In this document: positions 1 to 64,000 of the stretch, piece after piece
How the letters are laid out: each line of letters begins with the position of its first letter
How positions within the stretch are numbered: the first letter of the stretch is position 1
Source: Bilabrum cf. latius
Taxonomy: Eukaryota
Direction: 5' to 3'
Assembly (NCBI GenBank): GCA_965178125.1
Contig: OZ237741.1
Location: forward strand, 124,001 to 188,000
DNA: 64,000 nucleotides
The notes under the pieces: generated by a model
Seen by the model: only the letters and a program-made list of their open reading frames with translations
Databases searched by the model: none
Told to the model about the DNA's origin: nothing
Program-made: the position numbers and the translations under genes

Positions 1-1
1 C

Positions 2-874
2 AACCCCGGTCTGCAGCTGGCCCTGGCTCCCAACCCGCGCGCCCGTGACGAGGCCATCGACAGGGCCAACATGTATCCTGGGAGGGCCCTCCCCGCCCAC
101 CTGCAGTTCAACGCGGCGCTGGAGGGGGAGCAGGAAGGCCCGCAGACTGGTTTCACCGACTGGGACGCATGGAACGACGACGCCCCTGGCTCGGCCCGCC
201 GCATGGAGGAGGTGTCGGGCGCGCTCCAGGACGCCCTCGGGGATGGAGGCTTGCCCAAGGCAGTGCTGCCCAAGGGGCTGGAGGACGGTGCGCCCGCCGA
301 GCTGCGAGACGCTGCCCGGGTGCTGGACCAGAACCACATGATGTCTGGGCCGCACAAGGCCGAGGTGATGCAGCACTACGGTGACCTGCTGGGGCGGTTC
401 CGGGGCAAGCACAAGGACGACGGGGACGGGGGCGCTGGTGCCATCGAGCTGGAGGACCACGAGTTCGCTGACCAGCAGGTGGAGTCCTGGCTCGGGGAGC
501 AGAAGGGTGACCTGCAGGAGAGCTGGCACGGGGGTGGCGTGGTGGACCGGGGGGGGATGGGCACGGCGGCCAGCACGGACCACGCGTTTAGGGAGGAGGC
601 TAGGAGCAGCGCCATGTGGGAGGACCCGGACAAGGACCGCGTGTTCCCCACGGCCTCTGACGTGGTGCGGCTGGGTGCCTCGGAGGGGCGGCAGGAGCTG
701 GACGCGGGCTTGGAGGGGACTGCTGGGTCTGCGGCCGGGACGGGTGGCCTGGGGCCCAGCTCTTACGCCAGGTTGCTGTCCCAGCTGAAAGGCAAGGGCA
801 ACCGGGACGCGATCGAGGCGGCGGCAGGGGCAGTGCAGGAGGGGCTGGTGCGAGGGGACGGGAGCAGGCAGTGA
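2..874 (+). CDS. 3' part of an unknown acidic/Gly-rich protein (truncated at window start)
   Basis: Frame open from base 2 to TGA at 872-874 with GC3-rich coding-like codons, followed by an AT-richer intergenic stretch. No recognisable domain. Confidence 0.6.
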   Translation, partial: NPGLQLALAPNPRARDEAIDRANMYPGRALPAHLQFNAALEGEQEGPQTGFTDWDAWNDDAPGSARRMEEVSGALQDALGDGGLPKAVLPKGLEDGAPAELRDAARVLDQNHMMSGPHKAEVMQHYGDLLGRFRGKHKDDGDGGAGAIELEDHEFADQQVESWLGEQKGDLQESWHGGGVVDRGGMGTAASTDHAFREEARSSAMWEDPDKDRVFPTASDVVRLGASEGRQELDAGLEGTAGSAAGTGGLGPSSYARLLSQLKGKGNRDAIEAAAGAVQEGLVRGDGSRQ

Positions 875-1146
875 CCGAGTAGGGGGGATGGCAGGCCGAC
901 AAGAGGGTTGTCATGTGCAAGCAGTGGAGGCGGCCGTGGGCTGGTCCAACAGCTGATTTGGAATGCAGTGAATAGATACAGACAATTCCACGATAAATTG
1001 CCGAAGAATTGCTCCGACTCAGCACGCTCGACTGCACTTCGGTAGGCGGTTGCAACCTCGTTTTCACGACGGTTTGAGCACTATCGATAAATACTGCAAA
1101 GATTCGAAACTCTGGGACTGATAAGACCGCGCATCCCAGAAATCCG

Positions 1147-4100
1147 ATGTAGGGTATTTAGACACGACATCACGGTGAGTTTTCTGCAGCCCAAACCCTT
1201 GCTGTACCGGTGCTCTGGCGTTTCGAAATGAATGTCGCTCTACCTTTGTTCTGCATATCGCCGCCCGTTTGTTCGTTTCATGCTTGGTAAATTCGGCTGT
1301 CAAATGTATTGCTCTTTTAGAGGTTTTCCATCCCGTTGCAGAGCTGGAGGATGACATAGATGACCAGGACTTGAATCGTGATAGCGCCGAGTTTACATCG
1401 ACGGCAACAGATCATATTCTACACAATGGCACGGACGGAGTCAGCAGCAATGCGGACATTATTGATGTTCACATGGACAGTCTTATCCCCAAAGGGGTAA
1501 CACCACCCAGAGTAGCTCGGAGACGGCCGCCTGCGCAAGGGAGAGGCATTGAGAACGCCCCCCCAGCACGATTGGATGCAGCGCCAAGCATGCACGAGCG
1601 GCGAGCGAGAAAAGACGTGGGTCCCCGCCAGGCTCTGCGATCTCCAACGGGAGGATTGCGTGTTCCCTCCCTCGTGCCAGGCAAGGAGCGGCCCGGCGGG
1701 CGTCTCAGCATTGCGGACCTCGAGCGGAATCGTCACGAGGTGAGCAGGGACTTTTGTGTGCGCGCGTGCGCCGTTTGTCGGTCGCCCAGCAGATGGGCGC
1801 CACCCCAATTGAGCCTCTGGAGCGCCAAGCGCCTCCTGCCTCCACCGCAATGCACCTCGAAGCATGTCAACTCGCTACGTTCGCACTGCACTGCACTGCA
1901 CTGCACTGAACCCTCGCAGAGATCCGCGCACGCCGCCCAGCAGTCCAAGACGGAGACCGAGCACCGGAGGCAGCAGCGGGCCAGGGCCAGGGAACTGAGG
2001 AGGCAGGCACTGCAGTACGGGGCCGCGCGCTCGCAGCAGCAGCGCCGCGCCTACCAGCGGAAACAGGCCATGCGGCAGGCCATGGAAGCACAGGCCAGGG
2101 CGGCCCTGGGCCAGAGTGCCGTGATGCCAGAGGTGGCTCTGCATGCCCATGCCCATGACCATGACCATGACCATGACCATGACCATGCTGAAGGCGGGAA
2201 TGCCAGCGATCATCACGATGCGCTGGGACCTAATCATCGGGACCACCGTGGGCATGGGCACACGCCACCACGGGTGCGAGCATCCGACCAGGCGCCAGGG
2301 AACAACGAGGGCAGCCCTGATCGCGGGTCTGTCAGCAGAGCCACCTCGCGGCAGACAACCCCGGGGAAGCCTGTACACGGGCTTGGCACGATAGGAGGGG
2401 GGGGCACGGGGGGCAGCATTGACGGCGCACCAGGTCCCCTGGAGCACACGCTTGGGCACCCGCACGCGAGGGGCTTGCAGGTGAGGCATGGTGCGAGCGG
2501 TGTCGACACGAGTAGACCCGCCGAGCAGGAGGGCGAGGAGGGGCAGGAGCCCCTCCCCCTCCTTGCGACTATGCGGCCGTCTGCGTCCTCTTTCGCACCG
2601 TCATCGGCTGTGGAGGCAGAGGCAGCGAGCGCCGCGGTGGGACAGGCTCTCCGTGGACTGGCTGCCACCGCGAGACCCCGAGATGGGGGCAGGCAGGGAA
2701 GTGCCAGCAGTAGTCGGGGCAGGGGCCGGGGCAGATCCCACACGATGCACCCTACGAGGCTCGCAAGGGGCCCGCACACCACCAGCACTGGCAGCCTGGG
2801 GAGGAGGTCGGCGGGGCGCCGCAGCTCGGGCGGCAGGCGGGGCAGCATTCCAGACGTGCGGTCCTCTGTTGACCTCGCCGAGGCCCCCGCTGGAGCGGGC
2901 CACATCCGGATCCAGCTGCAGCCCGTGGGGCTGGGTGGGACACTGGACCCGCCTGCTCCGCTCGCCGACGAGGAACTCGACAGGCTGCTGGCGGAGGCTG
3001 GCATGGGCATGGGGCCAGAGACAGACAAGAAGGGCCCCGGCGGGGGCAGGAGGGGTCCTCAAGTGGCGGCCAGCAGCTTGCTGGGGGCACCGGGCAAGGG
3101 AGGCGGCAGCGGCGCGACCGCCGGATCCTCGGGATCTGCGGTGGCTGCGGGGAGTCGAGGTGGTGCATCCGAGGCCAGTGGGGGAGGCGACAGCGGCGGG
3201 TACAGCGACGAGGAATTCGAAGCGGAGGAGGACGGCGGAGGAACTGCGGGGGGTGCTGGTGGCGCCGATGCTACCGCTACCTCTGCTGTTACTGCACGTG
3301 ATCGTGATCGTGGACTCGCTGCGACAGGTGCTCGTGAATCCAAGGAGCAGGAGGAGGATAAGCAGGGCAGCGAAGATACGACCGGCGGTGCGCCCGGACC
3401 ATCCGCTGGTCGGCCCAAGCCCGAACCAAGATCAAGGTCGAGGGCAAAGCCCAGACCAAAGGTCAGGATCCGCGCGACTGGTGGCAACCGGGCCCTCGGC
3501 TCGCCCAGCCAATCGCAGCGAGCCCCCGCCACCCCCGCCACCCCCGCCACCCCAGGGAGCCGGCTCACTGCCGGAGAGAGGCTCCGGGGCGCCCCTCTCA
3601 AGGCATACATGGAGGCCAAGCGCAAGCAGCTCGCCAGGGAACAGCACCAGAAGAAGGCCAAAGAGGCGAAGGACAGGCGGAAGCGGGAGCTGGCTCTCAG
3701 GAAGCTGCGGGAGGAGGCCCTCAAGCGGGCACCGGCTGCCCCCGTACCGAAGCCAGCCACCAGGACCAGGGCACCGAGGGCTGCGGGCAAGGGCAAGGGG
3801 AAGCGGCCGGGGCGCAGGCGGAGGGCCAGCGGGAGCGGCAAGGGCACGACAGCCGGCACGAGGCCTCGCAGCCGTGCCGCCCGGGGGCGCCAAACCCGGG
3901 GGTTTCCACATGAGGAGGGCAAGCAGGGCGACTCCCCGAGACCTTCTTCTGGTGCATCGCATGCAGGTGCAGGTGTGGCTGCCCCTCCTGCCAGCGAGGA
4001 GGCCCTGGGAGCTGACCTAGACCTTGGCATGCAGGCAGGTGCTCCTCGTCTCGCTACCCCTCCAGACACGCCCGGCCGGGACCTCCCCTCTGAGGAGGTG

Positions 4101-7100
4101 GCAGGCTTGGAGGATGGGAAGGGAGATGCAGGGGGAGAGGGGGGATAGCGCGACGACAGCGCGAGTCGAGAAGGTGCTGAATCCGGTGCAGGCAAGGAGG
4201 TAGACCAGACAGAGGAGCAGTCGGACGCTGCAGATCACAGCGACCCTGAGCTCCGCAGGGGCAGCGAGGTTATCCGCAGGGCGGCCGCTGCACTCCGACA
4301 GGCGCACGAAGATGCGGCTTCCGTAGGCAGCCGTAGCCGAGGCAGCCGGTAGGACGAATCGGGGCCCATTAGGGCCGGTGAGGACAGCCCTGACCGGTCT
4401 GGGTCCAGCTAGTCTAGCGGCGTGGGTGCCAGCCAGGAGTCTCCTGGGCGCCGTGAAGTGGCATCACTGGGCGGGGTCAGCCGGCGTAGCAGCGTGTACT
4501 CTGTGGTATCAGAGTCCGAGGCCCGCGCGGGTCGACCGGACACACCTGTAGGAACAGGTGCGGATGCATCTGATGCTCTAGAGGACGGCGGCAGTGCTTA
4601 GGACGATGATAATGATTATGATGAGGATGATCGGGCGGACCGCGGCAGCATGCAGGAAGAGAGCTTCCACAGTAGCAGAGATGGGGAGAATGACGACGAG
4701 GAAGAGGAAGAGGCCGATCAGGAACAGCAGGATCGGCCAACTGACCCCTACCGCTCCTCATCCCCCTCCTATGCGGGCCACTCCCCCAGCCCTAGCCCCA
4801 GCCCGCGCACCGAGGCCCGCGAGGCCTCAATTGCAGCCCTGCGTGCCCGCGGAGACGCTCTGCTACTGGGCTAGACCGGTCCGCTGGGCAGAGCCGTGTC
4901 GGGGGACGAGTCGAGTGAGCTGTAGGGGCAGGGCACGTCCACGGATGCCAGCTGGCGGGACCAGGAAGCCACCACCACGGATGCGTCAACCGCCACACCA
5001 GGTCGGGAGGCAGTAGGCAGGCTCGCCAGCGAGGACCAGGAGCATGAGCCGGAGGACCAGGAGCGAGAGGCTCGGCTCAACCGCAGCAGTGCCAGCCAGG
5101 GCCAGGGCCAGGCGCAGAGAGATAGCCGGGTTGTTCCCTTGCCTCGTGCCTCGATGGAGTCCGGACTGTCCATGCAGGGCGGTGACGAGTCTTCAAGCGT
5201 CGGCGAGCAGCAGGAGCGGGGGCAGCTGGACGAGAGCCGCAGCACGATGGACACCATGGAGGGACTCGGCCCCGAGGAGGCGGCGGCAGCTCGCCGGGCG
5301 GAGCGGGAGTTCGAAGAAGCCAAGGAGGCTCTATTGCGGGCGAGGGAGGCTAGCAGTGGCAGGCGCCGAGGTGGTGACCGTGGGGGCGGCGATGAGGGCG
5401 GGCGGTAGAACGATGCAGATGCACCCAGCGGCGTGATGGGTCCGAGGTCGGCTCATGGGATGCGCCGCAGAGTCGACGAAGAGGAAGAGGACGACGAGGC
5501 TGAGGACGGCATGCAGGCCCTGAGTGGCGGTGGTGGGCCCAGCAGCCTCGCCGCAGTGGATCGCTTGAAGCAGGACGTGGAGAGGATGAAGAGCACACTG
5601 CGGGGGAGCGACCGAGCGGAGGAAGCATGGCGGGAACGGGCTGCAATTGATGCGCACACCGACACTGCCCGCGATGACTCACAGATGGAGGGTCGAGGCA
5701 GGCCGCCCATGTCCAAGGAGAAGGCCCGTCTCGAGGAGGTGCTGGCACATGCACGGGCCGTAGCGGAGAAGGCAGCGGCAGACGCGGCTGCGAGCTAGTC
5801 CCGAATCGACCAGATGAAGCAGAGGGGGGCGAGGAGGAGGGCCCGGCTGCTTTCAGGGAACAACGACGGGGGCCAGGCCGCGCGCTCCCCCTCGTCCTCG
5901 ATCGGGGGGGGTGGCCCCGGTGCATCGACTCGCAGCAGGCCACCGAGTGGGGGATCCACGCCTGCGGGGAGTCCACTGAGGCAGGCTGCCGACGCAGATG
6001 GCATTGCACTGCGGCACGACCGCTCCAGGAGCAGGGGTTCCTCGGTCGGGTCCAATGAATAGGACGGGGAGGCCAATTCGCCGGGCGGGCGGAAGAGGCT
6101 GCCGGTGGGCGGTGTGGAGGAGGGTCTGGAGGCCTACTTGGGCGACGAGGGCGCGCTTGATGGTGCTGGGCACGAGGGCGAGGACGAGGGGGAGGACTCG
6201 GCGGAGAGCGACGGCATGTGGAGCGACAGGGAGCCTGCCGAGATGTCAGGGGGCTCACCGGGGCGGGCTCTCACCATGGGCCGGTCGCCCCATGGAACCG
6301 GCAGCATCGGGGCAGGATCTCCGCCGCGCTCCGGAGGAGATCGGTTGACGGAATCGCAGCAGTTGCGGAGGAAGCTGGACGATGGGAACAGCATCTTGGC
6401 GAGGGTTCGTGCGGGCGAGTTTGGCGCGTTGAGCGGGCTGCGAGAGAGGCTGCGGGAGGAGGACATGGAGCGGGAAGAGAAGGAGAAGGAGAAGCAGAGG
6501 GAAAGTGGAGAGAGAGAGGAGGAGCAATCGGATGCTTCGATACCGAGAGACGGACAGCCCTTGGATGCTGATGATACTGGCAAGCGTGACCGCACTGATG
6601 ATGCCGATGGCACGCAGGCAGCACCGGAGCAAACAGAGCTCGGCAAGGCATCTCCGACAAGCCGCGGCGGTGCAGCACCTGCCTCTGGCATTGAGCGGCT
6701 CCCTGACGCAGAAGACGACTTAGAGCAACGTGAGGATGGCGCGGCAGACGTGCAGCAGAGTGCCAGTCTTGAGAATGATGGCGAGCAGAGAGCGGCCATG
6801 GTTCCATCCACGGCTGCAGAGTCAGAGTCACGGTCGCAGGCAGAGCCACTGGCAGCCGGTGGGCATGAAGCAGAGGGCGGGTTCGCCCTCAGCCCCGAGT
6901 CCTCCGCAGCGCTGCCCATCGACACCAAGGCGAGGGCCGAGGTGGCTGTGAGGCTGTGGGAAAGGGAGGAGCAGGAGCAGGAGCAGTCCAAGCAACAATC
7001 ACAGCAGCAACCGCTGCAGCATGGCCAGATCCCAGACATTTCGCCCAAGGGCTCAGATGAGGCTGGTATTACCGGTGCTGAGCCGTCTTCTGCACTCTCG

Positions 7101-10100
7101 CGAGACGCCATGGCTCGCACCACTGCACACCACGATGCTGACGCCCCGACCACGGGCATCGGCGCGGAGGAGTCGCTGCCTGCGCCTCGAGAGCGCACGG
7201 CAGGCGAGCTTGCTGACGCATTGCGGGCCGCGGTGCAGGACCTGGAGATGGTGCGTGAGCGTGAGCTGGAGGTGGAGCGGGCCGTGGCAGAGGCGGATCG
7301 CTTGGAGCAGCAGGCCGCGGCCGATTTCCTGGAGCAGGCTCGACAAGAGGAGGTGCGGTAGGCAGAAGAGGCCCTGCGGATGCAGGCCATGAGGGAGGCA
7401 GCCGAGGAGGAGGTGGAGGCCAGGGCAGCCGCGCTGGCGATCGCCGCCGAGGAGGAGTACTCGGCCAAGGTCGCGGCAGAGCAGGCGAGGGCGGATGCAG
7501 CGGAGCAAGCGCTGAGGGAGCTCTCGACCAGAGACAGCGGGGCGCAGACGGCGCAGGAGCCCGTCAGGGCGGCAGCTGGCACGCAGATGGCCCCCGGCGA
7601 CCTCCCTGGTGTCGATGCCAGCGAGGGACAGGGACAGCAGGAGGGCGAGGAGCCTCCGGTGGCAGCAGCCGACGTGCTGGAGGCGGTGCGGGGGGCCATC
7701 GATGCAGTGGGACATCGGCAGCAGCAAGAGTCCGCGGCAGAGGCATCGGCCCGGCAGACTGCAGACCGCTTGGTGGCCGAGGCCGTGGGCCAGGCGGTGG
7801 CCAAAGGGGTGGCTGAAGCCGTGCGGGATGCCAGCAGGGAGGCGGCGGACGCGGCTGCGAGGGCCGTGGGTGAGGCAGCTGCGAGCGTGCTGGGCCACAG
7901 GGGGCCAGGGGCTGGCCCTGGTCTATCACACGGGCACGGGCACGGGCATGGGCATGGGCATGGGCACCTAGGAAGCAGCGGAAGGATCGTGGGGGTTCAG
8001 ACACATCCTCCGGTGGCTGGTGGCAGCGGGCACAGCGGGGAAATAGAGGAGCTGCGACAGGGACTTCGGCCCCAGGCCAGTGTGGGCAGCCTGGGGCAGC
8101 TGACCTCGGCTCCGTCCATGTACACGATGGACTTTGACGAGGAGGACGAGGAGGACGAGCACGATGAGGGGGGTGGCGACGGTGAGAGCGAGGAGCACTC
8201 TCCCCAGCAGAGGGCGCAGGGTAGGCCCGCGGCTCTGTCCGAGTCCGCGGGCCGCACACCCCGCAGCGTGTCGTTCGCCCGTGGTGGGCAGGAGGGCGGC
8301 GGGCGTGGGTCTGCGGGGAGCGGCGTGTTCGAGATCGACGACGAGGAAGGGGTGGTCACGTCGCCGCTGGGGCACAGCAGCGTGAGTGCTGGGGGGAGGC
8401 GGTTCGGCGGGCAGCAGCAGGACGACGACGACGGCAGCATCGCAGAGGAGGAGGACGCCGCGGCGCATGCCTCAGGTGCCTCTCTGCAGCACAGGCGAGG
8501 CGCGCTGGGCAGGCAGGACTCGCTGGCCTCCATCCCTGAAGAAGAGGACGCCACCAGCGGTCGGCATGGTGGTGCTCCGGGCGCAGTCGCTGGCAAGGCA
8601 GACGAGATCGAGGACGAGGAGGAGCAGGCAGCGGCGGTGGCTGCAATCTCCCCGCATCACTCGCGCCGATCGGGTGCTCCCCCCTCTGAATCCATGGCTG
8701 GCAGCACCAGCTCCTCCTCCATCGAGATGGACGCGAGTGTGGGCACTGGTGGGAGGTCAGGAGCACTGGGGCGGTCTGGCAGGGGGGAGACCTCGCAGGT
8801 GGACGAGACGTCGTACTCCTACACGGAGCCGGGGGACGCGGACGACACCAGGGGGCATGGCATGGGTATGTCTGTGTCAGAGCTGGCCAAGTCAATCGCG
8901 AGCGAGGGCGGGCCGGGAGCCGCTCGGAGGTACGACACGGGCCGCTCCGTGGCCACTGGATACACGGACGATTTCGAAGACGAAGACGAGGATGGGTCCA
9001 CCTCACGGAAGCAGCAGCAGCAGCGGCAGCATGATGCCTCTGGCCAGGGCCCTGGGAGCCTCTCCACCTCCCTCACCGACGTGGCATCGGAGCCTGATCC
9101 TCTAGACCACGGCGGGCGGGCTGCCTCGGGTGCGGGAGCCGCAGACGATCACGTGCTTCAGTTCCGCAGGGGACTGGCCTCCCGCCTGCGACGGGCCCTC
9201 GCTGTGCTGGACACCAGGGCAGCTGCACTGCGCTCGCAGTCCAAGCAGGGCCAGGGGCGTGGTGCCAGCGGTCCAATGCTCCGGGCTCGGCTGGCCCAGA
9301 TCGATGCACAGCGCGCGGAGGCCAAGGCATAGGCCTACAGGGAGCTGCACGCCTTCGTGGCGGAGATGAGGGGCGAGCAGGAGCAGGAACACGGAGGGGA
9401 TGGCAAGCATCTGGAGGAGTCAACGGGGCAGGAGGCCGACGTGATGCTCCGTGACCTGGCAAACCGAGCGGCTGGGAATCACCAACACCAGCAGCAGCAG
9501 GGGCAGCAGCATGCAGGGAATGCCGCCGCCCCGGCTGGTACAGCTTCGGAGCAGGCAGTTGCAGTGCTTGGGTCCTCCCTTCAGCTGACCAACCAGCTGC
9601 TGGGCCGGCTGGTCGCAGGGTTGGACGCAGGGGCGACTCAGGCGCAGAGGGCGGCGCAGCAGCAGCAGCAGCAGCAGCAGCAGGCTGACCGGCCATCCGA
9701 TCCCTCCGAGCATGGCGCGGCCTACACCGCCGTGGAGGAGGAGGAGGAGGGGGGCTCCAGCAAACACGGCGGGGAGGAGCTGCACAGCGCACATAGCGCG
9801 CACAGCGGGCAGACCTAGGGCGAGGGCAGCTCCAAGGATGGCGCTCCTCCCGGCTTGCGCGCCATGAGCTCTGCCCATAGCTTTGGCATGCACTCGCAGG
9901 GCAACGCGTCGGAGGGGACTGATGGATACCGGTTCGAGGGCCGTAGAGCCACTGAGCAAAACCCCGAGCACGGCGATGGCAGTCCTGGTGGGCCCCAGAT
10001 GGTTCGGGCTGACTCCATGCCTCTGCCGCTGAGCATGCTCCTCCCCGGGCCCGCGCATTCATCGGCAGAACTGCATCGATCCTCTGCTTCGTCGAGCAAG

Positions 10101-13100
10101 GGCGGGCACAAGGGCGATGACAGTGCATCCGATGGCAGCGGGTCAGGGTCGGGCGGCGTACATGTCGTCGCGGCTGGATCCAAGGAATCTGGCGGGTCCG
10201 CCTTCTCGGGGCAGCATTTCGACCATGGCTTTGACAGTGTCCACTCGCCCAAGTTGCATCCTGATCCGCAGCAGCACCTTGACGAGCCGCACGGTGATGC
10301 TGCCGATGAGCATCGGTCGGAGGTGCAAGAAGCCACTGGCTTGGTGGGTGCCGATGGCAGCAAGCTAATGAGCCACGGCCGGCTGTCCCAGAGCGCGAGC
10401 AGTCTGGGCAGCGAGAGCCAGGGCGGGTACGAGGACGAGAGCTTCGAGGAGGAGGGAGAGGGCTCGCTCTCTGCGTCGGGTGCGTCCAGGGCGGATGGCA
10501 AGCCGGCGAGCCAGGGCCAGCGCGAGGCAGAGGGCAGCAGAAACGACGAGGAGGAGGAGTCGATTCCCAGCGAGGAGTCCATCTCGGAGGAGAACGAGGA
10601 CGACGACGTATTGCATCGTGAACAGCAGCGTAAGCACCACGGCGACCAGCCTGGTGCAGCGGCCAGCATCGCCGGGCTCACCCAGCCGGATTCCTAGACA
10701 TCCGTTGTGGATGCCGAGCGGCGGGAGGCCGGTCGTGACCATGACCAGAACCAGAGCGAGGATCAAGACAAAGACGAGTCGAAGAGCCAGCAGCCAGATG
10801 GAGCCCAAGAGGCCCAAGAGGATCAGAAGCGGCAGCCTGGCGCGAACCTAGACCAGACAGGCGACGGCAAGCAAAGCGATGAGGTCGGCGGCCAGACTCA
10901 GGACGCAAACAGGGCTGCAGCTGCCAATGATCCCTCGGCTGAGCGAGCAGCAGGGGCCCATGCTGGAGATTCCACTCCCCAGCTCCGGTCGAGCTAGGGG
11001 GACATAGCCGGCGGCGCCGATGGCAAGCAGCCCTCCCCCTCGCCCTCGCCCGCCCCTGCAGCAGGTGATATGGCTGACCTTCTCGCCGCCTCGCTCATGG
11101 ACCAGGCCATCGAGGCGGCCGCGAGAGAGGCAATGGCGCGCCGGGAACAGCGATCCGGGGAACAAGAGGGCGACGGGACCGGGGCGGGTGACGATGGTGG
11201 CGTTGGCACCAGTGACAATGAGGCAAGGACGCAGGCGCAGGCGCACTCGCCCGATTCCATCGTCGAGGGCTTCGCGGCCCAGGCGCAGGCCCAGCTCGGC
11301 GATGATGCCATCGGTGATGCCGTGGCTCAACACCGACCCGCGGAGGTAGACACGGGCCGGCACTCGGCGGTAGGTTCGCTCAGCTCGCCCTCTAGTTCCC
11401 CGGGCCACAAGCACCTGCAGGGGACCCCGGCTACCTGGGGTCCCGAGGGCGAGGCAGCCGAGGTGGTGAGCGCGGCCGTCGATGAGGCCGGGGAGGAGGC
11501 CGGCATGAGCGGTCCTTCTCCCAGGCGAGCCTCCTCCCCGCGGTCTCCCACCAGCGCGGGCAGCGGCAGCAGCAGCCTATCCCCCCGATCTCCCAGGGCA
11601 AGGCCCGCGGAGGCGCCCTGGCACCACCAGGGCAAGCCTGCCTCCATCTCCCCCGGACCCAGCCCAGGGGACCGCGACAGGTCCGGGTCCGGGTCTCTCA
11701 GCCCGGGCTCATCCCATGCCCCCGCACCGGGGTCACCCAACGCGGGCCCTCTATCCCCGCGCAGCACCGGCACCCAGGACAGCGGCAGGACATCGCCCCG
11801 CACGTCCACCTCGGAGGACGGCGAAGGGGCCAGCACCGAGGACACCGACCCCGACGCTGATCTGTACGACTTCGATGATGCTCCCGCCGCGCATGCAGGG
11901 GGGAGCGGGGGGCACGCGGGAGCGCTGCCCCCGCTGGCCCCGCCCGCCCCTGGTGCCCAGGGAGCAGATGCGGGGGCCGATGAGCAGAGCACGGGCGCGG
12001 TGAATGCCGGTACCCGCGTGGCGATCGACCCCGCAGAGCGCATGGCAGCCACTCGTGAGGAGGCGGTGCAGACGTGGAGGCGGGAGGTGGGCCAGCACCT
12101 TGACAGGGCCCTCGCGGCCGCTCGGCTGGACCAGCCCCCGTCTCCTATGGAGGGGCAGGACGGTCGCGAGGCCGCCCTCCCTCTGCTCCTGGACGCGCAG
12201 GAGCCCCTCGGGCTGCAGGACTTTTTGGATGCAGAGAACAGGAGAAGGGAGGGGTCGACGGGAGAGACCGACGGGACGGCGGGGGATGAAGAGAACGGGG
12301 CGTGGTGGGTGCATTCTGGGGGCGAGGCCGCTACGATGCTGCGGAAGCTTTGGCACGATGCCGCGAGCATCTGGCTGAGGCAGGCTGCGGAGGCTGGCTC
12401 GGTGACCTTGATCGAGGTGGACGCGGCTCCCCGTGCTTCCGAGAGCGGGATGGAGGGAGAGGAGGACGAGACGGAGCTATCCCCGCGGCTGGCCCTGGTG
12501 GTCAGAGAGGACACCAGGGCACGGCTGGAGCAGTACCTAGTCAAGTATCACAGGGGCTGCGCGGGGCTGGGCCAGCCACTGGAGGCCGTGAATGCCGCTG
12601 CCAGAGTGAACGCGCTGAGCCGTCTGCAGGCCAAAGAGGACGTGAAGGAGTGGGACCCCGTGCGGCGTGAGGAGCACTGGGTGGTGGGCGACCTGGGGCT
12701 CGCGGTGCTCAACGGGGTGTTGGCCGAGCTGGCTGCTGATCTGACGGCGAGTCTCTCGGGTCCGGCGGGGAGTGCCGGAGGGGCAAGCGATGGTGTCGCG
12801 CCCGAGGACGGGTCTGGGGAGTCCAGGGGCGTGTTTGAAACCAGGGGGCAGTGCGCGCTGCGGATGCGGCCGGGCCAGCTGCTGCTGCATGCTCCCAGCG
12901 ATGTGCGGCAGCAGGCCCTGCTCCGCGCCGGGCCCAGGCGCCCCAGCGGAGTGGCGGAGAGCCAGGCCTCCCAGGACATGAGGGAGCAGGATGGCAGCCC
13001 AATCGCGCAGGGGCCTGGTGGAGAGGACCGGGCTGGTGCCGGTGCCGGTGTCAGCGCTGGATTGAGTGGGGGCGGGGGTGGGGGTGGCAGCAACCTGTCG

Positions 13101-13190
13101 TCCCTGGGGGACCTGCCCCCACTAGGGGGCCCGGGCGGGCCAGGCGGTGGTGCTGCCGAGGGCCGGGGGGGGCGGAGGGGCTCCATCTAA
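1147..13190 (+). CDS. Giant (~3900 aa) low-complexity/coiled-coil protein, CEP350/DUF4378-like; requires TAG=sense
   Basis: Eleven ORF-track pieces (1269-4148, 4650-4874, 5139-5408, 5433-5798, 5814-6062, 6105-7361, 7380-9332, 9357-9818, 9855-10697, 10707-10997, 11070-13190) share one frame. They are separated only by TAG (14 in total) and end at TAA 13188-13190. The motif 'LKAYMEAKRKQLAREQHQKKAKE' and the C-terminal 'EDVKEWDPVRREEHWVVGDLGLAVLNGVLAELAADL' resemble CEP350/DUF4378. The putative first exon 1147-1174 (ATG TAG GGT ATT TAG...) is inferred from splice phase. The CDS is well supported; the family call is tentative. Confidence 0.7.
1175..1320 (+). other. Putative spliceosomal intron (146 bp)
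   Basis: GTGAGT donor and CTTTTAG acceptor. A phase-1 join (CAC G|AG GTT) links ATG 1147 to the long frame. Confidence 0.5.
1740..1919 (+). other. Putative in-frame spliceosomal intron (180 bp) containing a (GCACT)n microsatellite
   Basis: GAG|GTGAGC ... CCCTCGCAG|AGA. Composition is unlike the flanking coding sequence; pentanucleotide repeat at ~1883-1908. Confidence 0.65.
2142..2186 (+). repeat. (CATGCC)2(CATGAC)5 hexamer repeat encoding HAHAHDHDHDHDHDH
   Basis: Read directly from the sequence. A similar His-Gly hexamer repeat lies at ~7929-7967. Confidence 0.9.
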
Positions 13191-13409
13191 AGCTAGCTAA
13201 AGTCCATCCAAGGTTGGCGTGAATGAAAACCGGTAAATGTTGTTCAAAATCCATGGCAAACTGTTGTACTACATGCAAATCGTTGGTTGTAGAGCTACCA
13301 CAAGCGGTCGCGTTTCCCAGACCAAATCGAGCTATCGAAACGACCCTACGGTGGCCTCACGTAGACGATCGATCCATGAAAATGACCAGTTCCCTCGATG
13401 CCGACTGTC

Positions 13410-16373
13410 TCAGTTGGACGTGACCATCAAGTTGTCGAAGCCGGACGTCTCGAAGCCGCTGCCGAGCAGCACGAGCCCCGAGGGCACAGTCGTGTCGAAG
13501 TGGCCCAGGCTAGCCCCGCTCACCTCTGGTGACACCTTGGTGCCCTCGAATGTCAGCTTCAGGTGCATCCAGGTCCCTTGCAGGCCGCCTGCCCCGCTGG
13601 GCAGCTCCGCTGCAACACTACTTGCTGCTGGGCCGGGCAGGCTCCCGCTCGCGATGACCGTGGGCCCCTTCTGCCCGAAATCCTCCAGTCTCCAGTCGGA
13701 GGTGGAGTTGACCGTGAGGCAGACGGCCGTCTTGTAGCCCTAGAAGCCGTTGAGGCTCTGCACCCGCCCGCACAGGCGAACAAAAGACTCAGGCATGGGT
13801 GTCCCCAGGCATTGGGTGCCACCTCCCGCCAGGCTCCTGATCTGCCCGTGCTCGTTCACGTCCCACTGCTGGGAGGGGGGCAGCGGGGCCCCGCACGTGG
13901 AGAGGATCGTCTGCGTGGAGGATCCCTCGGGAGCGACGGTGAGGCAGTTCCCGTGCAAGAGTCCCCTGATGCCCTTGTCCTCGGGGTCGTAGGTGAACTG
14001 CAGGCCCTTGTAGCAGTCGGCCCCGCAGCAGGTGGCGCCTTGGGTGAGGCATGTGTACGTGATGATCGGAGCCAGGCACCCGTCCGAGTTCATGCAGGTC
14101 AGCGTCGCCTCGTTCTGCAGGTACAGGGGCCCGCCCTCCGTCCCGTTCTTCCAGGTCTGGTACGGAGAACCGCCCTGCACACAGGGGGCTAGGACCACGG
14201 CTCCGGGGCTGTCCCGTAGGGCCCCCTGCGCGGCCTCCCCGGATCGCTTCACATCCATGTCGCCGTACGTGGGGTAGGCAGCGCTCTCTGGCGCACCCGC
14301 CGTGGCACTCACGTCCACGGATCCAGCGGCTCCACGGCCGGTGCTGGATTCGAAGATGCCCTCGAGGTGCGGGTGCGCCACCAGGTAGTCCCCCGGGGAC
14401 TTTGTTCCCTGGGCACGGGACACAGCACTGGCCAGGCGACGGCGGCTCGCGTCCGCGCGGCGGGCCTCTAGCCCCCGCGCAGCGCGCAGATGGGTGGAGG
14501 AGGAGGAGGAGGAGTCGAGGCTTGCATCAAAGCGTGCATTCGCTCCACCCGCGGGCAGAAAGGCGTCGACCTCCACGGTGTAGTCGCTCCAGAATGAGGC
14601 GTTCAGCCCCCCCACAATGGTGGCGGGAGTGGATGCATGTGCCCACCCGTTGCGGCCGGGCCCCTTGGGCAGGACCTGCACCAGGGCCGGGTTGCTGCCA
14701 CCCACGCTTCCCCTGCCAGATGGGCCGCCAGCGGGCGCGCTTGCCGACGGCAGGATGTCCTCGTGGATCTCGAACACGCCGTACTGGTCCGAGATGTACT
14801 TGGGGATCAGCGTGTTGTTCGTGCCGGCCCCTCCCCCAGGGCTAGAGAAATCCTCGGTGTAGGGGATGGGGAATGGGGCGGAGGCCGGCGGCGGGCTGGG
14901 CACTGTTCCCTTCCGCTGGCCCTCCTGGTTGCTGACCGTGTACATGGCGTCAGGGAACACCGTCAGGTTGAAGGTGGCGCCCTGCCCGCCGGGAAGCTGC
15001 ACGGTTTTCACGTCGGGCATCCGCACGAACTGCGCCTGCTCCGTTGTTCTCCACACTGCGAGGGAAGCCCCCCCCGAGCTGCCCGGCATGCCTGGCGCCA
15101 GAACGACTTGCACCTGCTGCGTGGCCTTGGCCTGCACAGAGGCCTCGCACCGCCCACCGCTCGTTAGGGACTCCACCACGAAAGCGAACTTGTCCGAAGC
15201 TTGGTCGTACAGCGTGATGTAGGCCCCTCCCCCTTGCAGCGTACCAGACCCGGGGGCCCCAAGTGCGGCCAGCTCGAGAGCTGCCTGCACGCTGGCCTTG
15301 GGCCCGAGCTTTGCTTTGGCACGGGCGATGGCATCTGGGTTTGGCGCCGCGCCCAGAAAGCGGAACCCTGGCTGCGCGAATTGCGCGATGTGCGCCGATG
15401 TCCACAGCGGCGCATCCACGTCGTAGTGGTTGCTCCAGGGCTCCATGGCGCGAGTGAGCCCCGCGTGCTGGCAGACGAGGTTCTCGTAGACGGACCACAC
15501 GGTGGACCACGCGATCGTGGCTGTGTTGTTCATGCGCACGTAGTTCTCCACGAGCACCCGCCCCCAGTTGGGGCCGCCCACCCAGCCGGGGGCGTCGCTC
15601 GAGTAGTCCTCGGAGCTCCACTGCTGCAGCCCCGCGGCGGATATGGCAGGGTACGGCTCGTCGCACGGGTAGTGCGTCCCGGTGGCGTACAGCGCATCAC
15701 GGACGGTCTTGTTGCTGACGATCCCGGCAATCATCGCGCTGGGGACGTACTTATTGTCTGGCGCCACTATCTTGGTCGAGCTGTATCCTGCGTCGTCCAT
15801 GGCGCGGCGCAGCTCAACGATCCAGTCGAGCGGCTGAGGGACTCGCTCGTTCCACACGCCCATGTAGTCCACATCGATGCCGACGGTTTCTTTGACGCAA
15901 TTCAACCAGTCGATGTGGTACTTGATGCCATCATCGGAAAAGTATCCTGTCGAATTGTCACCTACCCAGGCTGGCACCGCCCACGATAACCCGTACGTGA
16001 GCACACTGGGGTTTCTCTTCTTTGCCTCGAGCATGAGCCAGTTTTCGTACCCCTTTGAACAGTCTATTTTTCCGCGAACGTCTTCAATGGAGGCTTCATC
16101 GCCATCCGTGCTTTGCCCGCTGCCGCCAATTTCCACCTTGCAGATATGAAGGTTTGCGCCGAAGTTAGGCTTGAAAAGATAGTCAAGCACTTCGGACCGC
16201 TGCGGCTCATCGTAATCCCACAGCAGCCTCGAGCTTGCACCAGCCGAAAGCCCACCGATCCCGTCAAACTTGTGCTGCACGTCATGCGTATCAAGCTCGA
16301 TGCGAGTTGTGTTCATCGCAGTTGCGACGACAAAACATCCTGTTGTGAATGCTACCAGGTTAATAGTGCGCAT
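13410..16373 (-). CDS. GALC: Galactocerebrosidase (GH59) with signal peptide and inserted ricin-B lectin; 1 in-frame TAG (13740)
   Basis: GH59 motifs 'FDGIGGLSAGASSRLLWDY..QRSEVLDYLFKPNFGANLHICKVEIGG..QSTDG', 'GVWNER', 'WSSEDYS'. The C-terminal 'GLVLLGSGFETSGFDNLMV' (cf. GALC 'AQFDNF') appears only after reading through TAG 13740-13742. Ends at TGA 13410-13412. Confidence 0.9.
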
Positions 16374-16508
16374 AGCTAGATATGCACGGCACACAAGGCC
16401 GGTGTTGTTGGTTCGCGCCGGTCGCTGGGTGCAGCGGAACCGGAACCAACAAGTTGCCAGTTGCAGTTGCCAGTGGCGCTGTGCGCCCGCCGGCGTACCG
16501 TCCACGAC

Positions 16509-18089
16509 TCAGGTTGCACCCGCACCTCCCTCCAGGATCCCAACAAGCGCACTGATTTCTCCTGCTGGTGCTCCGCCCCCTCGTCCAACTCGCCCCGCCG
16601 CCGCCACCGCCTCCCGCGCGGCATCAGCAATCGAAGAGCTCACCCCCTTGACGCTATGACCCTCACCCTCCCCATCATCCTCCCCCGCCTCATGACCCGC
16701 GATTGCTCGTAGCACGCACGGACGATCCGATCCCGCATCGCCCGCTGTGCCCTTGACACCCCCCGCACCTGCCCCATCGCCACTCTATCCAACCAACCCA
16801 TCCACGCCCACGCCCCCGTCCCCTCCCACGGCCCCGTCCCCTCCCACGGCCAGCCAAGGGTGCTCCAGCAGCGAGGCCGCGCTCTCCCTCCGGGCCGGGT
16901 CCCAGCGGAGCAGCCTGCCCACAAAGTCACGCGCCTAGGGGGAGCATCTGGGCAGCAGCCGGTCCATAGGCGAGGAAGGGGTGTGCAAACCCGACGTGCT
17001 CGACACACCGGAGCAAGTGCTCGGGGCAGCTGCTCGCTCAAAATCGGCAGATCCAGACCCTGTGGCCTAAGCAGGAGTGGCTGCGTCTGGAGGTTTAGTA
17101 GATTCTGAACCCTCTCTTTCAGCGCCATCCCCGTCCCCAACCCCGTCCCCAACCCCGTCCCCACCCCCAACCCCACCCCCATCCGCTCCATCGGTGGAAG
17201 CCAGGCTAAGCCTGCCCCAGTCCCTGAGCGAGCTGAGCCCGGGCCCCACGTCGCGCGGGGGCGGACCCAGCCCTTTCTCTATCTCGCCCAGCTGTGCCAG
17301 GTCGCTCTCCCCAGGGAACAAGGGGGACCCTCCCTCGAGACACTCCCCCAGCAGGCAGCCAAGGGCCCAGAGGTCCACCCCGGCACCATACGAGCGAGAG
17401 CCCAGGAGCAGCTCCGGGGCGCGGTACCAGCGGGAGACCACGTGTGGCGTGAGGCACCCGGCCAGCGCGCTCGTCGCTGCATCGATGCCTGGGGCGGCAG
17501 GTGCTCGCTCTGGCTGACCAGCCTAGGAGGGCTCTCCGGTGGGAGCCGGAGCAGGCGGAGGTGTCGAGACAGACCTGGCCAAGCCAAAGTCAAGCAGGAC
17601 CGATATTCCAGACTTTGAATCAACGACCACATTGCTAGGCTTAACATCTCTGTGCAGCACGCTCGCGCGATGGCAGAATGCGAGTGCCTCGCACAGGTCT
17701 CGGGCAATCTCGCGTACGGCTCCTTCTGGAAGCAGATCGGAGCGACGGTGCACCAAATCGTGTAGATTTGGACCAGGGACGAAGTTCATGACGAGAACTA
17801 GGTCATCTGCGGGCGTTCTCATCGCTGCTTTCAATTCTGGCAGGGACCTTGGCAGCGAGGCCATGCCCAGGTTGCGCAAAGCCTTTAAGGCTTCGAGCTC
17901 CCGCCTTCCATCAATGGTCTCCGTCTGTAACCCCCCACGCTCGCCTTTGCGCTGGTAAACGCGCTTGATGGCAACCATAGTGCCATCATCGAGGGCTCCA
18001 GCGAATACCTCTCCGAATGAGCCACCGCCGAGCCTCTTCCCCAGTTTAATGCTTGCATAGCGGGGGCATTCAGCTGCAGACGTACTCAT
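16509..18089 (-). CDS. CDK20/CCRK-like Ser/Thr kinase; 4 in-frame TAGs (17523, 17067, 16935, 16785)
   Basis: [20 protein letters not shown] and DFGLAR come first. After a TAG: '[45 protein letters not shown]'. After further TAGs: '[23 protein letters not shown]'. Ends at TGA 16509-16511. Confidence 0.85.
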
Positions 18090-18489
18090 GCTGTAATCAT
18101 GGTTTCGTTCGCCATATCAGTGTGTCTCTGGCTAGACAGAGCTGGGGCCGACGGTGGGGCAGTTGCACTTGGAAGGTGTGAGCAACGCGGTGGCCTGTAG
18201 ATCACTGCTGCTGTGTACTTGGAGACAAAACTTGGGGTGCTTCGTTCGCTGTCTGGTTCAAACACCGCTTCAACGCACCAAACTCATGCCCTGCAGGCAG
18301 TTGCCAGAATTCGTCCGACCGCAGCCTCGCCTCTCCAACCGATCAGCAGTCCGCCTGCGCCACTGCATCCATAATGCCATGTGACACGTGCCGACGACCC
18401 TGCTTCCGCCCCGACTGCTACTAGGCTCCTCTCTAGGATCACCAAGCCAACAGCATACCCTAGAATTCCCGGGTGCCCGCTCGCAGCAC

Positions 18490-19602
18490 TCAGAACTTCA
18501 TGGCGTGGGGCTTGTCGCCCTTGGACAGGGTGAAGGCAGCCTTCAGGTAGTCCTTCATCTCCTCGCCGCCAGCGCCCTTGAAGGCGGGCAGGGCAAGGAT
18601 GGCGCCGTCCACGGCGGCCTGGGCGGCCTTGCGGGCCTCGGTCACGGTGCCGGCGGGGGCGTCCACAACCTCGGTGTCGAACTTCTCGGCCTCCTCGTCG
18701 TCCACGAACACGTCCTCCTCGTCGGCCCTGAAGAAGGCCTCCTCGCCGGAGCGCTGGGCGGCCTTGGCGGCGGCCTTGGCAGCCTTGTCCTTACCGAACC
18801 AGGCCTTCTCAGCGGCCTCGGACGAGGCGCACTCGGGCAGCTTGATGCCCTTGACGCCCTCGATCGAGGTCGAGGTGGCGATCACGTACCGCTGGTTCAC
18901 GCGGCGCAAAGGCACACCGTTCACGGAGAAGGGGCCTGCGAATGACAAGTGGGAGCAGCAGCGCACAAGGGTCCGAGCAGGTAAACGAGGCATGGTGAAG
19001 GAAGCGGTGCCGGAGCGATGCAGCAGCCTGCCCGTCGGTCAGACTGGTACTGCCGCAGGGAGCCCGCGCTAGCGTCAGTCCCTTAGATTTCATAAGCTGT
19101 ATATCATGTATTCGCTGTGGAAGTGAGCGGCCGGCTGCGCTCGCGAACGCGGTGGCTCCCCGAGACGAGAGTTGCAGCTTGCCTCCTCTCCGGCGGGACG
19201 CGGTCGGCGGCGCGACCCGGCCATCCCTGGAAAGCAGGCCGCATTGCAACTAGGCCGCTCAAGTCTAGGTAGCATCTTTCAAGCGGTTGGTATCGTCACT
19301 GGGATCAGCGGCTAGCAGTTGGCATCCGGCAGCCCTTGGGGGCGCCGTGAAGCTCTGCTCTTTCTCTCACCAGTCACAAGCAGGAGTCCAGAGGGAAGGA
19401 CACCAAGGCACACAACACGGCGGCCGCGGTTGCGCCCAGACAGCAGGATGAGAACCTTGCCGGCCTCGATGGAGGACCGGACCTTAGCGCCGGCCGGCTG
19501 GGGCCTGGAGCCGGTCTTCTTGGCCATCGCCCGGCGCGCAGAGCGCGGGACATCATCAGCGGGGTACCAAACGGGCTTTCGCTGCAAGTTAACCTTGGGC
19601 AT
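18490..19602 (-). CDS. RPL6: 60S ribosomal protein eL6 (2 exons: 19602-19371, 18935-18490)
   Basis: 'WYPADDV', '[53 protein letters not shown]', '[19 protein letters not shown]'. TGA stop; no TAG codons. Confidence 0.95.
18936..19370 (-). other. RPL6 intron (435 bp)
   Basis: ACTG|GTGAGA ... CATTCGCAG|GC restores the conserved VTGPF. Confidence 0.9.
19058..19160 (-). ncRNA. Candidate intronic box C/D snoRNA (weak)
   Basis: The minus strand reads ATCTAAGGG-A-CTGA: 9 nt complementary to conserved SSU rRNA CCCUUAGAU, followed by a D box. Flanked by near-complementary GGGAGCCACCGCG / CGCGGGCTCCC. No clean box C found. Confidence 0.3.
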
Positions 19603-19938
19603 GCTGCCTAGCTGCGACGAGATCGAGCGGTAACAGGTGCAAACAAGCAGTTGGCAACTGAAACTATGGTCTCTAGGCCTACTTTTTGAACAAACCAAAG
19701 CTACGCAAAGCATGGCGATTGTTGTAGGATCAATTCATAGAACGGTATCCGCAGACACGTTGAAAAGGACAAGCATAGCTCACAACCACGAAAATATACG
19801 CTTCGTCCCCTGACTGGTGTTCGATCCGATCAGAAATCTGTTTTGACCGCTCTTGCAATCATATAACGTTACATTATAATATGAACGTTCGTTTCGAGTT
19901 CGAATAGTTCCAACGATCAAATCACCAGCAAGGCCAAG
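19603..19938. promoter_or_regulatory. AT-rich divergent intergenic region (RPL6 / CFAP69), probable bidirectional promoter
   Basis: Head-to-head starts separated by 336 bp. AT-rich core with palindromic ATTATAAT between two AACGTT at ~19865-19889. Confidence 0.5.
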
Positions 19939-22900
19939 ATGGCCGGATCTGGATTTGACTATGATGATTTCGAACGGTTATTCGAAGACAAACATGCATA
20001 GTCATTGATATAGCGGCAGAGAGATGCTGTTGACGAGCTCCTGGATTGCAACAGAAGGGGCGGCTTCTACGTCTGCGAGCTTGATAGGGTTGCATCAGCT
20101 CTCTTGCTGCTCGCAGATAGAATTTCTGACGGGCACAGTGTTTTAATCGATGATCTTTGTCGCCTGTTGGACCTATCGACTCCCGTGAGTGAATCTGCAC
20201 ACGCCCACGCTTTGCGCTGCGCAACGGCAACTATTTCGCTAACATTGCCGCAGATGGCTGAAAAGCAGAGCAGCAGCGTATCAATTGCAGCACTTCAGAA
20301 CGCCTCCTCTATCGCAGTCGTATCGGACCGTCGCTGCGAACGAGGAAGAGACCCACCGCGACTGCATGACCGCCCTGCTGCGAGCCATCGGGGATCTCCT
20401 GGACGCCGGCGAGCCGCGGGTAGAGCTTGCGGCAGCCGAGGCGCTCTTCCGATTTCTTCGGGGCAGCCCCTCTCCGCAGCTTGACTCGGGCAGCAGCGAG
20501 CTCGGCACCTATTCCAGCTCGGCCGCCGAGATCCCCGGGCTGGGCCTGGCATCCGCGGAGAGGGCCGAGATGGCCGAGGCGGAGGTGAGGGCGCCCGGCT
20601 CCACGCACCCCACCAAATGGGAGCGAGCCCTGTCCCTCGCATGCTCCTCGGGCGCCGTGAAGCGCGTGTGCAGGGCACTGCGGCGCGAGGTGCGGGAGCT
20701 GGCGCAGGCCGACACGGACGGGGACGGCGGCGTGGACGTGGCCGAGTTCCTCCGGTTCAGGGCGCTCAATGACGGTGACGCGGCCAACGATGGTGACACG
20801 CTGGAACAGCTGGCCAGGGCGCAGGGGAGCACCGAAAATGGGGACGGGGATACCGGTGGTCAGCTGGCCCGTGCTGGGGGTCGGCCAGGCACTGCGGGCA
20901 CGGATGCGGGCGGTTCCGCGGGCGCCGCGCATCGCAGTGGGGAGTACTTTCTGGCAGTGATCATCCGTGTGGTGCTGGAGCTGTCAGAAGGCCCCGAAGC
21001 GGCCGCGGCGCTGTCGGCGGGAGGCGCCCCCGGCTCTCTTGTCAGGGTGGTGCACCTCGTGCACGACTGGAGGGACGCAGTGGTGCAGAGTGCCATGGAG
21101 GCGATGTGGAACCTGTGCGAACATTCGGCGTCCAGGGCCACCCAGGGAACAGCGCTGTCCCTGGGCGCGCTGCTCCGCAAGCACAGGGCACACAACGCCT
21201 GCTACCAGCTGGCCACACTCCCCGCCGCCCGCGCCCTTGCTCGACTCTTCGCTCGATCGCTCGCGGGGGCGGTTTCCGAGAAAGACAAGGCGCTCCGCAA
21301 CGACGTGCTAGTGCTGCTCCTGACCCTAGCCAGGTCCCCCGTGCCTCCCCGGAGGCGAACCAGGGTGCCTCCGGGGGCTGCGGCGGCCCACCGCCCGCGC
21401 TCGTCACATGTGTCGAGAAGGGACCGCGCGGCGCACGACGGTGCCACCCCCGATGTGTCCGTTGAGCTGTCCGGGGGCGCGGCTGTGGAGGGGGGCAGCA
21501 GCAGCCTATCTGTGCCTCCTCCGATGCCCGGCACGGAGGCAGAGTACGAGGCCGCCCGTGCGGGTGCAGGGGCTGGTGGTGCGCCCCGCTCGGGGGAGTC
21601 TTCCCCCGCAATGGGGCCCTCGGGGGCGGGGACTCCCGTGGGGTCCCTGGGGGGCTGGCGCGCGGGCGTGCCTGCCTCCCAGCTGCGGGCCACGGAGACG
21701 GCGCTGGCGCAGGCCACGGGCGAGGGGGCCGCCGCTGAGCTGGCCAAGGTGTCGGACGCGGCCCAGGGGGGGGAGGGCTGGGAGGCTCCCTCGGGGCCGG
21801 GGAGCAGTGCCACGGGGGACGGGCACGCGTCCCTGGCTGCCAAGTCCGGGCTGCTGACGCTGGTGCTGCACGTGTGCTCCGCCTGCGAGGCCGGGCTGGA
21901 GGGGACGGACATGCCGGTGGCTGGGTTTGAGGGAGTGATGCAGGACGAGGACGAGCAGGAGCAGGAGCGGGAGCGGGCAGAGGAGCGAAGCAGTGCGGGG
22001 ATGGGTGTGGTGCCCCCATTGGGGGGACAGGGACCCTAGGAACAGGAGGGATTCGGGCTGAGCCTGACCCCAACCGGGGGCCGGGGGAATTCCCCCACCG
22101 CCGGGGGCGCGGGCGGCCTGGCGACAATGGGCTCCGCAGGGCGAGCCGCGGACGCTGCGTGCATGCTGGCGGCGTGGGCGCAAGAGCAGGAGGTGTGGCA
22201 CGAGGGAACAGTGAGGGCCGAGCTGGCGGGCACCAGGGCCAGGAGGCAGGGGCTGGCGGTTCCTCGGCTGGAGGGGCGGAGGGGGGGCACGGGGGAGTTC
22301 TGGACTTCGAGTCCCGCGGACCTGCAGGCCAAGTCGCTGTGCTGGGCGCTTGCAGTGGAGTGCGTGCAGCAGGAGCAGGACGCCTTGCGGGCGGCGGCGA
22401 GGCTGCGGGAGGCGGAGCGGGAGCTGGCGGCGGCCACTGGGACGGGGGAGGAGCAGCCGGCTATCGGCAGCGGGCCAGGGAACAAGGGTACGGATGGGGA
22501 CGCGGACGCGGAGGGCATGCCCTCTCCACCCACCCACAACCCCGGGGCGACCGACGGCGACGGCGACGGCGGCACTCCTCAGCAGCAGGGCGTGGATCGG
22601 GGTGGTGAGGATCTGGGTGGGGATGCAGGGGCGCGGGACGCCGGGTTTGGCGGACTGGACGAGGGCAAGCAGGCAGGTGGGGGGGAACAGGGAATGCTCG
22701 CGGGGACGATGGCCAGCGAGGCGTTCGGGCAGGAGGACCTCGGCGCGGCGCCGCTGGACCCGCAGGATGTTCCGGAGGCGGAGGGCGGTCCAGTCTTGGA
22801 GACGGTCCGCAAGTCTTTGCTGCTGCACGGGCTCCTGACGCACCTCGAGACACCCGCGGAGGGACCCCAGGACAGCGACGAAGAGGACGAAGACGAGGAG

Positions 22901-25510
22901 ACGAGGTTCGGTATGGTCGGGAATGGGGGCCGGCAGCAGGAGGGCAAAGGTGACGACACGCTGGCCCTGTCCCGGCCCTCCACCTCGGGGGCCTCCCAGG
23001 GCCTGGGCCAGGGCATGCTGGGGCACCCCTACTTGCTCTCCCTCAGCGCGGGGGCCCGCCGCCGGCTGCAGCTGCACGCCCTGTCATGCCTCCACAGCCT
23101 GGCTCCGCTGTCCATGCGCGGGTTTGTGGAGGCAGGCGGGCCCGCGCACTGCCTGCAGCACCTGTACCACTGGGCGGCGCCCCTGCGCCGGGCAGCACAG
23201 GCCCTCCGTGAGGGGGCCCAGGAGGAAGCGAGGGTGGCGGCGCAGGCGGCCGCGCGGGAGGGGGAGGGAGAGGCCGAGGCGGCTGTGCTGGCCGCCACTG
23301 CCGCCGCCCTGTCCCTGTCCATGGCTGCTGGGGCGGGGGCGGGGCGGGCCTCGGGTGCGGGTGCGAGAGTGGCTGCCCGCCGCGGGTCCGGCGGCCTCAG
23401 GATGGCGGTTTCTTATGCTGCACTCGCGGATCTGCCGCGGGTGCACATGTGCGTGCGGCTGCTGCAGCGGTGCTGCCAGACTCCCGCGGGGGGCCCGGCC
23501 GTGGCCCGATACATCGGCATGGACGGGGCGTGCGCGATGGCCGCTGACGTGGCCATGGGCGCGTTCGCTCTGGTGGCAGGCCCCAGAGCGGGCCGCGTGC
23601 CCAAGGGAGGCCTTGATCTCAGGGGCATCCCGGCCTCGGCCGTGGCGCTCGAGTCCGAGATCGCGGGCGATTCCGGGTCGCTGCCCGGGCCCGAGTGCGG
23701 CGGCACGGTGCCCCCCTCCCTGCTGCTCGAGGCCTCCCTGTCTCTCGGGGAGGCCCTGTGTGCCCCGGGGAGGAGCGACCCGAGCGTGGACCCGGCGGGG
23801 CACGCCACCGCCAAGGCCCTGGCGGAGCAGGAGCTCGCGGGCGCCGCGCATGCGGAACCGCTAGCGGGGTGCCAGGCGTGGATGCGGCGGTCGGGCGGCG
23901 TGCGTGCCGCGGTGCGGGTGCTACGGTGGGACGCCGCCCGGAGAACACGGGCCGCCAGCCGTGCGAGAGGCGGGGCCATGCGGGCGGGCGCTTCTGCCGC
24001 CAGGGAGGCGCGGGGCCACGACGCTCTGCTGCAGTCCACGGCCACGGGGCTCGTTGCTGACGTGGCGCCCTCCGCGGGTGCGGCGGCGAGGCAGGGCGGC
24101 GGGGGCGCCGCGCAGGAGGACGGTCCGGAGCAGGGACCCGGCGGCGCCGGTTCCGCAGAGGACCCCTCCGCCGCCGCGGCGCCGCGCCCGGCCCTCGCCG
24201 CCGTCGCCCTCCTGCGCGCGGCCACGGCTCGCTCCCGCCGCGGCGTGGCCCGTGCCCTCGCGGAGGGCGCTGCGGACGCGCTGCTGGACGAGGCGGAGGG
24301 CGCGCCCCCCGCCCTGGCGGCGGCGTGCCTCGGGTGCCTGGCCGACTTGGTGAGGGAACACCCCGCGGCCGCGCTGCCGCACCTGAAGGCGTGGTGCAGC
24401 GACAGCGACGGCGCCCCGGCCCTCGCGGTGCTGACCCGGCTGTGGAGGAGCGAGGAGACAAGGCTCGGGGTGGCGAGGGGCCCGCACGGAGAGATCGACC
24501 TGGGGTCCTTCCCCGATTCGATGCACAGGCCGCTGAGCGTGGGCACCGGGAATGGATCGGGGGCGGGGGCAGCGGGGAGCGCGACTCCGTCGCTGGGTGG
24601 CACTGGCGTGGGGGCCGGTGGGACTAGGACCGGGTTTGCTCTCACCTCCGGGGGTGGTGGCGGTGGTGGTGTGGGGGGCGGTGCAGGCGGCGTGGGCTCG
24701 GCATTTGGGCGGCTGCGCGACGCCCTCCGTGCCTCGAAGCTGTGGGCGGCCGCAGATGGGGGTAAAGCCGGCGCGAACGGGCCGGACGGCACGAAGTCCG
24801 GTCCGGAGCAGCAGGGGCGGGCGGGCACGCGGGCCGCCGGGGTGCGCGCGGCAGCAGAGGCGTTGGCCCTTCGTAGCGGAGCCGGGTCTGGCCTGCGGGC
24901 CGCGGTGTGGGCCGTGCTGCACGAGTGCATGGAAGGCGAGGTGCGGACCGGGGCGCTGGGGGATGTGGGTGGCCTGCCTCTCAGCGATCGGGTGGCGCTG
25001 GAGGCGGCCATGTCCATGCCCCGGCTGGTGGAGGCCGAGGCGTGGTGGGGCGTGGAGCACGCCCTGAGGGGTCCCTTCCTGCCCGAGCACCTGAGGGTGC
25101 AGCCCACTGCGGAGGACGAGGAGACTCTGAGGGCGGCGCTGGGGCGCGCCGAGGAGGCCGTGCGGTCGGTGGCAGAGGCTTAGGCTGCCGTGGTGGAGGC
25201 GACGAGCGTGGCCATCGCCCGTCAGGACGAGCGCTTCCAGGAGCAAGTGCTTAACCGGAAGCAGTGCACGGAGGACGGGGCGGCTTTGTCTCTGCGGGGG
25301 AGGAGAGCCCCTGTGCCTGCGCTGACGGGGAGCGAGCGGCGCGCGGCCAAGGCGAGGAGGAGGGCGATGCTCGAGGCGGCCGAGAGGCCGGTGGGCGTGC
25401 GTCCCTTTAAGGCGGGCGACGGGGTGCCGGAGCTGGACGTGGGGCAGGTCAAGGCGGAGATGGCGGCGAAGAAGGAAGCCGCGACCATGGGAGGCTCCAG
25501 AGTGCTTTGA
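19939..25510 (+). CDS. CFAP69: Cilia- and flagella-associated protein 69 (~1810 aa; intron 20185-20317; 4 in-frame TAGs)
   Basis: N-terminus 'FDYDDFERLFEDKHA*SLI*RQRDAVDELL..GFYVCELDRV', then 'AMEAMWNLCE', 'KDKALRNDVLVLLLTLA' and 'LGCLADL..HLKAW..LTRLWRSEETRLGVARGPHGEI' match recalled CFAP69 motifs. TAGs at 19999, 20011, 22037, 25181; TGA 25508-25510. Confidence 0.8.
20185..20317 (+). other. Putative intron (133 bp)
   Basis: CCC|GTGAGT ... CTATCGCAG|TCG joins two CFAP69-like segments that are in different frames. Confidence 0.7.
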
Positions 25511-25646
25511 TGATTCGGATGATTGGTCTTGAACCGACCGCGATTTGCAGCAGTACAATTTTCGCACCCATGCATGCCCACAAGCCAGAGCAGCTGTAGC
25601 GTGCGGTGCACCCAAGCAACGACCCGGGTATAACAACCCACTCGCC

Positions 25647-26285
25647 ATGTACGCCGGGCAGAAACGTCAATTTGGCGGAGAAGGGCAGGAGCGGAACTAG
25701 TGGCGGCGTACAAACCGAGGAAGGGGTCGCCAGCAAGGCGGTCGGGGCGGACGCGGAGGCGGGCGCGGACGAGGCCGAGGCCGAGGCCGAGGCGGCAGGA
25801 ATCGAGGACCCAGGCCACCAAAGCGGCCGTATGATCCCCCAATTGCACCTAATACTTGGGTCACTCTATCTGCGTTGGAGAATCCGTGGGAACGGCTGGA
25901 AACTGCGATTGGATTGCCACCAGAGGTGCCGGACCTACGTCCCAGTGCAACTGCGCCTGCGGTTCAGACTGGAGGGCCTGCATCGCAGGCTTCAGGCCAC
26001 CAGCCGAGCGCCGCAACTAGTAGTGTAGTGTAGGTCGAAATGTCCAGTACATCTCCGAGCAGCGCAGCGATGGGCAGCCCCCCGCCAGCGGCGGCTGCAT
26101 CAAGCTCGTCTTCGTCTGCCTCTGCAACCGCTGGTCCTTCGCGCACAAAGTTGGTTCTGCCGCCCCCAAAGTCACAAGCATTACCGAGCCAAGGGGTCTC
26201 CATTGGAGTGGCCGGATCTGGGATAGCGAGCGCTCCACTGGTGCCAAGTGTTAGCTGTGAGGGCCAAGCCGATGGCGTGACATGA
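25647..26285 (+). CDS. RGG-rich 212-aa protein with an MPLKIP/TTDN1-like 'ALENPW' motif; 2 in-frame TAGs (25698, 26031)
   Basis: GCCATG start; '[84 protein letters not shown]'; TGA 26283-26285. Only its 3' tail appears in the ORF track. Confidence 0.6.
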
Positions 26286-26332
26286 ACTGCAAATTGCCAA
26301 AACACGGACAAGAGGGAGTACAAATGCATCAA

Positions 26333-29300
26333 TTACTTTCCAGACAGCTTCTTTGTAAGGTAGGGATCCGCGCTGATCTCCCTCACTCCCGGCCGCTCTC
26401 TCTGGTCAAAGGTCAGGCACCGTCGGATAAAGTTCTGGGCCTCCTTGGACACGGCCGGCTTGCCCGGCGGCGGGAACTCCACCGACCTCGCGTTAAGGAT
26501 GACCTTATCCCTGTAGATCTGCTCCTGCGTCTACCCCTCTCCGAATGGCCTCTTCCCGAAGAGCATCTGGTAGAAGATCACGCCGAGCGACCACACGTCC
26601 ACCTTGTCACTGATCCTCGGGGGGGTGGGCCCGTGCAGCTGAAAGCACTCGGGAGGCAGGTACCAGTACGTCCCTGCACCCTGCGAGGTAAGCTCCATGC
26701 TCGTCATTTCAGAGGCGTGGTGCTGCTGCCGGGCCGCCGCCAGCACGCCCCCGTCCCTGCCTGGGCTGGACCCCGCCCCTGCCGCTGCCCCGCTTCCAGC
26801 AGTGGCTCGCGCCCTCTGCCCCCTATCCTCGAATATCTTGCTCAGCCCGAAGTCCGTCACCTTGACCATCCTGTCGTCCGTCAGCAAGATGTTCGCCGGC
26901 TTTAGGTCGAAGTGGATCACCCGCCGCCCCTGCAGCTGATCCGCCGGCGGGATCACCCCGCCACCGTCAGCACCCGAGGCCTAGGCCCCCGAGGCCGACA
27001 TGGACGTGCCCCCCGCCCGCACCCCCGCCCCCGCCCGCTCGCTGATCCCCACGCTGATGCCCCTTTCGATGTGCGTCCCTGGCGCGATCTCCCCTTCGAT
27101 CCCTTGTTCCCCAGGCGACATCATCATGCTGGCCAATGGGATCTCCACAGCGTCCAGACCCGCCCCCTGACCCGCTTCCACCCCGATCCCCGACCGCGCC
27201 GCGCCGCCCAGCCCCGCCCGGCCACCAAATCCCCCAGCCCCCCCAAACCCCGGCGGGCTTGGGGCCCGCATCGCGCCCATGGCAGGGCTGCGGGCCGAGT
27301 CCTCCGCCTGTCCCTGTCCCTATCCCTGTCCCTGGGCCTGAGACTGCCCGGCACCAGCAGTCGGACCAGCGGCAGCGGACGACGAGGACGAGGACGAGGA
27401 CGGTGCCCCGCTGGCTGCTCCCCTCCCCTTGCCCCCCTTGCCCCCCTTGTCGCCCCCCCGCGTGCTGCGACCCCCCCGGGACACCCGTCCCCCTGTTGGG
27501 GTCGAAGCACGCTTGGCCTCCGCCGCCAGGGCCAGCGACTCGTCGTACCCCCCCGCCCCCCCGAAGCGCCCCACCTAGTTGAGGTACCTGAGAGCCGCGA
27601 GCACCTGCAGCACGATCGTGCGGGCCTCTCTCTCCGGTAGTGTCCTGTGCTGCTTGAGCAGCCGGTCGAGATCTGTGCCCCCGCAGTATTCCAGCACGGT
27701 GGCAAACGCGTCGTTGGATATCTCGAAAACGTCGTGCAGCTCCACGATGTTGGGGTGCTTGAGCTGCCTGTGGATCTGGTACTCCCTCGAGGCGTGCCTG
27801 ATGTAGTTCTAGCGCCTGTCCTCGTTCCACTGCTGCGAGAGCTGGTGCACCTTGACGGCAACCTCCGTGGCGGTGTGCAGATCCATGGCCCTCCACACCT
27901 CGCTGAAACCCCCCTTCCCGAGCAAGCTCATCAGGAGGTACCTCGTGTGCAGCACGGGCCTCGGTGCGAACCTGCTCTCCTGCTCGTCCCTGATCCGCTT
28001 GGTCTCGCGCAGCAGCAGCTGGTGCTCGGACAGCAGCTGCTTCTTCCTTTCCTGCAGCTTGGCGTCTTCCCTCTTCAGGATCGCCTGCTGCACCCTGCAC
28101 TGCTCGTCCTGCTCCGTGTGCCGCAGCTCAGCCAGGACCCGCTAGTCCACGCTCAGGCCCGGGATGCTGGCGGTGAGGCCGCCGGGGAGGGAGGCCTCCC
28201 CGGCGGGAGTGGAAGTGTCGCGCCCTGCCCTGCCCTGCCCCACCAGCCGAGGGGGCCCGCCGGGCACGGAGCTCATCCCGACGAGGCTCCCGGACATGGA
28301 GGCGTCTGTCATGTCACCGCTGTACCTGTCACCCGCAGGGCTGGGCCCCACGTCGGATCCGTCCCCGCTTGCAGCGGAGGAGGACGCGAGCTTGCTCTTG
28401 CTCTTGCCCCCTCCCTTGCTCTTGAGCGCCCTGCTGACCTTGGTGATTTCCTTCCTCCTCTTATCCAGCTCCTCCTTCCTCCTCTGCAGCTCCCTCAGGT
28501 CTGCCCTAAGGTCCCTGAATGCCTGCCCCTCCTCCCAGTGCTGCACCACCTGGGAGTGCATGCCCATCCCGGAGCGACGGGCCACGGACCGGCCCAGACG
28601 GTACTGCTTCTCGGAGAGCGCCCTGAGGCTCTCCCTCATCTCCTGGTCGATTACAGTGCGGACCAGCCGCTCCAAGTTCCCTGCCAGCCGAGCTGTCTGC
28701 GCCCCCTGTCGGATGCGCTCCTGCTCCAGCTGCCCCTCGGTGAGAGCCGCCCGCTGCCCCGCCTCGTCTCTCTCTCTCCGCAGCACCCTCAGCTCCTCCT
28801 TGGACCTCTCCAGCTCCCTGTTCCCGTCCTCCAATCGCCGCTTCAGCTGCTCCGCCTCGGCCCGTGCCTCGGCCAAGGCCCGGCGGGTGGCATCGGGCGA
28901 CACCCCCCCAGGCTGATGCTGGCTCCCACCGAAACCGCTCTGGCTCCCGCTCACCGGCGGCCCCATCCCGCTGCCCCCCGCGAGTCCTACAGAAGAACCG
29001 CCCCCTCCGAATCCGACCGTGGTGACTCCGCCGCCGCTGCCACTGCCGCTGCCGGCACCGCTCATCCCGCGCCCAGACACCGCCTGTAGAAAGAAGCTCT
29101 CCGCTTTCTTTGGGCCGCCCGGCGCCTCACCCTCCCCATCACCCCCGTCGCCGTGGGCTTTGTCCTGCCGGCCACCTGCCCTGGCCCCGCCCTTGGCGCC
29201 TCGACTGGCTCGGCCCGCCTTGCGCTGGGGCTGGGGCTGCTGGGTTGGGCCACCTGCCTCGTCTGCTCCCGAGGCACCACTTCCTCCCGTGGATGCGGAT

Positions 29301-29911
29301 CGCTTGGTGGTGCGGCGGCGCCTCGCCGCGGGGGGGCCTCCCTCGGCGTCTGCCGCAGAGGGAGGCTGCGCGGATGCGGGGCTGCCAGCTGGCTCCGGCT
29401 GGCTCGAGGATGGGCTGAGGGCAGACCGTCCTCGCTTCGCGCCGATGCGGGCGGAAGTTAGCGGGCCATTACTAGCGTTCGGTTCGGTGACTGCAGTCCC
29501 GTCGGATTGAGCAGAGGAGCCCCTTTCTAGGGCAGATGCTCGCGATGATTCAACCCGCGCCTGCTGATCATCCGGGCCAGACTGCACAGCGCCCGCTCGG
29601 CCGCTTCCGCCGCCCTATCTATCGCTGCCAAGAAGCACCGCCCCGCTAGATCTCGCAATTGGTGCCTGTACGGCGCCTGCTATGCTTCCCTAGCCGGCTC
29701 CGCCCGGCTACCCATCCAACACTGCCTCTCTTGCCAGTGAACCAAGGGCTACGGTGCTGCCAGCGGCAGATGTCGCTGGAACGCTACAGGATGGAATTAC
29801 AGTATCGTCATCAGGGTGATCTTGCCCTGCCATTCGCGCTTCTAGCCGGCGCAGCGTCCCGGCTGCGTTCACTGGTTGAGATGAGGCCGCAATGCTACCT
29901 TGCCATGACAA
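26333..29911 (-). CDS. TLK: Tousled-like kinase (start uncertain); 9 in-frame TAGs
   Basis: N-terminal '[10 protein letters not shown]', coiled coil, '[28 protein letters not shown]...[12 protein letters not shown]', '[12 protein letters not shown]', 'VTDFGLSK', '[19 protein letters not shown]', '[32 protein letters not shown]', '[18 protein letters not shown]'. TAGs at 29708, 29690, 29615, 28142, 27809, 27575, 27320, 26981, 26531; TAA 26333-26335. Confidence 0.92.
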
Positions 29912-30273
29912 TTAAAGAGATGAAGTCTTGCAGCATCGAGGAAATCATATATGCCAATTATAATGCACGACTTACGGGATGGTACGTGTTTGTTGGAGCT
30001 CATCGTGACGCGAAACACGAAATCGAACGGTGTAAATCACCTAGAACTCCAATGTCTCCTCAGTCGCCACGCGGGCAAGTCTTCAACCCGACCGACTACT
30101 TGCTGAGTATATAGTTAATTTAGTTGATACGGTCCGCCAATCGTCTACTCCAGCGCGTAGAAATTCTGGTGGGATCGACCTCACTCGGCGAGACTGAATT
30201 GGATCGGGCCCCGGGTGACGAGCAGATTGGATCCCTCGGAGGCTGTCAGAGAGAGTCCAATCGAACCAACTCG
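29912..30273. promoter_or_regulatory. AT-richer divergent intergenic region (TLK / TTC7-like)
   Basis: Head-to-head gene starts flank a ~360-bp drop in GC. Confidence 0.4.
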
Positions 30274-33200
30274 ATGGCGAGGAGAGACCACGGCTACGAA
30301 AAGATTGATGCCTTTAGGCGAGAGGGCCGCTGGAAAGATCTCGTGCCGCTGGCAGATGGAATCAAGTCAGAGCAGTCGAGCGATGCGCAAGCTTTGGCGT
30401 TTCGTCTCACACTTCTGGCCGAGATGATCCTCCATAAGGTCCCAGCCTAGTACGGTCGATCTCTATCTGCGGCTGCACTGGACTAGCTGAAGCAGGCGCT
30501 GGTTGCTTCTCCGATGTTCGAGGTGAGCGCCGGTCGAGCAAGCGCAGTACGCCTAGCACCATGCCTGCGCTCATCTCCGTCCAACAGAGCCGCTACCTGC
30601 ACGTTTCTTGGCTTACCTATCGCAGGATGCCGTTGCCCTCGGTGTACTGGTCGCGTAGGCCCGACTGATCAAGTACGAAGGAGCAACTGCTGGAGCGTCC
30701 TGCATTCCGGTGGACCAACCGACCAGGCGTCGTCTCGGAGGGAGGCATGCACGACCAGATAACTTTCTTCCAGCATGCAACACTTAGCATACTCGCTGGA
30801 CCCCCCTTGCTCATGCCTCCCGGCCGCGCACTGTCTCTGCAGCCGGTGCCGCAGTGGCGGCCAGCGTGCTGCTTCGAGGCCTCAGGACCGTCTCCTCTGC
30901 CACCGCCTCGTCGACATCGACATCAGCGGGTCCAGCGGCCCATGCAAGCACTCCCGCGGACCCCGTGCCGCTGCGCTCGTGCTACCGCCGGCGGCTCTGG
31001 TCCCAGGCCATGCTCGCCTGCGGAGAAGCGCTTCTGCTCGAGGGGATCTTCGGGGGCACCGGGGGCGGGGGAGGACCTCACGGCCGGGGCGACGGTACTG
31101 CAAGTGGTGGGTAGGGGATAGGTGGCGATGCAATGCGCAGAGAGGATAGTCCGACTGCCTCGCCGTCTGGTCCTAGGGGCGGCGAGGGCAAGGGCGAGGG
31201 AAAAAGCAAGGGCCAGGACAAGGGGGCGGACAAGGGGAAGGGGAAAGGGAAAGGCAAGGAGGGGCGCGCGCCTGGTCCGTCTGGTTGTGCCCTGCTGCAG
31301 CTGCTGAGGATCAGCGGCGTGATGAGTGCCGTCGGTCTCCACGATGATGCTAGTGCTGCAAGGCCTGGACCGGATCGTGTGGGCGTGTCCTCGTCCTCTC
31401 CTTGCGGGCTGCGGCTTGATGTGGATGTGAGGGCGTGTTTGGGTGGCGGTGCTAGGGGCAGCCAGCGGGCGGTGCTTGCAGCGCAGGCGTGTGCTGAGCT
31501 GGGCATGCGCTGCCTGGGGGCCGTGGTGGAGGCCCAGGCCGCGTTCGGGATGCAGAAGCTGGAGCTGGGGGCCGAGCTTCTGCCCAGGCTGATGGCGCGA
31601 GGGGCAGGTGGTGACACCGGTGGTGCGGTGGATGGAGTGGAGGAGGAAGGGGGGCGGTATCCGCCAGGCAGGGAACAAACAAGGGAACAAGGGGTGCGCC
31701 CGGGTGCCCACACAACCAGTCGGTCCGCCTAGCTGCAGCTCACTGCAATGCACGCTGCGAGGATGCTGGAGGTGGCTGGAGCCGACGCGGCGCGAGCCGT
31801 GCTGGATGAGGACCCGCCGAGTTACGCTGCCCTGCTGGCTGCAGGGTGCAGCATCGTGTCGGCGGCCAGGTCGTGCGGCAGCCATGCTGCCTCAGCTGCC
31901 GCTGCATCTGCCCTGCTGTCACCCGCTGGCATGCTCTCCCCCCTGAAGGAGCCAGCCGCCGGCACCACGGCGCGTCAGACGGCAGTCGCGGTGGGCGGTG
32001 CTCGTCTGCCTGCTGCTCTGCGTCAGTAGATAGGGGGCTGGTGCTACGTGTCCAAAGCAGGCGTGCCCATGGCTGTGTTCGACTGTGACCCGGGCAGCTT
32101 TGGCGGGGGTACGGATGCGGGGAGTTGTGCTACAGCGTGGCCGCGACTTTCTGCCTTTGGCTGCGCGGGGAGAAAGCACGGGCCCGGGTACGGCCCAGCT
32201 TGTCTCCTTCGCGCGTTGCTCGAGGACGAGGACGGGACTTCCGATCGAGATGCAGGCGAGCGCGGGGGTGGAGGCTCGCGGGCGGCAGGTACTGGGAACG
32301 ATCTTGTGGCTCCATCGACGAGCGAGGAGACTGACAGCGTCGACGTTGAGGCTTTGCTGGGCCCGGATCCCGCGTCGGCTGTGTTCGGGCCTGAGCTGGC
32401 CACGATGCTGCAGGCGGTGCGGTTTCCCATGGGTGGGCATTCGTTGCGGAGGCAGCTGCGCGCGAGGGCAGGCGAGCGCGAAGGCGAGCAAGACACGGCC
32501 AAGAAAAGCAGCGAGGGGGCGGGCGGCAAGAAGCAGAAAGACAAGAAGGGGGGTGGGAGGGTGTCGGCTGAGAGCAGATAGGGTGGAGAGCTCGTGTTCG
32601 TGGGCAGGGCCATGGGAGCGGCGGTGGTGATGCAGCCTCCCGACCTGTATGCTAGTGCGGGAGGTGGGCATCCTGAGTCAGCGGACGGAGAGGGCGGCGA
32701 CGATGGCGGTGCGAGCGGGGCAGATCGGCTTGCCCTGCTCGCAGGTGGGTCAGACGGCGCTGCGTCCTCTTCAAGCGGTTGGTTTGGTGATGGACTGGGC
32801 GACCGCATGAAGCAGGTGTTTGACCAGGCAAGGGGCAAGCAGCACGGGCTGGAGGCGTACACCGCCCCTGTGTGGCCCCCTGTGCACTCGCTGTGGGCGG
32901 TCAGAGCCGCCCTGCGAGCGACCCTCGACGGCGAGCCAGAGTTCGGAAATGCTGTTGGCGGGGGCGGCGGGCAGGGGCTAGCGAGTGGGCAGGGTACCGC
33001 CTCGGCCGAGGGCGAGGCGGGCAGCGGCAAAGGGGGCGGGCCAGCTTCCTCCAGCGGGAAAGCTGGGAGCGGTTCCTCGGCTAGCAGCGATGCCACTGCC
33101 AAGCTCGACTCGCCGTGCGGGGCCGTGATCGAGGCGATGCTGCAGGCAGAGGCGGTGAGCGCCCTGGCAGCAATGGCGCGGGAGGCCTGTGTGACGAGAG

Positions 33201-36169
33201 AAACGCGAGGCGTGTGCGAGTGGGCGTGCGCCGATGCCGCGCTGCTGCCCCCACTGCTGGCATGGTCCCGTCCTACTGCTGATAGTCGCGAGCTCATCGC
33301 CGTGCTGGGCGCTGGCCTCACGGCTCGATTCGTGCCTCGCGTGCGGCCCTCCTTTCTCTCGACTGGACCGCTGCTGCTCGCCGCCTGCAGCACCGGCAAC
33401 GACGCAGGACAAGGACGGGGACAACCGGACTCCGTTGAAGCGAGGAGCGGTGCTGCAGTTGCCCCAGCAGCCAGCACATCCGGGGCTGGCAGTCGTGGTG
33501 GCAGTGCGCCTGGCACGAGGCTACGGCACGGGTCTATGCAACGCGCAGCGGATCTAGTGGTGGGGCTGGAAGAGAGCCTGGGCGGCGCGTCTGCGGGCGG
33601 GTGCGTCCGAGCTGCGGACCGGGTGCGTGAGTCTGTGATCGGCGGCGTGCCCACGATGCTGGTGCTGGAGGGGTTCAGGGGCGGCGTGCCGACGCGTGGG
33701 GCGGGTGCGGGTGCCCTCAGTGCTGAAGATGCCAGGCTGGCCGAGTCACTGGGGCAGCTGCCGATGGATCCAGATCCCCGTGCGTGCGCTGCCGTCTCTT
33801 CGTGCATGCTGCACGCGTGCTCCAAGCTGCCGGGAAGCTCCCCGTCAGCCGTCGCTGCTCTTGGCGACGTTCTGCGACTCATGACTGGGCAGGACACGCC
33901 GCCTGTGACACTGCTCGTGTGCGCCGGCGATGCAGACGATCTGGCGTAGGAGACTGGGATCCGCGCCCTGTCTGTCCCACTCGAGGCGCTTAGAGGGGCG
34001 AATGCCTCGCCGGGGCCAGAAGCAGGACCACCGTCCTCTGCAGGCGGCAGCCAAGAGGAGGCGAAGGAACCCGAGGTCGGATCGACCAGTGGCGCACCCC
34101 ATGCAGGTACCAGCTGGCGGCCACAGGGGGAAAACAACCTCCGTGCGGCGCAGCTGGCACGCGGGCTGTCAGCGCTGCTTGTGGCTGCCCCTGCCTCTGT
34201 CGCCATGGGCGCGGTGACCGACATGGTGAGGCCACCGGGCGGGGACCATGGCGAGGAGGAGCCGGCCGCGGACAGTGGCGAGCTGCCACCCGACGGTGCG
34301 GTGGATTCGGAGCCGCAATCCGACTCGGAGGGGCTGCCAGAAGCTGCGCTCGCCGGGGTCATCGGACCTGGGGGTGCTCTCGGGCTTCGGCCGGATCCGG
34401 CCGACGCGGCCTCTTCTTCTACCGGAGGATCCAGCGGTGCAGAGCCCGACGGTGTCTCGCTTGGGGAGCAGCACAGCTCCCACAGGCCGTTTGCCGTCGG
34501 GTTCTTTGGGGCTTTGAGGGCGGCCGCGGCGGCGACAGGCGTGGCCGCGTGCCAGGACCAGAGCTCTTCTGGATACGCTGGTAGTGGCCCTGGACCTGGG
34601 CCTGGGCTTGGGCCTGGGCCTGGGCCTCGCTTGGTGCCTTTGAGCGTGCTGCTGGCATGCGCTGCGGAGGCTCTGCTGGCGTGTCCTGTCATCGACGATG
34701 GGGCCGCCACTGTCACGGTGCAGAGGTGCCTGCCCGGTGCAGCGGCCGGCTCGGGAGGACACAGCCCCACCAACGCGGCGACATGGTTGGCGGAACGGGC
34801 CTGTGAGGCTGCTGCGGCGATGGACGGGCCCGCCCTAGCCGTGGCCTGTGGCAGCATAGATGCATGCAGGGCGGCAGTGGCCGCCACCATGCCAAGGCAC
34901 GCGCAGAGGCGAGGCCTGCTTGCGTGGGCCGCCGCTGCCGTGGCCCAGACCGAGGCCTGGGTGTGCCGGCACCGTGCGCAGTGCCTCCTTCTGGCAGCGA
35001 GGTGCTACCGGCGGCAGGCCGCCATCTCGCTGCTGCCTGGTGCTGTTCCCCACCTGCTGTGTCGCGAGGGCAGGGAGAGGGAGGCGATGCGGCTGCACGC
35101 GCTCTGCCTCGAGGCCTCGACCCTCGGCCTGGCGTGGCTGGGTGAGACAGGACCGGGATCTGCGTCGCTTCCCTCTCGCACTGGGGAAGAACAGCATGGA
35201 GGTGCTGGGGCGGACCCGCTGGCGTGCAGGCTGCAGGTGCTAGCTGCTGGTGCGCGCATGCAGCTGGCGGGCGAGGACCGCAAGCTGGCGCTCGGTGCCG
35301 GCAGCACGATGAGGTGGCTGCGGTCATCTCTGGCAGCGTGGCCCGAGCAGGCAGACGCCTGGGCACTGGCTGCTAGGGCGACTGCGATGCTGCGGTCAGC
35401 TGCAACTGGTGACCCAAGGTCAGACCCTGCAGCGGCCGAGGCGCACATGGGCACTCTCAGAGGGGGCGTGGCGAGAATCCAGGCAGCGTGCAGTGCTCTC
35501 GGTGCTGTGCTTGGCATAGGTGGTGCCCCCGCAACTGAAGAAGGAGGGGAATAGGTGGGGGAGCCGGTGGATGGCGAGGACGGGGGCAGCAGGCCAAGGG
35601 GAGAGGGCAGGGCAGGCACGGCGTGGAGCCTGGCAGACTCGGGAGCAATCAGCGGTGAGTGGTTGAGGGGTCAGGCCAGCGCGGGGTAGGATGGAACCGG
35701 CCGCGTGGGGGCTCCTGGCGCGCCCCTGTACATGCGACTTGAGGAGGCGCTCGGCATGATGGCCGCGAGTGCTGCTGGCACGGTTGGACAGGTGCCCATG
35801 GGGCAGGCCCCTGGTGTTGACGTGCTCGGGTGGGCGGTGCTCGGTGCCGCGGCGGAGTCGGGTGCCAGGGCTAGAGAGAGGAAGGCAAGGGGTGCAAAGA
35901 GGACCCCCAGGGAACAAATCCATCTGGGGGAACAGGCAGATGCGCTCGGGAGGGTGGCTGCTGCCGGCATGATGGCCGTGAAGCTGCGCGGGGAGGATGG
36001 GAAGCGAGACGCGGGTGGGGGTGACAAGCCTGTAGGAGTGCAGGGGGTGGCTGAGTTAGCTGACGTCGTGGTGAGGCGTCTAGATCTAAGCAAAGGAGGG
36101 CAAGGGTGTGATGACGAGATGCTGGTGGCGGTGATTGGACTGCTCGGGGAGATGCAGGGCGTGGCTTGA
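30274..36169 (+). CDS. Large Ala-rich alpha-solenoid protein, TTC7/Ypp1-like N-terminus (~1930 aa; intron 30523-30625; 11 in-frame TAGs)
   Basis: 'KIDAFRREGRWKDL..LTLLAEMIL' resembles the TTC7 N-terminus. Track ORFs 30854, 31133, 31748, 32048, 32594, 34181 and 35705 are one frame broken only by TAG; ends TGA 36167-36169. TPR-like 'WPEQADAWALAARA' near the C-terminus. Confidence 0.65.
30523..30625 (+). other. Putative intron (103 bp)
   Basis: GAG|GTGAGC ... CTATCGCAG|GAT; restores the frame. Confidence 0.7.
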
Positions 36170-36259
36170 CCGAGGCACCAGCGCAGCCCACTAGTGTTTG
36201 AGAATCTTCTATCAGACCTGCCAATGCAAACCGTTAGATCAAAATCGCTTTCCTCAAGT

Positions 36260-37579
36260 TCACACATCGCAAAGGGGCGGCGCAAGTGGACGCCTTGGTG
36301 TGCCACCACCTCCCACGCTGCCGGGCCCGTTGTTTACCACGGCATGCAGCGCCTGGAACAGGACCTTGAGGTCTTCGTAGATGGGCATGCCGGGCTCGGC
36401 CACCCCGGTGGCATAGGACCCAAAGGTGACGTTGTACTCCGCCTTGAGCTGCTCCGATACGATGCCCTCCATGCACAGAGCCCCGCTGGGATTCGCGGTG
36501 TCGTCCACGATGTACCCCCCATAGTCCCGGAGCGCGTCTCGCAGCTTCTGTCCCGGGATGGTCCGCAGCTGCAGCCCGCCGGCCACATCGCCCGGGATGG
36601 CAAGCAGCGCCCCGGGCTTTACGTGTGGACTGCTCCCGTTATAGAACAGCCCCTACGGATCCTTAGCATACCCGTCGTGTCCCAGTGCGGGCCAAGTGTA
36701 GTAGGACCAGTCCTCCCCCTGGATCCCGCCGTAGTACTGGTCGTGTGCGAACCCTTCGATCTTGAGTGCGTGCGGGATCGGGGGCGCGTTTCGGCTCAGC
36801 TCTCCGCTCCGGATGGTGCCACCCACAGCTGAGAGACCGCTGCCGCCGTGCGCTCCCCATGCACCGTCATCGGTGATCTTGGTGACCCACGGGAATGGTA
36901 CGGGGCAACCCTGCTGGTACTGAGCGAGCACCGGAGCACCTGCTCCGCACCGGTAGAGGGGCTGCGCCTGGATGAGAGTCACGTTGTCAGGCAGCAGCAG
37001 GCCCATCGCATTGTTGCCTTCCTTTTCACCGGTGCTGAAGTTCGCAGGAAAGGGGATGTGAGTGGCGAGTGGCCCGTGCTGCTTGCACTTGTCGTCGGGG
37101 CCCCAGTCCCCTTGGGACAGCCACGGTGTCATGGGATCGTCGGCGCTCGCAAAAATCATGTAGTCCTCGTCGTTGTGGAACTATCCAGGGTAATTACCAC
37201 CATCAGCCCGCTCAAAACACCAAGGAATCCTTGGATCCGTCGTCGAGTTATCGAAGCAGCAGCCCTTGTCGATGCAATCCTCCGGGGTTATTCCCCCTTT
37301 CGCCCCCGGGCACAACGTGCGCCGAGATGGGAGGTTCTTCCTAAGCTCACAGGCGCGCTCCCGCGTGAAGTTGGTAAACATGTTGGCGGGGACAAACTGC
37401 GCATCGCTCCCGATAGGTGTGTTCCATATCGACTGCGACGAGAATGGCTGCGCTCTCCTATCACGACATGGTGCACCTCTGGGAGTTGGCTGTATAGTTG
37501 TAGGATTGTGGGTCACATAATTGCCGCCCGACTAAACGGCACAGAGGCTGAGCAACACGGCAAGCGTGGCACACTGCAT
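36260..37579 (-). CDS. Secreted protein: signal peptide + bacterial-type uncharacterised domain with inserted trefoil (P-type) domain; 3 in-frame TAGs (37532, 37181, 36653)
   Basis: 'MQCATLAVLLSLCAV*SG' signal; 'PFSSQSIWNTPIGSDAQFVPA'; trefoil 'CPGAKGGITPEDCIDKGCCFDNSTTDPRIPWCF'; 'GAHGGSGLSAVGGTIRSGEL..IPHALK', 'GALLAIP', 'ALRDYGGYIVDDT', 'NNGPGSVGGGGTPRRPLAP'. TGA 36260-36262. Confidence 0.8.
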
Positions 37580-37798
37580 GGGCGATAGCGCGGTGTGCCG
37601 GAACGCCCGCGTTTATCCGAACAGCAGACGGGAAATACTGTCTTGCTGTGCAACACAGCGGTTCCAATTGAGGCAAATCAGTGCGAAAGTTGCATGGTGT
37701 GCTCGGCAAGATCCGGAATCCAGATCCAAAGTTGCAGCGGACCAACCGCACACCTGAAAGGAGACTAGTCTTTCGAAGGCAAGAAGATTACACCAACC

Positions 37799-39934
37799 TC
37801 ATTCAATGGCATCGCCATCATGCATGTGGGACGACAACTCGTGCTCTACCAGAGTCTTGCAAGCTTGCCGCAGCGAGTTGTCCGCCCCCCACAGCGCACC
37901 AAAGGCCCCGTTCGGCCGACCACCACCCGCCCTGGCCCTGTCAAACACGCGCAAGCACGCCTCCTCGGGAGACCCCGCCCCGGCCCGCCTCGCCCGTAGC
38001 GATAGAACGTGCGCCGCCAGCAGGTAGTACAGTGTCTCCGCCAGCCCCCGCGCCTCCCACTGCATCGCCTGCAAGCCATCGCTCCCACCCTCCGCCGCCC
38101 ACCGCGCCGTGTCCACCACGGACTGCAAGGCGGCGTCAAACCCCTCCGACACGCTGCCCTTGCTTCTGGCCACCACGCTCAAGAAAGCGGGCAGCGCCGC
38201 CGGCTCCTTGCCCAGCGTCCTAAGAATGTCCAGAGCCTGCACGTTGGTGCTGCCCTCCCAGATGGCGTTCAGGGGAGCCTGCCTGTACATCCTCGCGAGC
38301 GGCCAGTCCTCCGTGTACCCATTGCCACCGAGGCACTCCATGCTCTCGGTGACGACCCCAGGGGCCCGCTTGCACACGGACAGCTTCCCCACAGCCGTGG
38401 CGAGTCGCCTGAACGCAGCCGCCTCCTCGTCCGACATGGCCGCCTGCTCCAGCAGCACGTCCAGCCCCCAGCCGCTGAACCCGAGCGAGTCGGCAGATCC
38501 ACCCATCGTCCCGTCCTGGAACGCACTCGTTGCACCGCTTCGGCCGGCCTCCGCCGCCTCTGCAGCGGCCTGCCGCCGCGTGCCGTCATCAAAGGCCGCC
38601 GCCAGCCGCAGCGCCACCATCGTAGCCGCCTCGGACTCGGCCGCCAGCTCTGCCAGCACCGCCTGCATGAGTGGCTGCTGCCCCAGCGCGGCCCCGAAGG
38701 CCTCCCTCTGTATCACGTGCACGCTGGCCTCCTGCAGCGCGGCCCGCATGAGCGAAGCCGACCCCAGGGCGCAGTCGAGCCGCGTGTGCACCACCATCTC
38801 GATGATTGCGGGCACGCCCCTCCCCTCCTCCCCCACCAGCGTGCCGTACGCGTTGTCGTACTCCACCTCCGACGACGCGTTGCTTCGATCCCCGAGCTTG
38901 TTCTTCAGCCGCATCAGTCTGAACCCTTCGTTCCGCCGCCCGTCGGGCATCCACCGGGGCACGAGGAAGCACGAGAGGCCCTTGTTCCCTGGGGACTGAG
39001 CGAGGGTCAGGAAGGCGTCGCTGTTCCCCGCCGAGGTGAACCACTTGTGTCCGGTCAGACAGAACGCGTCGCCAGGCTCCGCGCCTCCGCCGCCGGCACG
39101 GGGCTCCAGCGGCTCTGCGACTGTCGAGTTGGCCCTGACATCCGAGCCTCCCTGCTTCTCACTCATGCTCATTCCGAAGGTTAGGCCGCCCCCCTGGGCG
39201 AGCTTCTCCTGCGGGGGGATGTCCTCTGCCATGTAGCGCGGTGTGAGCGCCCCCCTGATCCAGTCCTCCGCCCTGGGGCCCGCGTGCTCCAGCGCGGGCA
39301 CCGCGGCAAACGTCATGGTGAGGGGGCAGCCGGTGCCTGGCTCGGCCTGGTAGTGGAGCATCGAGAGAACAGCGCGGGCTACGTGGGAGCCGGGGCGGCC
39401 TCTGTGCTGCCACGCGAGGGAGGGGACGCATCCCTTGACGGCAAAATCCATGAGGGCGTGGTAGGAGGGGTCGTACTTGATCGTGTCCACGCGGTGGCCG
39501 AACCGGTCGTGCGTCTGCAGCTCAGGCTTGCTAGAGTGTGCCCGGTCGGCGAGATCGGCCGCAGCGTATGATCCACTAAACGAAGAATAAGGCAGGATGT
39601 GCGACTTCAAGGCCCATGAAGCGCCGAGCGCCTGGATCCCATCTCGCAGGCAGCGATCGTGCCGCACCGCATCGAAGCGCTAGCCACGCACGTATGGCGT
39701 TCCAGTGAGATCTTGACGCCCGGAATGCTGAAATTGAAGCTTATTGGATTGATTCTCGACACTATGCGTGATCCCTCGGGGAGGAGGCAACGAGTCTGTG
39801 CCGCCACTGGCGAAGAATCGCCGAGCTCCTCTGCAGGCCAATGCCTGCCTAATTGACCAACTATTTGACTACAACTAGGGTCTCCGCGCCGACAATATGA
39901 TCCGACTACAACCAAGGCTGCGGATTCTACGCAT
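37799..39934 (-). CDS. aidB: AidB-like acyl-CoA dehydrogenase with predicted mitochondrial presequence; 3 in-frame TAGs in the N-terminus
   Basis: 'CPLTMTFAAVP', 'GMSMSEKQGGSDVRAN', 'LTGHKWFTS', 'RLKNKLGDRSNASSEVEY', 'MECLGGNGY', 'NAIWEGSTNVQALD'. The AidB-type 'THSVENQ' and an Arg-rich presequence lie upstream of TAGs 39680 and 39869/39875. TGA stop. Confidence 0.88.
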
Positions 39935-40097
39935 TGATAAATTAGAAAGTTGTAAAAATCTGTTTATGTCAACGGCAAGTGGATCGTCGCGAAAATCACG
40001 GCACGGTCGTGCTGCCTCTTCAAGTTGTCCCAGATTTTGCCGAGAACCTTGCGCATTTCCCGACCATACCGCGTCCAGTGCTCTTCGAATCAATACT
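39935..40097. promoter_or_regulatory. Short divergent intergenic region (aidB-like / GT54)
   Basis: 163 bp of AT-richer sequence between head-to-head ATGs. Confidence 0.45.
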
Positions 40098-41735
40098 ATG
40101 TCGGGCTCTGGAGGGGCTCGTGCCCCCACCTTGCCGGATCGCACGCAGAGACCAGGCTAGAACGGTTCTACGAGAAAGCGCTCTGGCTCTTCGCGAGATT
40201 TCTCGGCTTTCACGTACATTTGCTTGGGGGTGGCAATGCTCTTCGGAGGGATGATCGTTGGGCTCGTAGTTTTGCCGCAAGGAAGCGAGCCGGTGTCTCC
40301 TATCGCTGCAACGCGAACCAATGGCCCGGACACGTTGACGAGTGGTGTAGCCTTGTAGAAGATGCAGGATTTGCTGACCTCGGAGCAGTAGCGACGAGTA
40401 GCTTTAGAATCGTAGCTGGCGACTGCGGCGCACGACTTGCAGGCCGCTGAGCTAGATGCTCAGGTGGCTCGGGACGTGTTGGAGAAGACTAGGCGAGACC
40501 TGCATGCAGCGGAAGCTACGCAAGGCCAGCAGCCCGTCGCGTCTGGGCCTGAAGATGAACAGTAGAAGGTTTATCCAGCGCCGACGCCTTGCCCATCTCC
40601 GGCAAGCATACCGCTGCCGCCCCCAACCGGCAGCTCGCAAGTGGCGATCGCCGCGCAGCAGCAGCAGCAGCAGCAGCCCAGCGGGCTGCACCCTGACCAC
40701 CTGCTGCTCGCAAACGGCAAGAAGCCATGGCTGGTCATAGGCATCCCGTCCGTTGGTCGGCGCAACGGTCTCGACTACCTGAATCCCACGCTGGACTACC
40801 TCCTGGAGCAGCTGCCCCCCAAGGACCGCACCTCGGATCCCATGCACGGGAGAGTGCTCATCGTGGTGATGAACAACGGGCACGGCAAGGCGCACGAAGC
40901 ATTCGATAAGGCAGCCGCCCGCCTCGCGCCTGGCAAGCACCCCAAGGCACCTTGGGTGCGCTTCGTCACAAACCAGACCCCCCTCCTTAACGACGGCAAG
41001 GACCCTGGGTCTCCCAACCGGCCGGGGTGGACCGTCCGGCAGCAGACCATGGACGTGGTGGCGCTAATGGAGTACATCGGAGGCCTCTCCTCCAAGGGGA
41101 TCGCGCCGGCGAGCGGGCGGGGGCAGGCCCCCAGCCTCCCCGTCCCCGCGCACTACATGTTCATGGAAGACGATTTCAGGCTGTGTCCGCACGGGCTCAT
41201 CGCGCTGGAGTACCTGCTGAGGAAGGCCTACCGCCAGCACAGGGACTGGAACATGATCCGGATTAGCTACGGGCTGGTAGGTGGTGTCATGCGGGGGGAG
41301 GACGTGCCTGTGTTGTCCAAGTACATGCGGTCGAGGTACAAGCTGAGGCCCCCGGACCACTTGCTGGTGGAGTGGTACGCTGGGGAGACGGATGAGAGTG
41401 CGCAGCACAAGAACGGGAGGCCGCACTTTGCCTTTAGGCACAATTTGCTGGAGCATTTCGGGACTGTGTCGTCGCTGCGGAACCAGAATCAGGGGCAGTT
41501 CGCTGGTTGCTACGAGCTGATGAACGACAGGGTAGTGTTCGAGGTGGAGTCCTTCAAGCCAAAGGAGTGCCCAGGGGACGACATATGGCCGTGCAAGGAT
41601 ACGCCGTTCGGTGACGCGGCAGCAGACGCCGCCATGGAGGGGCACCCGAACTAGTATCCCCCGCGCGAGCCGCGCATCGATTTCTCGCCGCTGGAGAAAA
41701 TAATCAAGAGGGTCGACCACACGGGCAACAAGTGA
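40098..41735 (+). CDS. GT54 (MGAT4-like) N-acetylglucosaminyltransferase, type II membrane protein; 6 in-frame TAGs
   Basis: Cytoplasmic tail, TM 'FSAFTYICLGVAMLFGGMIVGLVVLP', coiled stem, then 'WLVIGIPSVGRRNGLDYLNPTLDYLLEQL', 'QQTMDVVALM', 'YMFMEDD', 'NLLEHFGTVSSL'. The TM and catalytic parts join only through TAG. TGA 41733-41735. Confidence 0.82.
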
Positions 41736-41939
41736 AAGTCTACAGCAGGGGTGTTTGATAAATGGATTTGAAAATAGCATGCGCGATGCAAATATATCGA
41801 AGAAGAAGATTCGAGCCTGCTGTGTATCATGGAGCCACAGATTCAGATTCAGGGATTATGAGGCTGCTAGCCGCTCCGATCGCGCACTGCGCCACTCGTG
41901 CACCGGAAGCTTGCCTCACGGTACCAAGTCACCCTGTGC

Positions 41940-44900
41940 TTAACGACCGGATCGCGGGCGCGGGCGAGCAGGAAGAGACCCAAGCCGCTGGAGGTACTGG
42001 AGCACTTGCTTCGGCGACAAGGCATGCTCGCCGATGCAGTACACGTGGCACAGCCCCATGAGCGTGCTTCGCTCCTGGGGTGACAGGTCGAGCGACTGCA
42101 CCTCTTTCTGAAACGACTCTTCATCAATCTGCCGCGAGGCGCTTGACGAAGATGATTCGGTCGCAACCTCCCGCTGCTGCTGCCCAGCACTTGATCGCTC
42201 TGCACCACCTCCCTCTGTACTTGCGAGCTCCAGCGATTGCTTGATGGCTTCTTGGAGCATCACATCCTTCGCATCCTGACCAGAAGCCCCGTCCCCCGCG
42301 CCGCCAGCCATCTCGTCCGCTAGCCCAGCGAGCACATCATCGAGCTCGCCGGCATCCAGTGCATCGGCAACCTGGCTGCTTGCATGGTCCTGCTAGCCTT
42401 CGTTCTAACCCTCCTCGTCATTATCGTCGTCCTCATCTTCCGACGAGCTGGCGAGGTCGATCACGACTGCCTCTCTGACTTGTGCCCGTGCTTCTTCTCC
42501 TCCTTGTCCACCCAAACGTTCTCCTGTACCGCGAGACGAGGCGCCTTCACTCGCTCCAGAGGCGCTGATGCTGGTATCTGGGGCATCACGGCTCCTAGAC
42601 CCTCTGCTCCCGCTGAACGCTCTACGAATGCGTTCTAGCAGTGCCTGCTCTCCCGGCTGTCCCGCTGCTCCGGCACCCTGCGAGTCTGCGCCCGCCGCCG
42701 ATAGCCCGAACTGCGCCATCGCGTCCGCCCGCTCCTTCTACAGCTGCTCAGATTCGGCAAGCTCGCGAGGGTGCACAAAATACGCGTCCTGCCAGCTGCT
42801 GGCACCAGCACCACCATGCGCTGCATGCATGGGCTGAGCCCCCGGTATGGTTCTAAGGTCGACTGTTGGGTTGTCCTAAGCGCTTGCCGAGCTGCTCGAA
42901 GACGATGATGATGACGAGGACCTCGACAAGGAGGACGATGATGCAGTGCTGGAGGTGGCGGCAACTCCCCGAGGGAAGAGGGCGGGTGCATCGCACTGCA
43001 TCATGGCCAGCGGGCCTACCCTGCGGTACTCCCGGAGTGCAGCTCGGACGAGATCTCCGCCCTCGGTCCCAGCAGGCTCTGCTCGCAGCAGCAGCGCCGT
43101 GGGCGGGCACAGCACCGAGCACTCGAGCTTGGCCCCGCACGCCTGGTGCTTGGTAGCTCCCATCGAGTGGACGGCTGCGACTCCCATGGCTGCCTTGCTC
43201 AGGTTATGCGACCCTGCCAGGCACCAGTCGTCTTCGAACCCCGCCCAATTTTCCCCTGCGTACGCAGATGGGTGCCTCTCAATGGCGGCCTATGGGGCGA
43301 TGGCCTTGGCGTGCGAGAGCAGGCGGATGGGCTCTCTTGCGCGTGCTGATGATGCCGGCTAGTCTGCCACGAGCTCCGCGCTGTTCTTTTCATCCGCATC
43401 GCCATCTCTGTTCCTACTGCCGTGGCCTTTGCCTTCAGTTGCCTCATGGCGATCCACGGCAAACTCCATGGCGCGCAGAGCACCCAACGGCACACCCATC
43501 CCCCCGGTGTTACCGCCCCGCCAATACGACACCGGAGGCACTGACAGGTGACTCGCGAGGGAAGGGTTGGCTCCAGGGAACAACGACGTGCGGGAGGTCT
43601 GCACCGCCAGCACGGACTGCAGGTGCACGGTGAGCGGGCCACCGACAGCCGTCCACGCGCCGCTGTCGGACGAGGAGGAGCCTGCCGCCCCCACGCTCTG
43701 CCGCACAGCCGCCTCAAGCCCCGCAGTTGCGCCAGCGAATGGAGGTGCGTGCCCCTGCAGCGCGCCAGCAAGTCCTGCGAGCCAGCTGTTCCTGTAATGC
43801 CCCGCCGAGCTCGTGATGGCTCGCATTGGCCGACATGCACTTGCATCATCGACTGCAGCAGCTGATGCCGATGCGCCAATGTCTGGCGAAGCGCATGCCC
43901 CGGCGGGGCCTCGCTGCAGGGCTACCTTGTGTCTCGCCCGTAGCACCGCAATGCGATGCATCGCGCTGCCGTCCGCGTACCACGCAATCCTCTTCCCCGG
44001 TCCAGTCTGTGGTCCGCCGGTACCCTTGCCTGTACCTTTGGATTTGGATTTAGTCGAAGCCGATGCTGACCACGGGTTGCCCTGCTCCAGTGCCTGCCCC
44101 CGATTTGACCACTCAGGGGAGCGGAGCGGCTCTTTGCACGCTGCCTGCGGGCACGAGAGCACGAGGTCGGCCCTGGCCGATGAGAAGTCAGCGCCGTCGA
44201 GCACGTCCACGGCCACCGCCCGCTCCCAGTCGGCGGGCGAGGAGGAGGAGGAGGCACTTTGTGGGGCGCGAGTGCCCTAGCTGGCCCTGTGTGCAGCACC
44301 AGCTCCAGTTCCTGTACTACCAGATCTAGCAGTGGGCCGCCCCAGGGAGGCTGCCAGCAGGCACCTCAGCTGCCTCTCGAAGTCTAGGCCGTAGCCGCGC
44401 GCCCCGGGGCCGCGTGCAGACGACGTTGCCGGGGCCGCCGCTTCACGGCCTCTAGCCGCTCGTGCCATGACGGGGAAATCCTGCACCCAGACGGTCTGGA
44501 GCATCTGCTCCCACTCGTCGACGTACAAGTTGGCGCTTGTGACGACCACCCGGACGAACGGGCCTGCATGGGAGGGCAGCGTGGGGCTGCGATCAGACGT
44601 AGCGCTGCCGCCATTGAAGCGTAATGCAAGCACTTTGGCGTGGTGGTCCGATGGAGACGCTACCTTGCCCGATTGCATCCCCCGCCCAGCTCTAAGCATT
44701 TCGATGTATGTCGCACTAGTCCGCAGCACCCCGCGTCGAGAGCGAGCGGCGGGCATCCGGGCAAGTAAGAGAGATGCCTGCTCATCGCAAACCATAGTCA
44801 ATGCAACAAAGCAAGCGACCTGTAGGCCGGGCCGGTCTGCTGAACTAGGGTTCAAATCTGGCTCTACAAGTTGTAGCAACCCGACATTGCCTATACCACA

Positions 44901-45101
44901 GCGTTCGATGGTACGTCTTTCTTCTTGCCAAAGAATAGTACTACAGCAGATGATTGCGCCGGAACAAAATGCAGCGCGTTGAAGCTGCGTGCTAAATTTC
45001 GAGGTTTCATGTCGGGCTCGTTTCGATTGGCGCTCCTCCACACTATCGAGATCGCTGTCCTTGCGTCGCTCGCGCTTTCTTTGTGGTGAGCGGGAGCTCA
45101 T
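41940..45101 (-). CDS. TDP1: Tyrosyl-DNA phosphodiesterase 1-like (two HxK motifs) with C-terminal SIM/UIM-like motifs; 7 in-frame TAGs
   Basis: 'HHAKVLALRF..VRVVVTSANLYVDEWEQMLQTVWVQDFP'; second motif 'LLSHAKAI' between TAG 43359 and TAG 43290; 'WCLAGSHNLSKAAMG', 'LECSVLCPP'. TAA 41940-41942. Confidence 0.82.
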
Positions 45102-45315
45102 TATTCACAAACTACGTTGCATAGATGCGATTCTTTGCCTTGAATGAAGAGATCTGCTCATGTTTGCTCAACGTGCGGACCGAACCCGGAACCACCGCCG
45201 GGAGAAAGGTAGAATCTAATGAAGCCCAGCACATCAATGGAGCCCACACATGTGCTTCAACGAGCTCAAATTTGCTGCATAGCGACCGTGTTCCGCTACC
45301 AAAGCGTGCTCGTTC

Positions 45316-46840
45316 TCACACGCCCTCCAGCTTGAAGTTGCACGCCCGCCCGACCGCCTCGACGATCTTGTGCGCCTGCCCGCTGATATCCTGGTCCCCC
45401 AGGTCAAAGCTGACCGTGCTAACCACGCGGCGGCGCAGCTCCGCCGTGTCCGCCACGATGGCCGCCACCTCAAGCGCGGCGTTTTCGTCCGCGGCCCCGT
45501 CCCTGCCGTTTACCGCCAGGACGATCCTCGCATCGGACCCTGTCGCGTCCAGCTAGCCCACCAATCCCTGCAAAGCCTCCTTGGACTTGCGGTGGTGCTC
45601 AGGATCTCCAGCTGCAGCTGGTACCTCGCACACGAAGAACGCCACCACGTCCGTCCCGTCGAGGTAGTGCGGCCACAGACTGACGAGCCGATGCTGGCCG
45701 CTGACGTCCCACATAGCCAGCTCCCGGCCGTCGTGCTTGATCGTCTCCACGTTAAAGCCTGCAGAAACAGCAAAATGAGTAAATGCACAGAGAGAGAAAC
45801 ATCTTGGGTGTACCTGAAAATGCCCTGCCAGGCACGCGACTCCCTTCAGCTGAGCCGAGACCAACATGCGCAGGCAGTGGTGGCAAATCAACACAGCTTT
45901 GCCGTAGGGCGGCATGATGCGCGGTCTCATGGTAAGGCCACGGGTACTGGAGATCAAGAGTCTCAGTACCGGGTATCAATCTATTCTCACCTATCGTTGG
46001 GATCGTCACGACCTTTTCTCCCGTCTTTGCAGCGAACAGCGTGGTTGTCTTGCCCGTCTGGGACAGCCCTAGCAGGAGCACCCTCGTCTCGCTCTTGCCA
46101 GCGCCGTCTCCGTCTTCGTTTTTGTCGTCAGAATCGGAATCTGATTCAATCGCGGGATCCTCCGCGGCTTCTTCGGCGACTCCCTTTGCCCGCTCCAGGA
46201 ATTCTGCTCGGATGCTGTCGATGCCTTCAGCCTCAGGGGTCATCACCATCGAGATCGTGGCAATGACAGGCCGAGCCGAAAACGCTACGGGGCCTTTGTC
46301 CTCGTCATCGTCGCTGGAATCTTCGAGTGCTACGCCTAGCGCAAGGGTGGCCTTCGCGCGCAGCTCCCCGCGCTGCGCAATTGCGTCCTCAAGGCAGAGG
46401 GATCGCTCGGACTCATCGGGCAGGAGAACCTCAAGAACTTCATCGATGACCTCCTTCACCTTTGGTAGCTTCGGAAGCTCCGCATCCTAATCAAGATCCA
46501 GAAAGCCATCTGGCATTCCCGAACCCATGGCTTGGCGGAACGCTTGCCCAAACCGCCGCTTGGCTGTGCGTACTGCAGCTTTCAGCAAGGGACCATCTTC
46601 GCAGCCTGCTCGAATCCACTACTAGCATAATACAAACAGTTTTTTCGACGTTATTCCAAGGTCTTCCAGCAGTAAAGATGCCGCGCCAGTCGGGGAATCT
46701 TCCAGGAATCCATCGGGAAGCAGAGCAAGTCGGAGAGCCCTGGCTGGAATGCAGGCTTCAAGGAGTTTATAAGCAAACGCGTGGGACAGGGATACGCCTT
46801 TTGCTGAAGTCTCGACTGGGGCTCCTGCTACTGCGGCCAT
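45316..46840 (-). CDS. ARF-family GTPase domain with ~250-aa N-terminal extension (intron 45759-45990; 4 in-frame TAGs)
   Basis: 'RVLLLGLSQTGKTTTL..VVTIPTIG|FNVETI..MWDVSGQHRLVSLWPHY'; G4 degenerate (NGRD). TAGs at 46622 and 46619 (tandem), 46487, 45553; TGA 45316-45318. Confidence 0.78.
45759..45990 (-). other. Intron (232 bp)
   Basis: ATA G|GTGAGA ... TTTCTGCAG|GC TTT restores the ARF signature PTIGFNVE. Confidence 0.9.
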
Positions 46841-46987
46841 TTTGCTGATAAATCTACTGATACTAAAAGATCGGTCCCGGTCGGTTCTCGCCCGCACCAC
46901 AACAAACCGGAAATACGTGCGCCGAGATAAAACGGCAGCTCCGGCAAGTACTACTGGTAGTTCCATCTCATAAGCACCACCAGCCTA

Positions 46988-49711
46988 TCATGACTATAGC
47001 AGGCAAACGGCGTTTTGAGCTATAGACGCGAGCTAGCCGTCGTTGCTGTCCACCAACCGAGCAAAGGCGTCTTCCGCCGCGGCCTCTTTGGCCGCATGCT
47101 TGCCCTCAGCTGACATGTTCGCCAGATTGAACACCACAGCCCCCGCCACGGCCGCCACACAGGCGGGAATGAGACCGTCTTCATGCGTGCTGAGCAGCAG
47201 GACCAGTTCCGGTATGCTGCCCGCATCCACCACGGCCTTTCTCACCTCCTCCGGACCCCTGGCTAGATTCATAAGCACGCCGGCTCCTGTCTCTACCTCG
47301 ACCGGATCATTCGACCGCAGGAGCCGAAGCACGCTGGGCAGTGATCCCGTGCTCACGATGGCTCGCTGCATCGAAGACACGCCTTCCATGGACCCGCCGC
47401 ACCGAAAGGAGCCGTCCTTCACTTCCTCCTGCACCCCGCCTGTCGCCCCGCTGAGGAGCAGCCTGATCACTCGCACTATGTGCTGGTCCTTATCCTCTAT
47501 CGCCTCTAGGGTCCTGATCGCGGCGGGCACCAGACCGGCCTTGATTGCATCGATGGCCAGCTGCTCCGATGCGCACATGGACCTGAGCAAGAGCATCACC
47601 ACCTGGGTCTGATTCCTCCCAGAGCACGACTGCAGCAGATCAATGTACTTGGGCAGCGCTCCTTCCGAGGCTGCCTGCTCCATGCCGGCTCGGTTGTTTT
47701 TGCACACCGCGGTGAGGGCCTCGTGCACTGTTTGCTGCAGCTGTGTCCCCTCCGCATGCGTGCCCAGCAGCCGTACCAACCGTGGAATAGCTCCAGCTTG
47801 CATTGCTGCTTTCTGCATAGAAGACGAGTCAGTTGTGGCTGCTACAACGCCAGTTGCAGCCCACGACACCATGACAGCGGACTGGGAGCCCAAAAGGTCG
47901 ACGAGGCCAGCGATGACCCCGGCCTCCAGTGCCGCCTGCTTCAACGCATCCGATACTTGCAGTATTCTAACGCATGCCATGGCAGACCTCTAGGCTGCGT
48001 TGTTCACGCCTGTCCTCATGCAGGCAACGAACCTTGGCAGCGCTCCCGCGTTCACCACCGCAGTTGCGAGGGTCCTACCTCCATTGGATACGTTCAGCAG
48101 AGCACCGACGGCTTGCTCCACCAGTACCTGGTCCTTTGCATCGCACAGATGCACTAGGATAGGAAGCGCACCGGCATCGACGACCGCCTGCTTGGTTGCA
48201 GTGGCATCTGGAGGTCCGCTGCAGATCCCCGTGATGGCCCCCGCGGCGTCGAGCATCTCGGCTACGTCTTCAGTTCGAAGCATTGATACGAGGCTTGGCA
48301 GCACACCCGCCTGCACAGCAGCTTCTGCGAGCTCGTCCGATTCCTACGCTATATGCATGAGGATGATCGCGACCGTTCCGCGGATTTCCTTCTATTCCGA
48401 CCGCAGCAGCTGGGCAAGCACTGGCAACGCGCCGGCCTCTACCGCAGGTGTACCGACCTTGCCCGGGCAGAGGCACAGTTCGTACATCAGGCAGCAAGAC
48501 TGATCCACAGCGAAGTCGTCTTTGCATCGCATCATCTCAATGCAGCGCACTAGCACGTTGGCAGGGTCACCAAGCACTGCGCCCAGCGAGCGGCCGTCCG
48601 CATGGCCGGACGCGAGCGCCTTGATGGCAGCAATGGCGCACCTCGATTCCTCCCCGCGCTCCTCGCTAGAGCCGACCATGCCCAAAAGCAGACCCAGCAT
48701 CCCTGCCTCTAGGAATTTATCCTTGAAGTCAGCTGCGATCTTCATCATGTCGCAGGCCAACATAGCAGCCCAAGTCTTCCTCGTCTTCTGTGGCAGCATC
48801 ATCACCGTCGGGGGCAGCTCGATCTTTACGGGCGGGTCCCGCAGCATGGACTTGATGGCGGGAATGCAGCCCGCGATCACTGCGTCTCGAGGAGCATCCG
48901 CGGAGCACCGAAAGATCTGCACGAATAGAGGCACGGTATACTTGACCATGGTAGGGGAGGTGCACCTAAGCGCGCCAGCAAGCGGAGGCAGCACGCCCGC
49001 CCGGTACACCTCGAGGGCCCGGCCGCTCTCGCAGACCAGGTCGCGGAGTGTCATGGCCGCGCTTGCCAGTACTTCCGTGTCTTCTGATTGCATGAGCTTC
49101 ACGAGCCCTGGAATGGCCCCCTCCTTCACGGCCAGGTCCTGCAGCGGGCCGCGCTCGCAGACCAGGGCGCTCAGAGCAACCGCCGCAAGAGATGCCTCGC
49201 AGGCATCACTCGATTCCAGCATATGAGTAAGGAAGCGTACTGCGTCCCCATTGGCCCGGCGGGATCTGAAGGGCTCTTCGTAGATGAGATTTGCGATCGC
49301 ATCCACCGCAGCCAACGGCCTGAACATGCCCCCCGCCCCTTGCAAGGAGACAATCATTTGCTCGTACACCGATGGGTCTGCTTCGCAGCGTTCCCTTATT
49401 CGGCCACGTAGCATCTGCTAAATCATTGCCATGTTCTCGTCGATGTTTGTGCATTGGCCTGTCATCTCCGTTGCAATTCGTGCTGCTTCGAGAATGTTGG
49501 GTAAATCCCCGCTTTCGAGGCACGCACTGGCTATTTCGAGTGCATGCGAAAGCTTATCGTCCTGATTTAAGCTACTGGCGTTCTGAATCGCTTTGAACTG
49601 CTCCGTGATTGTTCTTGGGTCGGCTACAGGACTGCATCCGCTCGATCGACCCGTGGATCCCTGTACCGTGGGATCTATTTTCTCAGGCTGCTCGCCGGAT
49701 GCTGCTGCCAT
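46988..49711 (-). CDS. Armadillo-repeat protein (~907 aa); 6 in-frame TAGs
   Basis: Repeated 'VDAGALPILVHL', 'EGAIPGLVKLM', 'QAGAIPRLVRLL', 'DAGSIPELVLLL'. Four track ORFs in one frame split at TAG (49418, 48392, 48344, 47990, 47033, 46994); TGA 46988-46990. Confidence 0.85.
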
Positions 49712-49874
49712 TGTACTATATGTGTGTCAGAAACTACCTCCGATAATTATGAGTGCGGGAATCAGTGTGGGTAGACGTCGATACCCGAAACATCGACCGC
49801 CACTCTGTAACGCCGGAACCGGAACCACGACGAAAGCGACGAATAAACCAATTGTACACGCAAATACACCGAGA

Positions 49875-52800
49875 TCAAGAGTCATTGGGGACTTCCTCGT
49901 CCCCCCTAGCGTACGCATCCGCCTCAGCTGTGGCCAGCAGCGGCTCCAGCTTGTCCTTGTCCATCCCCTGACCGATCCCGTTCGCCACGAGAGCCCTCAA
50001 ATGCCTCGGCGGGAACCTGCTCCTGTTCGCCTGCACCCACGGCAGCACGTCCTTCTGCGACGAAAAGTAGAACGCCTGGATGTACAGGTCCACGTGCTCC
50101 TTCCCTCTGGGCATGCACCCCTGAAGCAGAGGCCCCGCCCGCCTCACCGCGGCATACACCTGGGAGGCATCCAGCGCCATGAGGCCCCTGCCCTCCACGG
50201 TGCAGCTGCCCACGCGGGACACGCCTTCCACGAAGCGGTCCATGAAGTGCGCTGTCACGCAGCCCCACACCCCCGCCCACGACTTGGCCGGCATGGCCAT
50301 GGGGAACAAAGACCGGAACTGGTCGTAGGCCTTGCGCTGGGCGGCAGCAGCCTGGGCAGCGGCCCCCGCGGCTCCACCGCGCCGCGTGGGCGTCCCAGCC
50401 GCCGAGGAAGACCCGCCGCCCGTGCCCGCAGCACCGCCTCCCGCACCGCCGCTGGGCGCGGGCCCGTGGGCAGCCGCCCGCAGCAGCAGCCCCTGCTGGG
50501 CCAGCGAGCCCCCGATCCTGCTCGTGTACTTGCTGGCCCGGGATATGTCCCGGACCTCCTTCCACTTGAGGCCGGCCACCAGGCCAGGCAGTTCCCCAGC
50601 CACGGGGGTGGCCACAGGCACAAAGGAGTGGTACACGAGTCCCTGCAGCTCCACCGCCGCACTCGTCACCTCGGTCGCGTACTCATCCACGGACTCTGTC
50701 CTGGCGGGCGGCAGGGCGCCCCGCACCAGCGCCAGCGCGCTGCCTAGCACCTCCAGCACAAAGTCGAGGCTTTCCACCGCGACACACCGGGGCACGATAC
50801 CCGGCGCCTGGTCGGGAGACCGCAGATCCACTCCCTTGACGTCGACCAGCCGTGGGAGGAAACCACCCGCTGCCTGGGGCCCCGCGGCCTCCCCCGCGGC
50901 CCCGCTCGCGGCCATCTGCGCGTCCCTGCCGCCGCTCGCCGCCTTGGCTTTGGCAGCTTCCTCCGCGGCCACAGCCGCCTCCCTGGATGCCTGTGCCCCC
51001 AGCTGGCCGCCCTGCATGAGCTCGAGTGCCACCCGCTTCAGGTGCACCCGGAGCGTCTGGTACGGATCGTGCCACGGGTCCCTCCGGCGGTGCCTGGCGA
51101 GGACGAGCCCCAGCCCGCCGCAGCGAGCCAGATCAGCGTCCCTCACCTCCCCGGTGGTGCCCAACCCCCCAACAGTGCCGCCGGCACCCTTCCCTCGAAA
51201 CTTGGACCCCGCCCCATCCACGCTCCCCAGTGCCAGCTCCCTGGCCGCCGCCACGGCCGCCCTCCTCCCCAGCCTGGAGGCCAGCTCGGGGGGAACTTCG
51301 TCGATGAAATCGAAGGCGTTGGGCTCGCGCGTGCGGCGCTCCTCTACGCGGCGGGGGCCGCCGGACCATGTGACGAGTGTGCGGAGCGCCCCCGTGTGCA
51401 GAAAGTTGGTCGCAACCACGTAGAGGTAGGCGTCCACCAGCTGGGTCAGCCTGCGCCACGCGTCCGAAGCGGCCTGGGGCATCGACTCGATGAGGCCGAC
51501 GTACACGGCCGCGGGACGCGCGATGCCATTCAGACCGGTCTGTGTCACGGTAGGGCTGCCCAGCTTGCGGAGGACCCACTCGTCCAGCGACTTGGCCGCC
51601 TTGGCGCTGGCAGCCACCTCCGAGGTGGCGCTAGCACCCGCCGCCCCGCCCATGGCACCGACGGAGCCCGCCCCCGCCCCGCTGCCCGCCCCCGGCCCCT
51701 CGTCGTCGCTGGACTCGGCCTCGCTGAGAATCTCCTCGTCGTCCTCATCGTCCTCGTCACCCACCCCGCCTGCTCCCCCGGACTGGCCCCGGACACTCCC
51801 CGACAGTCCCCGCCGCATGGGGCTTGAAGGGGTGGGCGAGCCCAGCGGGGTGCCCAGTCCCTCCATGTCTTCGTCCCCGCTGTCCCCGCCGCCCTCGCCC
51901 ATGTGCCGCATGGACCTAGAGCGAAGCAGCAGGGCAGGGGGGTTCACGGAAGCACCGGCACCCGCGCCCGCAGCGCCGTCCCCGTCTCCAGACTCGCCCA
52001 AAGACGAGGGAGGTGCAGACCCCGGGCCCAGATCCAGAACACTCGCCCGCGCTGCCGCACCGCCCGACGCGCTCCCATCCCCCAGAGCGGCCCTCTGCCT
52101 CTCCATCCACTGTTCCCTGGCACGGATCGCCCTGGCCTCGAGCACCTCCGCCTCCCCGTCGATGTCCCCGTCGCACCACTCCCCGAACGGATTGCCCTAC
52201 GACCAGCCGTGCGCGGGCCCGCCCGCCTCCGACACACCGCCAAGATCCAGCCCGTCTCCGTCCGATCCCGGCTGGAACCCGTGCGAGCCACCCAGCAGCG
52301 AGGCCGCCCGCCCGCGGCCGCCCCCGCGCCCACCGCCCACGCCACCGCCGGACGTGGCCCGACCCCTCCCCAGGCTGCCCCTGCCCTTACCCGCCCCTGT
52401 TCCCTGCTGCTGCTGCTGCCCCGCCCCGCGCGCCAGCAGCAGCGCCTCCTCCGCTGTCGCCTCGGAGGGGACGTCGGACCCGTCGTGCGCGTACCATGTC
52501 GCAAACACCCGGCCCAGCCGCCCCGTCCCCACGGCCGCCACCCCGTCGTGGTCCCCTGGCCGCACCGAGTCCCCTCGGATGCTCACAGCGCTACCCTCCT
52601 CCCCCACGCCAGCCACCTCGGCCGCCGCCGCCACCGCCGAAGCGGTCCTGCGCAGGCGCCTCCGCAAGGCACGGGTGGGCAAACCGGCGAGCAGGGAAGG
52701 TCCCTGTTCCCCCGCGGGGTGCTGTCCCTCTCCGGCCCCGCCTTGGTCCTCGGCGGCACCCGTCATGAGTGCCCTGGCGGCTTGGTCCTCGGAGCTGCCC

Positions 52801-55800
52801 GGCTGCGCCAGCATGACCCGGCCGTGGGTGCCCGTGCCGCCTCCAAATGACCCCATCCTCCGCATCTCCCGGAGTCGCGCCACCAGCCGCTTCCCTCGGC
52901 CCACCCCCAGCGCCGACTCGGCCCCTCCTCGGATGGAGGCCAGCACGCCCCTCAGCGCATCGGGAGGGGCCGGCACCGCGATCCACGGCTCCTTGGCCAG
53001 CAGCTGCCTGAGCTTGCGCGAGTGCACCGCGTGGACCGAGTCGACCAGGGACTGGCACAGCAGGCGCGCACCGGTGCGCAGGCTGTCTGCATGCGTGTAC
53101 CTGCCCTGCGAGGGCCACCACTTCCTCGGGACGAACGTTCCTTCGCTTGTTCCCTGAAGCTCCCCGTCCTCGTCACTGGTCTTGTCCTCGTCGCCCGCGC
53201 CGGCCCCACTCCCAGCTGTTCCCCCGCCCGCAGCACCAGCGCTTCCGCCCTCGCGCGCGATGCCCTCTGGTCGGATCGAAGTAAACTCGGCTCCCACCGC
53301 GCACAGGTCCCTGGCCATTGCAATGCAGTGCACTACGTCCCAGACGTGCGTGGCCGTGGTCTCGCCCAGCCCCTCGCAGCCCATGGTCAGCACAGTGGAG
53401 GCCCTGGACTGCGCCTGCCTCCACAGCGCCGAACGAGCCCGCATGAGCTCGCTCAGGCCCTCCCTCACCTGGGTGGCTGCGGTCCTCACCAGACCCTCGC
53501 GCATCGCGCTGGATTCCTGCAGCAGCTCCTCCTCGACGGGCCTGCCGTTGGGACCCAGGATGCCCCCCACCGCGCTGTGCTTCTTGCTCCCTCCCATGAA
53601 CCCGGCGGCCGCCGCCACTGCCGCCACGGCCGACTGCCTGCGCCCGGGGGACCCGCTGCCCCTGGGGCTCCAGGACTCGCCCTCTCCCGCCCCCTCTGGC
53701 AGGTCGGATGGGTCGGGGAGCTGCCGCAGGTGCCTCCAGGCGTCCTCCTCGGGCCTGTCACTGCCCCCGTGCAGCCACGCCACCACCTGTCTCTCGGCCG
53801 CCAGCCGCGCCTCCTGCTCCGCCTTGAGCTCCTCCTCGGTGGGACCGTCTTCGTCCTCGTCCTCGTCCTCGTCTTGGCCAGGGGTCGAGCCTCCGCTCTC
53901 CGATGCGGGGGCGAGGAGGAGCAGCTTGTCCGCGTTCGCGTGCCAGCGCATCAGCAGCACGTGCAGCCGGAGGGCATCGATCACGGCGGCGCACACCCGC
54001 ATGAAAGCTGGCATGATCTGCGGCCCCTAGAGCTGCCTGCAGAGCGCATCGAACCGCTGCGTCATGTGCTCGTTGCGACTGCTCCTGTACCTGCTGACCT
54101 GCCTCTTGTCTGCCTTGTGCTCGGGGGCCGAGAGGAGTTGCACCTCGGAGGGAACCAGCGCACCTGGGCCCGCGGTCGTCGCATGCCCCTCCCCGTGCTC
54201 CTCCTTCGTCTCTGCCTCCTCTGCCCCATCCTCTAGGTCTTTCCGCTCCTCCTCTTGCGCCTTCTAAGCGGCCAGCAGCCCCTCCATGGCCTGCTCTGCC
54301 CGCCTCTCTCGCTCCCTCACTCGCAGCAGAGCGGCCATCGCAGCCCTCCTCTCTGCCGTCAGCAGCACGTCCACCACGGCTTCCTTTGTGGAGGCCTTCA
54401 TCGACCGCAGCACGGCGGCGAGCACACGCTGCGGAAGCTGTGCCAGGCTCGACTTGGCCGCCGTTGTTCCCTGGGCCGCGGCCAGGAGGCCCTGTCCCTT
54501 GGAGCCCCCCACGGTGGGGGCACCCCCTAGCGCAGCGGTAGCCGCGCCCCCGTCGCCCCCTCCCAGCCCCAGCTGGGACGCAACAGCAGCCTCCAACGCG
54601 CCTGGGAGGGCAGCCGCCTCGCCGAGGGCACCCCCCGACGCGCCTACACCCCCGGGCATGTGGTCCCCAGCTGACCCGGGGCCGCTGGCGGTACCCACGG
54701 CCCCCTCAAGTGCGGAACCTGCCCGCAGGCGCCGCAGCCTGCCGCCCCCGTCATCGCCGTCGCCAGCACCGCCCGCCGCCCCGCTGGTCCCGGCCTCCCC
54801 CGCGCCCATGCCCATTCGGAGTGCGGCCACAGCGGCGGCGCGCGCCTCCTCGGCGCCACTCGCCCCGGCCACGCCGCCCTCCTCGTCCGCAGCACCGTCC
54901 GCCAGCTGATTTGCGACCAAGTCTGGGTCCTCGAGCGCGTTCCCCGGCGCCACCCCGTGCTTGTCCAGCACGGCATAGGCCCGCACCACCGAGGCATAGT
55001 CCCCCGCGAGAGACAGCACGCCGTCGGGGAACTGCCTGCAGAGCGTGTCCAGCGCCTGGTCCGCCCGCATGCGCACCACAAGGAGCGCGGCGCCTCCCTG
55101 CAGTCTCTTCCTGACGGGTGTGAGGGCCTCGATCTCGCGGTAGGACCGGTGGTCAGCAAGGGCCTGCCTGCTCTTGATGGCCTCCACCGCCGCGGCGAAG
55201 CAGCCGCCGGTGCAGAGACGGCCCGCCTCTGCCTCCACCCCCGACAGCCGCTGCACCTGCCGCACCCGCTCGCACAGTGCCCTGAGCCTGTCCTGCCGGC
55301 GGCGGCGCCTCGTCATGCCGAGAGCGCCGGAGACCAGGCCCTCCCTGGAGCCACGCAGCCGGCGGAGGACGTTCTTGACGTGCACCACGGTGCGACTCAC
55401 TTCAAGGTCAATGTCTTGGACCATTCGGCCACCGCGGAGGAACACGTCCTGCTTCTGCATGACTGCTCGCTCCAATCGAGAGCGCACCGCGTCGCGCGCC
55501 ATGTCGCTCGTCGCCTGCTCGTTCACGATGAAGGAAGCCTGCTGCCCAGGGTCCCCTGGAAGACGAGTCTGCGATACGTGGAAAGCGCTTTAGTGTCGAT
55601 CTAATGGCGCGTTACAATGTTCTGTGTGCGCCAGATTTTGGTACGTCTATGCTCGATGGATCCTGCGCCGCGGACCGGGCATCCACGAAGCCCGCAACGC
55701 CTTGAGCAGCATAAACAAAAACACTCACAAGTAAATTCTTCACAGGATCAAAATCTTCATCAAAATAGCTCTTATCAAGCATCTCGAACGCTTGCTTTGG

Positions 55801-56206
55801 GTTGCTTGGCATCCGTGGGCCTTTGCCCTGTCCAACCTGCTTCGTGAGAAAGCGTTTAGCCTTGGAACGGAGATTTGATGCACTTCGGTGTTATGTTTGA
55901 ACTGTCGTCGAGTCCACGGGGCCTGTCTCACCTTGCCTGGATCTGCTGACTAGATGGATCCCTTTCCAGCGCTGCTTGGCCTGCGATTTCGATACCATCA
56001 CGATCAAAGCCGAAATGTACCAGAGCGCATAGAGTATCTAATGCTTTGGCAATACTGGCGACTCACTTTCGGCCACCTCTACCTCGTGCTGCCAAGCTCC
56101 TTGGCCGGGCTTGGCCTCGTCCGCGACCTCTCCCTCGAGATGCCGGGGAACCCTACGGTGGAGTCGCGGGGCTCGATCCGAACACAGACTCAAAAAAGGA
56201 CGACAT
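49875..56206 (-). CDS. VPS50: Syndetin/VPS50 (EARP subunit), ~1995 aa; introns 55981-56066, 55837-55931, 55569-55728; 5 in-frame TAGs
   Basis: 'YFDEDFDPVKNLL|TRLP', 'FDALCRQL*GPQIMPAF..LMRWH', 'LRQLLAKEPW', 'RCVAVESLDFV', and C-terminal 'VEGVSRVGSCTVEGRGLMALD..HVDLYIQAFYF'. Three GTGAG...CAG introns are phase-consistent. TGA 49875-49877. Confidence 0.85.
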
Positions 56207-56359
56207 GTCGACCTTGACTCAATCCAGCGGCCGGTTGTTTGCCACCGTGAGCAGATTTTTCGCGGACGCCGCCGAAGAAGTGGTTGCAACCGCCGGCGAT
56301 CCCGGGGCTGGGTGCAAACCTCGGCAACGTTGGGTAGAGAGTCTAGCGATTCAACTCAA

Positions 56360-59300
56360 TCAAAATTCATCGGAAAGAACGATCGGCACGAGCTCCCCCG
56401 AAGTTGCAGCGGCAACCAGAGCATGCTCGCCCACCCACTCGACCGCCCGCATGGACGAGCCCTGGCAGTGGGTTGCAACCGTGTCGCCCGACCGGACGTC
56501 CACCACGGACAGCGTGCCGTCCTCCGAAACGGTTGCAACCAAGCGACCGCTGGGGCTGGGGCGCACGCACCACGCGATGTGGTCGTGCACGGCCACCATG
56601 CGATGCCGAAGACGCCGACCCCTCGCCACCGGGTCTCGGTCCCCGGAGCCCGCATCTCCAGCCGCACCCTCTCCCCCTTCCTGGTGCTGCTCCTGGTCCC
56701 ATTTCCATAGCCCCACCGCCCCGTCCCTCCCAGTTGACACCGCCACCTCGAACCCCGCCCCTTCCCCGAACGATGAGGCACGGCTGAGTCGAGCGACAGC
56801 GCCGGTCCCGCCGGCAGCAACACCCGAGCTAGCAGTGCTCTCTGTTGATTCCAAGCGAGATAAGGCGGGGCCACGGGCTGGCCCCACCTGCGGATCTGCC
56901 CTGCCCGTCAGTACAGGGGACGAAGGGCCAGAGGAGGGCGGCGAGGCGCTCGGGCTGGGAGGTGCTGGAAGGGGCACGCCCTGGCCCGCGGGGGCTGCAG
57001 CGGTTGTGGCAGAGGTGGCCTTCTCGGGTATAACGGCGGAAGCCTTAAGCGCGCCGGCCCTTTGCGTCCCTTCGCTTGCGCCAAGGCCTGCTTCCCCGTG
57101 CACACCCAGCTATGCTGTTGTTTCGGTCTCAAGCGCGCCCCACGCGACCGATCTCACGAAACCCTCGTGCCCGCTCGTCACAACTGCAGGGAACAATGCA
57201 TCTGGCCCCGCGCCCATTTCCTATCCGATCCCGTGCGCCGCGGCGCTGTCTCCAGCAGCAGCAGCAGCAGCACGCTGCAAAGGCCATATGCTCATGCGTC
57301 CGTCCGCACTGCCAATCGCAAGGGCCCGCCCACTCGGGCTGAATTGCACGTCGCGTATCTGTTTCCCACCATGGTGCGGCCGCGCATCGATCTCGCCCAG
57401 ATCAAGCAGGCGCAGGCTCGACTAGTCCTCAGAGTCACCTCCACTGGCACCATCGGACCTGATTGAGACAACGCAACGAAGCAGCACCTTCCCGCATGTG
57501 GAGGCAAGGGCAGCGACAGCTAGGACATGACTCCCATCTGCAGTACCCACAGCATGCAGCGAATGCCCGAGCGATGCGGCCAGCTCGGCTGCAGCCAGGC
57601 CGCACAGCACGTCCCCGCCCACCACGCCGCCGTCCAGCCTCCACTCGTGCCCGACAAGCGCTGGTTCTGGTTCGCTCCTTCCCTCGCCATCACCCGTCGC
57701 CTCCGATCCAGCTGTAGCCCACAGCGAGATGCAGCCTTCGGGGTACCGGAGCTCGCCGTGCTTGGCGCTGGACACGCACCACCCCGCTGTAATGATGCCT
57801 CGCAGAACCCCGCCTTCCTCTCCACCAGAGACGCCAACAGTACCTCCGAATGGCAGTGCTATGTAGGTGCTGCCAGGCCAGTGTGCGGGATCCCCGGCGG
57901 GAGCTGTGACCGAGGCTCCGGCAGCGGTGCGAGCTGAACCGTCCGTGCCAATGAGCATCGGGGACTCTCCACCTGGTGCATGGGCGTGCTGCCACAGCGC
58001 AGTGACGCTTGCGGGAACCAGCATCCGGTGAGCGCACCGCATTTCGATCGCGCTGCCTGTGCCAGCCGCCATGCCGGTCTCTAATCGCCTGCCGAGTTGC
58101 CAGACCTGACACTCTTTGCCTGCGGTCAGCAGTAGCGTGTTTCTGGTCTCCCCGAAGGCCCGCATGCTTCCGACCAGACAGCCCGCCCCGGGCTTGCTCT
58201 CAATTGCGGGAACCATAGTCACAGTCGGGAGAGCACCCCGACCTTCTTTGCTCCTGCCACCACCCGCGCTCTGCTCTGACGGGCGGGTACCTGCTCCTTG
58301 CGCTCCGCTCAACGCATCGTCCAGCGCCCACAGCCGACAAGACGCATCGCCGGACGATGTCACAGCCCGCAAGCAGCCGGCCTCGTCACGCAGGGCCTTC
58401 ACCCCGGTGATCGTGTATCCATGCCCCTGCAGCACGCTCAGAGGGGCGCCGCCCGCCATGGAGTACACGACAAGCGCCGATTCACTGGGCTGTGTACCGG
58501 CGAGGAGAAGCCCACCCGAGGCAGTGCCGTCTCCAGGGCCTCCTTCCACCACTTCCAGCGATATCAAAGCAGAGGCGCGCGGCTCGAATCGAGAGGAATC
58601 ATCGACCGCGAGAATCATTGCCCCGTTGTCCTCCTTTGTGTGGACCGACAAGACTCCGAGGTAGCCCATATCGCCCCCGGCAGCCAATCGCCCTGACGCT
58701 CCTGCGCCACCAGCTGACCCGATATCAGCAATGCTGAACGCCCTGCCGTGCCCGGGTATGTCTGGCTTGCACGAGGCCAGGACAGCCCCTGTTGCCAGGT
58801 CAAGGATCGCCACGATTCCGGCATCGCCGGCACAAGCAGCCAGACCTCGCTCGCCGGCCCCTCCCGCCTCGCCAAGACGGATGCTGCAGAGGCCACGGAC
58901 CGGCCGACCCTGTGCTCCAAGTTCCCCACTGGTGGCAACCCACCGCGACTGCATACGCAGGCAGAAGCTGTCCGACCCCGGGAGCCCATCGAGTCTCAGC
59001 TGCCAGAGGCCCACCTCCCCAGTCGCAGACGAGGCCAGGATTCGATCCCCTGGCAGCGGCAGAATGCACACGAGGCCGACCGACCGGTGGTCAGTCCATC
59101 GGCGTGTCGGACGGTACCCCCGCCCCGCCGCATTGGGGAACAATCTGGCCGTAGTGCCGGTCACGGAGACATCGGCGTCCATTGCCGCAGCACCGCCCGC
59201 GGCAGAGTCAACCTGGATTGGCACCAGGTCGCGATTCTACAGCGACCACGCAGCGATAGACCCGTCTCCACGGCCCCCGAGGAACAGAGACACGCCAGCC

Positions 59301-62300
59301 CCAGCCCCAGACCCGCCAAGAGACAGCACAGAGCTGGCTCCGCACTGCCAAGTGCCGAGATCTCGCTCCGACAGCAGCGCCACTTCGCCCACCACGTCAT
59401 CTGTGCCCTCCTCCTCCAAAGGGACCAACCGCCAGGCCTCTTGTCCGGCACTCCGCCCATGTCGAGCTGCCAGCTGCTAGGCCTCCTCAGCGCATACCTT
59501 GGGGGGCAAGGCCAACTGGCCCTCCCGCCGCAGCGGACCGATGCTCCAGACCGTCGCGGTACCGCCGTCTGTCAGAGACACGAACCCGCTAGCGGCGCAG
59601 GCGGCACTGGCAGACCTGCTCCCACTGATCGGGACCCGACCGACGGCACGCACCCAAGCAGAGGATCGCGCGGGCGCGACGCCCTCGCAGAACGAGGGGA
59701 CGGGGTCACTGAGGCGGAGGGCCAGCCGAGTGCCAGCCCGGGCGCGGAGCTCCGCTGGCAGCGACGCTGCAACCTGAGGAAACACTGATCCAGCAGCGTC
59801 ATCGGCAACCTGCACCCACGGCTTGCCATCGGATACCGCATGTGAGGCGGCCTGTTCCAGTGCGCGCCTGATTGCGCTGTCGCTCCCATCGTTCAGGCAC
59901 GTCTGCACAAATAGCCACGGTCGTCTGGCCAGATCGGCAGCGTGCCGGGCCAAGAAGCCGGCCCATGGCCGCAGCGCCCGAGATGCGGCCACAGGATCAG
60001 ACCTGCTCTGTTCCCCGGCAAGGGTCCAGAGGGAACTGCGTGCACCAGGGTCGTCCGACCCCGCGCCTCGCAGCGGCTTCGTGCGCGTCCACGCCTGCCA
60101 TGCCTCGGGCAGGCCCGGGGCTGCTTCCGCCGCACTTGACACTGCGGCGGCACCGGCGGCACCTGCCAGTCTGCTTGCTTCCGCGACCACGCGCGCGGTC
60201 TCCCACGCCGCAGCCTAGCCAGAACCGACAGACGCTGCCAGGAAGGACGGCCGCGCGAGGCACCGCGCCAGCTCGCCCCACCACCCCAGGCCCATCAGCA
60301 GCCTGGGCAGAACCGACACCTTCCTTCCGTTTGGAACTGCACTCACACGCGTGCCCTCACCTCCCCTCTCCCCGGTCCCCGCGCCGCTGCTAGGACCCAT
60401 GTCCCCAGCCAGCCTCTACCGCCCGGAACGAGAGGCTGAAGAACTGTCCAGGAACCAGTCCGGGCTCTCTGCGATCATGCGTGACGGAAACCAGTCCCTC
60501 GCCAGGCCGCTTAGACAAGCCGCGAGCAGCACGGCAGCGCGATACCGCATCGTGCCCTGCACCGCTCGTTCGGCGTGCGACGCACATGTTCCACTAACGC
60601 TCGGCCCAACAGCCTCCACCGCACCACTCTGGTGCCTCTTGATTTCCTCAACCACCATACCCACCGACCCGAGCTCGTCGTTTGCATCTGCATCGGCCAC
60701 GGACCAGCCCAGCAAGCTGTCCTCGCAGGCAGTCTCCCACAGCAGGCGGTGGTGGAAGCAGTGCACCGGTGCTCCCCCGCTGCCCTCCCTCTCTGCTAGG
60801 AGGGCACCCATCGCCTCCAGCATCCGCACCAGCACCAGGTGCGGCAGGCGCCTGGTGGGCGGGTGGTGGTACTGGTACACGCGCTCGAGCAGCTCGTCGT
60901 CGAGGCTGAGCGCATCCAGCATCTCCTTTTCACTCACGCCGTCCCCGAACGGCCGAAGCGCGATGAGAGACAGGGCAAGGAAGGTAAGGCCGCGACCATG
61001 GTAGTGGGCCACGTGCGCCACGTTGTAGCGGTAGGCAGCCTCGATGGACGCGGGCAGACGAGCCACCTCTGGCGCGGGATCCACGCAGCTCCAGCTGGCG
61101 CCAATGCCTGCCAGCATCGCCACTAGCAGCGCGGCGGGGTTCTATCCCCCGCTCTGAGCCGCTCCAGCAATTGCGCTAAGCTGCGTGGGAGTCAGGTCTC
61201 GCCTGCGCAGAAAGAGCGTGTCCTTGATCGAGCGACGCACGATGGCATCGCCGGTGGTGTGAGACAGTAGCAGCGGCGATGCTTGCATGGCATGCACCTC
61301 TCCGCCGGTGCCATCTCTCTCGCCGGGAGCGGCGATTTCACTGTCTGCGCCTGCCACCCCCGCCCCCGAGGCTGCTTCTTTCGCGGCAATCTCAACGGTT
61401 GAGGGCACGATAGTGTCGAGCACGCCGCTTCTCTTGAGCTCTCTCACGCAGCGAGGCTTCTTGCCTCCCGGAGCGTCCGTGAGGCAGCTGATCACCATGC
61501 GGCAGTGTTCGGGCAGCTCCGAAGGCACCCAGCCAAGCTCCATGAGCACCTCCGCGCCGGCCCCGCCCACGTCCTGGGCCCCGTCATCCGCCGCCTCCTC
61601 GGCGAGCTGGTCCACCGAGTCGACGATCAGCACTGTGGGGTGCTCGGCCGTGGACAGATCCATGAAGCCCCGAAGCGCTGCGGCGATCTGCGACGGGTTG
61701 CCCTGCCGTGCTGCGGCAGCCCAGGCCTTGACCGCCGATGTGCACGACTGGCGGTACATTGAAGCGCCCTCCACCTGGAGCCTTGGGTCCGCTGCCCGCT
61801 CAAATCCAGGCAGCAGCCCGCATCGCATGGATACAGCACACGCAAGATGCGCCGCCAGGCCTCCCAGCAGGGCACGGGCAGTCGAGGTGGATGGACCAGT
61901 CCCGCAAAACCGAGCGGCCACCACGCCGCCCACTGGCACCCCGGCAGCCAGGCCGAGAGAGCTGGCATCTGCAGCGTCCAGAGCCGCCCTGGCACGCAGG
62001 GAACAAGCCGCCAGGAGGGCAGACTTGCCCGTCCCTCCCGGCCCCACGACCACCAGGGGCTTGTTCCCTGGCACAGGAGCCGCTGCAGGAGCGCCCCACG
62101 CGCAAACGCCCGGCACAAGCCCCCCTTCGCCTCGGGCCAGAGCGCCTGTCGCGCTGCGCATGAACTGCAGCAGCGCCCCTTGTTCCCTGGCTCTGCCCAC
62201 CAGCACCTGCGCCCTGCCTCTGGCAAACTGGTGCGCGCCGATCACGTCAGCTGTGACCCGAGGCAGAGCTGCCTTGACTGCCGCTTGCCATGCCGATAGT

Positions 62301-64000
62301 CGCTGGGCGGGTACTACCCTGGGCATCGATGCAGCCCCACGCTCCGCCAATGCGCTCACCGGCTGGTCCCCCTCGGACTTGGGCCCTGCCACCTGCCCGC
62401 CCCCGTCCCACCACTCGCCCGCCTGTCTCCTCTGCTCTGTCCCAGTGAGGTGCCCCAGCACCCCCGGGGCCACTCCCGCCTCTCTCGCCCGCCTGCCCAC
62501 CTCTTCTCGCAGAGCTCCTTCCAGGCTTACGGCCATGTCGGCGGCCAGCTGCAGCAGATACCCGGGGTGCGAGTCCACTCCCACGGTCACCGGAGGCAAG
62601 TCACCTGCCCCTGCACCGGCACCTGCACCTGACCCTGACCCTGCACCTGCACTCGCCAACTCTTTGTCCTATTCCCCACTCTCTGCTTGCTTCTCCGCCT
62701 GATCTTTCAGATACCGCTCGCTTCCACGCTCTGGCTGTCCAAACTGCACCTCATACCGGTAGATGCAGTCATGGTCGAACAGCCCGCCGACCCCTCGGTC
62801 TGGGTACCCCTGCACGATGGCGCGCAGGACGGCCAGCCGAGCACTGGAGTCCTCTCGGTCCGCTGCCCCGTCCACGAATCCTCGGCCTGTGGCGGTGTCC
62901 TTCCCCGTCAGCGTGTCACCGTTGGTCAGTGTCCTCACGAATGCGAAGCGGCGGCGGGCGTCCCCCTCGGATCCGGGGCCAGAGGCCGCATTCTCGGCCG
63001 ACTGCACCTGCGCTGCCCGTATGACCTCTTGCTCGGTCACGGAGCTCTCCCAGACGGTCTCCAGCGCCTCCAAGTCGGGCGGGATCACCCGTGCTTGTCC
63101 TGGCCGCAGGGGGTGGGGGCCGACAGCTGGGAGGGCACCGGCGGTGGGCCGGCCCTGGTGGATCCGCAGAGAGGAGCGCACGCTTGCCAGCAGCGCGCAC
63201 TGACGGTCCCACCAACGATTGCTCTCCGCGCGAAAGTGAGACACATCGGATCCAGTGGCATCTTCCTGGGCCGGTTCTGCAGCTACCAGTGCCGCGACTA
63301 GTGCCGAGTACTCCTTCATCGTGCGCAGGCGGTACCGAGCTGGAATCACGTTCGACTCCAGCACATAGCACGCGTCAAGATTTTCTAGAGCATCGGGACT
63401 GTCTCTGCACGCAGCCTTCGTACGGCGCATTTGTGGCAGCGATAGCTCTGGAGGCGGTGCTCGATACCCCGACCGCGCAGTCTAAAAGAACAGAAAGTAA
63501 GGGCCCGTGCTCGTCTACCTACACTTGTCAATCTACTCAAGGCACAAATTGATTGTTTGGTGATTCGCAGTGGCTTCATTCCGTATGCCCCAGCGCATGT
63601 CGCACAACAAAACGGTGAGACCCAGCGATCTTGCGGCTCTTGACAGGTAGGGCTCGACTAGCTCCATCATCGCGTGCCGTTCGCTTTTGGTGTCCACAAA
63701 CGTACTCGATGAGAATATTCGTACTACGTTCGTTGTCGGAGACGTAACGTTAGAGGCTCGTTTGCCCGCTAACCACTCTTGCGAAGCGACCGTGGTGTCC
63801 GATGCATCGGGACTGAGACCCGAATCCCGCGCCTATTGGCGCTTTTCTCGCAAGCGCTGACGAGCTTCTTCAATGGCGTGAACCCATAGTGGATCATCAA
63901 TACTATCTGGGATGCGAGCAACTCGCATGCTGCAAAGATATGCGTTGCCCTTCGGGGAAGCTTCCCCTTGTGAAACCGGAAGAACCGTCCGAAACCGCCG
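56360..64000 (-). CDS. DUF4062-NACHT/STAND NTPase-WD40 protein (NWD1/NWD2/TEP1-like), 5' end may lie outside the window; 13 in-frame TAGs
   Basis: 'VRIFSSSTFVDTKSERHAMM..CDMRWGIRNEATANHQTINLCLE*IDKCR*TSTGPYF', 'SSVTEQEV', Walker A 'GPGGTGKS', Walker B 'VLIVDSVDQL', 'LSLDDELLERVYQYHHPPTRRLP', and multiple WD40 repeats (e.g. 'LQGHGYTITGV..VTSSGDASCRLW'). TGA 56360-56362. Confidence 0.85.

Follow-up and report, generated by a model that had tools for sequence, protein, structure and literature searches.

UAG, alone among the stop codons, is probably read as glutamine in GC-rich nuclear DNA of a eukaryote

The code that reads both UAR codons as glutamine (NCBI table 6) is used by ciliates, diplomonads and some green algae. 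Only a handful of lineages are described whose nuclear code gives UAG and UAA separate meanings (PMC11687900). Reassignment of UAG alone to glutamine is reported for Iotanema spirale, Protocruzia tuzeti and two phyllopharyngean ciliate lineages (PMC11687900), and each new UAG-only case tests how one stop codon is captured while its near-twin still terminates. For Blastocrithidia nonstop and Amoebophrya sp. ex Karlodinium veneficum, which carry in-frame stop codons, suppressor tRNAs have been proposed (PMC12005148). In full-text literature searches, supplements aside, we found no description of a GC-rich non-ciliate with UAG-only reassignment.

The 64-kb stretch of DNA analysed here (the window) is judged to be GC-rich (~66%), compact, intron-poor nuclear DNA of a eukaryote in which UAG very probably encodes an amino acid, most likely glutamine, and UGA and UAA terminate translation. 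The code in effect is NCBI table 15. A first-pass annotation of the window had proposed a nuclear code with UAG as sense and UAA and UGA as stops, and that proposal is supported by domain homology across the TAG sites, by RNA-like contigs that keep the TAGs, and by a 67%-identical ortholog that has TAGs as well.

The in-frame TAG codons inside the genes of the window are real. Our 16 gene models (~18,800 codons; Table 1) contain 82 of them, spread over 14 models at a frequency of ~4.3 per 1000 codons, and only the partial ORF G0 and the two-exon eL6 gene have none. The 15 long ORFs contribute 81 TAGs in 18,764 codons, with neither TAA nor TGA in frame, a zero that is partly a product of construction, since these ORFs were defined by extension through TAG to TGA or TAA; the remaining TAG belongs to the second exon of G11, the Arf-like gene. 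The two off-frames of the same 15 ORFs hold 563 TGA, 192 TAG and 56 TAA, and because TGA and TAA are so dense there, ORFs of this length that lack both are not attributable to chance.

When TAG is treated as a stop (table 11), the genes are fragmented: the longest ATG-initiated ORF in the window is 1018 aa, and the longest ATG piece of the 3905-codon ORF is 891 aa. Reading through TAG restores single ORFs of 3905, 2522, 1875, 1719, 1714 and 1166 aa that are closed by TGA or TAA only. The first-pass annotation had reported ~90 TAGs in 15 of 17 genes, with 14 termini being TGA and three TAA. In our models, 13 of 16 genes end in TGA and three in TAA, and the two sets of figures differ only through the choice of starts and gene models. 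UGA is the main stop codon of the window. A Pfam scan of 14 proteins recognized domains in 12 of them. The least certain model is the low-complexity ORF G1, given that it falls outside both the Pfam-scanned set and the read-covered stretch; its GC content by codon position (0.73/0.58/0.73) is like that of the other genes.

Table 1. Gene models, introns and selected TAG sites of the window (positions are those of the window).
Feature	Position	Strand	In-frame TAG	Stop	Remarks
G0, 3' part of gene	2..874	+	0	TGA	no Pfam match
G1, low-complexity ORF, 3905 codons	1473..13190	+	14 (first 4146, last 10995)	TAA	
G2, glycosyl hydrolase family 59 with ricin-type lectin domain	13410..16373	-	1 (13740-13742)	TGA	PF02057, 9.3e-85
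G3, CDK/MAPK-like protein kinase	16509..18089	-	4	TGA	
G3 TAG in conserved C-lobe	16935-16937	-			
Ribosomal protein eL6 gene, two exons	18490..19713	-	0 (coding)	TGA	
G4, CFAP69-like	20366..25510	+	2	TGA	PF21049, 4.4e-14
G5, tousled-like kinase (TLK)	26333..29833	-	9	TAA	
G5 TAGs in conserved, alignable context	28142, 27809, 27575, 26531	-			
Gly-Gln hexamer repeat, (GGACAG)n	27307..27334	-	27320-27322		one unit GGATAG
Intron, GT..AG, 113 nt	29863..29975	-			upstream of TLK start codon; skipped in X5, X6 and X7, not in X1
Intron, GT..AG, 103 nt	30521..30623	+			probably 5' UTR of G6; skipped in X5 and X6
G6, 1719-codon ORF	31010..36169	+	7	TGA	no Pfam match
G7, secreted-type protein, trefoil domain	36260..37579	-	3	TGA	
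G8, AidB-like acyl-CoA dehydrogenase	37799..39934	-	3	TGA	all TAGs within N-terminal 85 codons
G9, MGAT4-like glycosyltransferase	40095..41735	+	6	TGA	weak Pfam match, below cut-off
G10, Tdp1-like	41940..45101	-	7	TAA	
G11, Arf-like GTPase, two exons	45316..46966	-	4	TGA (45316-45318)	
G11 intron, GT..AG	~45759-45990	-			X6 and X7 contig pieces stop at 45760
G11 TAGs	46619-46624; 45553-45555	-			tandem TAG-TAG; TAG in exon 2
G12, armadillo-repeat protein	46988..49711	-	6	TGA	
G13, syndetin/Vps54-like	49875..55502	-	3	TGA	
G14, NWD1-like: DUF4062, NACHT-type ATPase, WD40 repeats	56360..63928	-	13	TGA	

The same counts bear on whether UAG might instead be ambiguous, acting as sense inside genes and, depending on context, as the terminator of some of them, as in Condylostoma, karyorelicts, Blastocrithidia and Amoebophrya sp. 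Kv. Context-dependent codes do exist (PMC12005148), and in the armadillo-repeat gene G12 one TAG lies two codons upstream of the TGA stop and a further TAG comes immediately downstream of it. A TAG terminator is required by none of the 16 gene models, although the ORFs were by definition extended through TAG and the sample is small, so that some genes may yet end in TAG. The TAGs are, moreover, spread evenly along the genes (12, 8, 12, 9, 4, 8, 5, 7, 9 and 7 per decile), with no depletion toward the 3' ends, which speaks against ambiguity. For G7 to G10, the listed contigs of run X5 continue for 5 to 82 nt beyond the terminal TGA or TAA, which is a weak hint in the same direction given that contig ends are not RNA ends, and the C-terminus and TAA stop of the TLK gene are conserved in the ortholog L001 described below. 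On balance, we judge an ambiguous UAG to be improbable, and UGA and UAA as the terminators to be the better reading.

Translation through TAG is supported by homology, given that TAG sites fall inside the conserved domains of the TLK kinase, the CDK-like kinase, the NWD1-like protein and the Arf-like GTPase. Human TLK2 (5o0y, 6.3e-100) aligns with G5 without gaps over four TAGs, the alignment of CDK/MAPK structures with G3 runs through TAG 385, and that of NWD1 homologs with G14 runs through three TAGs. Among shorter proteins, G14 matched only one 122-aa fragment, which is 97% identical and carries no information on the TAGs. A PDB search with the Tdp1-like protein G10 gave no match, and the only alignment shown for G12 is to a designed repeat protein, with TAGs opposite Asn and Ser, which we left out of the evidence.

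Three runs, X5 and X7 from study P2 and X6 from study P3, contain gene-sized contigs that align to the window with no differing letters and no gaps. These contigs carry GT..AG joints of 113 nt and 103 nt, neither of which occurs in the DNA run X1. From these splice joints we infer that the X5 to X7 contigs derive from RNA; the runs themselves are labelled only 'RNA?', with X5 as 'probably DNA', and none of the seven listed contig sets is recorded as RNA. Between positions 26001 and 46000, the listed contig pieces cover 24 of 35 TAGs (X5 24, X6 8, X7 12), including all three in G7 (X5 contig 36232-37566), all six in G9 (X5 and X6 contigs) and all seven in G10 (X5 contig 41889-45136). Another X5 contig extends over G8 (37794-39949).

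These contigs bear on whether the TAGs go untranslated, as assembly errors, sites of RNA editing to CAG, intron segments or signs of pseudogenes. None of our results supports this, although X1, the run covering the whole stretch, may be the source of the assembly itself. The contigs of two other studies show the same letters at those 24 TAGs while being spliced elsewhere, which speaks against an assembly error as well as against editing or removal by splicing; the first-pass annotation had named TAGs edited or spliced out of transcripts as a refuting outcome, and the contigs keep them. Decay or RIP-like mutation would yield TAA and TGA as well, and there are none of these in frame. Homology continues unbroken through the TAG sites, and a second species has the same pattern. 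Untranslated TAGs are thus highly improbable.

The second species is represented by L001, a metagenome contig with a GC content of 61%, whose TLK ortholog is identical to G5 at 465 of 696 residues (67%). This ortholog, too, contains in-frame TAGs, two of them, in conserved context, and it ends with the same C-terminus as G5 and a TAA stop; at least two species therefore have this code. No alignable TAG position is shared between the two genes. Opposite the window TAGs 564, 675 and 753, L001 has Gln (CAA, CAG and CAA, respectively), and opposite TAG 1101 it has Arg; the window residues opposite the two L001 TAGs are Glu (GAG) and Leu (CTC). For comparison, window Gln residues correspond to Gln in L001 at 20 of 37 positions, and window Glu residues do so at one of 43.

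Other TLK loci from metagenomes were also inspected. A ciliate-like locus (L027) has both TAA and TAG in frame in its TLK. Single stops inside the HSPs of L009, L022, L024, L021, L025, L051 and others fall at the margins of the HSPs or where the alignment is weak; they probably reflect introns and were not accepted as evidence of recoding.

Judged from these alignments, glutamine is the best-supported meaning of UAG. The log-likelihood for the pair G5 and L001 is -11.9 for Gln, followed by -18.3 for Trp, -19.4 for Lys, -20.2 for Glu and -21.5 for Leu, which puts Gln ahead of Glu by 8.3 log units for all six sites and by 6.4 for the five strict sites. Log-odds summed over nine usable alignment columns from three genes give +3.29 for Gln, +1.11 for Arg, -0.42 for Glu, -7.9 for Ser and -13.1 for Leu. 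At TAG 133 of G7, its closest homolog, which is 67% identical, carries Gln, and within G5 a Gly-Gln hexamer repeat holds one TAG unit. A test of neighbour-residue context, which separates amino acids poorly, ranked Gln low, at -15.4, with Asp as its best candidate at +5.1.

UAG could also be sense with a different amino acid as its meaning, with glutamate to be considered first, then arginine, leucine or serine; UAG is known to encode Glu, Leu and Ser, each in other lineages (PMC11687900). Glutamate occupies the NWD1 column at TAG 132 in 12 of 12 homologs, stands at TAGs 675 and 753 in human TLK2 and at TAG 385 in both kinases shown against G3, and is the window residue opposite one L001 TAG. 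It is nevertheless disfavoured by the ortholog pair, where Gln is found opposite three of four alignable window TAGs as against the single instance among 43 window Glu residues, and its column sum is below zero. Arginine is second in the column sum. Leucine is found at TAG 149 of the NWD1-like protein in 10 of 12 homologs, which is one of the nine usable columns, and serine at TAG 309 in the closest G7 homologs, and the column sums of both are strongly negative. A meaning other than glutamine therefore seems rather unlikely.

If UAG does specify glutamine, the decoder would be a tRNA-Gln that has acquired CUA in place of CUG as its anticodon. It would pair with UAG and not with UAA, leaving UAA free to stay a stop, and a published account likewise does not expect a CUA anticodon to read UAA (PMC11687900). 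For its part, eRF1 would have lost efficiency in release at UAG while still recognizing UAA and UGA. CAG, CAA and TAG would then be synonymous codons drifting among one another, with which the lack of a shared alignable TAG between G5 and L001 is consistent. Within the 64-kb window, ARAGORN detected no tRNA genes, there were no Rfam matches, and the eRF1 gene is not present.

With regard to lineage, the CFAP69-like gene G4 hints that the organism may be a flagellate. The only named matches are with Didymoeca costata and Phalansterium solitarium in the case of G7, Ilex paraguariensis for the TLK, and a sea urchin and lizards for NWD1, a set too small and too remotely related to fix the lineage. 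Comparison of eL6 with PDB ribosomes was uninformative in this respect, and in the protein atlas, P0001 matched only bacterial 'hypothetical' clusters at <0.9, without a taxonomic lead. To our knowledge, the gene content fits neither an anaerobic fornicate nor an AT-rich ciliate. An independent origin of the UAG change is plausible, and we lean slightly towards a separate UAG-to-Gln origin in a GC-rich, aerobic, flagellated clade of at least two species outside the ciliates, fornicates, rhizarians and green algae. If so, the use of UGA rather than UAA as the main stop would imply that neither the AT pressure nor the preference for UAA seen in the known cases accompanied the change.

With genomic DNA, data that are apparently from RNA, and a relative from the environment, the system could be used for studying the tRNA(CUA)/eRF1 pair and the order of events. 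Gene calling with the standard code would break most genes into pieces, in this genome and in its relatives, and annotation and databases therefore need table 15.

Several described systems share individual traits with the window. The crAss-like and other phages that use code 15 likewise read TAG as Gln (PMC9523058), whereas the window holds spliced eukaryotic nuclear genes. In Blastocrithidia nonstop and Amoebophrya sp. ex Karlodinium veneficum, stops are likewise found in frame in essential transcribed genes (PMC12005148). Unlike in codes where all three stops are ambiguous (table 31 type), TAG alone is in frame here, with no TGA and no TAA, and Amoebophrya sp. Kv is further unlike the window in being much more AT-rich than its relatives, with all three stops in frame (PMC12005148), and was rejected as the source on these grounds. 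The absence of in-frame TAA also distinguishes the window from the table 6 code.

Other codes uncouple UAG from UAA. The oligohymenophorean ciliate PL0344 gives the two codons differing meanings (UAA=Lys, UAG=Glu; PMC10553269, PMC11687900), whereas UAA is never in frame here and ends three genes, and Glu is less supported than Gln. The green alga Scotinosphaera (UAG=Ser) is also a UAG-only, non-ciliate case (PMC11687900), but Ser scores -7.9 in our column sum and appears only at TAG 309 of G7. UAG is similarly uncoupled in the UAG=Leu codes (table 16 type), described from an uncultured rhizarian and one phyllopharyngean lineage; for the window, Leu has a column sum of -13.1 and a pair log-likelihood of -21.5, with only one Leu column and one L001 site.

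The window shares most with Iotanema, Protocruzia and the phyllopharyngean cases: UAG alone is sense, most likely for Gln, UAA and UGA terminate, and UAG is not depleted near gene ends. It departs from the table 15-type cases in its long multi-gene contigs and aerobic-type acyl-CoA dehydrogenase. The table 15-type ciliates prefer UAA as a stop (PMC11687900), whereas UGA closes 13 of the 16 genes here at ~66% GC, and thus this GC-rich DNA with UGA as its main stop is distinct from the known cases in base composition.

In this stretch UAG is often used as a sense codon, and the only terminators seen are UAA and UGA. When TAG is treated as a stop, the longest ORF beginning with ATG in the window spans 1018 aa, and reading through TAG yields ORFs of 3905, 2522, 1875, 1719, 1714 and 1166 aa, all closed by TGA or TAA. 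Fifteen long ORFs (18,764 codons), defined as being free of TGA and TAA, carry 81 in-frame TAGs. The two off-frames of the same ORFs contain 563 TGA, 192 TAG and 56 TAA codons; at this rate some 280 in-frame TGAs would be expected, and thus TGA/TAA-free ORFs of such length are not due to chance. One further TAG precedes the TGA stop in exon 2 of the Arf-like gene, which brings the total to 82; of the 16 gene models, 14 contain TAG, and the terminus is TGA in 13 and TAA in three. The TAG frequency of 4.3 per 1000 codons is comparable to that of CAA (100 codons), and TAGs are evenly distributed along gene lengths. The first-pass annotation had counted about 90 TAGs in 15 of 17 genes with 14 TGA and three TAA termini, which is close to our tally, the gap arising from start choice and gene models, and its claim that UAG is sense while UAA and UGA remain stops is borne out.

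The window (GC 59.5-71.8% in 4-kb windows across the 64 kb) holds densely packed eukaryotic nuclear genes on both strands. No tRNA genes and no matches to Rfam families were found within the 64 kb. Single-exon genes of up to 11.7 kb form the majority, and introns are scarce and short (103 to 232 nt, GT..AG ends). The genes for tousled-like kinase (TLK) and G6 (an ORF at 31010-36169, plus strand) are divergent, each with an intron upstream of its start codon. Between 36232 and 45136, the listed contigs of neighbouring genes lie head-to-head with a 93 bp gap (39949/40042) and tail-to-tail with a 72 bp gap (41817/41889). The Arf-like gene carries a tandem TAG pair in exon 1 (‘LFVLC-TAG-TAG-WIRAG’), and the armadillo-repeat gene ends in ‘...CTA TAG TCA TGA TAG’, with TAGs two codons before and directly after the TGA stop. 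An ORF with two TAGs, immediately 5′ of the CFAP69-like ORF and overlapping it in another frame, may be the first exon of that gene.

Features of the window, with positions where assigned
Feature	Position	Strand	Basis or remark
Family 59 glycosyl hydrolase			Pfam/PDB searches
CDK/MAPK-like kinase (G3)			Pfam/PDB searches
Tousled-like kinase (TLK)	26333-29833	-	Pfam/PDB searches
Trefoil-domain protein (G7)			Pfam/PDB searches
AidB-like acyl-CoA dehydrogenase			Pfam/PDB searches
MGAT4-like protein			Weak match, Pfam/PDB searches
Tdp1-like protein			Pfam/PDB searches
Arf-like GTPase			Pfam/PDB searches
Armadillo-repeat protein			Pfam/PDB searches
CFAP69-like protein			Pfam/PDB searches
Syndetin/Vps54-like protein			Pfam/PDB searches
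NWD1-like protein, 2522 aa	56360-63928	-	DUF4062, NACHT-type ATPase, WD40; Pfam/PDB searches
Ribosomal protein eL6, two exons			Pfam/PDB searches
Intron, 113 nt, GT..AG	29863-29975	-	5′ of TLK start codon
Intron, 103 nt, GT..AG	30521-30623	+	5′ of G6 start codon
Intron of Arf-like gene, GT..AG	about 45759-45990	-	
ORF with two TAGs	19939-20484	+	Candidate first exon, CFAP69-like gene
Tandem TAG pair	46619-46624	-	Arf-like gene, exon 1
Terminus with flanking TAGs	46985-46996	-	Armadillo-repeat gene

In alignments, homology runs unbroken across the TAGs. Human TLK2 aligns through TLK TAGs 564, 675, 753 and 1101 (residue positions), two kinases span TAG 385 of G3, and twelve NWD1 homologs span TAGs 132, 138 and 149 of the NWD1-like gene. 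In the acyl-CoA dehydrogenase gene, the match to the AidB N-domain begins directly after a TAG with no ATG in between, and therefore this TAG must lie inside the coding sequence.

Sequencing runs bear on whether the TAGs persist in expressed sequence. Four runs from one sample (X1-X4) contain the entire stretch and may be the assembly’s own source; in X1, a single contig spans all of 26001-46000. Three more derive from other studies, one supplying X5 and X7 and another X6; they match this interval letter for letter and without gaps, in contigs about the size of single genes. The 113-nt intron is skipped at a joint in X5, X6 and X7, the 103-nt intron in X5 and X6, and some X6 and X7 pieces break off at the intron acceptor of the Arf-like gene. 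On account of these splice joints and piece ends we take X5-X7 to be RNA-derived, the run labels reading only ‘RNA?’ and, for X5, ‘probably DNA’. Among the matches listed, 24 of the interval’s 35 TAGs fall within X5-X7 pieces and are retained unchanged, and hence the TAGs are not assembly errors, edited or spliced out; the assembly artefact, splicing or editing to CAG that the first-pass annotation had named as grounds for rejection were not seen. In four genes the X5 contig runs on for 5 to 82 nt after the TGA or TAA stop, a weak hint that these codons are true gene ends, as a contig need not end where the RNA does.

The best TLK match in a library of 1.84 billion proteins (P0133, 69% identical) is a 507-aa ORF fragment from a metagenome contig (L001, 2702 bp, GC 61%). 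Its frame stays open 5′ of the fragment through two TAGs, one of them in the conserved stretch ‘RIADEQ-TAG-SQFARRPVLHDRYLL’, and the gene stops at TAA after ‘KLSGK’, matching the window TLK, with which it shares 465 of 696 residues. Given an ortholog with its own in-frame TAGs, the code variant belongs to a clade and not to one strain. Among the other metagenome TLK loci, no convincing in-frame TAG was found except in ciliate-like L027 (32% GC, TLK match 279-1007), where many in-frame TAA and TAG codons form a UAR-sense, ciliate-type pattern. Two more distant relatives, L037 and L042 (GC 56% and 48%), have best segments 67-71% identical to P0133, and 72.7% and 68.75% identical to the window TLK; their kinase domains are split over several exons, and those that align contain no TAG in frame. 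Long Gly/Ser/Ala-rich inserts (residues about 755-968 and 1006-1042) interrupt the window TLK kinase domain; they are absent in human TLK2, and present but unalignable in L001.

Comparative evidence suggests that UAG, given that it is sense, probably encodes glutamine. TLK TAGs 564, 675 and 753 stand opposite Gln in L001 (CAA, CAG, CAA) and TAG 1101 opposite Arg, two further TAGs lying in unalignable low-complexity inserts; opposite the two TAGs of L001 the window TLK has Glu (GAG) and Leu (CTC). Of the window residues in this alignment, Gln is conserved at 20 of 37 positions and Glu at 32 of 43, with only one Glu opposite Gln, and the log-likelihoods of the six partner residues are -11.9 for Gln, -18.3 for Trp, -19.4 for Lys and -20.2 for Glu. 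In wider alignments (150 TLKs, 120 G7 homologs and 12 NWD1 homologs), the nine columns with at least half occupancy (six more were skipped) give summed log-odds of +3.29 for Q, +1.11 for R, -0.42 for E, -3.9 for N, -7.9 for S and -13.1 for L. In addition, G7 TAG 133 is Gln in the closest homolog, and one TAG falls within a (GGACAG)n Gly-Gln repeat. A residue-context test discriminated poorly among amino acids. Counter to glutamine, all 12 NWD1 homologs carry Glu in one TAG column, and distant kinases have it at three TAG sites; we regard glutamate as improbable. Another NWD1 column is Leu in 10 of 12 homologs, and G7 TAG 309 is Ser in the closest homologs; all amino acids other than Gln and Glu jointly have a similarly slim chance. 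Decoding as glutamine would call for a tRNA-Gln with anticodon CUA, which pairs with UAG but not UAA, as argued in a passage of PMC11687900, and for an eRF1 that spares UAG. The window and L001 TLKs have no alignable TAG sites in common, which fits TAG, CAG and CAA replacing one another freely as synonymous codons.

The CFAP69-like gene suggests flagella. For G7 the named relatives are a choanoflagellate and an amoebozoan flagellate, for TLK a plant and for NWD1, as best matches, animal NWD1 proteins, the last being unexpected for a protist. Composition, gene content and general knowledge of the groups, rather than a tree, make the organism look unlike a ciliate or fornicate. Amoebophrya sp. 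Kv, described in part of PMC12005148 as AT-rich with all three stops in frame, is for these reasons not the organism of the window.

The finding stands: a nuclear UAG-only reassignment, well supported and most likely to glutamine, is shared by this GC-rich eukaryote and at least one related species. A search of mainly open-access full texts found no prior description of this case, and one may exist. Such reassignment is a rare but already known kind, to which the present case adds, and its interest would grow if phylogenomics shows an independent origin. Sections of PMC11687900 report UAG uncoupled from UAA in an uncultured rhizarian (Leu), Iotanema spirale (Gln), Scotinosphaera (Ser), Protocruzia tuzeti (Gln) and phyllopharyngean ciliates (Leu once, Gln twice), and a ciliate, PL0344, with UAA as Lys and UAG as Glu. 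The present code works in the same way as the Gln group (table 15) but differs in its high GC, and its main stop is UGA, whereas the ciliates, according to the same sections, prefer UAA.

Follow-up and report, generated by a model that had tools for sequence, protein, structure and literature searches.

UAG as a probable glutamine codon in a Tousled-like kinase gene and neighbouring genes of a GC-rich, intron-poor eukaryote

Changes of the nuclear genetic code are rare, and it is even less usual for UAG and UAA to differ in meaning, a handful of such lineages being named in PMC11687900. There, UAG is listed as glutamine, with UAA as a stop, in the fornicate Iotanema spirale, the ciliate Protocruzia tuzeti and two phyllopharyngean ciliate lineages (PMC11687900). 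By far the commoner variant in the same listing is the reading of both codons (UAR) as glutamine, which is given for many ciliates, Dasycladales, Cladophorales, Trentepohliales, Hexamita, Streblomastix and Amoeboaphelidium (PMC11687900; PMC8271138), or, in terms of larger groups, for ciliates, ulvophytes, hexamitids, an oxymonad and an aphelid. UAG alone has been reported to encode serine in Scotinosphaera (Ulvophyceae), where TAA and TGA are the stops (PMC8271138).

The DNA analysed here, a stretch of 64,000 nucleotides that we call the window, very probably comes from the nuclear genome of a eukaryote, rich in GC and poor in introns, that reads UAG as glutamine and terminates at UAA and UGA. 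We take this to be the pattern of NCBI table 15. The likeness to Iotanema, Protocruzia and the phyllopharyngean ciliates lies in UAG alone having passed to glutamine, with UAA and UGA terminating as in the window; the differences are the 66% GC of the window and its long, intron-poor genes full of low-complexity inserts, the ciliate cases probably having a lower GC content. The type of variant is already known, and the lineage is apparently new and non-ciliate.

UAG is a sense codon in the window. Thirteen coding frames, pooled (18,521 codons), contained 81 TAG, no TAA and no TGA, and the off-frames of the window genes (37,042 codons) contained 187 TAG, 57 TAA and 543 TGA; ORF bounds were set by TAA and TGA, so that the lack of both codons inside them is in part a consequence of this definition. 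Added together, the 15 longest ORFs came to 10,904 aa when translated by the standard code, to 22,379 aa with TAG as sense and to 15,235 aa with TGA as sense. In-frame TAGs occurred inside Pfam-matched domains (kinase, DUF4062, ARM) and between invariant kinase motifs. Counted as a glutamine codon beside CAA (105) and CAG (654), TAG (81) would have a share of about 10%. UAA and UGA are non-sense and are kept as terminators: TGA ends nine of the 13 pooled frames and 10 of the 14 frames listed, TAA ends four of these 14, and the TGA stop of the eL6 gene falls exactly at the end of its Pfam profile (111/111).

The window shares with the UAR codes, presumably NCBI table 6, the reading of a stop as glutamine, as well as a likely origin from a tRNA-Gln with an anticodon one base off CUG/UUG. 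UAA might then also be glutamine here and merely be rare in a GC-rich genome, in agreement with the frequency of that variant among known codes and with the scarcity of TAA throughout the window DNA (116 and 103 on the two strands). Nevertheless, no TAA was seen in the window coding frames where about 13 would be expected if it were glutamine too, TAA as sense left the longest ORFs unlengthened (11,066 vs 10,904 aa), and TAA terminates the four frames mentioned above, one of them, the Tousled-like kinase (TLK) gene described below, at a conserved C-terminus. The same was observed in L001, a 14-kb metagenome contig (56% GC, GC3 0.51-0.55) with an ortholog of the NACHT/WD40 gene of the window. 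Its 3,904 codons included 67 CAG, 56 CAA and 37 TAG, TAG thus making up about 23% of the glutamine codons, and off-frame TAA amounted to 51; despite the similar numbers of CAA and CAG, in-frame TAA was 0 where about 31 would be expected if it were also glutamine. This relative employs in-frame TAG like the window organism, and a glutamine meaning for UAA is scarcely credible.

The pattern extends over the whole set of genes. Eleven frames between 1179 and 55589, delimited as ORFs and compared with Pfam, end in TGA or TAA and never need TAG as an end codon. They comprise, on the plus strand, two coding frames at 1179-13190 (14 TAG) and 30527-36169 (10 TAG), a CFAP69-like gene (20243-25510, 2 TAG) and an MGAT4-like gene (40095-41735), and, on the minus strand, GH59 (13410-16508, 1 TAG), a CDK-like kinase (16509-18116, 4 TAG), a trefoil protein (36260-37612, 3 TAG), an AidB-like gene (37799-39940), TDP1 (41940-45104, 7 TAG), an ARM-repeat gene (46988-49726, 6 TAG) and syndetin (49875-55589, 3 TAG); in all eleven, TAG is the sole stop codon that occurs inside the frame. 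The TLK gene and a NACHT/WD40 gene with DUF4062, AAA_16 and WD40 domains assigned by Pfam (56360..63997, minus strand, 13 in-frame TAG), which runs off the window, complete the set. As in Condylostoma, in karyorelicts and, for UAA, in Blastocrithidia, UAG could have a dual role, glutamine within genes and a context-dependent stop at some gene ends. The ARM-repeat gene ends in ...CTA TAG TCA TGA, with a TAG two codons ahead of the TGA, the sample is of 13 genes only, and ORFs defined by TAA and TGA would hide TAG terminators. We nevertheless consider such a dual role unlikely, given that window genes reach their expected C-termini without TAG (TAA in TLK, TGA in eL6) and that TAGs in TLK come up to 65 codons from the stop, with conserved kinase subdomains after them. 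The 3' end of TDP1 is not decisive on TAA because an in-frame TGA follows eight codons later, within the contig. The ARM-repeat protein had only two distant homologs, too few for column counts.

Two TAG codons of the TLK gene had been singled out in a sequence-only reading, and both were located on the minus strand, at 26533-26531 and 27811-27809, in one shared frame. The TLK coding sequence (30003..26336, minus strand) has one 113-nt intron, a TAA stop and nine in-frame TAGs. The coding part of exon 1 (29976..30003) supplies an ATG that is in frame across the splice; no ATG precedes this one (30003-30001) in the exon as covered by contigs (30153..29976), and it is probably the start codon. 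The intron (29863..29975, GTAAGT...CAG) is skipped in contigs, and coding exon 2 (26336..29862), supported by its ORF and translation and by matches to Pkinase and to the human TLK2 structure 5o0y, begins with a region of low complexity at the N-terminal side and includes a coiled-coil region, the kinase domain and all nine TAGs. A 'LEAR' motif close to the N-terminus is present in the TLK consensus too. The open frame 29911..26333 spans 1192 codons with nine TAG, no internal TAA or TGA and a terminal TAA; since about 17 TGA would be expected by chance in a frame of this length, as calculated from the off-frame rate, the frame has been kept free of TGA and TAA and not of TAG. The C-terminus set by the TAA stop (26333..26335, minus strand) is shared with relatives: the database proteins P0279 and P0280 terminate at the same '...KLSGK', and the tail past 'DPYL' has 7 aa, the median for 120 TLKs being 6. 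A predicted TLK peptide across UAG codons reads '...RPFGEGQTQEQIYR'.

Judged by its sequence, the product of this minus-strand gene is identified as a Tousled-like kinase with intact catalytic motifs. It matched Pfam Pkinase at 2.2e-55 and human TLK2 (5o0y) at 2.8e-101, the next solved kinases following at 6e-25, and among the best 120 matches all those with a functional name were TLK or TOUSLED kinases. All 53 invariant columns of a 121-row alignment were kept, including GxGGFSEV, K687, HxDLKPxN and DFG. Residues 9-192 of the query piece aligned unbroken to residues 225-408 of 5o0y, including the stretch upstream of the kinase domain, which forms a coiled coil in the known TLK2 structure and, by extension, probably in the window TLK. 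The likeness to the TLK family, as represented by human TLK2 and plant TOUSLED, thus covers a coiled coil followed by a Ser/Thr kinase with HxDLKPxN and DFG and a short C-terminal tail, at 50-62% identity across eukaryotes (best local alignment). Unlike most members, the window TLK has a long low-complexity N-terminus within its ORF, a spacer of 48 aa after 'DFGLSK' (12-14 aa in TLKs) and a low-complexity spacer of 220 aa between 'YLN' and the catalytic loop, a distance of 6 aa in 87 of the 121 rows, while the nearest TLKs have 30-42 aa there. The kinase insert of about 215 codons that lies here, between 'YLN' and 'VIHFDLKP' (26930..27574, minus strand), is coding and no intron.

Under the standard code TLK is broken nine times, and the TAGs could in principle be untranslated, as errors of sequencing, traces of pseudogene decay, introns that went unrecognised or codons altered by RNA editing; the probability of this is negligible. 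The counts of 81 TAG, 0 TAA and 0 TGA in the pooled frames are incompatible with decay. An intron in the kinase insert was at first plausible, given the GT after TAG 27575-27577, the in-frame insert that comes next and the in-frame AG before 'GRRVIHF', and was rejected because the insert is kept as protein in two relatives: its blocks are conserved in P0279, and P0280 is continuous through it at 96% identity. Sequencing runs were compared as contigs, X1 being a DNA run and X5-X7 probably RNA-derived, to judge from the skipped intron and from gene-sized contigs. Each of the runs X5, X6 and X7 had one contig with the joint 29862^29976 (CT..AC on the plus strand); X1 had no such contig. X5 record 9, an intron-skipping contig, equals the DNA over 27588-29862 with no differing letter, and five of the nine TLK TAGs lie inside it, unedited and unspliced. 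X1 and X5-X7 match the window at every place listed, the sole exception being a G>A at 42798 that involves no TAG, and gene-sized contigs covering 36232-37566, 37794-39949, 40042-41817 and 41889-45136 are identical to the DNA. None of the X5-X7 contig pieces listed lies over 26200-27587, the region with TAG 26531 and the kinase insert, and X5-X7 gave no usable inter-strain substitutions at TAG codons because they are identical to the window. Many joints around 27380-27405, with sides of 20-25 letters, were ignored as products of the low-complexity repeat. Besides, L001 is a contig of a separate relative with the same TAG-only pattern. The earlier statement that the gene is not decaying agrees with the intact catalytic motifs, the five TAGs in the intron-skipping contigs and the TAA at the shared C-terminus.

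The TAG codons of TLK were then compared site by site with its relatives. The codon at 26531..26533 (residue 1127) lies in the kinase C-lobe, in 'FGKRPFGEG[TAG]TQEQI', where P0280 (96% identity; local match 20/20) has Q and P0279 has R; Q is also found in P0281, P0283, P0284, P0002, P0003 and P0004. Among 240 TLKs this column held Q 144, L 49, M 22 and K 15 times, with no S and no E. The codon at 27809..27811 (residue 701), in 'WNEDRR[TAG]NYIRHA' of the kinase N-lobe and within X5 record 9, is matched by Q in P0279 (local 16/20), P0281, P0283, P0002 and P0003 and by A in P0284 and P0004, and the column (n=240) comprised Q 97, A 82, E 15, R 13 and S 12. The alignments that had been given for these two codons hold, the human TLK2 residue being Q at 26531 and E at 27809, and in the broad tabulation of the family that had been proposed as a check Q came first in both columns. 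TAG 27575..27577 (residue 779; 'YLN[X]VG'), where the kinase insert starts, is opposed by Q in P0279 ('YMNQVG', local 15/20) and by K in P0281, P0283, P0002 and P0003, in a column (n=240) with K 61, E 46, T 28, G 19, S 19 and Q 17. Near the end of the insert, TAG 26981..26983 (residue 977) corresponds to Q in P0280 (local 18/20) and to a poorly aligned G in P0279 (6/20).

The remaining five sites stand in less conserved surroundings. TAG 27320..27322 (residue 864) interrupts a (GGA CAG)n Gly-Gln repeat, GGA CAG GGA TAG GGA CAG GGA, which gives a weak hint of glutamine only, because no relative aligns there. TAG 28142..28144 (residue 590), directly ahead of the coiled-coil region and within X5 record 9, falls in a variable column, in which P0002, P0003, P0281 and P0283, all with little local identity, have R. 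The three TAGs of residues 68, 74 and 99 (29708-29710, 29690-29692 and 29615-29617, all on the minus strand) belong to the N-terminal low-complexity region (29615..29710) and lie within X5 record 9; their columns are mostly gaps or variable among 120 TLKs. Altogether, P0280 has Q at both TLK TAG sites that it covers, and P0279 (71% identity) has Q, Q and R at three well-aligned ones. P0126, a protein fragment of 97% identity, has Q at the NACHT/WD40 TAG 61142-61144, so that relatives at 96-97% identity carry Q at three of three TAG sites.

As UAG has been assigned to serine in Scotinosphaera, to glutamate in Blastocrithidia and one ciliate and to leucine in an uncultured rhizarian, we also weighed these residues, and lysine, as its meaning in the window. 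Scotinosphaera is alike in that its nuclear code has reassigned UAG only and kept TAA and TGA as stops. Several individual sites lean towards other residues. The columns of two NACHT/WD40 (NWD) family TAGs are dominated by glutamate (residue 155, E 129/145, Q 10) and leucine (residue 172, L 109/145, Q 9), Q being the second commonest residue in both; a CDK-like TAG is opposite E, E, D, D and D in five solved kinases; one TAG in the histidine kinase of L001 lies in a column where three of four solved structures have Ser; and several TAGs adjoin Ser runs in low-complexity regions. No Ser or Gln enrichment beside TAGs was apparent when their contexts were judged by eye. Dominance of Glu or Leu at TAG columns had been named beforehand as an outcome that would speak against glutamine, and it was found at these two NWD columns and not at the two TLK columns first flagged, where Q prevails. 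When 12 family columns were summed, glutamine was the sole residue with positive log-odds (+10.2), compared with -3.8 for Glu, -10.2 for Ser and -12.0 for Leu.

A codon-level comparison of the NACHT/WD40 genes of the window and L001 yielded 16 well-aligned TAG sites, six from the window and 10 from L001. They were paired with Q in eight cases, with R in two and with H, N, E, K, G and A in one each, thus never with Ser or Leu, and Gln-to-Gln conservation in this alignment was 0.43. Log-likelihoods over the 16 sites were -33.5 for Gln, -45.8 for Lys, -48.4 for Asn, -50.0 for Glu, -54.3 for the background, -82.1 for Leu and -88.5 for Ser, placing Gln ahead of Lys by 12 units and of Ser by 55. Thirteen poorly aligned TAG sites paired with S in four cases, L in three, G and T in two each, and A and R in one each. 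Outside the NACHT/WD40 gene no synteny between L001 and the window was found, the neighbours in L001 being a hybrid histidine kinase and a GH39 gene. Serine, as in Scotinosphaera, is rejected by this pairing (0 of 16), and the position of the window TLK outside the green algae also argues against it: a FastTree of this single gene, built from 90 of the 121 rows after 31 near-duplicate plant and animal rows had been omitted, weakly placed it among environmental sequences adjoining labyrinthulomycete and brown-algal TLKs. A residue other than glutamine is very improbable, considering in addition the close relatives and the residue 1127 column described above. The equation of UAG with glutamine in the sequence-only reading is accordingly supported by close relatives, by the TLK columns and by the ortholog pairing with L001; at the level of sequence comparison, glutamine fits and the other residues do not.

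By analogy with the workings of other lineages that read UAG as glutamine, decoding would be carried out by a tRNA-Gln with the anticodon CUA, and eRF1 would have lost efficient recognition of UAG. We propose that UAA could remain a stop because a tRNA with this anticodon pairs with UAG and not with UAA. Searches with ARAGORN and Rfam found no tRNA genes, and Rfam no other RNA genes, in the window or L001, and eRF1 is absent from the genes of the window. The nine TAGs of TLK would then be ordinary minor glutamine codons in a gene that is probably intact and transcribed.

With regard to the lineage, we hold it to be evenly balanced whether a non-ciliate clade of flagellated protists, with a stramenopile affinity suggested by a single gene, has independently reassigned UAG alone to glutamine, with UAA and UGA still terminating, and whether this clade comprises the 66%-GC window organism, a 96-97% identical relative represented by protein fragments only, and the distant 56%-GC metagenome relative. 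A code of this type seems unreported beyond ciliates and one fornicate flagellate, and our literature search found no paper on such a non-ciliate UAG-Gln lineage. If true, it would be the first UAG-only glutamine code from this region of eukaryote phylogeny, and its GC-rich host would run contrary to the usual idea of stop-codon capture by AT pressure and stop loss. The nearest TLK relatives P0002, P0003 and P0281 appear to have uninterrupted ORFs, so that the reassignment may have occurred recently and could be dated inside the clade. A GC-rich, non-ciliate and apparently independent case with sequenced DNA, transcript-like contigs and relatives at several distances would in this way allow the change to be dated and eRF1 and tRNA-Gln to be compared before and after it, and would test whether capture of UAG alone follows from a tRNA with the CUA anticodon.

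Annotation of the window genome and its metagenomic relatives under the standard code would leave most long genes fragmented. The database fragments P0125, P0126 and P0128 begin or finish at TAG positions, and P0125 and P0126 have ORFs whose ends fall immediately ahead of CAG codons in the window; from these ORF ends of protein fragments alone, a second relative, 97% identical, appears to use in-frame TAG as well.

When TAG was read as a sense codon, the 15 longest open reading frames of the window (G+C about 66% overall, 59-75% across 2-kb windows) doubled in combined length from 10,904 amino acids under the standard code to 22,379, and the same treatment of TAA or TGA gave 11,066 and 15,235 amino acids, respectively. 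The long frames carried eukaryotic domains (GH59, CDK-like kinase, CFAP69, AidB-like acyl-CoA dehydrogenase, MGAT4-like, TDP1, ARM repeats, syndetin and NACHT/WD40). Pooled, the 13 coding frames (18,521 codons) contained 81 TAG, no TAA and no TGA, the two zero counts arising partly by construction, as TAA and TGA had been used to bound the frames. In the two remaining frames of this DNA (37,042 codons) the counts were 187, 57 and 543, respectively. Independent support for the frames was provided by their domain content, by lengths of up to 4003 codons and by contigs from public sequencing runs. Across the whole window, UAG serves as a sense codon. The 4003-codon frame (1179-13190, plus strand; 14 TAG), with abundant Glu, Asp, Ser, Gly and Ala, matched no Pfam family and may encode one giant low-complexity protein. 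On the minus strand, 45752-46987 showed a short Arf-family match that breaks off (frame residues 298-335) with adjacent TAG TAG upstream, and is probably a multi-exon Arf-like gene.

The sequence-only reading had proposed UAG as glutamine from two TAG codons of a Tousled-like kinase (TLK) gene, and both were located, at 27811-27809 and 26533-26531, in the peptide contexts it described. The frame runs from 29911 to 26333 on the minus strand (1192 codons, nine in-frame TAG, no internal TAA or TGA, terminal TAA). Its protein matched Pfam Pkinase (2.2e-55) and the human TLK2 structure 5o0y (2.8e-101), the next solved kinases reaching only about 6e-25. A homologue search scored 8000 candidates, 2004 of them at E <= 1e-10; among the best 120 of these 2004, which were aligned, every functional name was TLK or TOUSLED kinase, and 53 columns were invariant over the 121 rows including the query, among them the glycine loop, K687, HxDLKPxN and DFG. 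By these sequence comparisons the protein is a Tousled-like kinase. Its tail past 'DPYL' has seven residues (median of six in the 120 TLKs) and the ending '...KLSGK' is common to the window and two close relatives, so that the TAA stop is well placed. Between 'YLN' and 'VIHFDLKP', ahead of the catalytic loop, the kinase domain is split by a low-complexity spacer of 220 residues (26930-27574, minus strand), which has six residues in 87 of the 121 rows; an intron at this place was ruled out because blocks of the spacer are kept in two homologous TLK proteins, P0279 and P0280, and it is therefore coding. The activation-segment spacer (26700-26830, minus strand) has 48 amino acids, 12-14 being found in most TLKs.

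Four public runs were compared with positions 26200-45200: the DNA run X1, in which a single contig spans all of it and which is possibly the window's own source, and X5, X6 and X7, from two studies, whose RNA nature is only a tool's guess and whose contigs were gene-sized and letter-for-letter identical to the window. One contig each of X5, X6 and X7 linked 29862 directly with 29976 and so lacked 113 bases, GTAAGT...CAG in minus-strand orientation; this joint was looked for in X1 and not seen. The X5 contig (30153-29976 followed by 29862-27588) carried five of the nine TLK TAGs unchanged. The first ATG of the contig-covered exon, at 30003, keeps the frame across the joint, and the N-terminus starting there contains the 'LEAR' motif found in the TLK consensus; the coding sequence was therefore taken as 30003..29976 plus 29862..26336 on the minus strand, and we infer that the ATG at 30003 is the start codon. 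X5 and X6 contigs also skip a second stretch (30521-30623, plus strand; 103 nt bounded by GT..AG) at the 5' end of a domain-less gene (30527-36169), whose first in-frame TAGs are therefore possibly intronic or untranslated. Contigs of the AidB-like (minus) and MGAT4-like (plus) genes begin head to head about 93 bases apart (39949-40042), which suggests a very short shared promoter region, and the 3' untranslated parts seen were also very short (5-82 bases). Numerous incomplete contig matches and spurious joints, in each of the four runs, fell on a short GAC/GAG-rich repeat at 27365-27411, whose motif apparently occurs in many of this genome's genes.

Tabulation of 240 TLK sequences showed Q as the commonest residue both at 26531 (Q 144, L 49, M 22, K 15, C 4, R 3, V 2, H 1) and at 27809 (Q 97, A 82, E 15, R 13, S 12, others fewer), and no preference at 27575 (K 61, E 46, T 28, G 19, S 19, Q 17). 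At the same three sites human TLK2 carries Q, E and E, in line with the sequence-only reading for the first two. Among 145 homologs of the NACHT/WD40 gene (56360..63997, minus strand), residue 155 was E in 129 and Q in 10, residue 172 was L in 109 and Q in 9, and residue 161 was variable (R 39, K 29, E 15, Q 15), and the TAG of the CDK-like gene was opposite E, E, D, D and D in five solved kinases. Taken singly, several columns show the dominance of other residues, or the lack of preference, that had been named as speaking against glutamine, but the log-odds summed over 12 columns favour it (Gln +10.2, the only positive value; Glu -3.8, Ser -10.2, Leu -12.0).

The strongest evidence for the amino acid came from close relatives. 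P0280 (TLK, 96% identity, 292 residues) spans two TAG sites, 26981 and 26531, with Q at each; in P0279 (71%, 483 residues) the residues are Q at 27809, Q at 27575 and R at 26531. An exhaustive search with a piece of the NACHT/WD40 protein returned short ORF fragments of near relatives, one of which, P0126 (97% identical), has Q opposite the TAG of 61144. The last residue of P0126, and also that of a further fragment, P0125, immediately precedes a CAG codon of the window, which would place a TAG of the relative at those ends, where the gene caller would have stopped. The metagenome contig L001 (14,041 bases, 56% G+C) carries an ortholog of the NACHT/WD40 gene; with TAG as sense it has frames of 2652 codons (20 TAG) and 1250 codons (17 TAG), under the standard code no frame longer than 417 codons, and it uses the same code as the window. 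Codon-by-codon alignment of the two orthologs gave 33 TAG sites, 13 from the window and 20 from L001; 4 of these fell in gaps, 13 were poorly aligned and of low complexity (partners S 4, L 3, G 2, T 2, A 1, R 1) and 16 were well aligned, a label requiring 13 or more flanking pairs with identity of 50% or higher (partners Q 8, R 2, and one each of H, N, E, K, G and A). With each amino acid's substitution pattern taken from the same alignment, the log-likelihood was -33.5 for Gln, -45.8 for Lys, -48.4 for Asn, -50.0 for Glu, -54.3 for background, -82.1 for Leu and -88.5 for Ser, by which UAG as serine was rejected. The partner was Gln for 43% of ordinary Gln codons and for 50% of TAG. The relatives' residues, the ortholog likelihoods and the 12-column sum together support the original assignment of UAG to glutamine.

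Downstream of its NACHT/WD40 ortholog, L001 has a GH39 gene fragment (12890-13732, plus strand) where the window has syndetin, so gene order is not conserved on that side. Its 17-TAG frame (1178-4930, plus strand) is a hybrid histidine kinase (HATPase_c and receiver domain) with one TAG at the ATP-lid 'F..Q' position, where three of five solved kinases have Q, and another where three of four have Ser.

UAA and UGA are still stops. The 3,904 codons of L001, with CAA close to CAG in frequency, comprise 67 CAG, 56 CAA, 37 TAG and no TAA, about 31 TAA being expected if UAA also encoded Gln, and TAA occurs 51 times in the off-frames; the window likewise has none of about 13 expected. The 14 listed frames terminate in TAA (4) or TGA (10). 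The ribosomal protein eL6 gene (18490-19734, minus strand, at least two exons) has its terminal TGA precisely where its Pfam profile ends (C-terminal exon 18493-19038, Ribosomal_L6e 1-111/111), and no TAG was seen in the exon parts read. The ARM-repeat gene ends in ...CTA TAG TCA TGA (46988-46999, minus strand), where the TAG two codons ahead of TGA could be either the last glutamine or the terminator; this end would fit a dual meaning in which UAG also terminates some genes, an unlikely reading but a possible one with 13 genes.

By the codon comparisons, UAG is decoded as glutamine, and UAA and UGA are not, in both the window and L001. Such decoding would involve a tRNA-Gln with anticodon CUA, unable to read UAA, and an eRF1 no longer recognising UAG, as argued for other UAG-only lineages in PMC11687900. 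No tRNA or other Rfam family was found in the window or L001. UAG-only reassignments named in PMC11687900 and PMC8271138 are to Gln in Iotanema spirale, Protocruzia tuzeti and phyllopharyngean ciliates, to Leu in an uncultured rhizarian and to Ser in the green alga Scotinosphaera, the last differing from the window, for which Ser was rejected. Our literature search, outside which a paper may exist, found no report of UAG-only as Gln in a GC-rich or stramenopile-like lineage; the variant is of a known kind, and the lineage appears to be new for it. High G+C and the existence of relatives (97%, about 70% and about 50-60% identical) suit the lineage well to studies of how UAG alone is captured.

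A FastTree phylogeny on conserved TLK columns (90 of the 121 rows, 31 near-duplicate plant and animal rows being omitted) located the window within a clade of unnamed sequences adjoining a labyrinthulomycete and brown algae, with green and red algae, plants and animals elsewhere in the tree, a weak single-gene placement. The nearest TLK relatives beyond the 70-96% group (P0002, P0003, P0281 and P0283) appear in the records as uninterrupted ORFs of 448-879 residues, and their organisms may use the standard code, in which case the timing of the code change would be bracketed.
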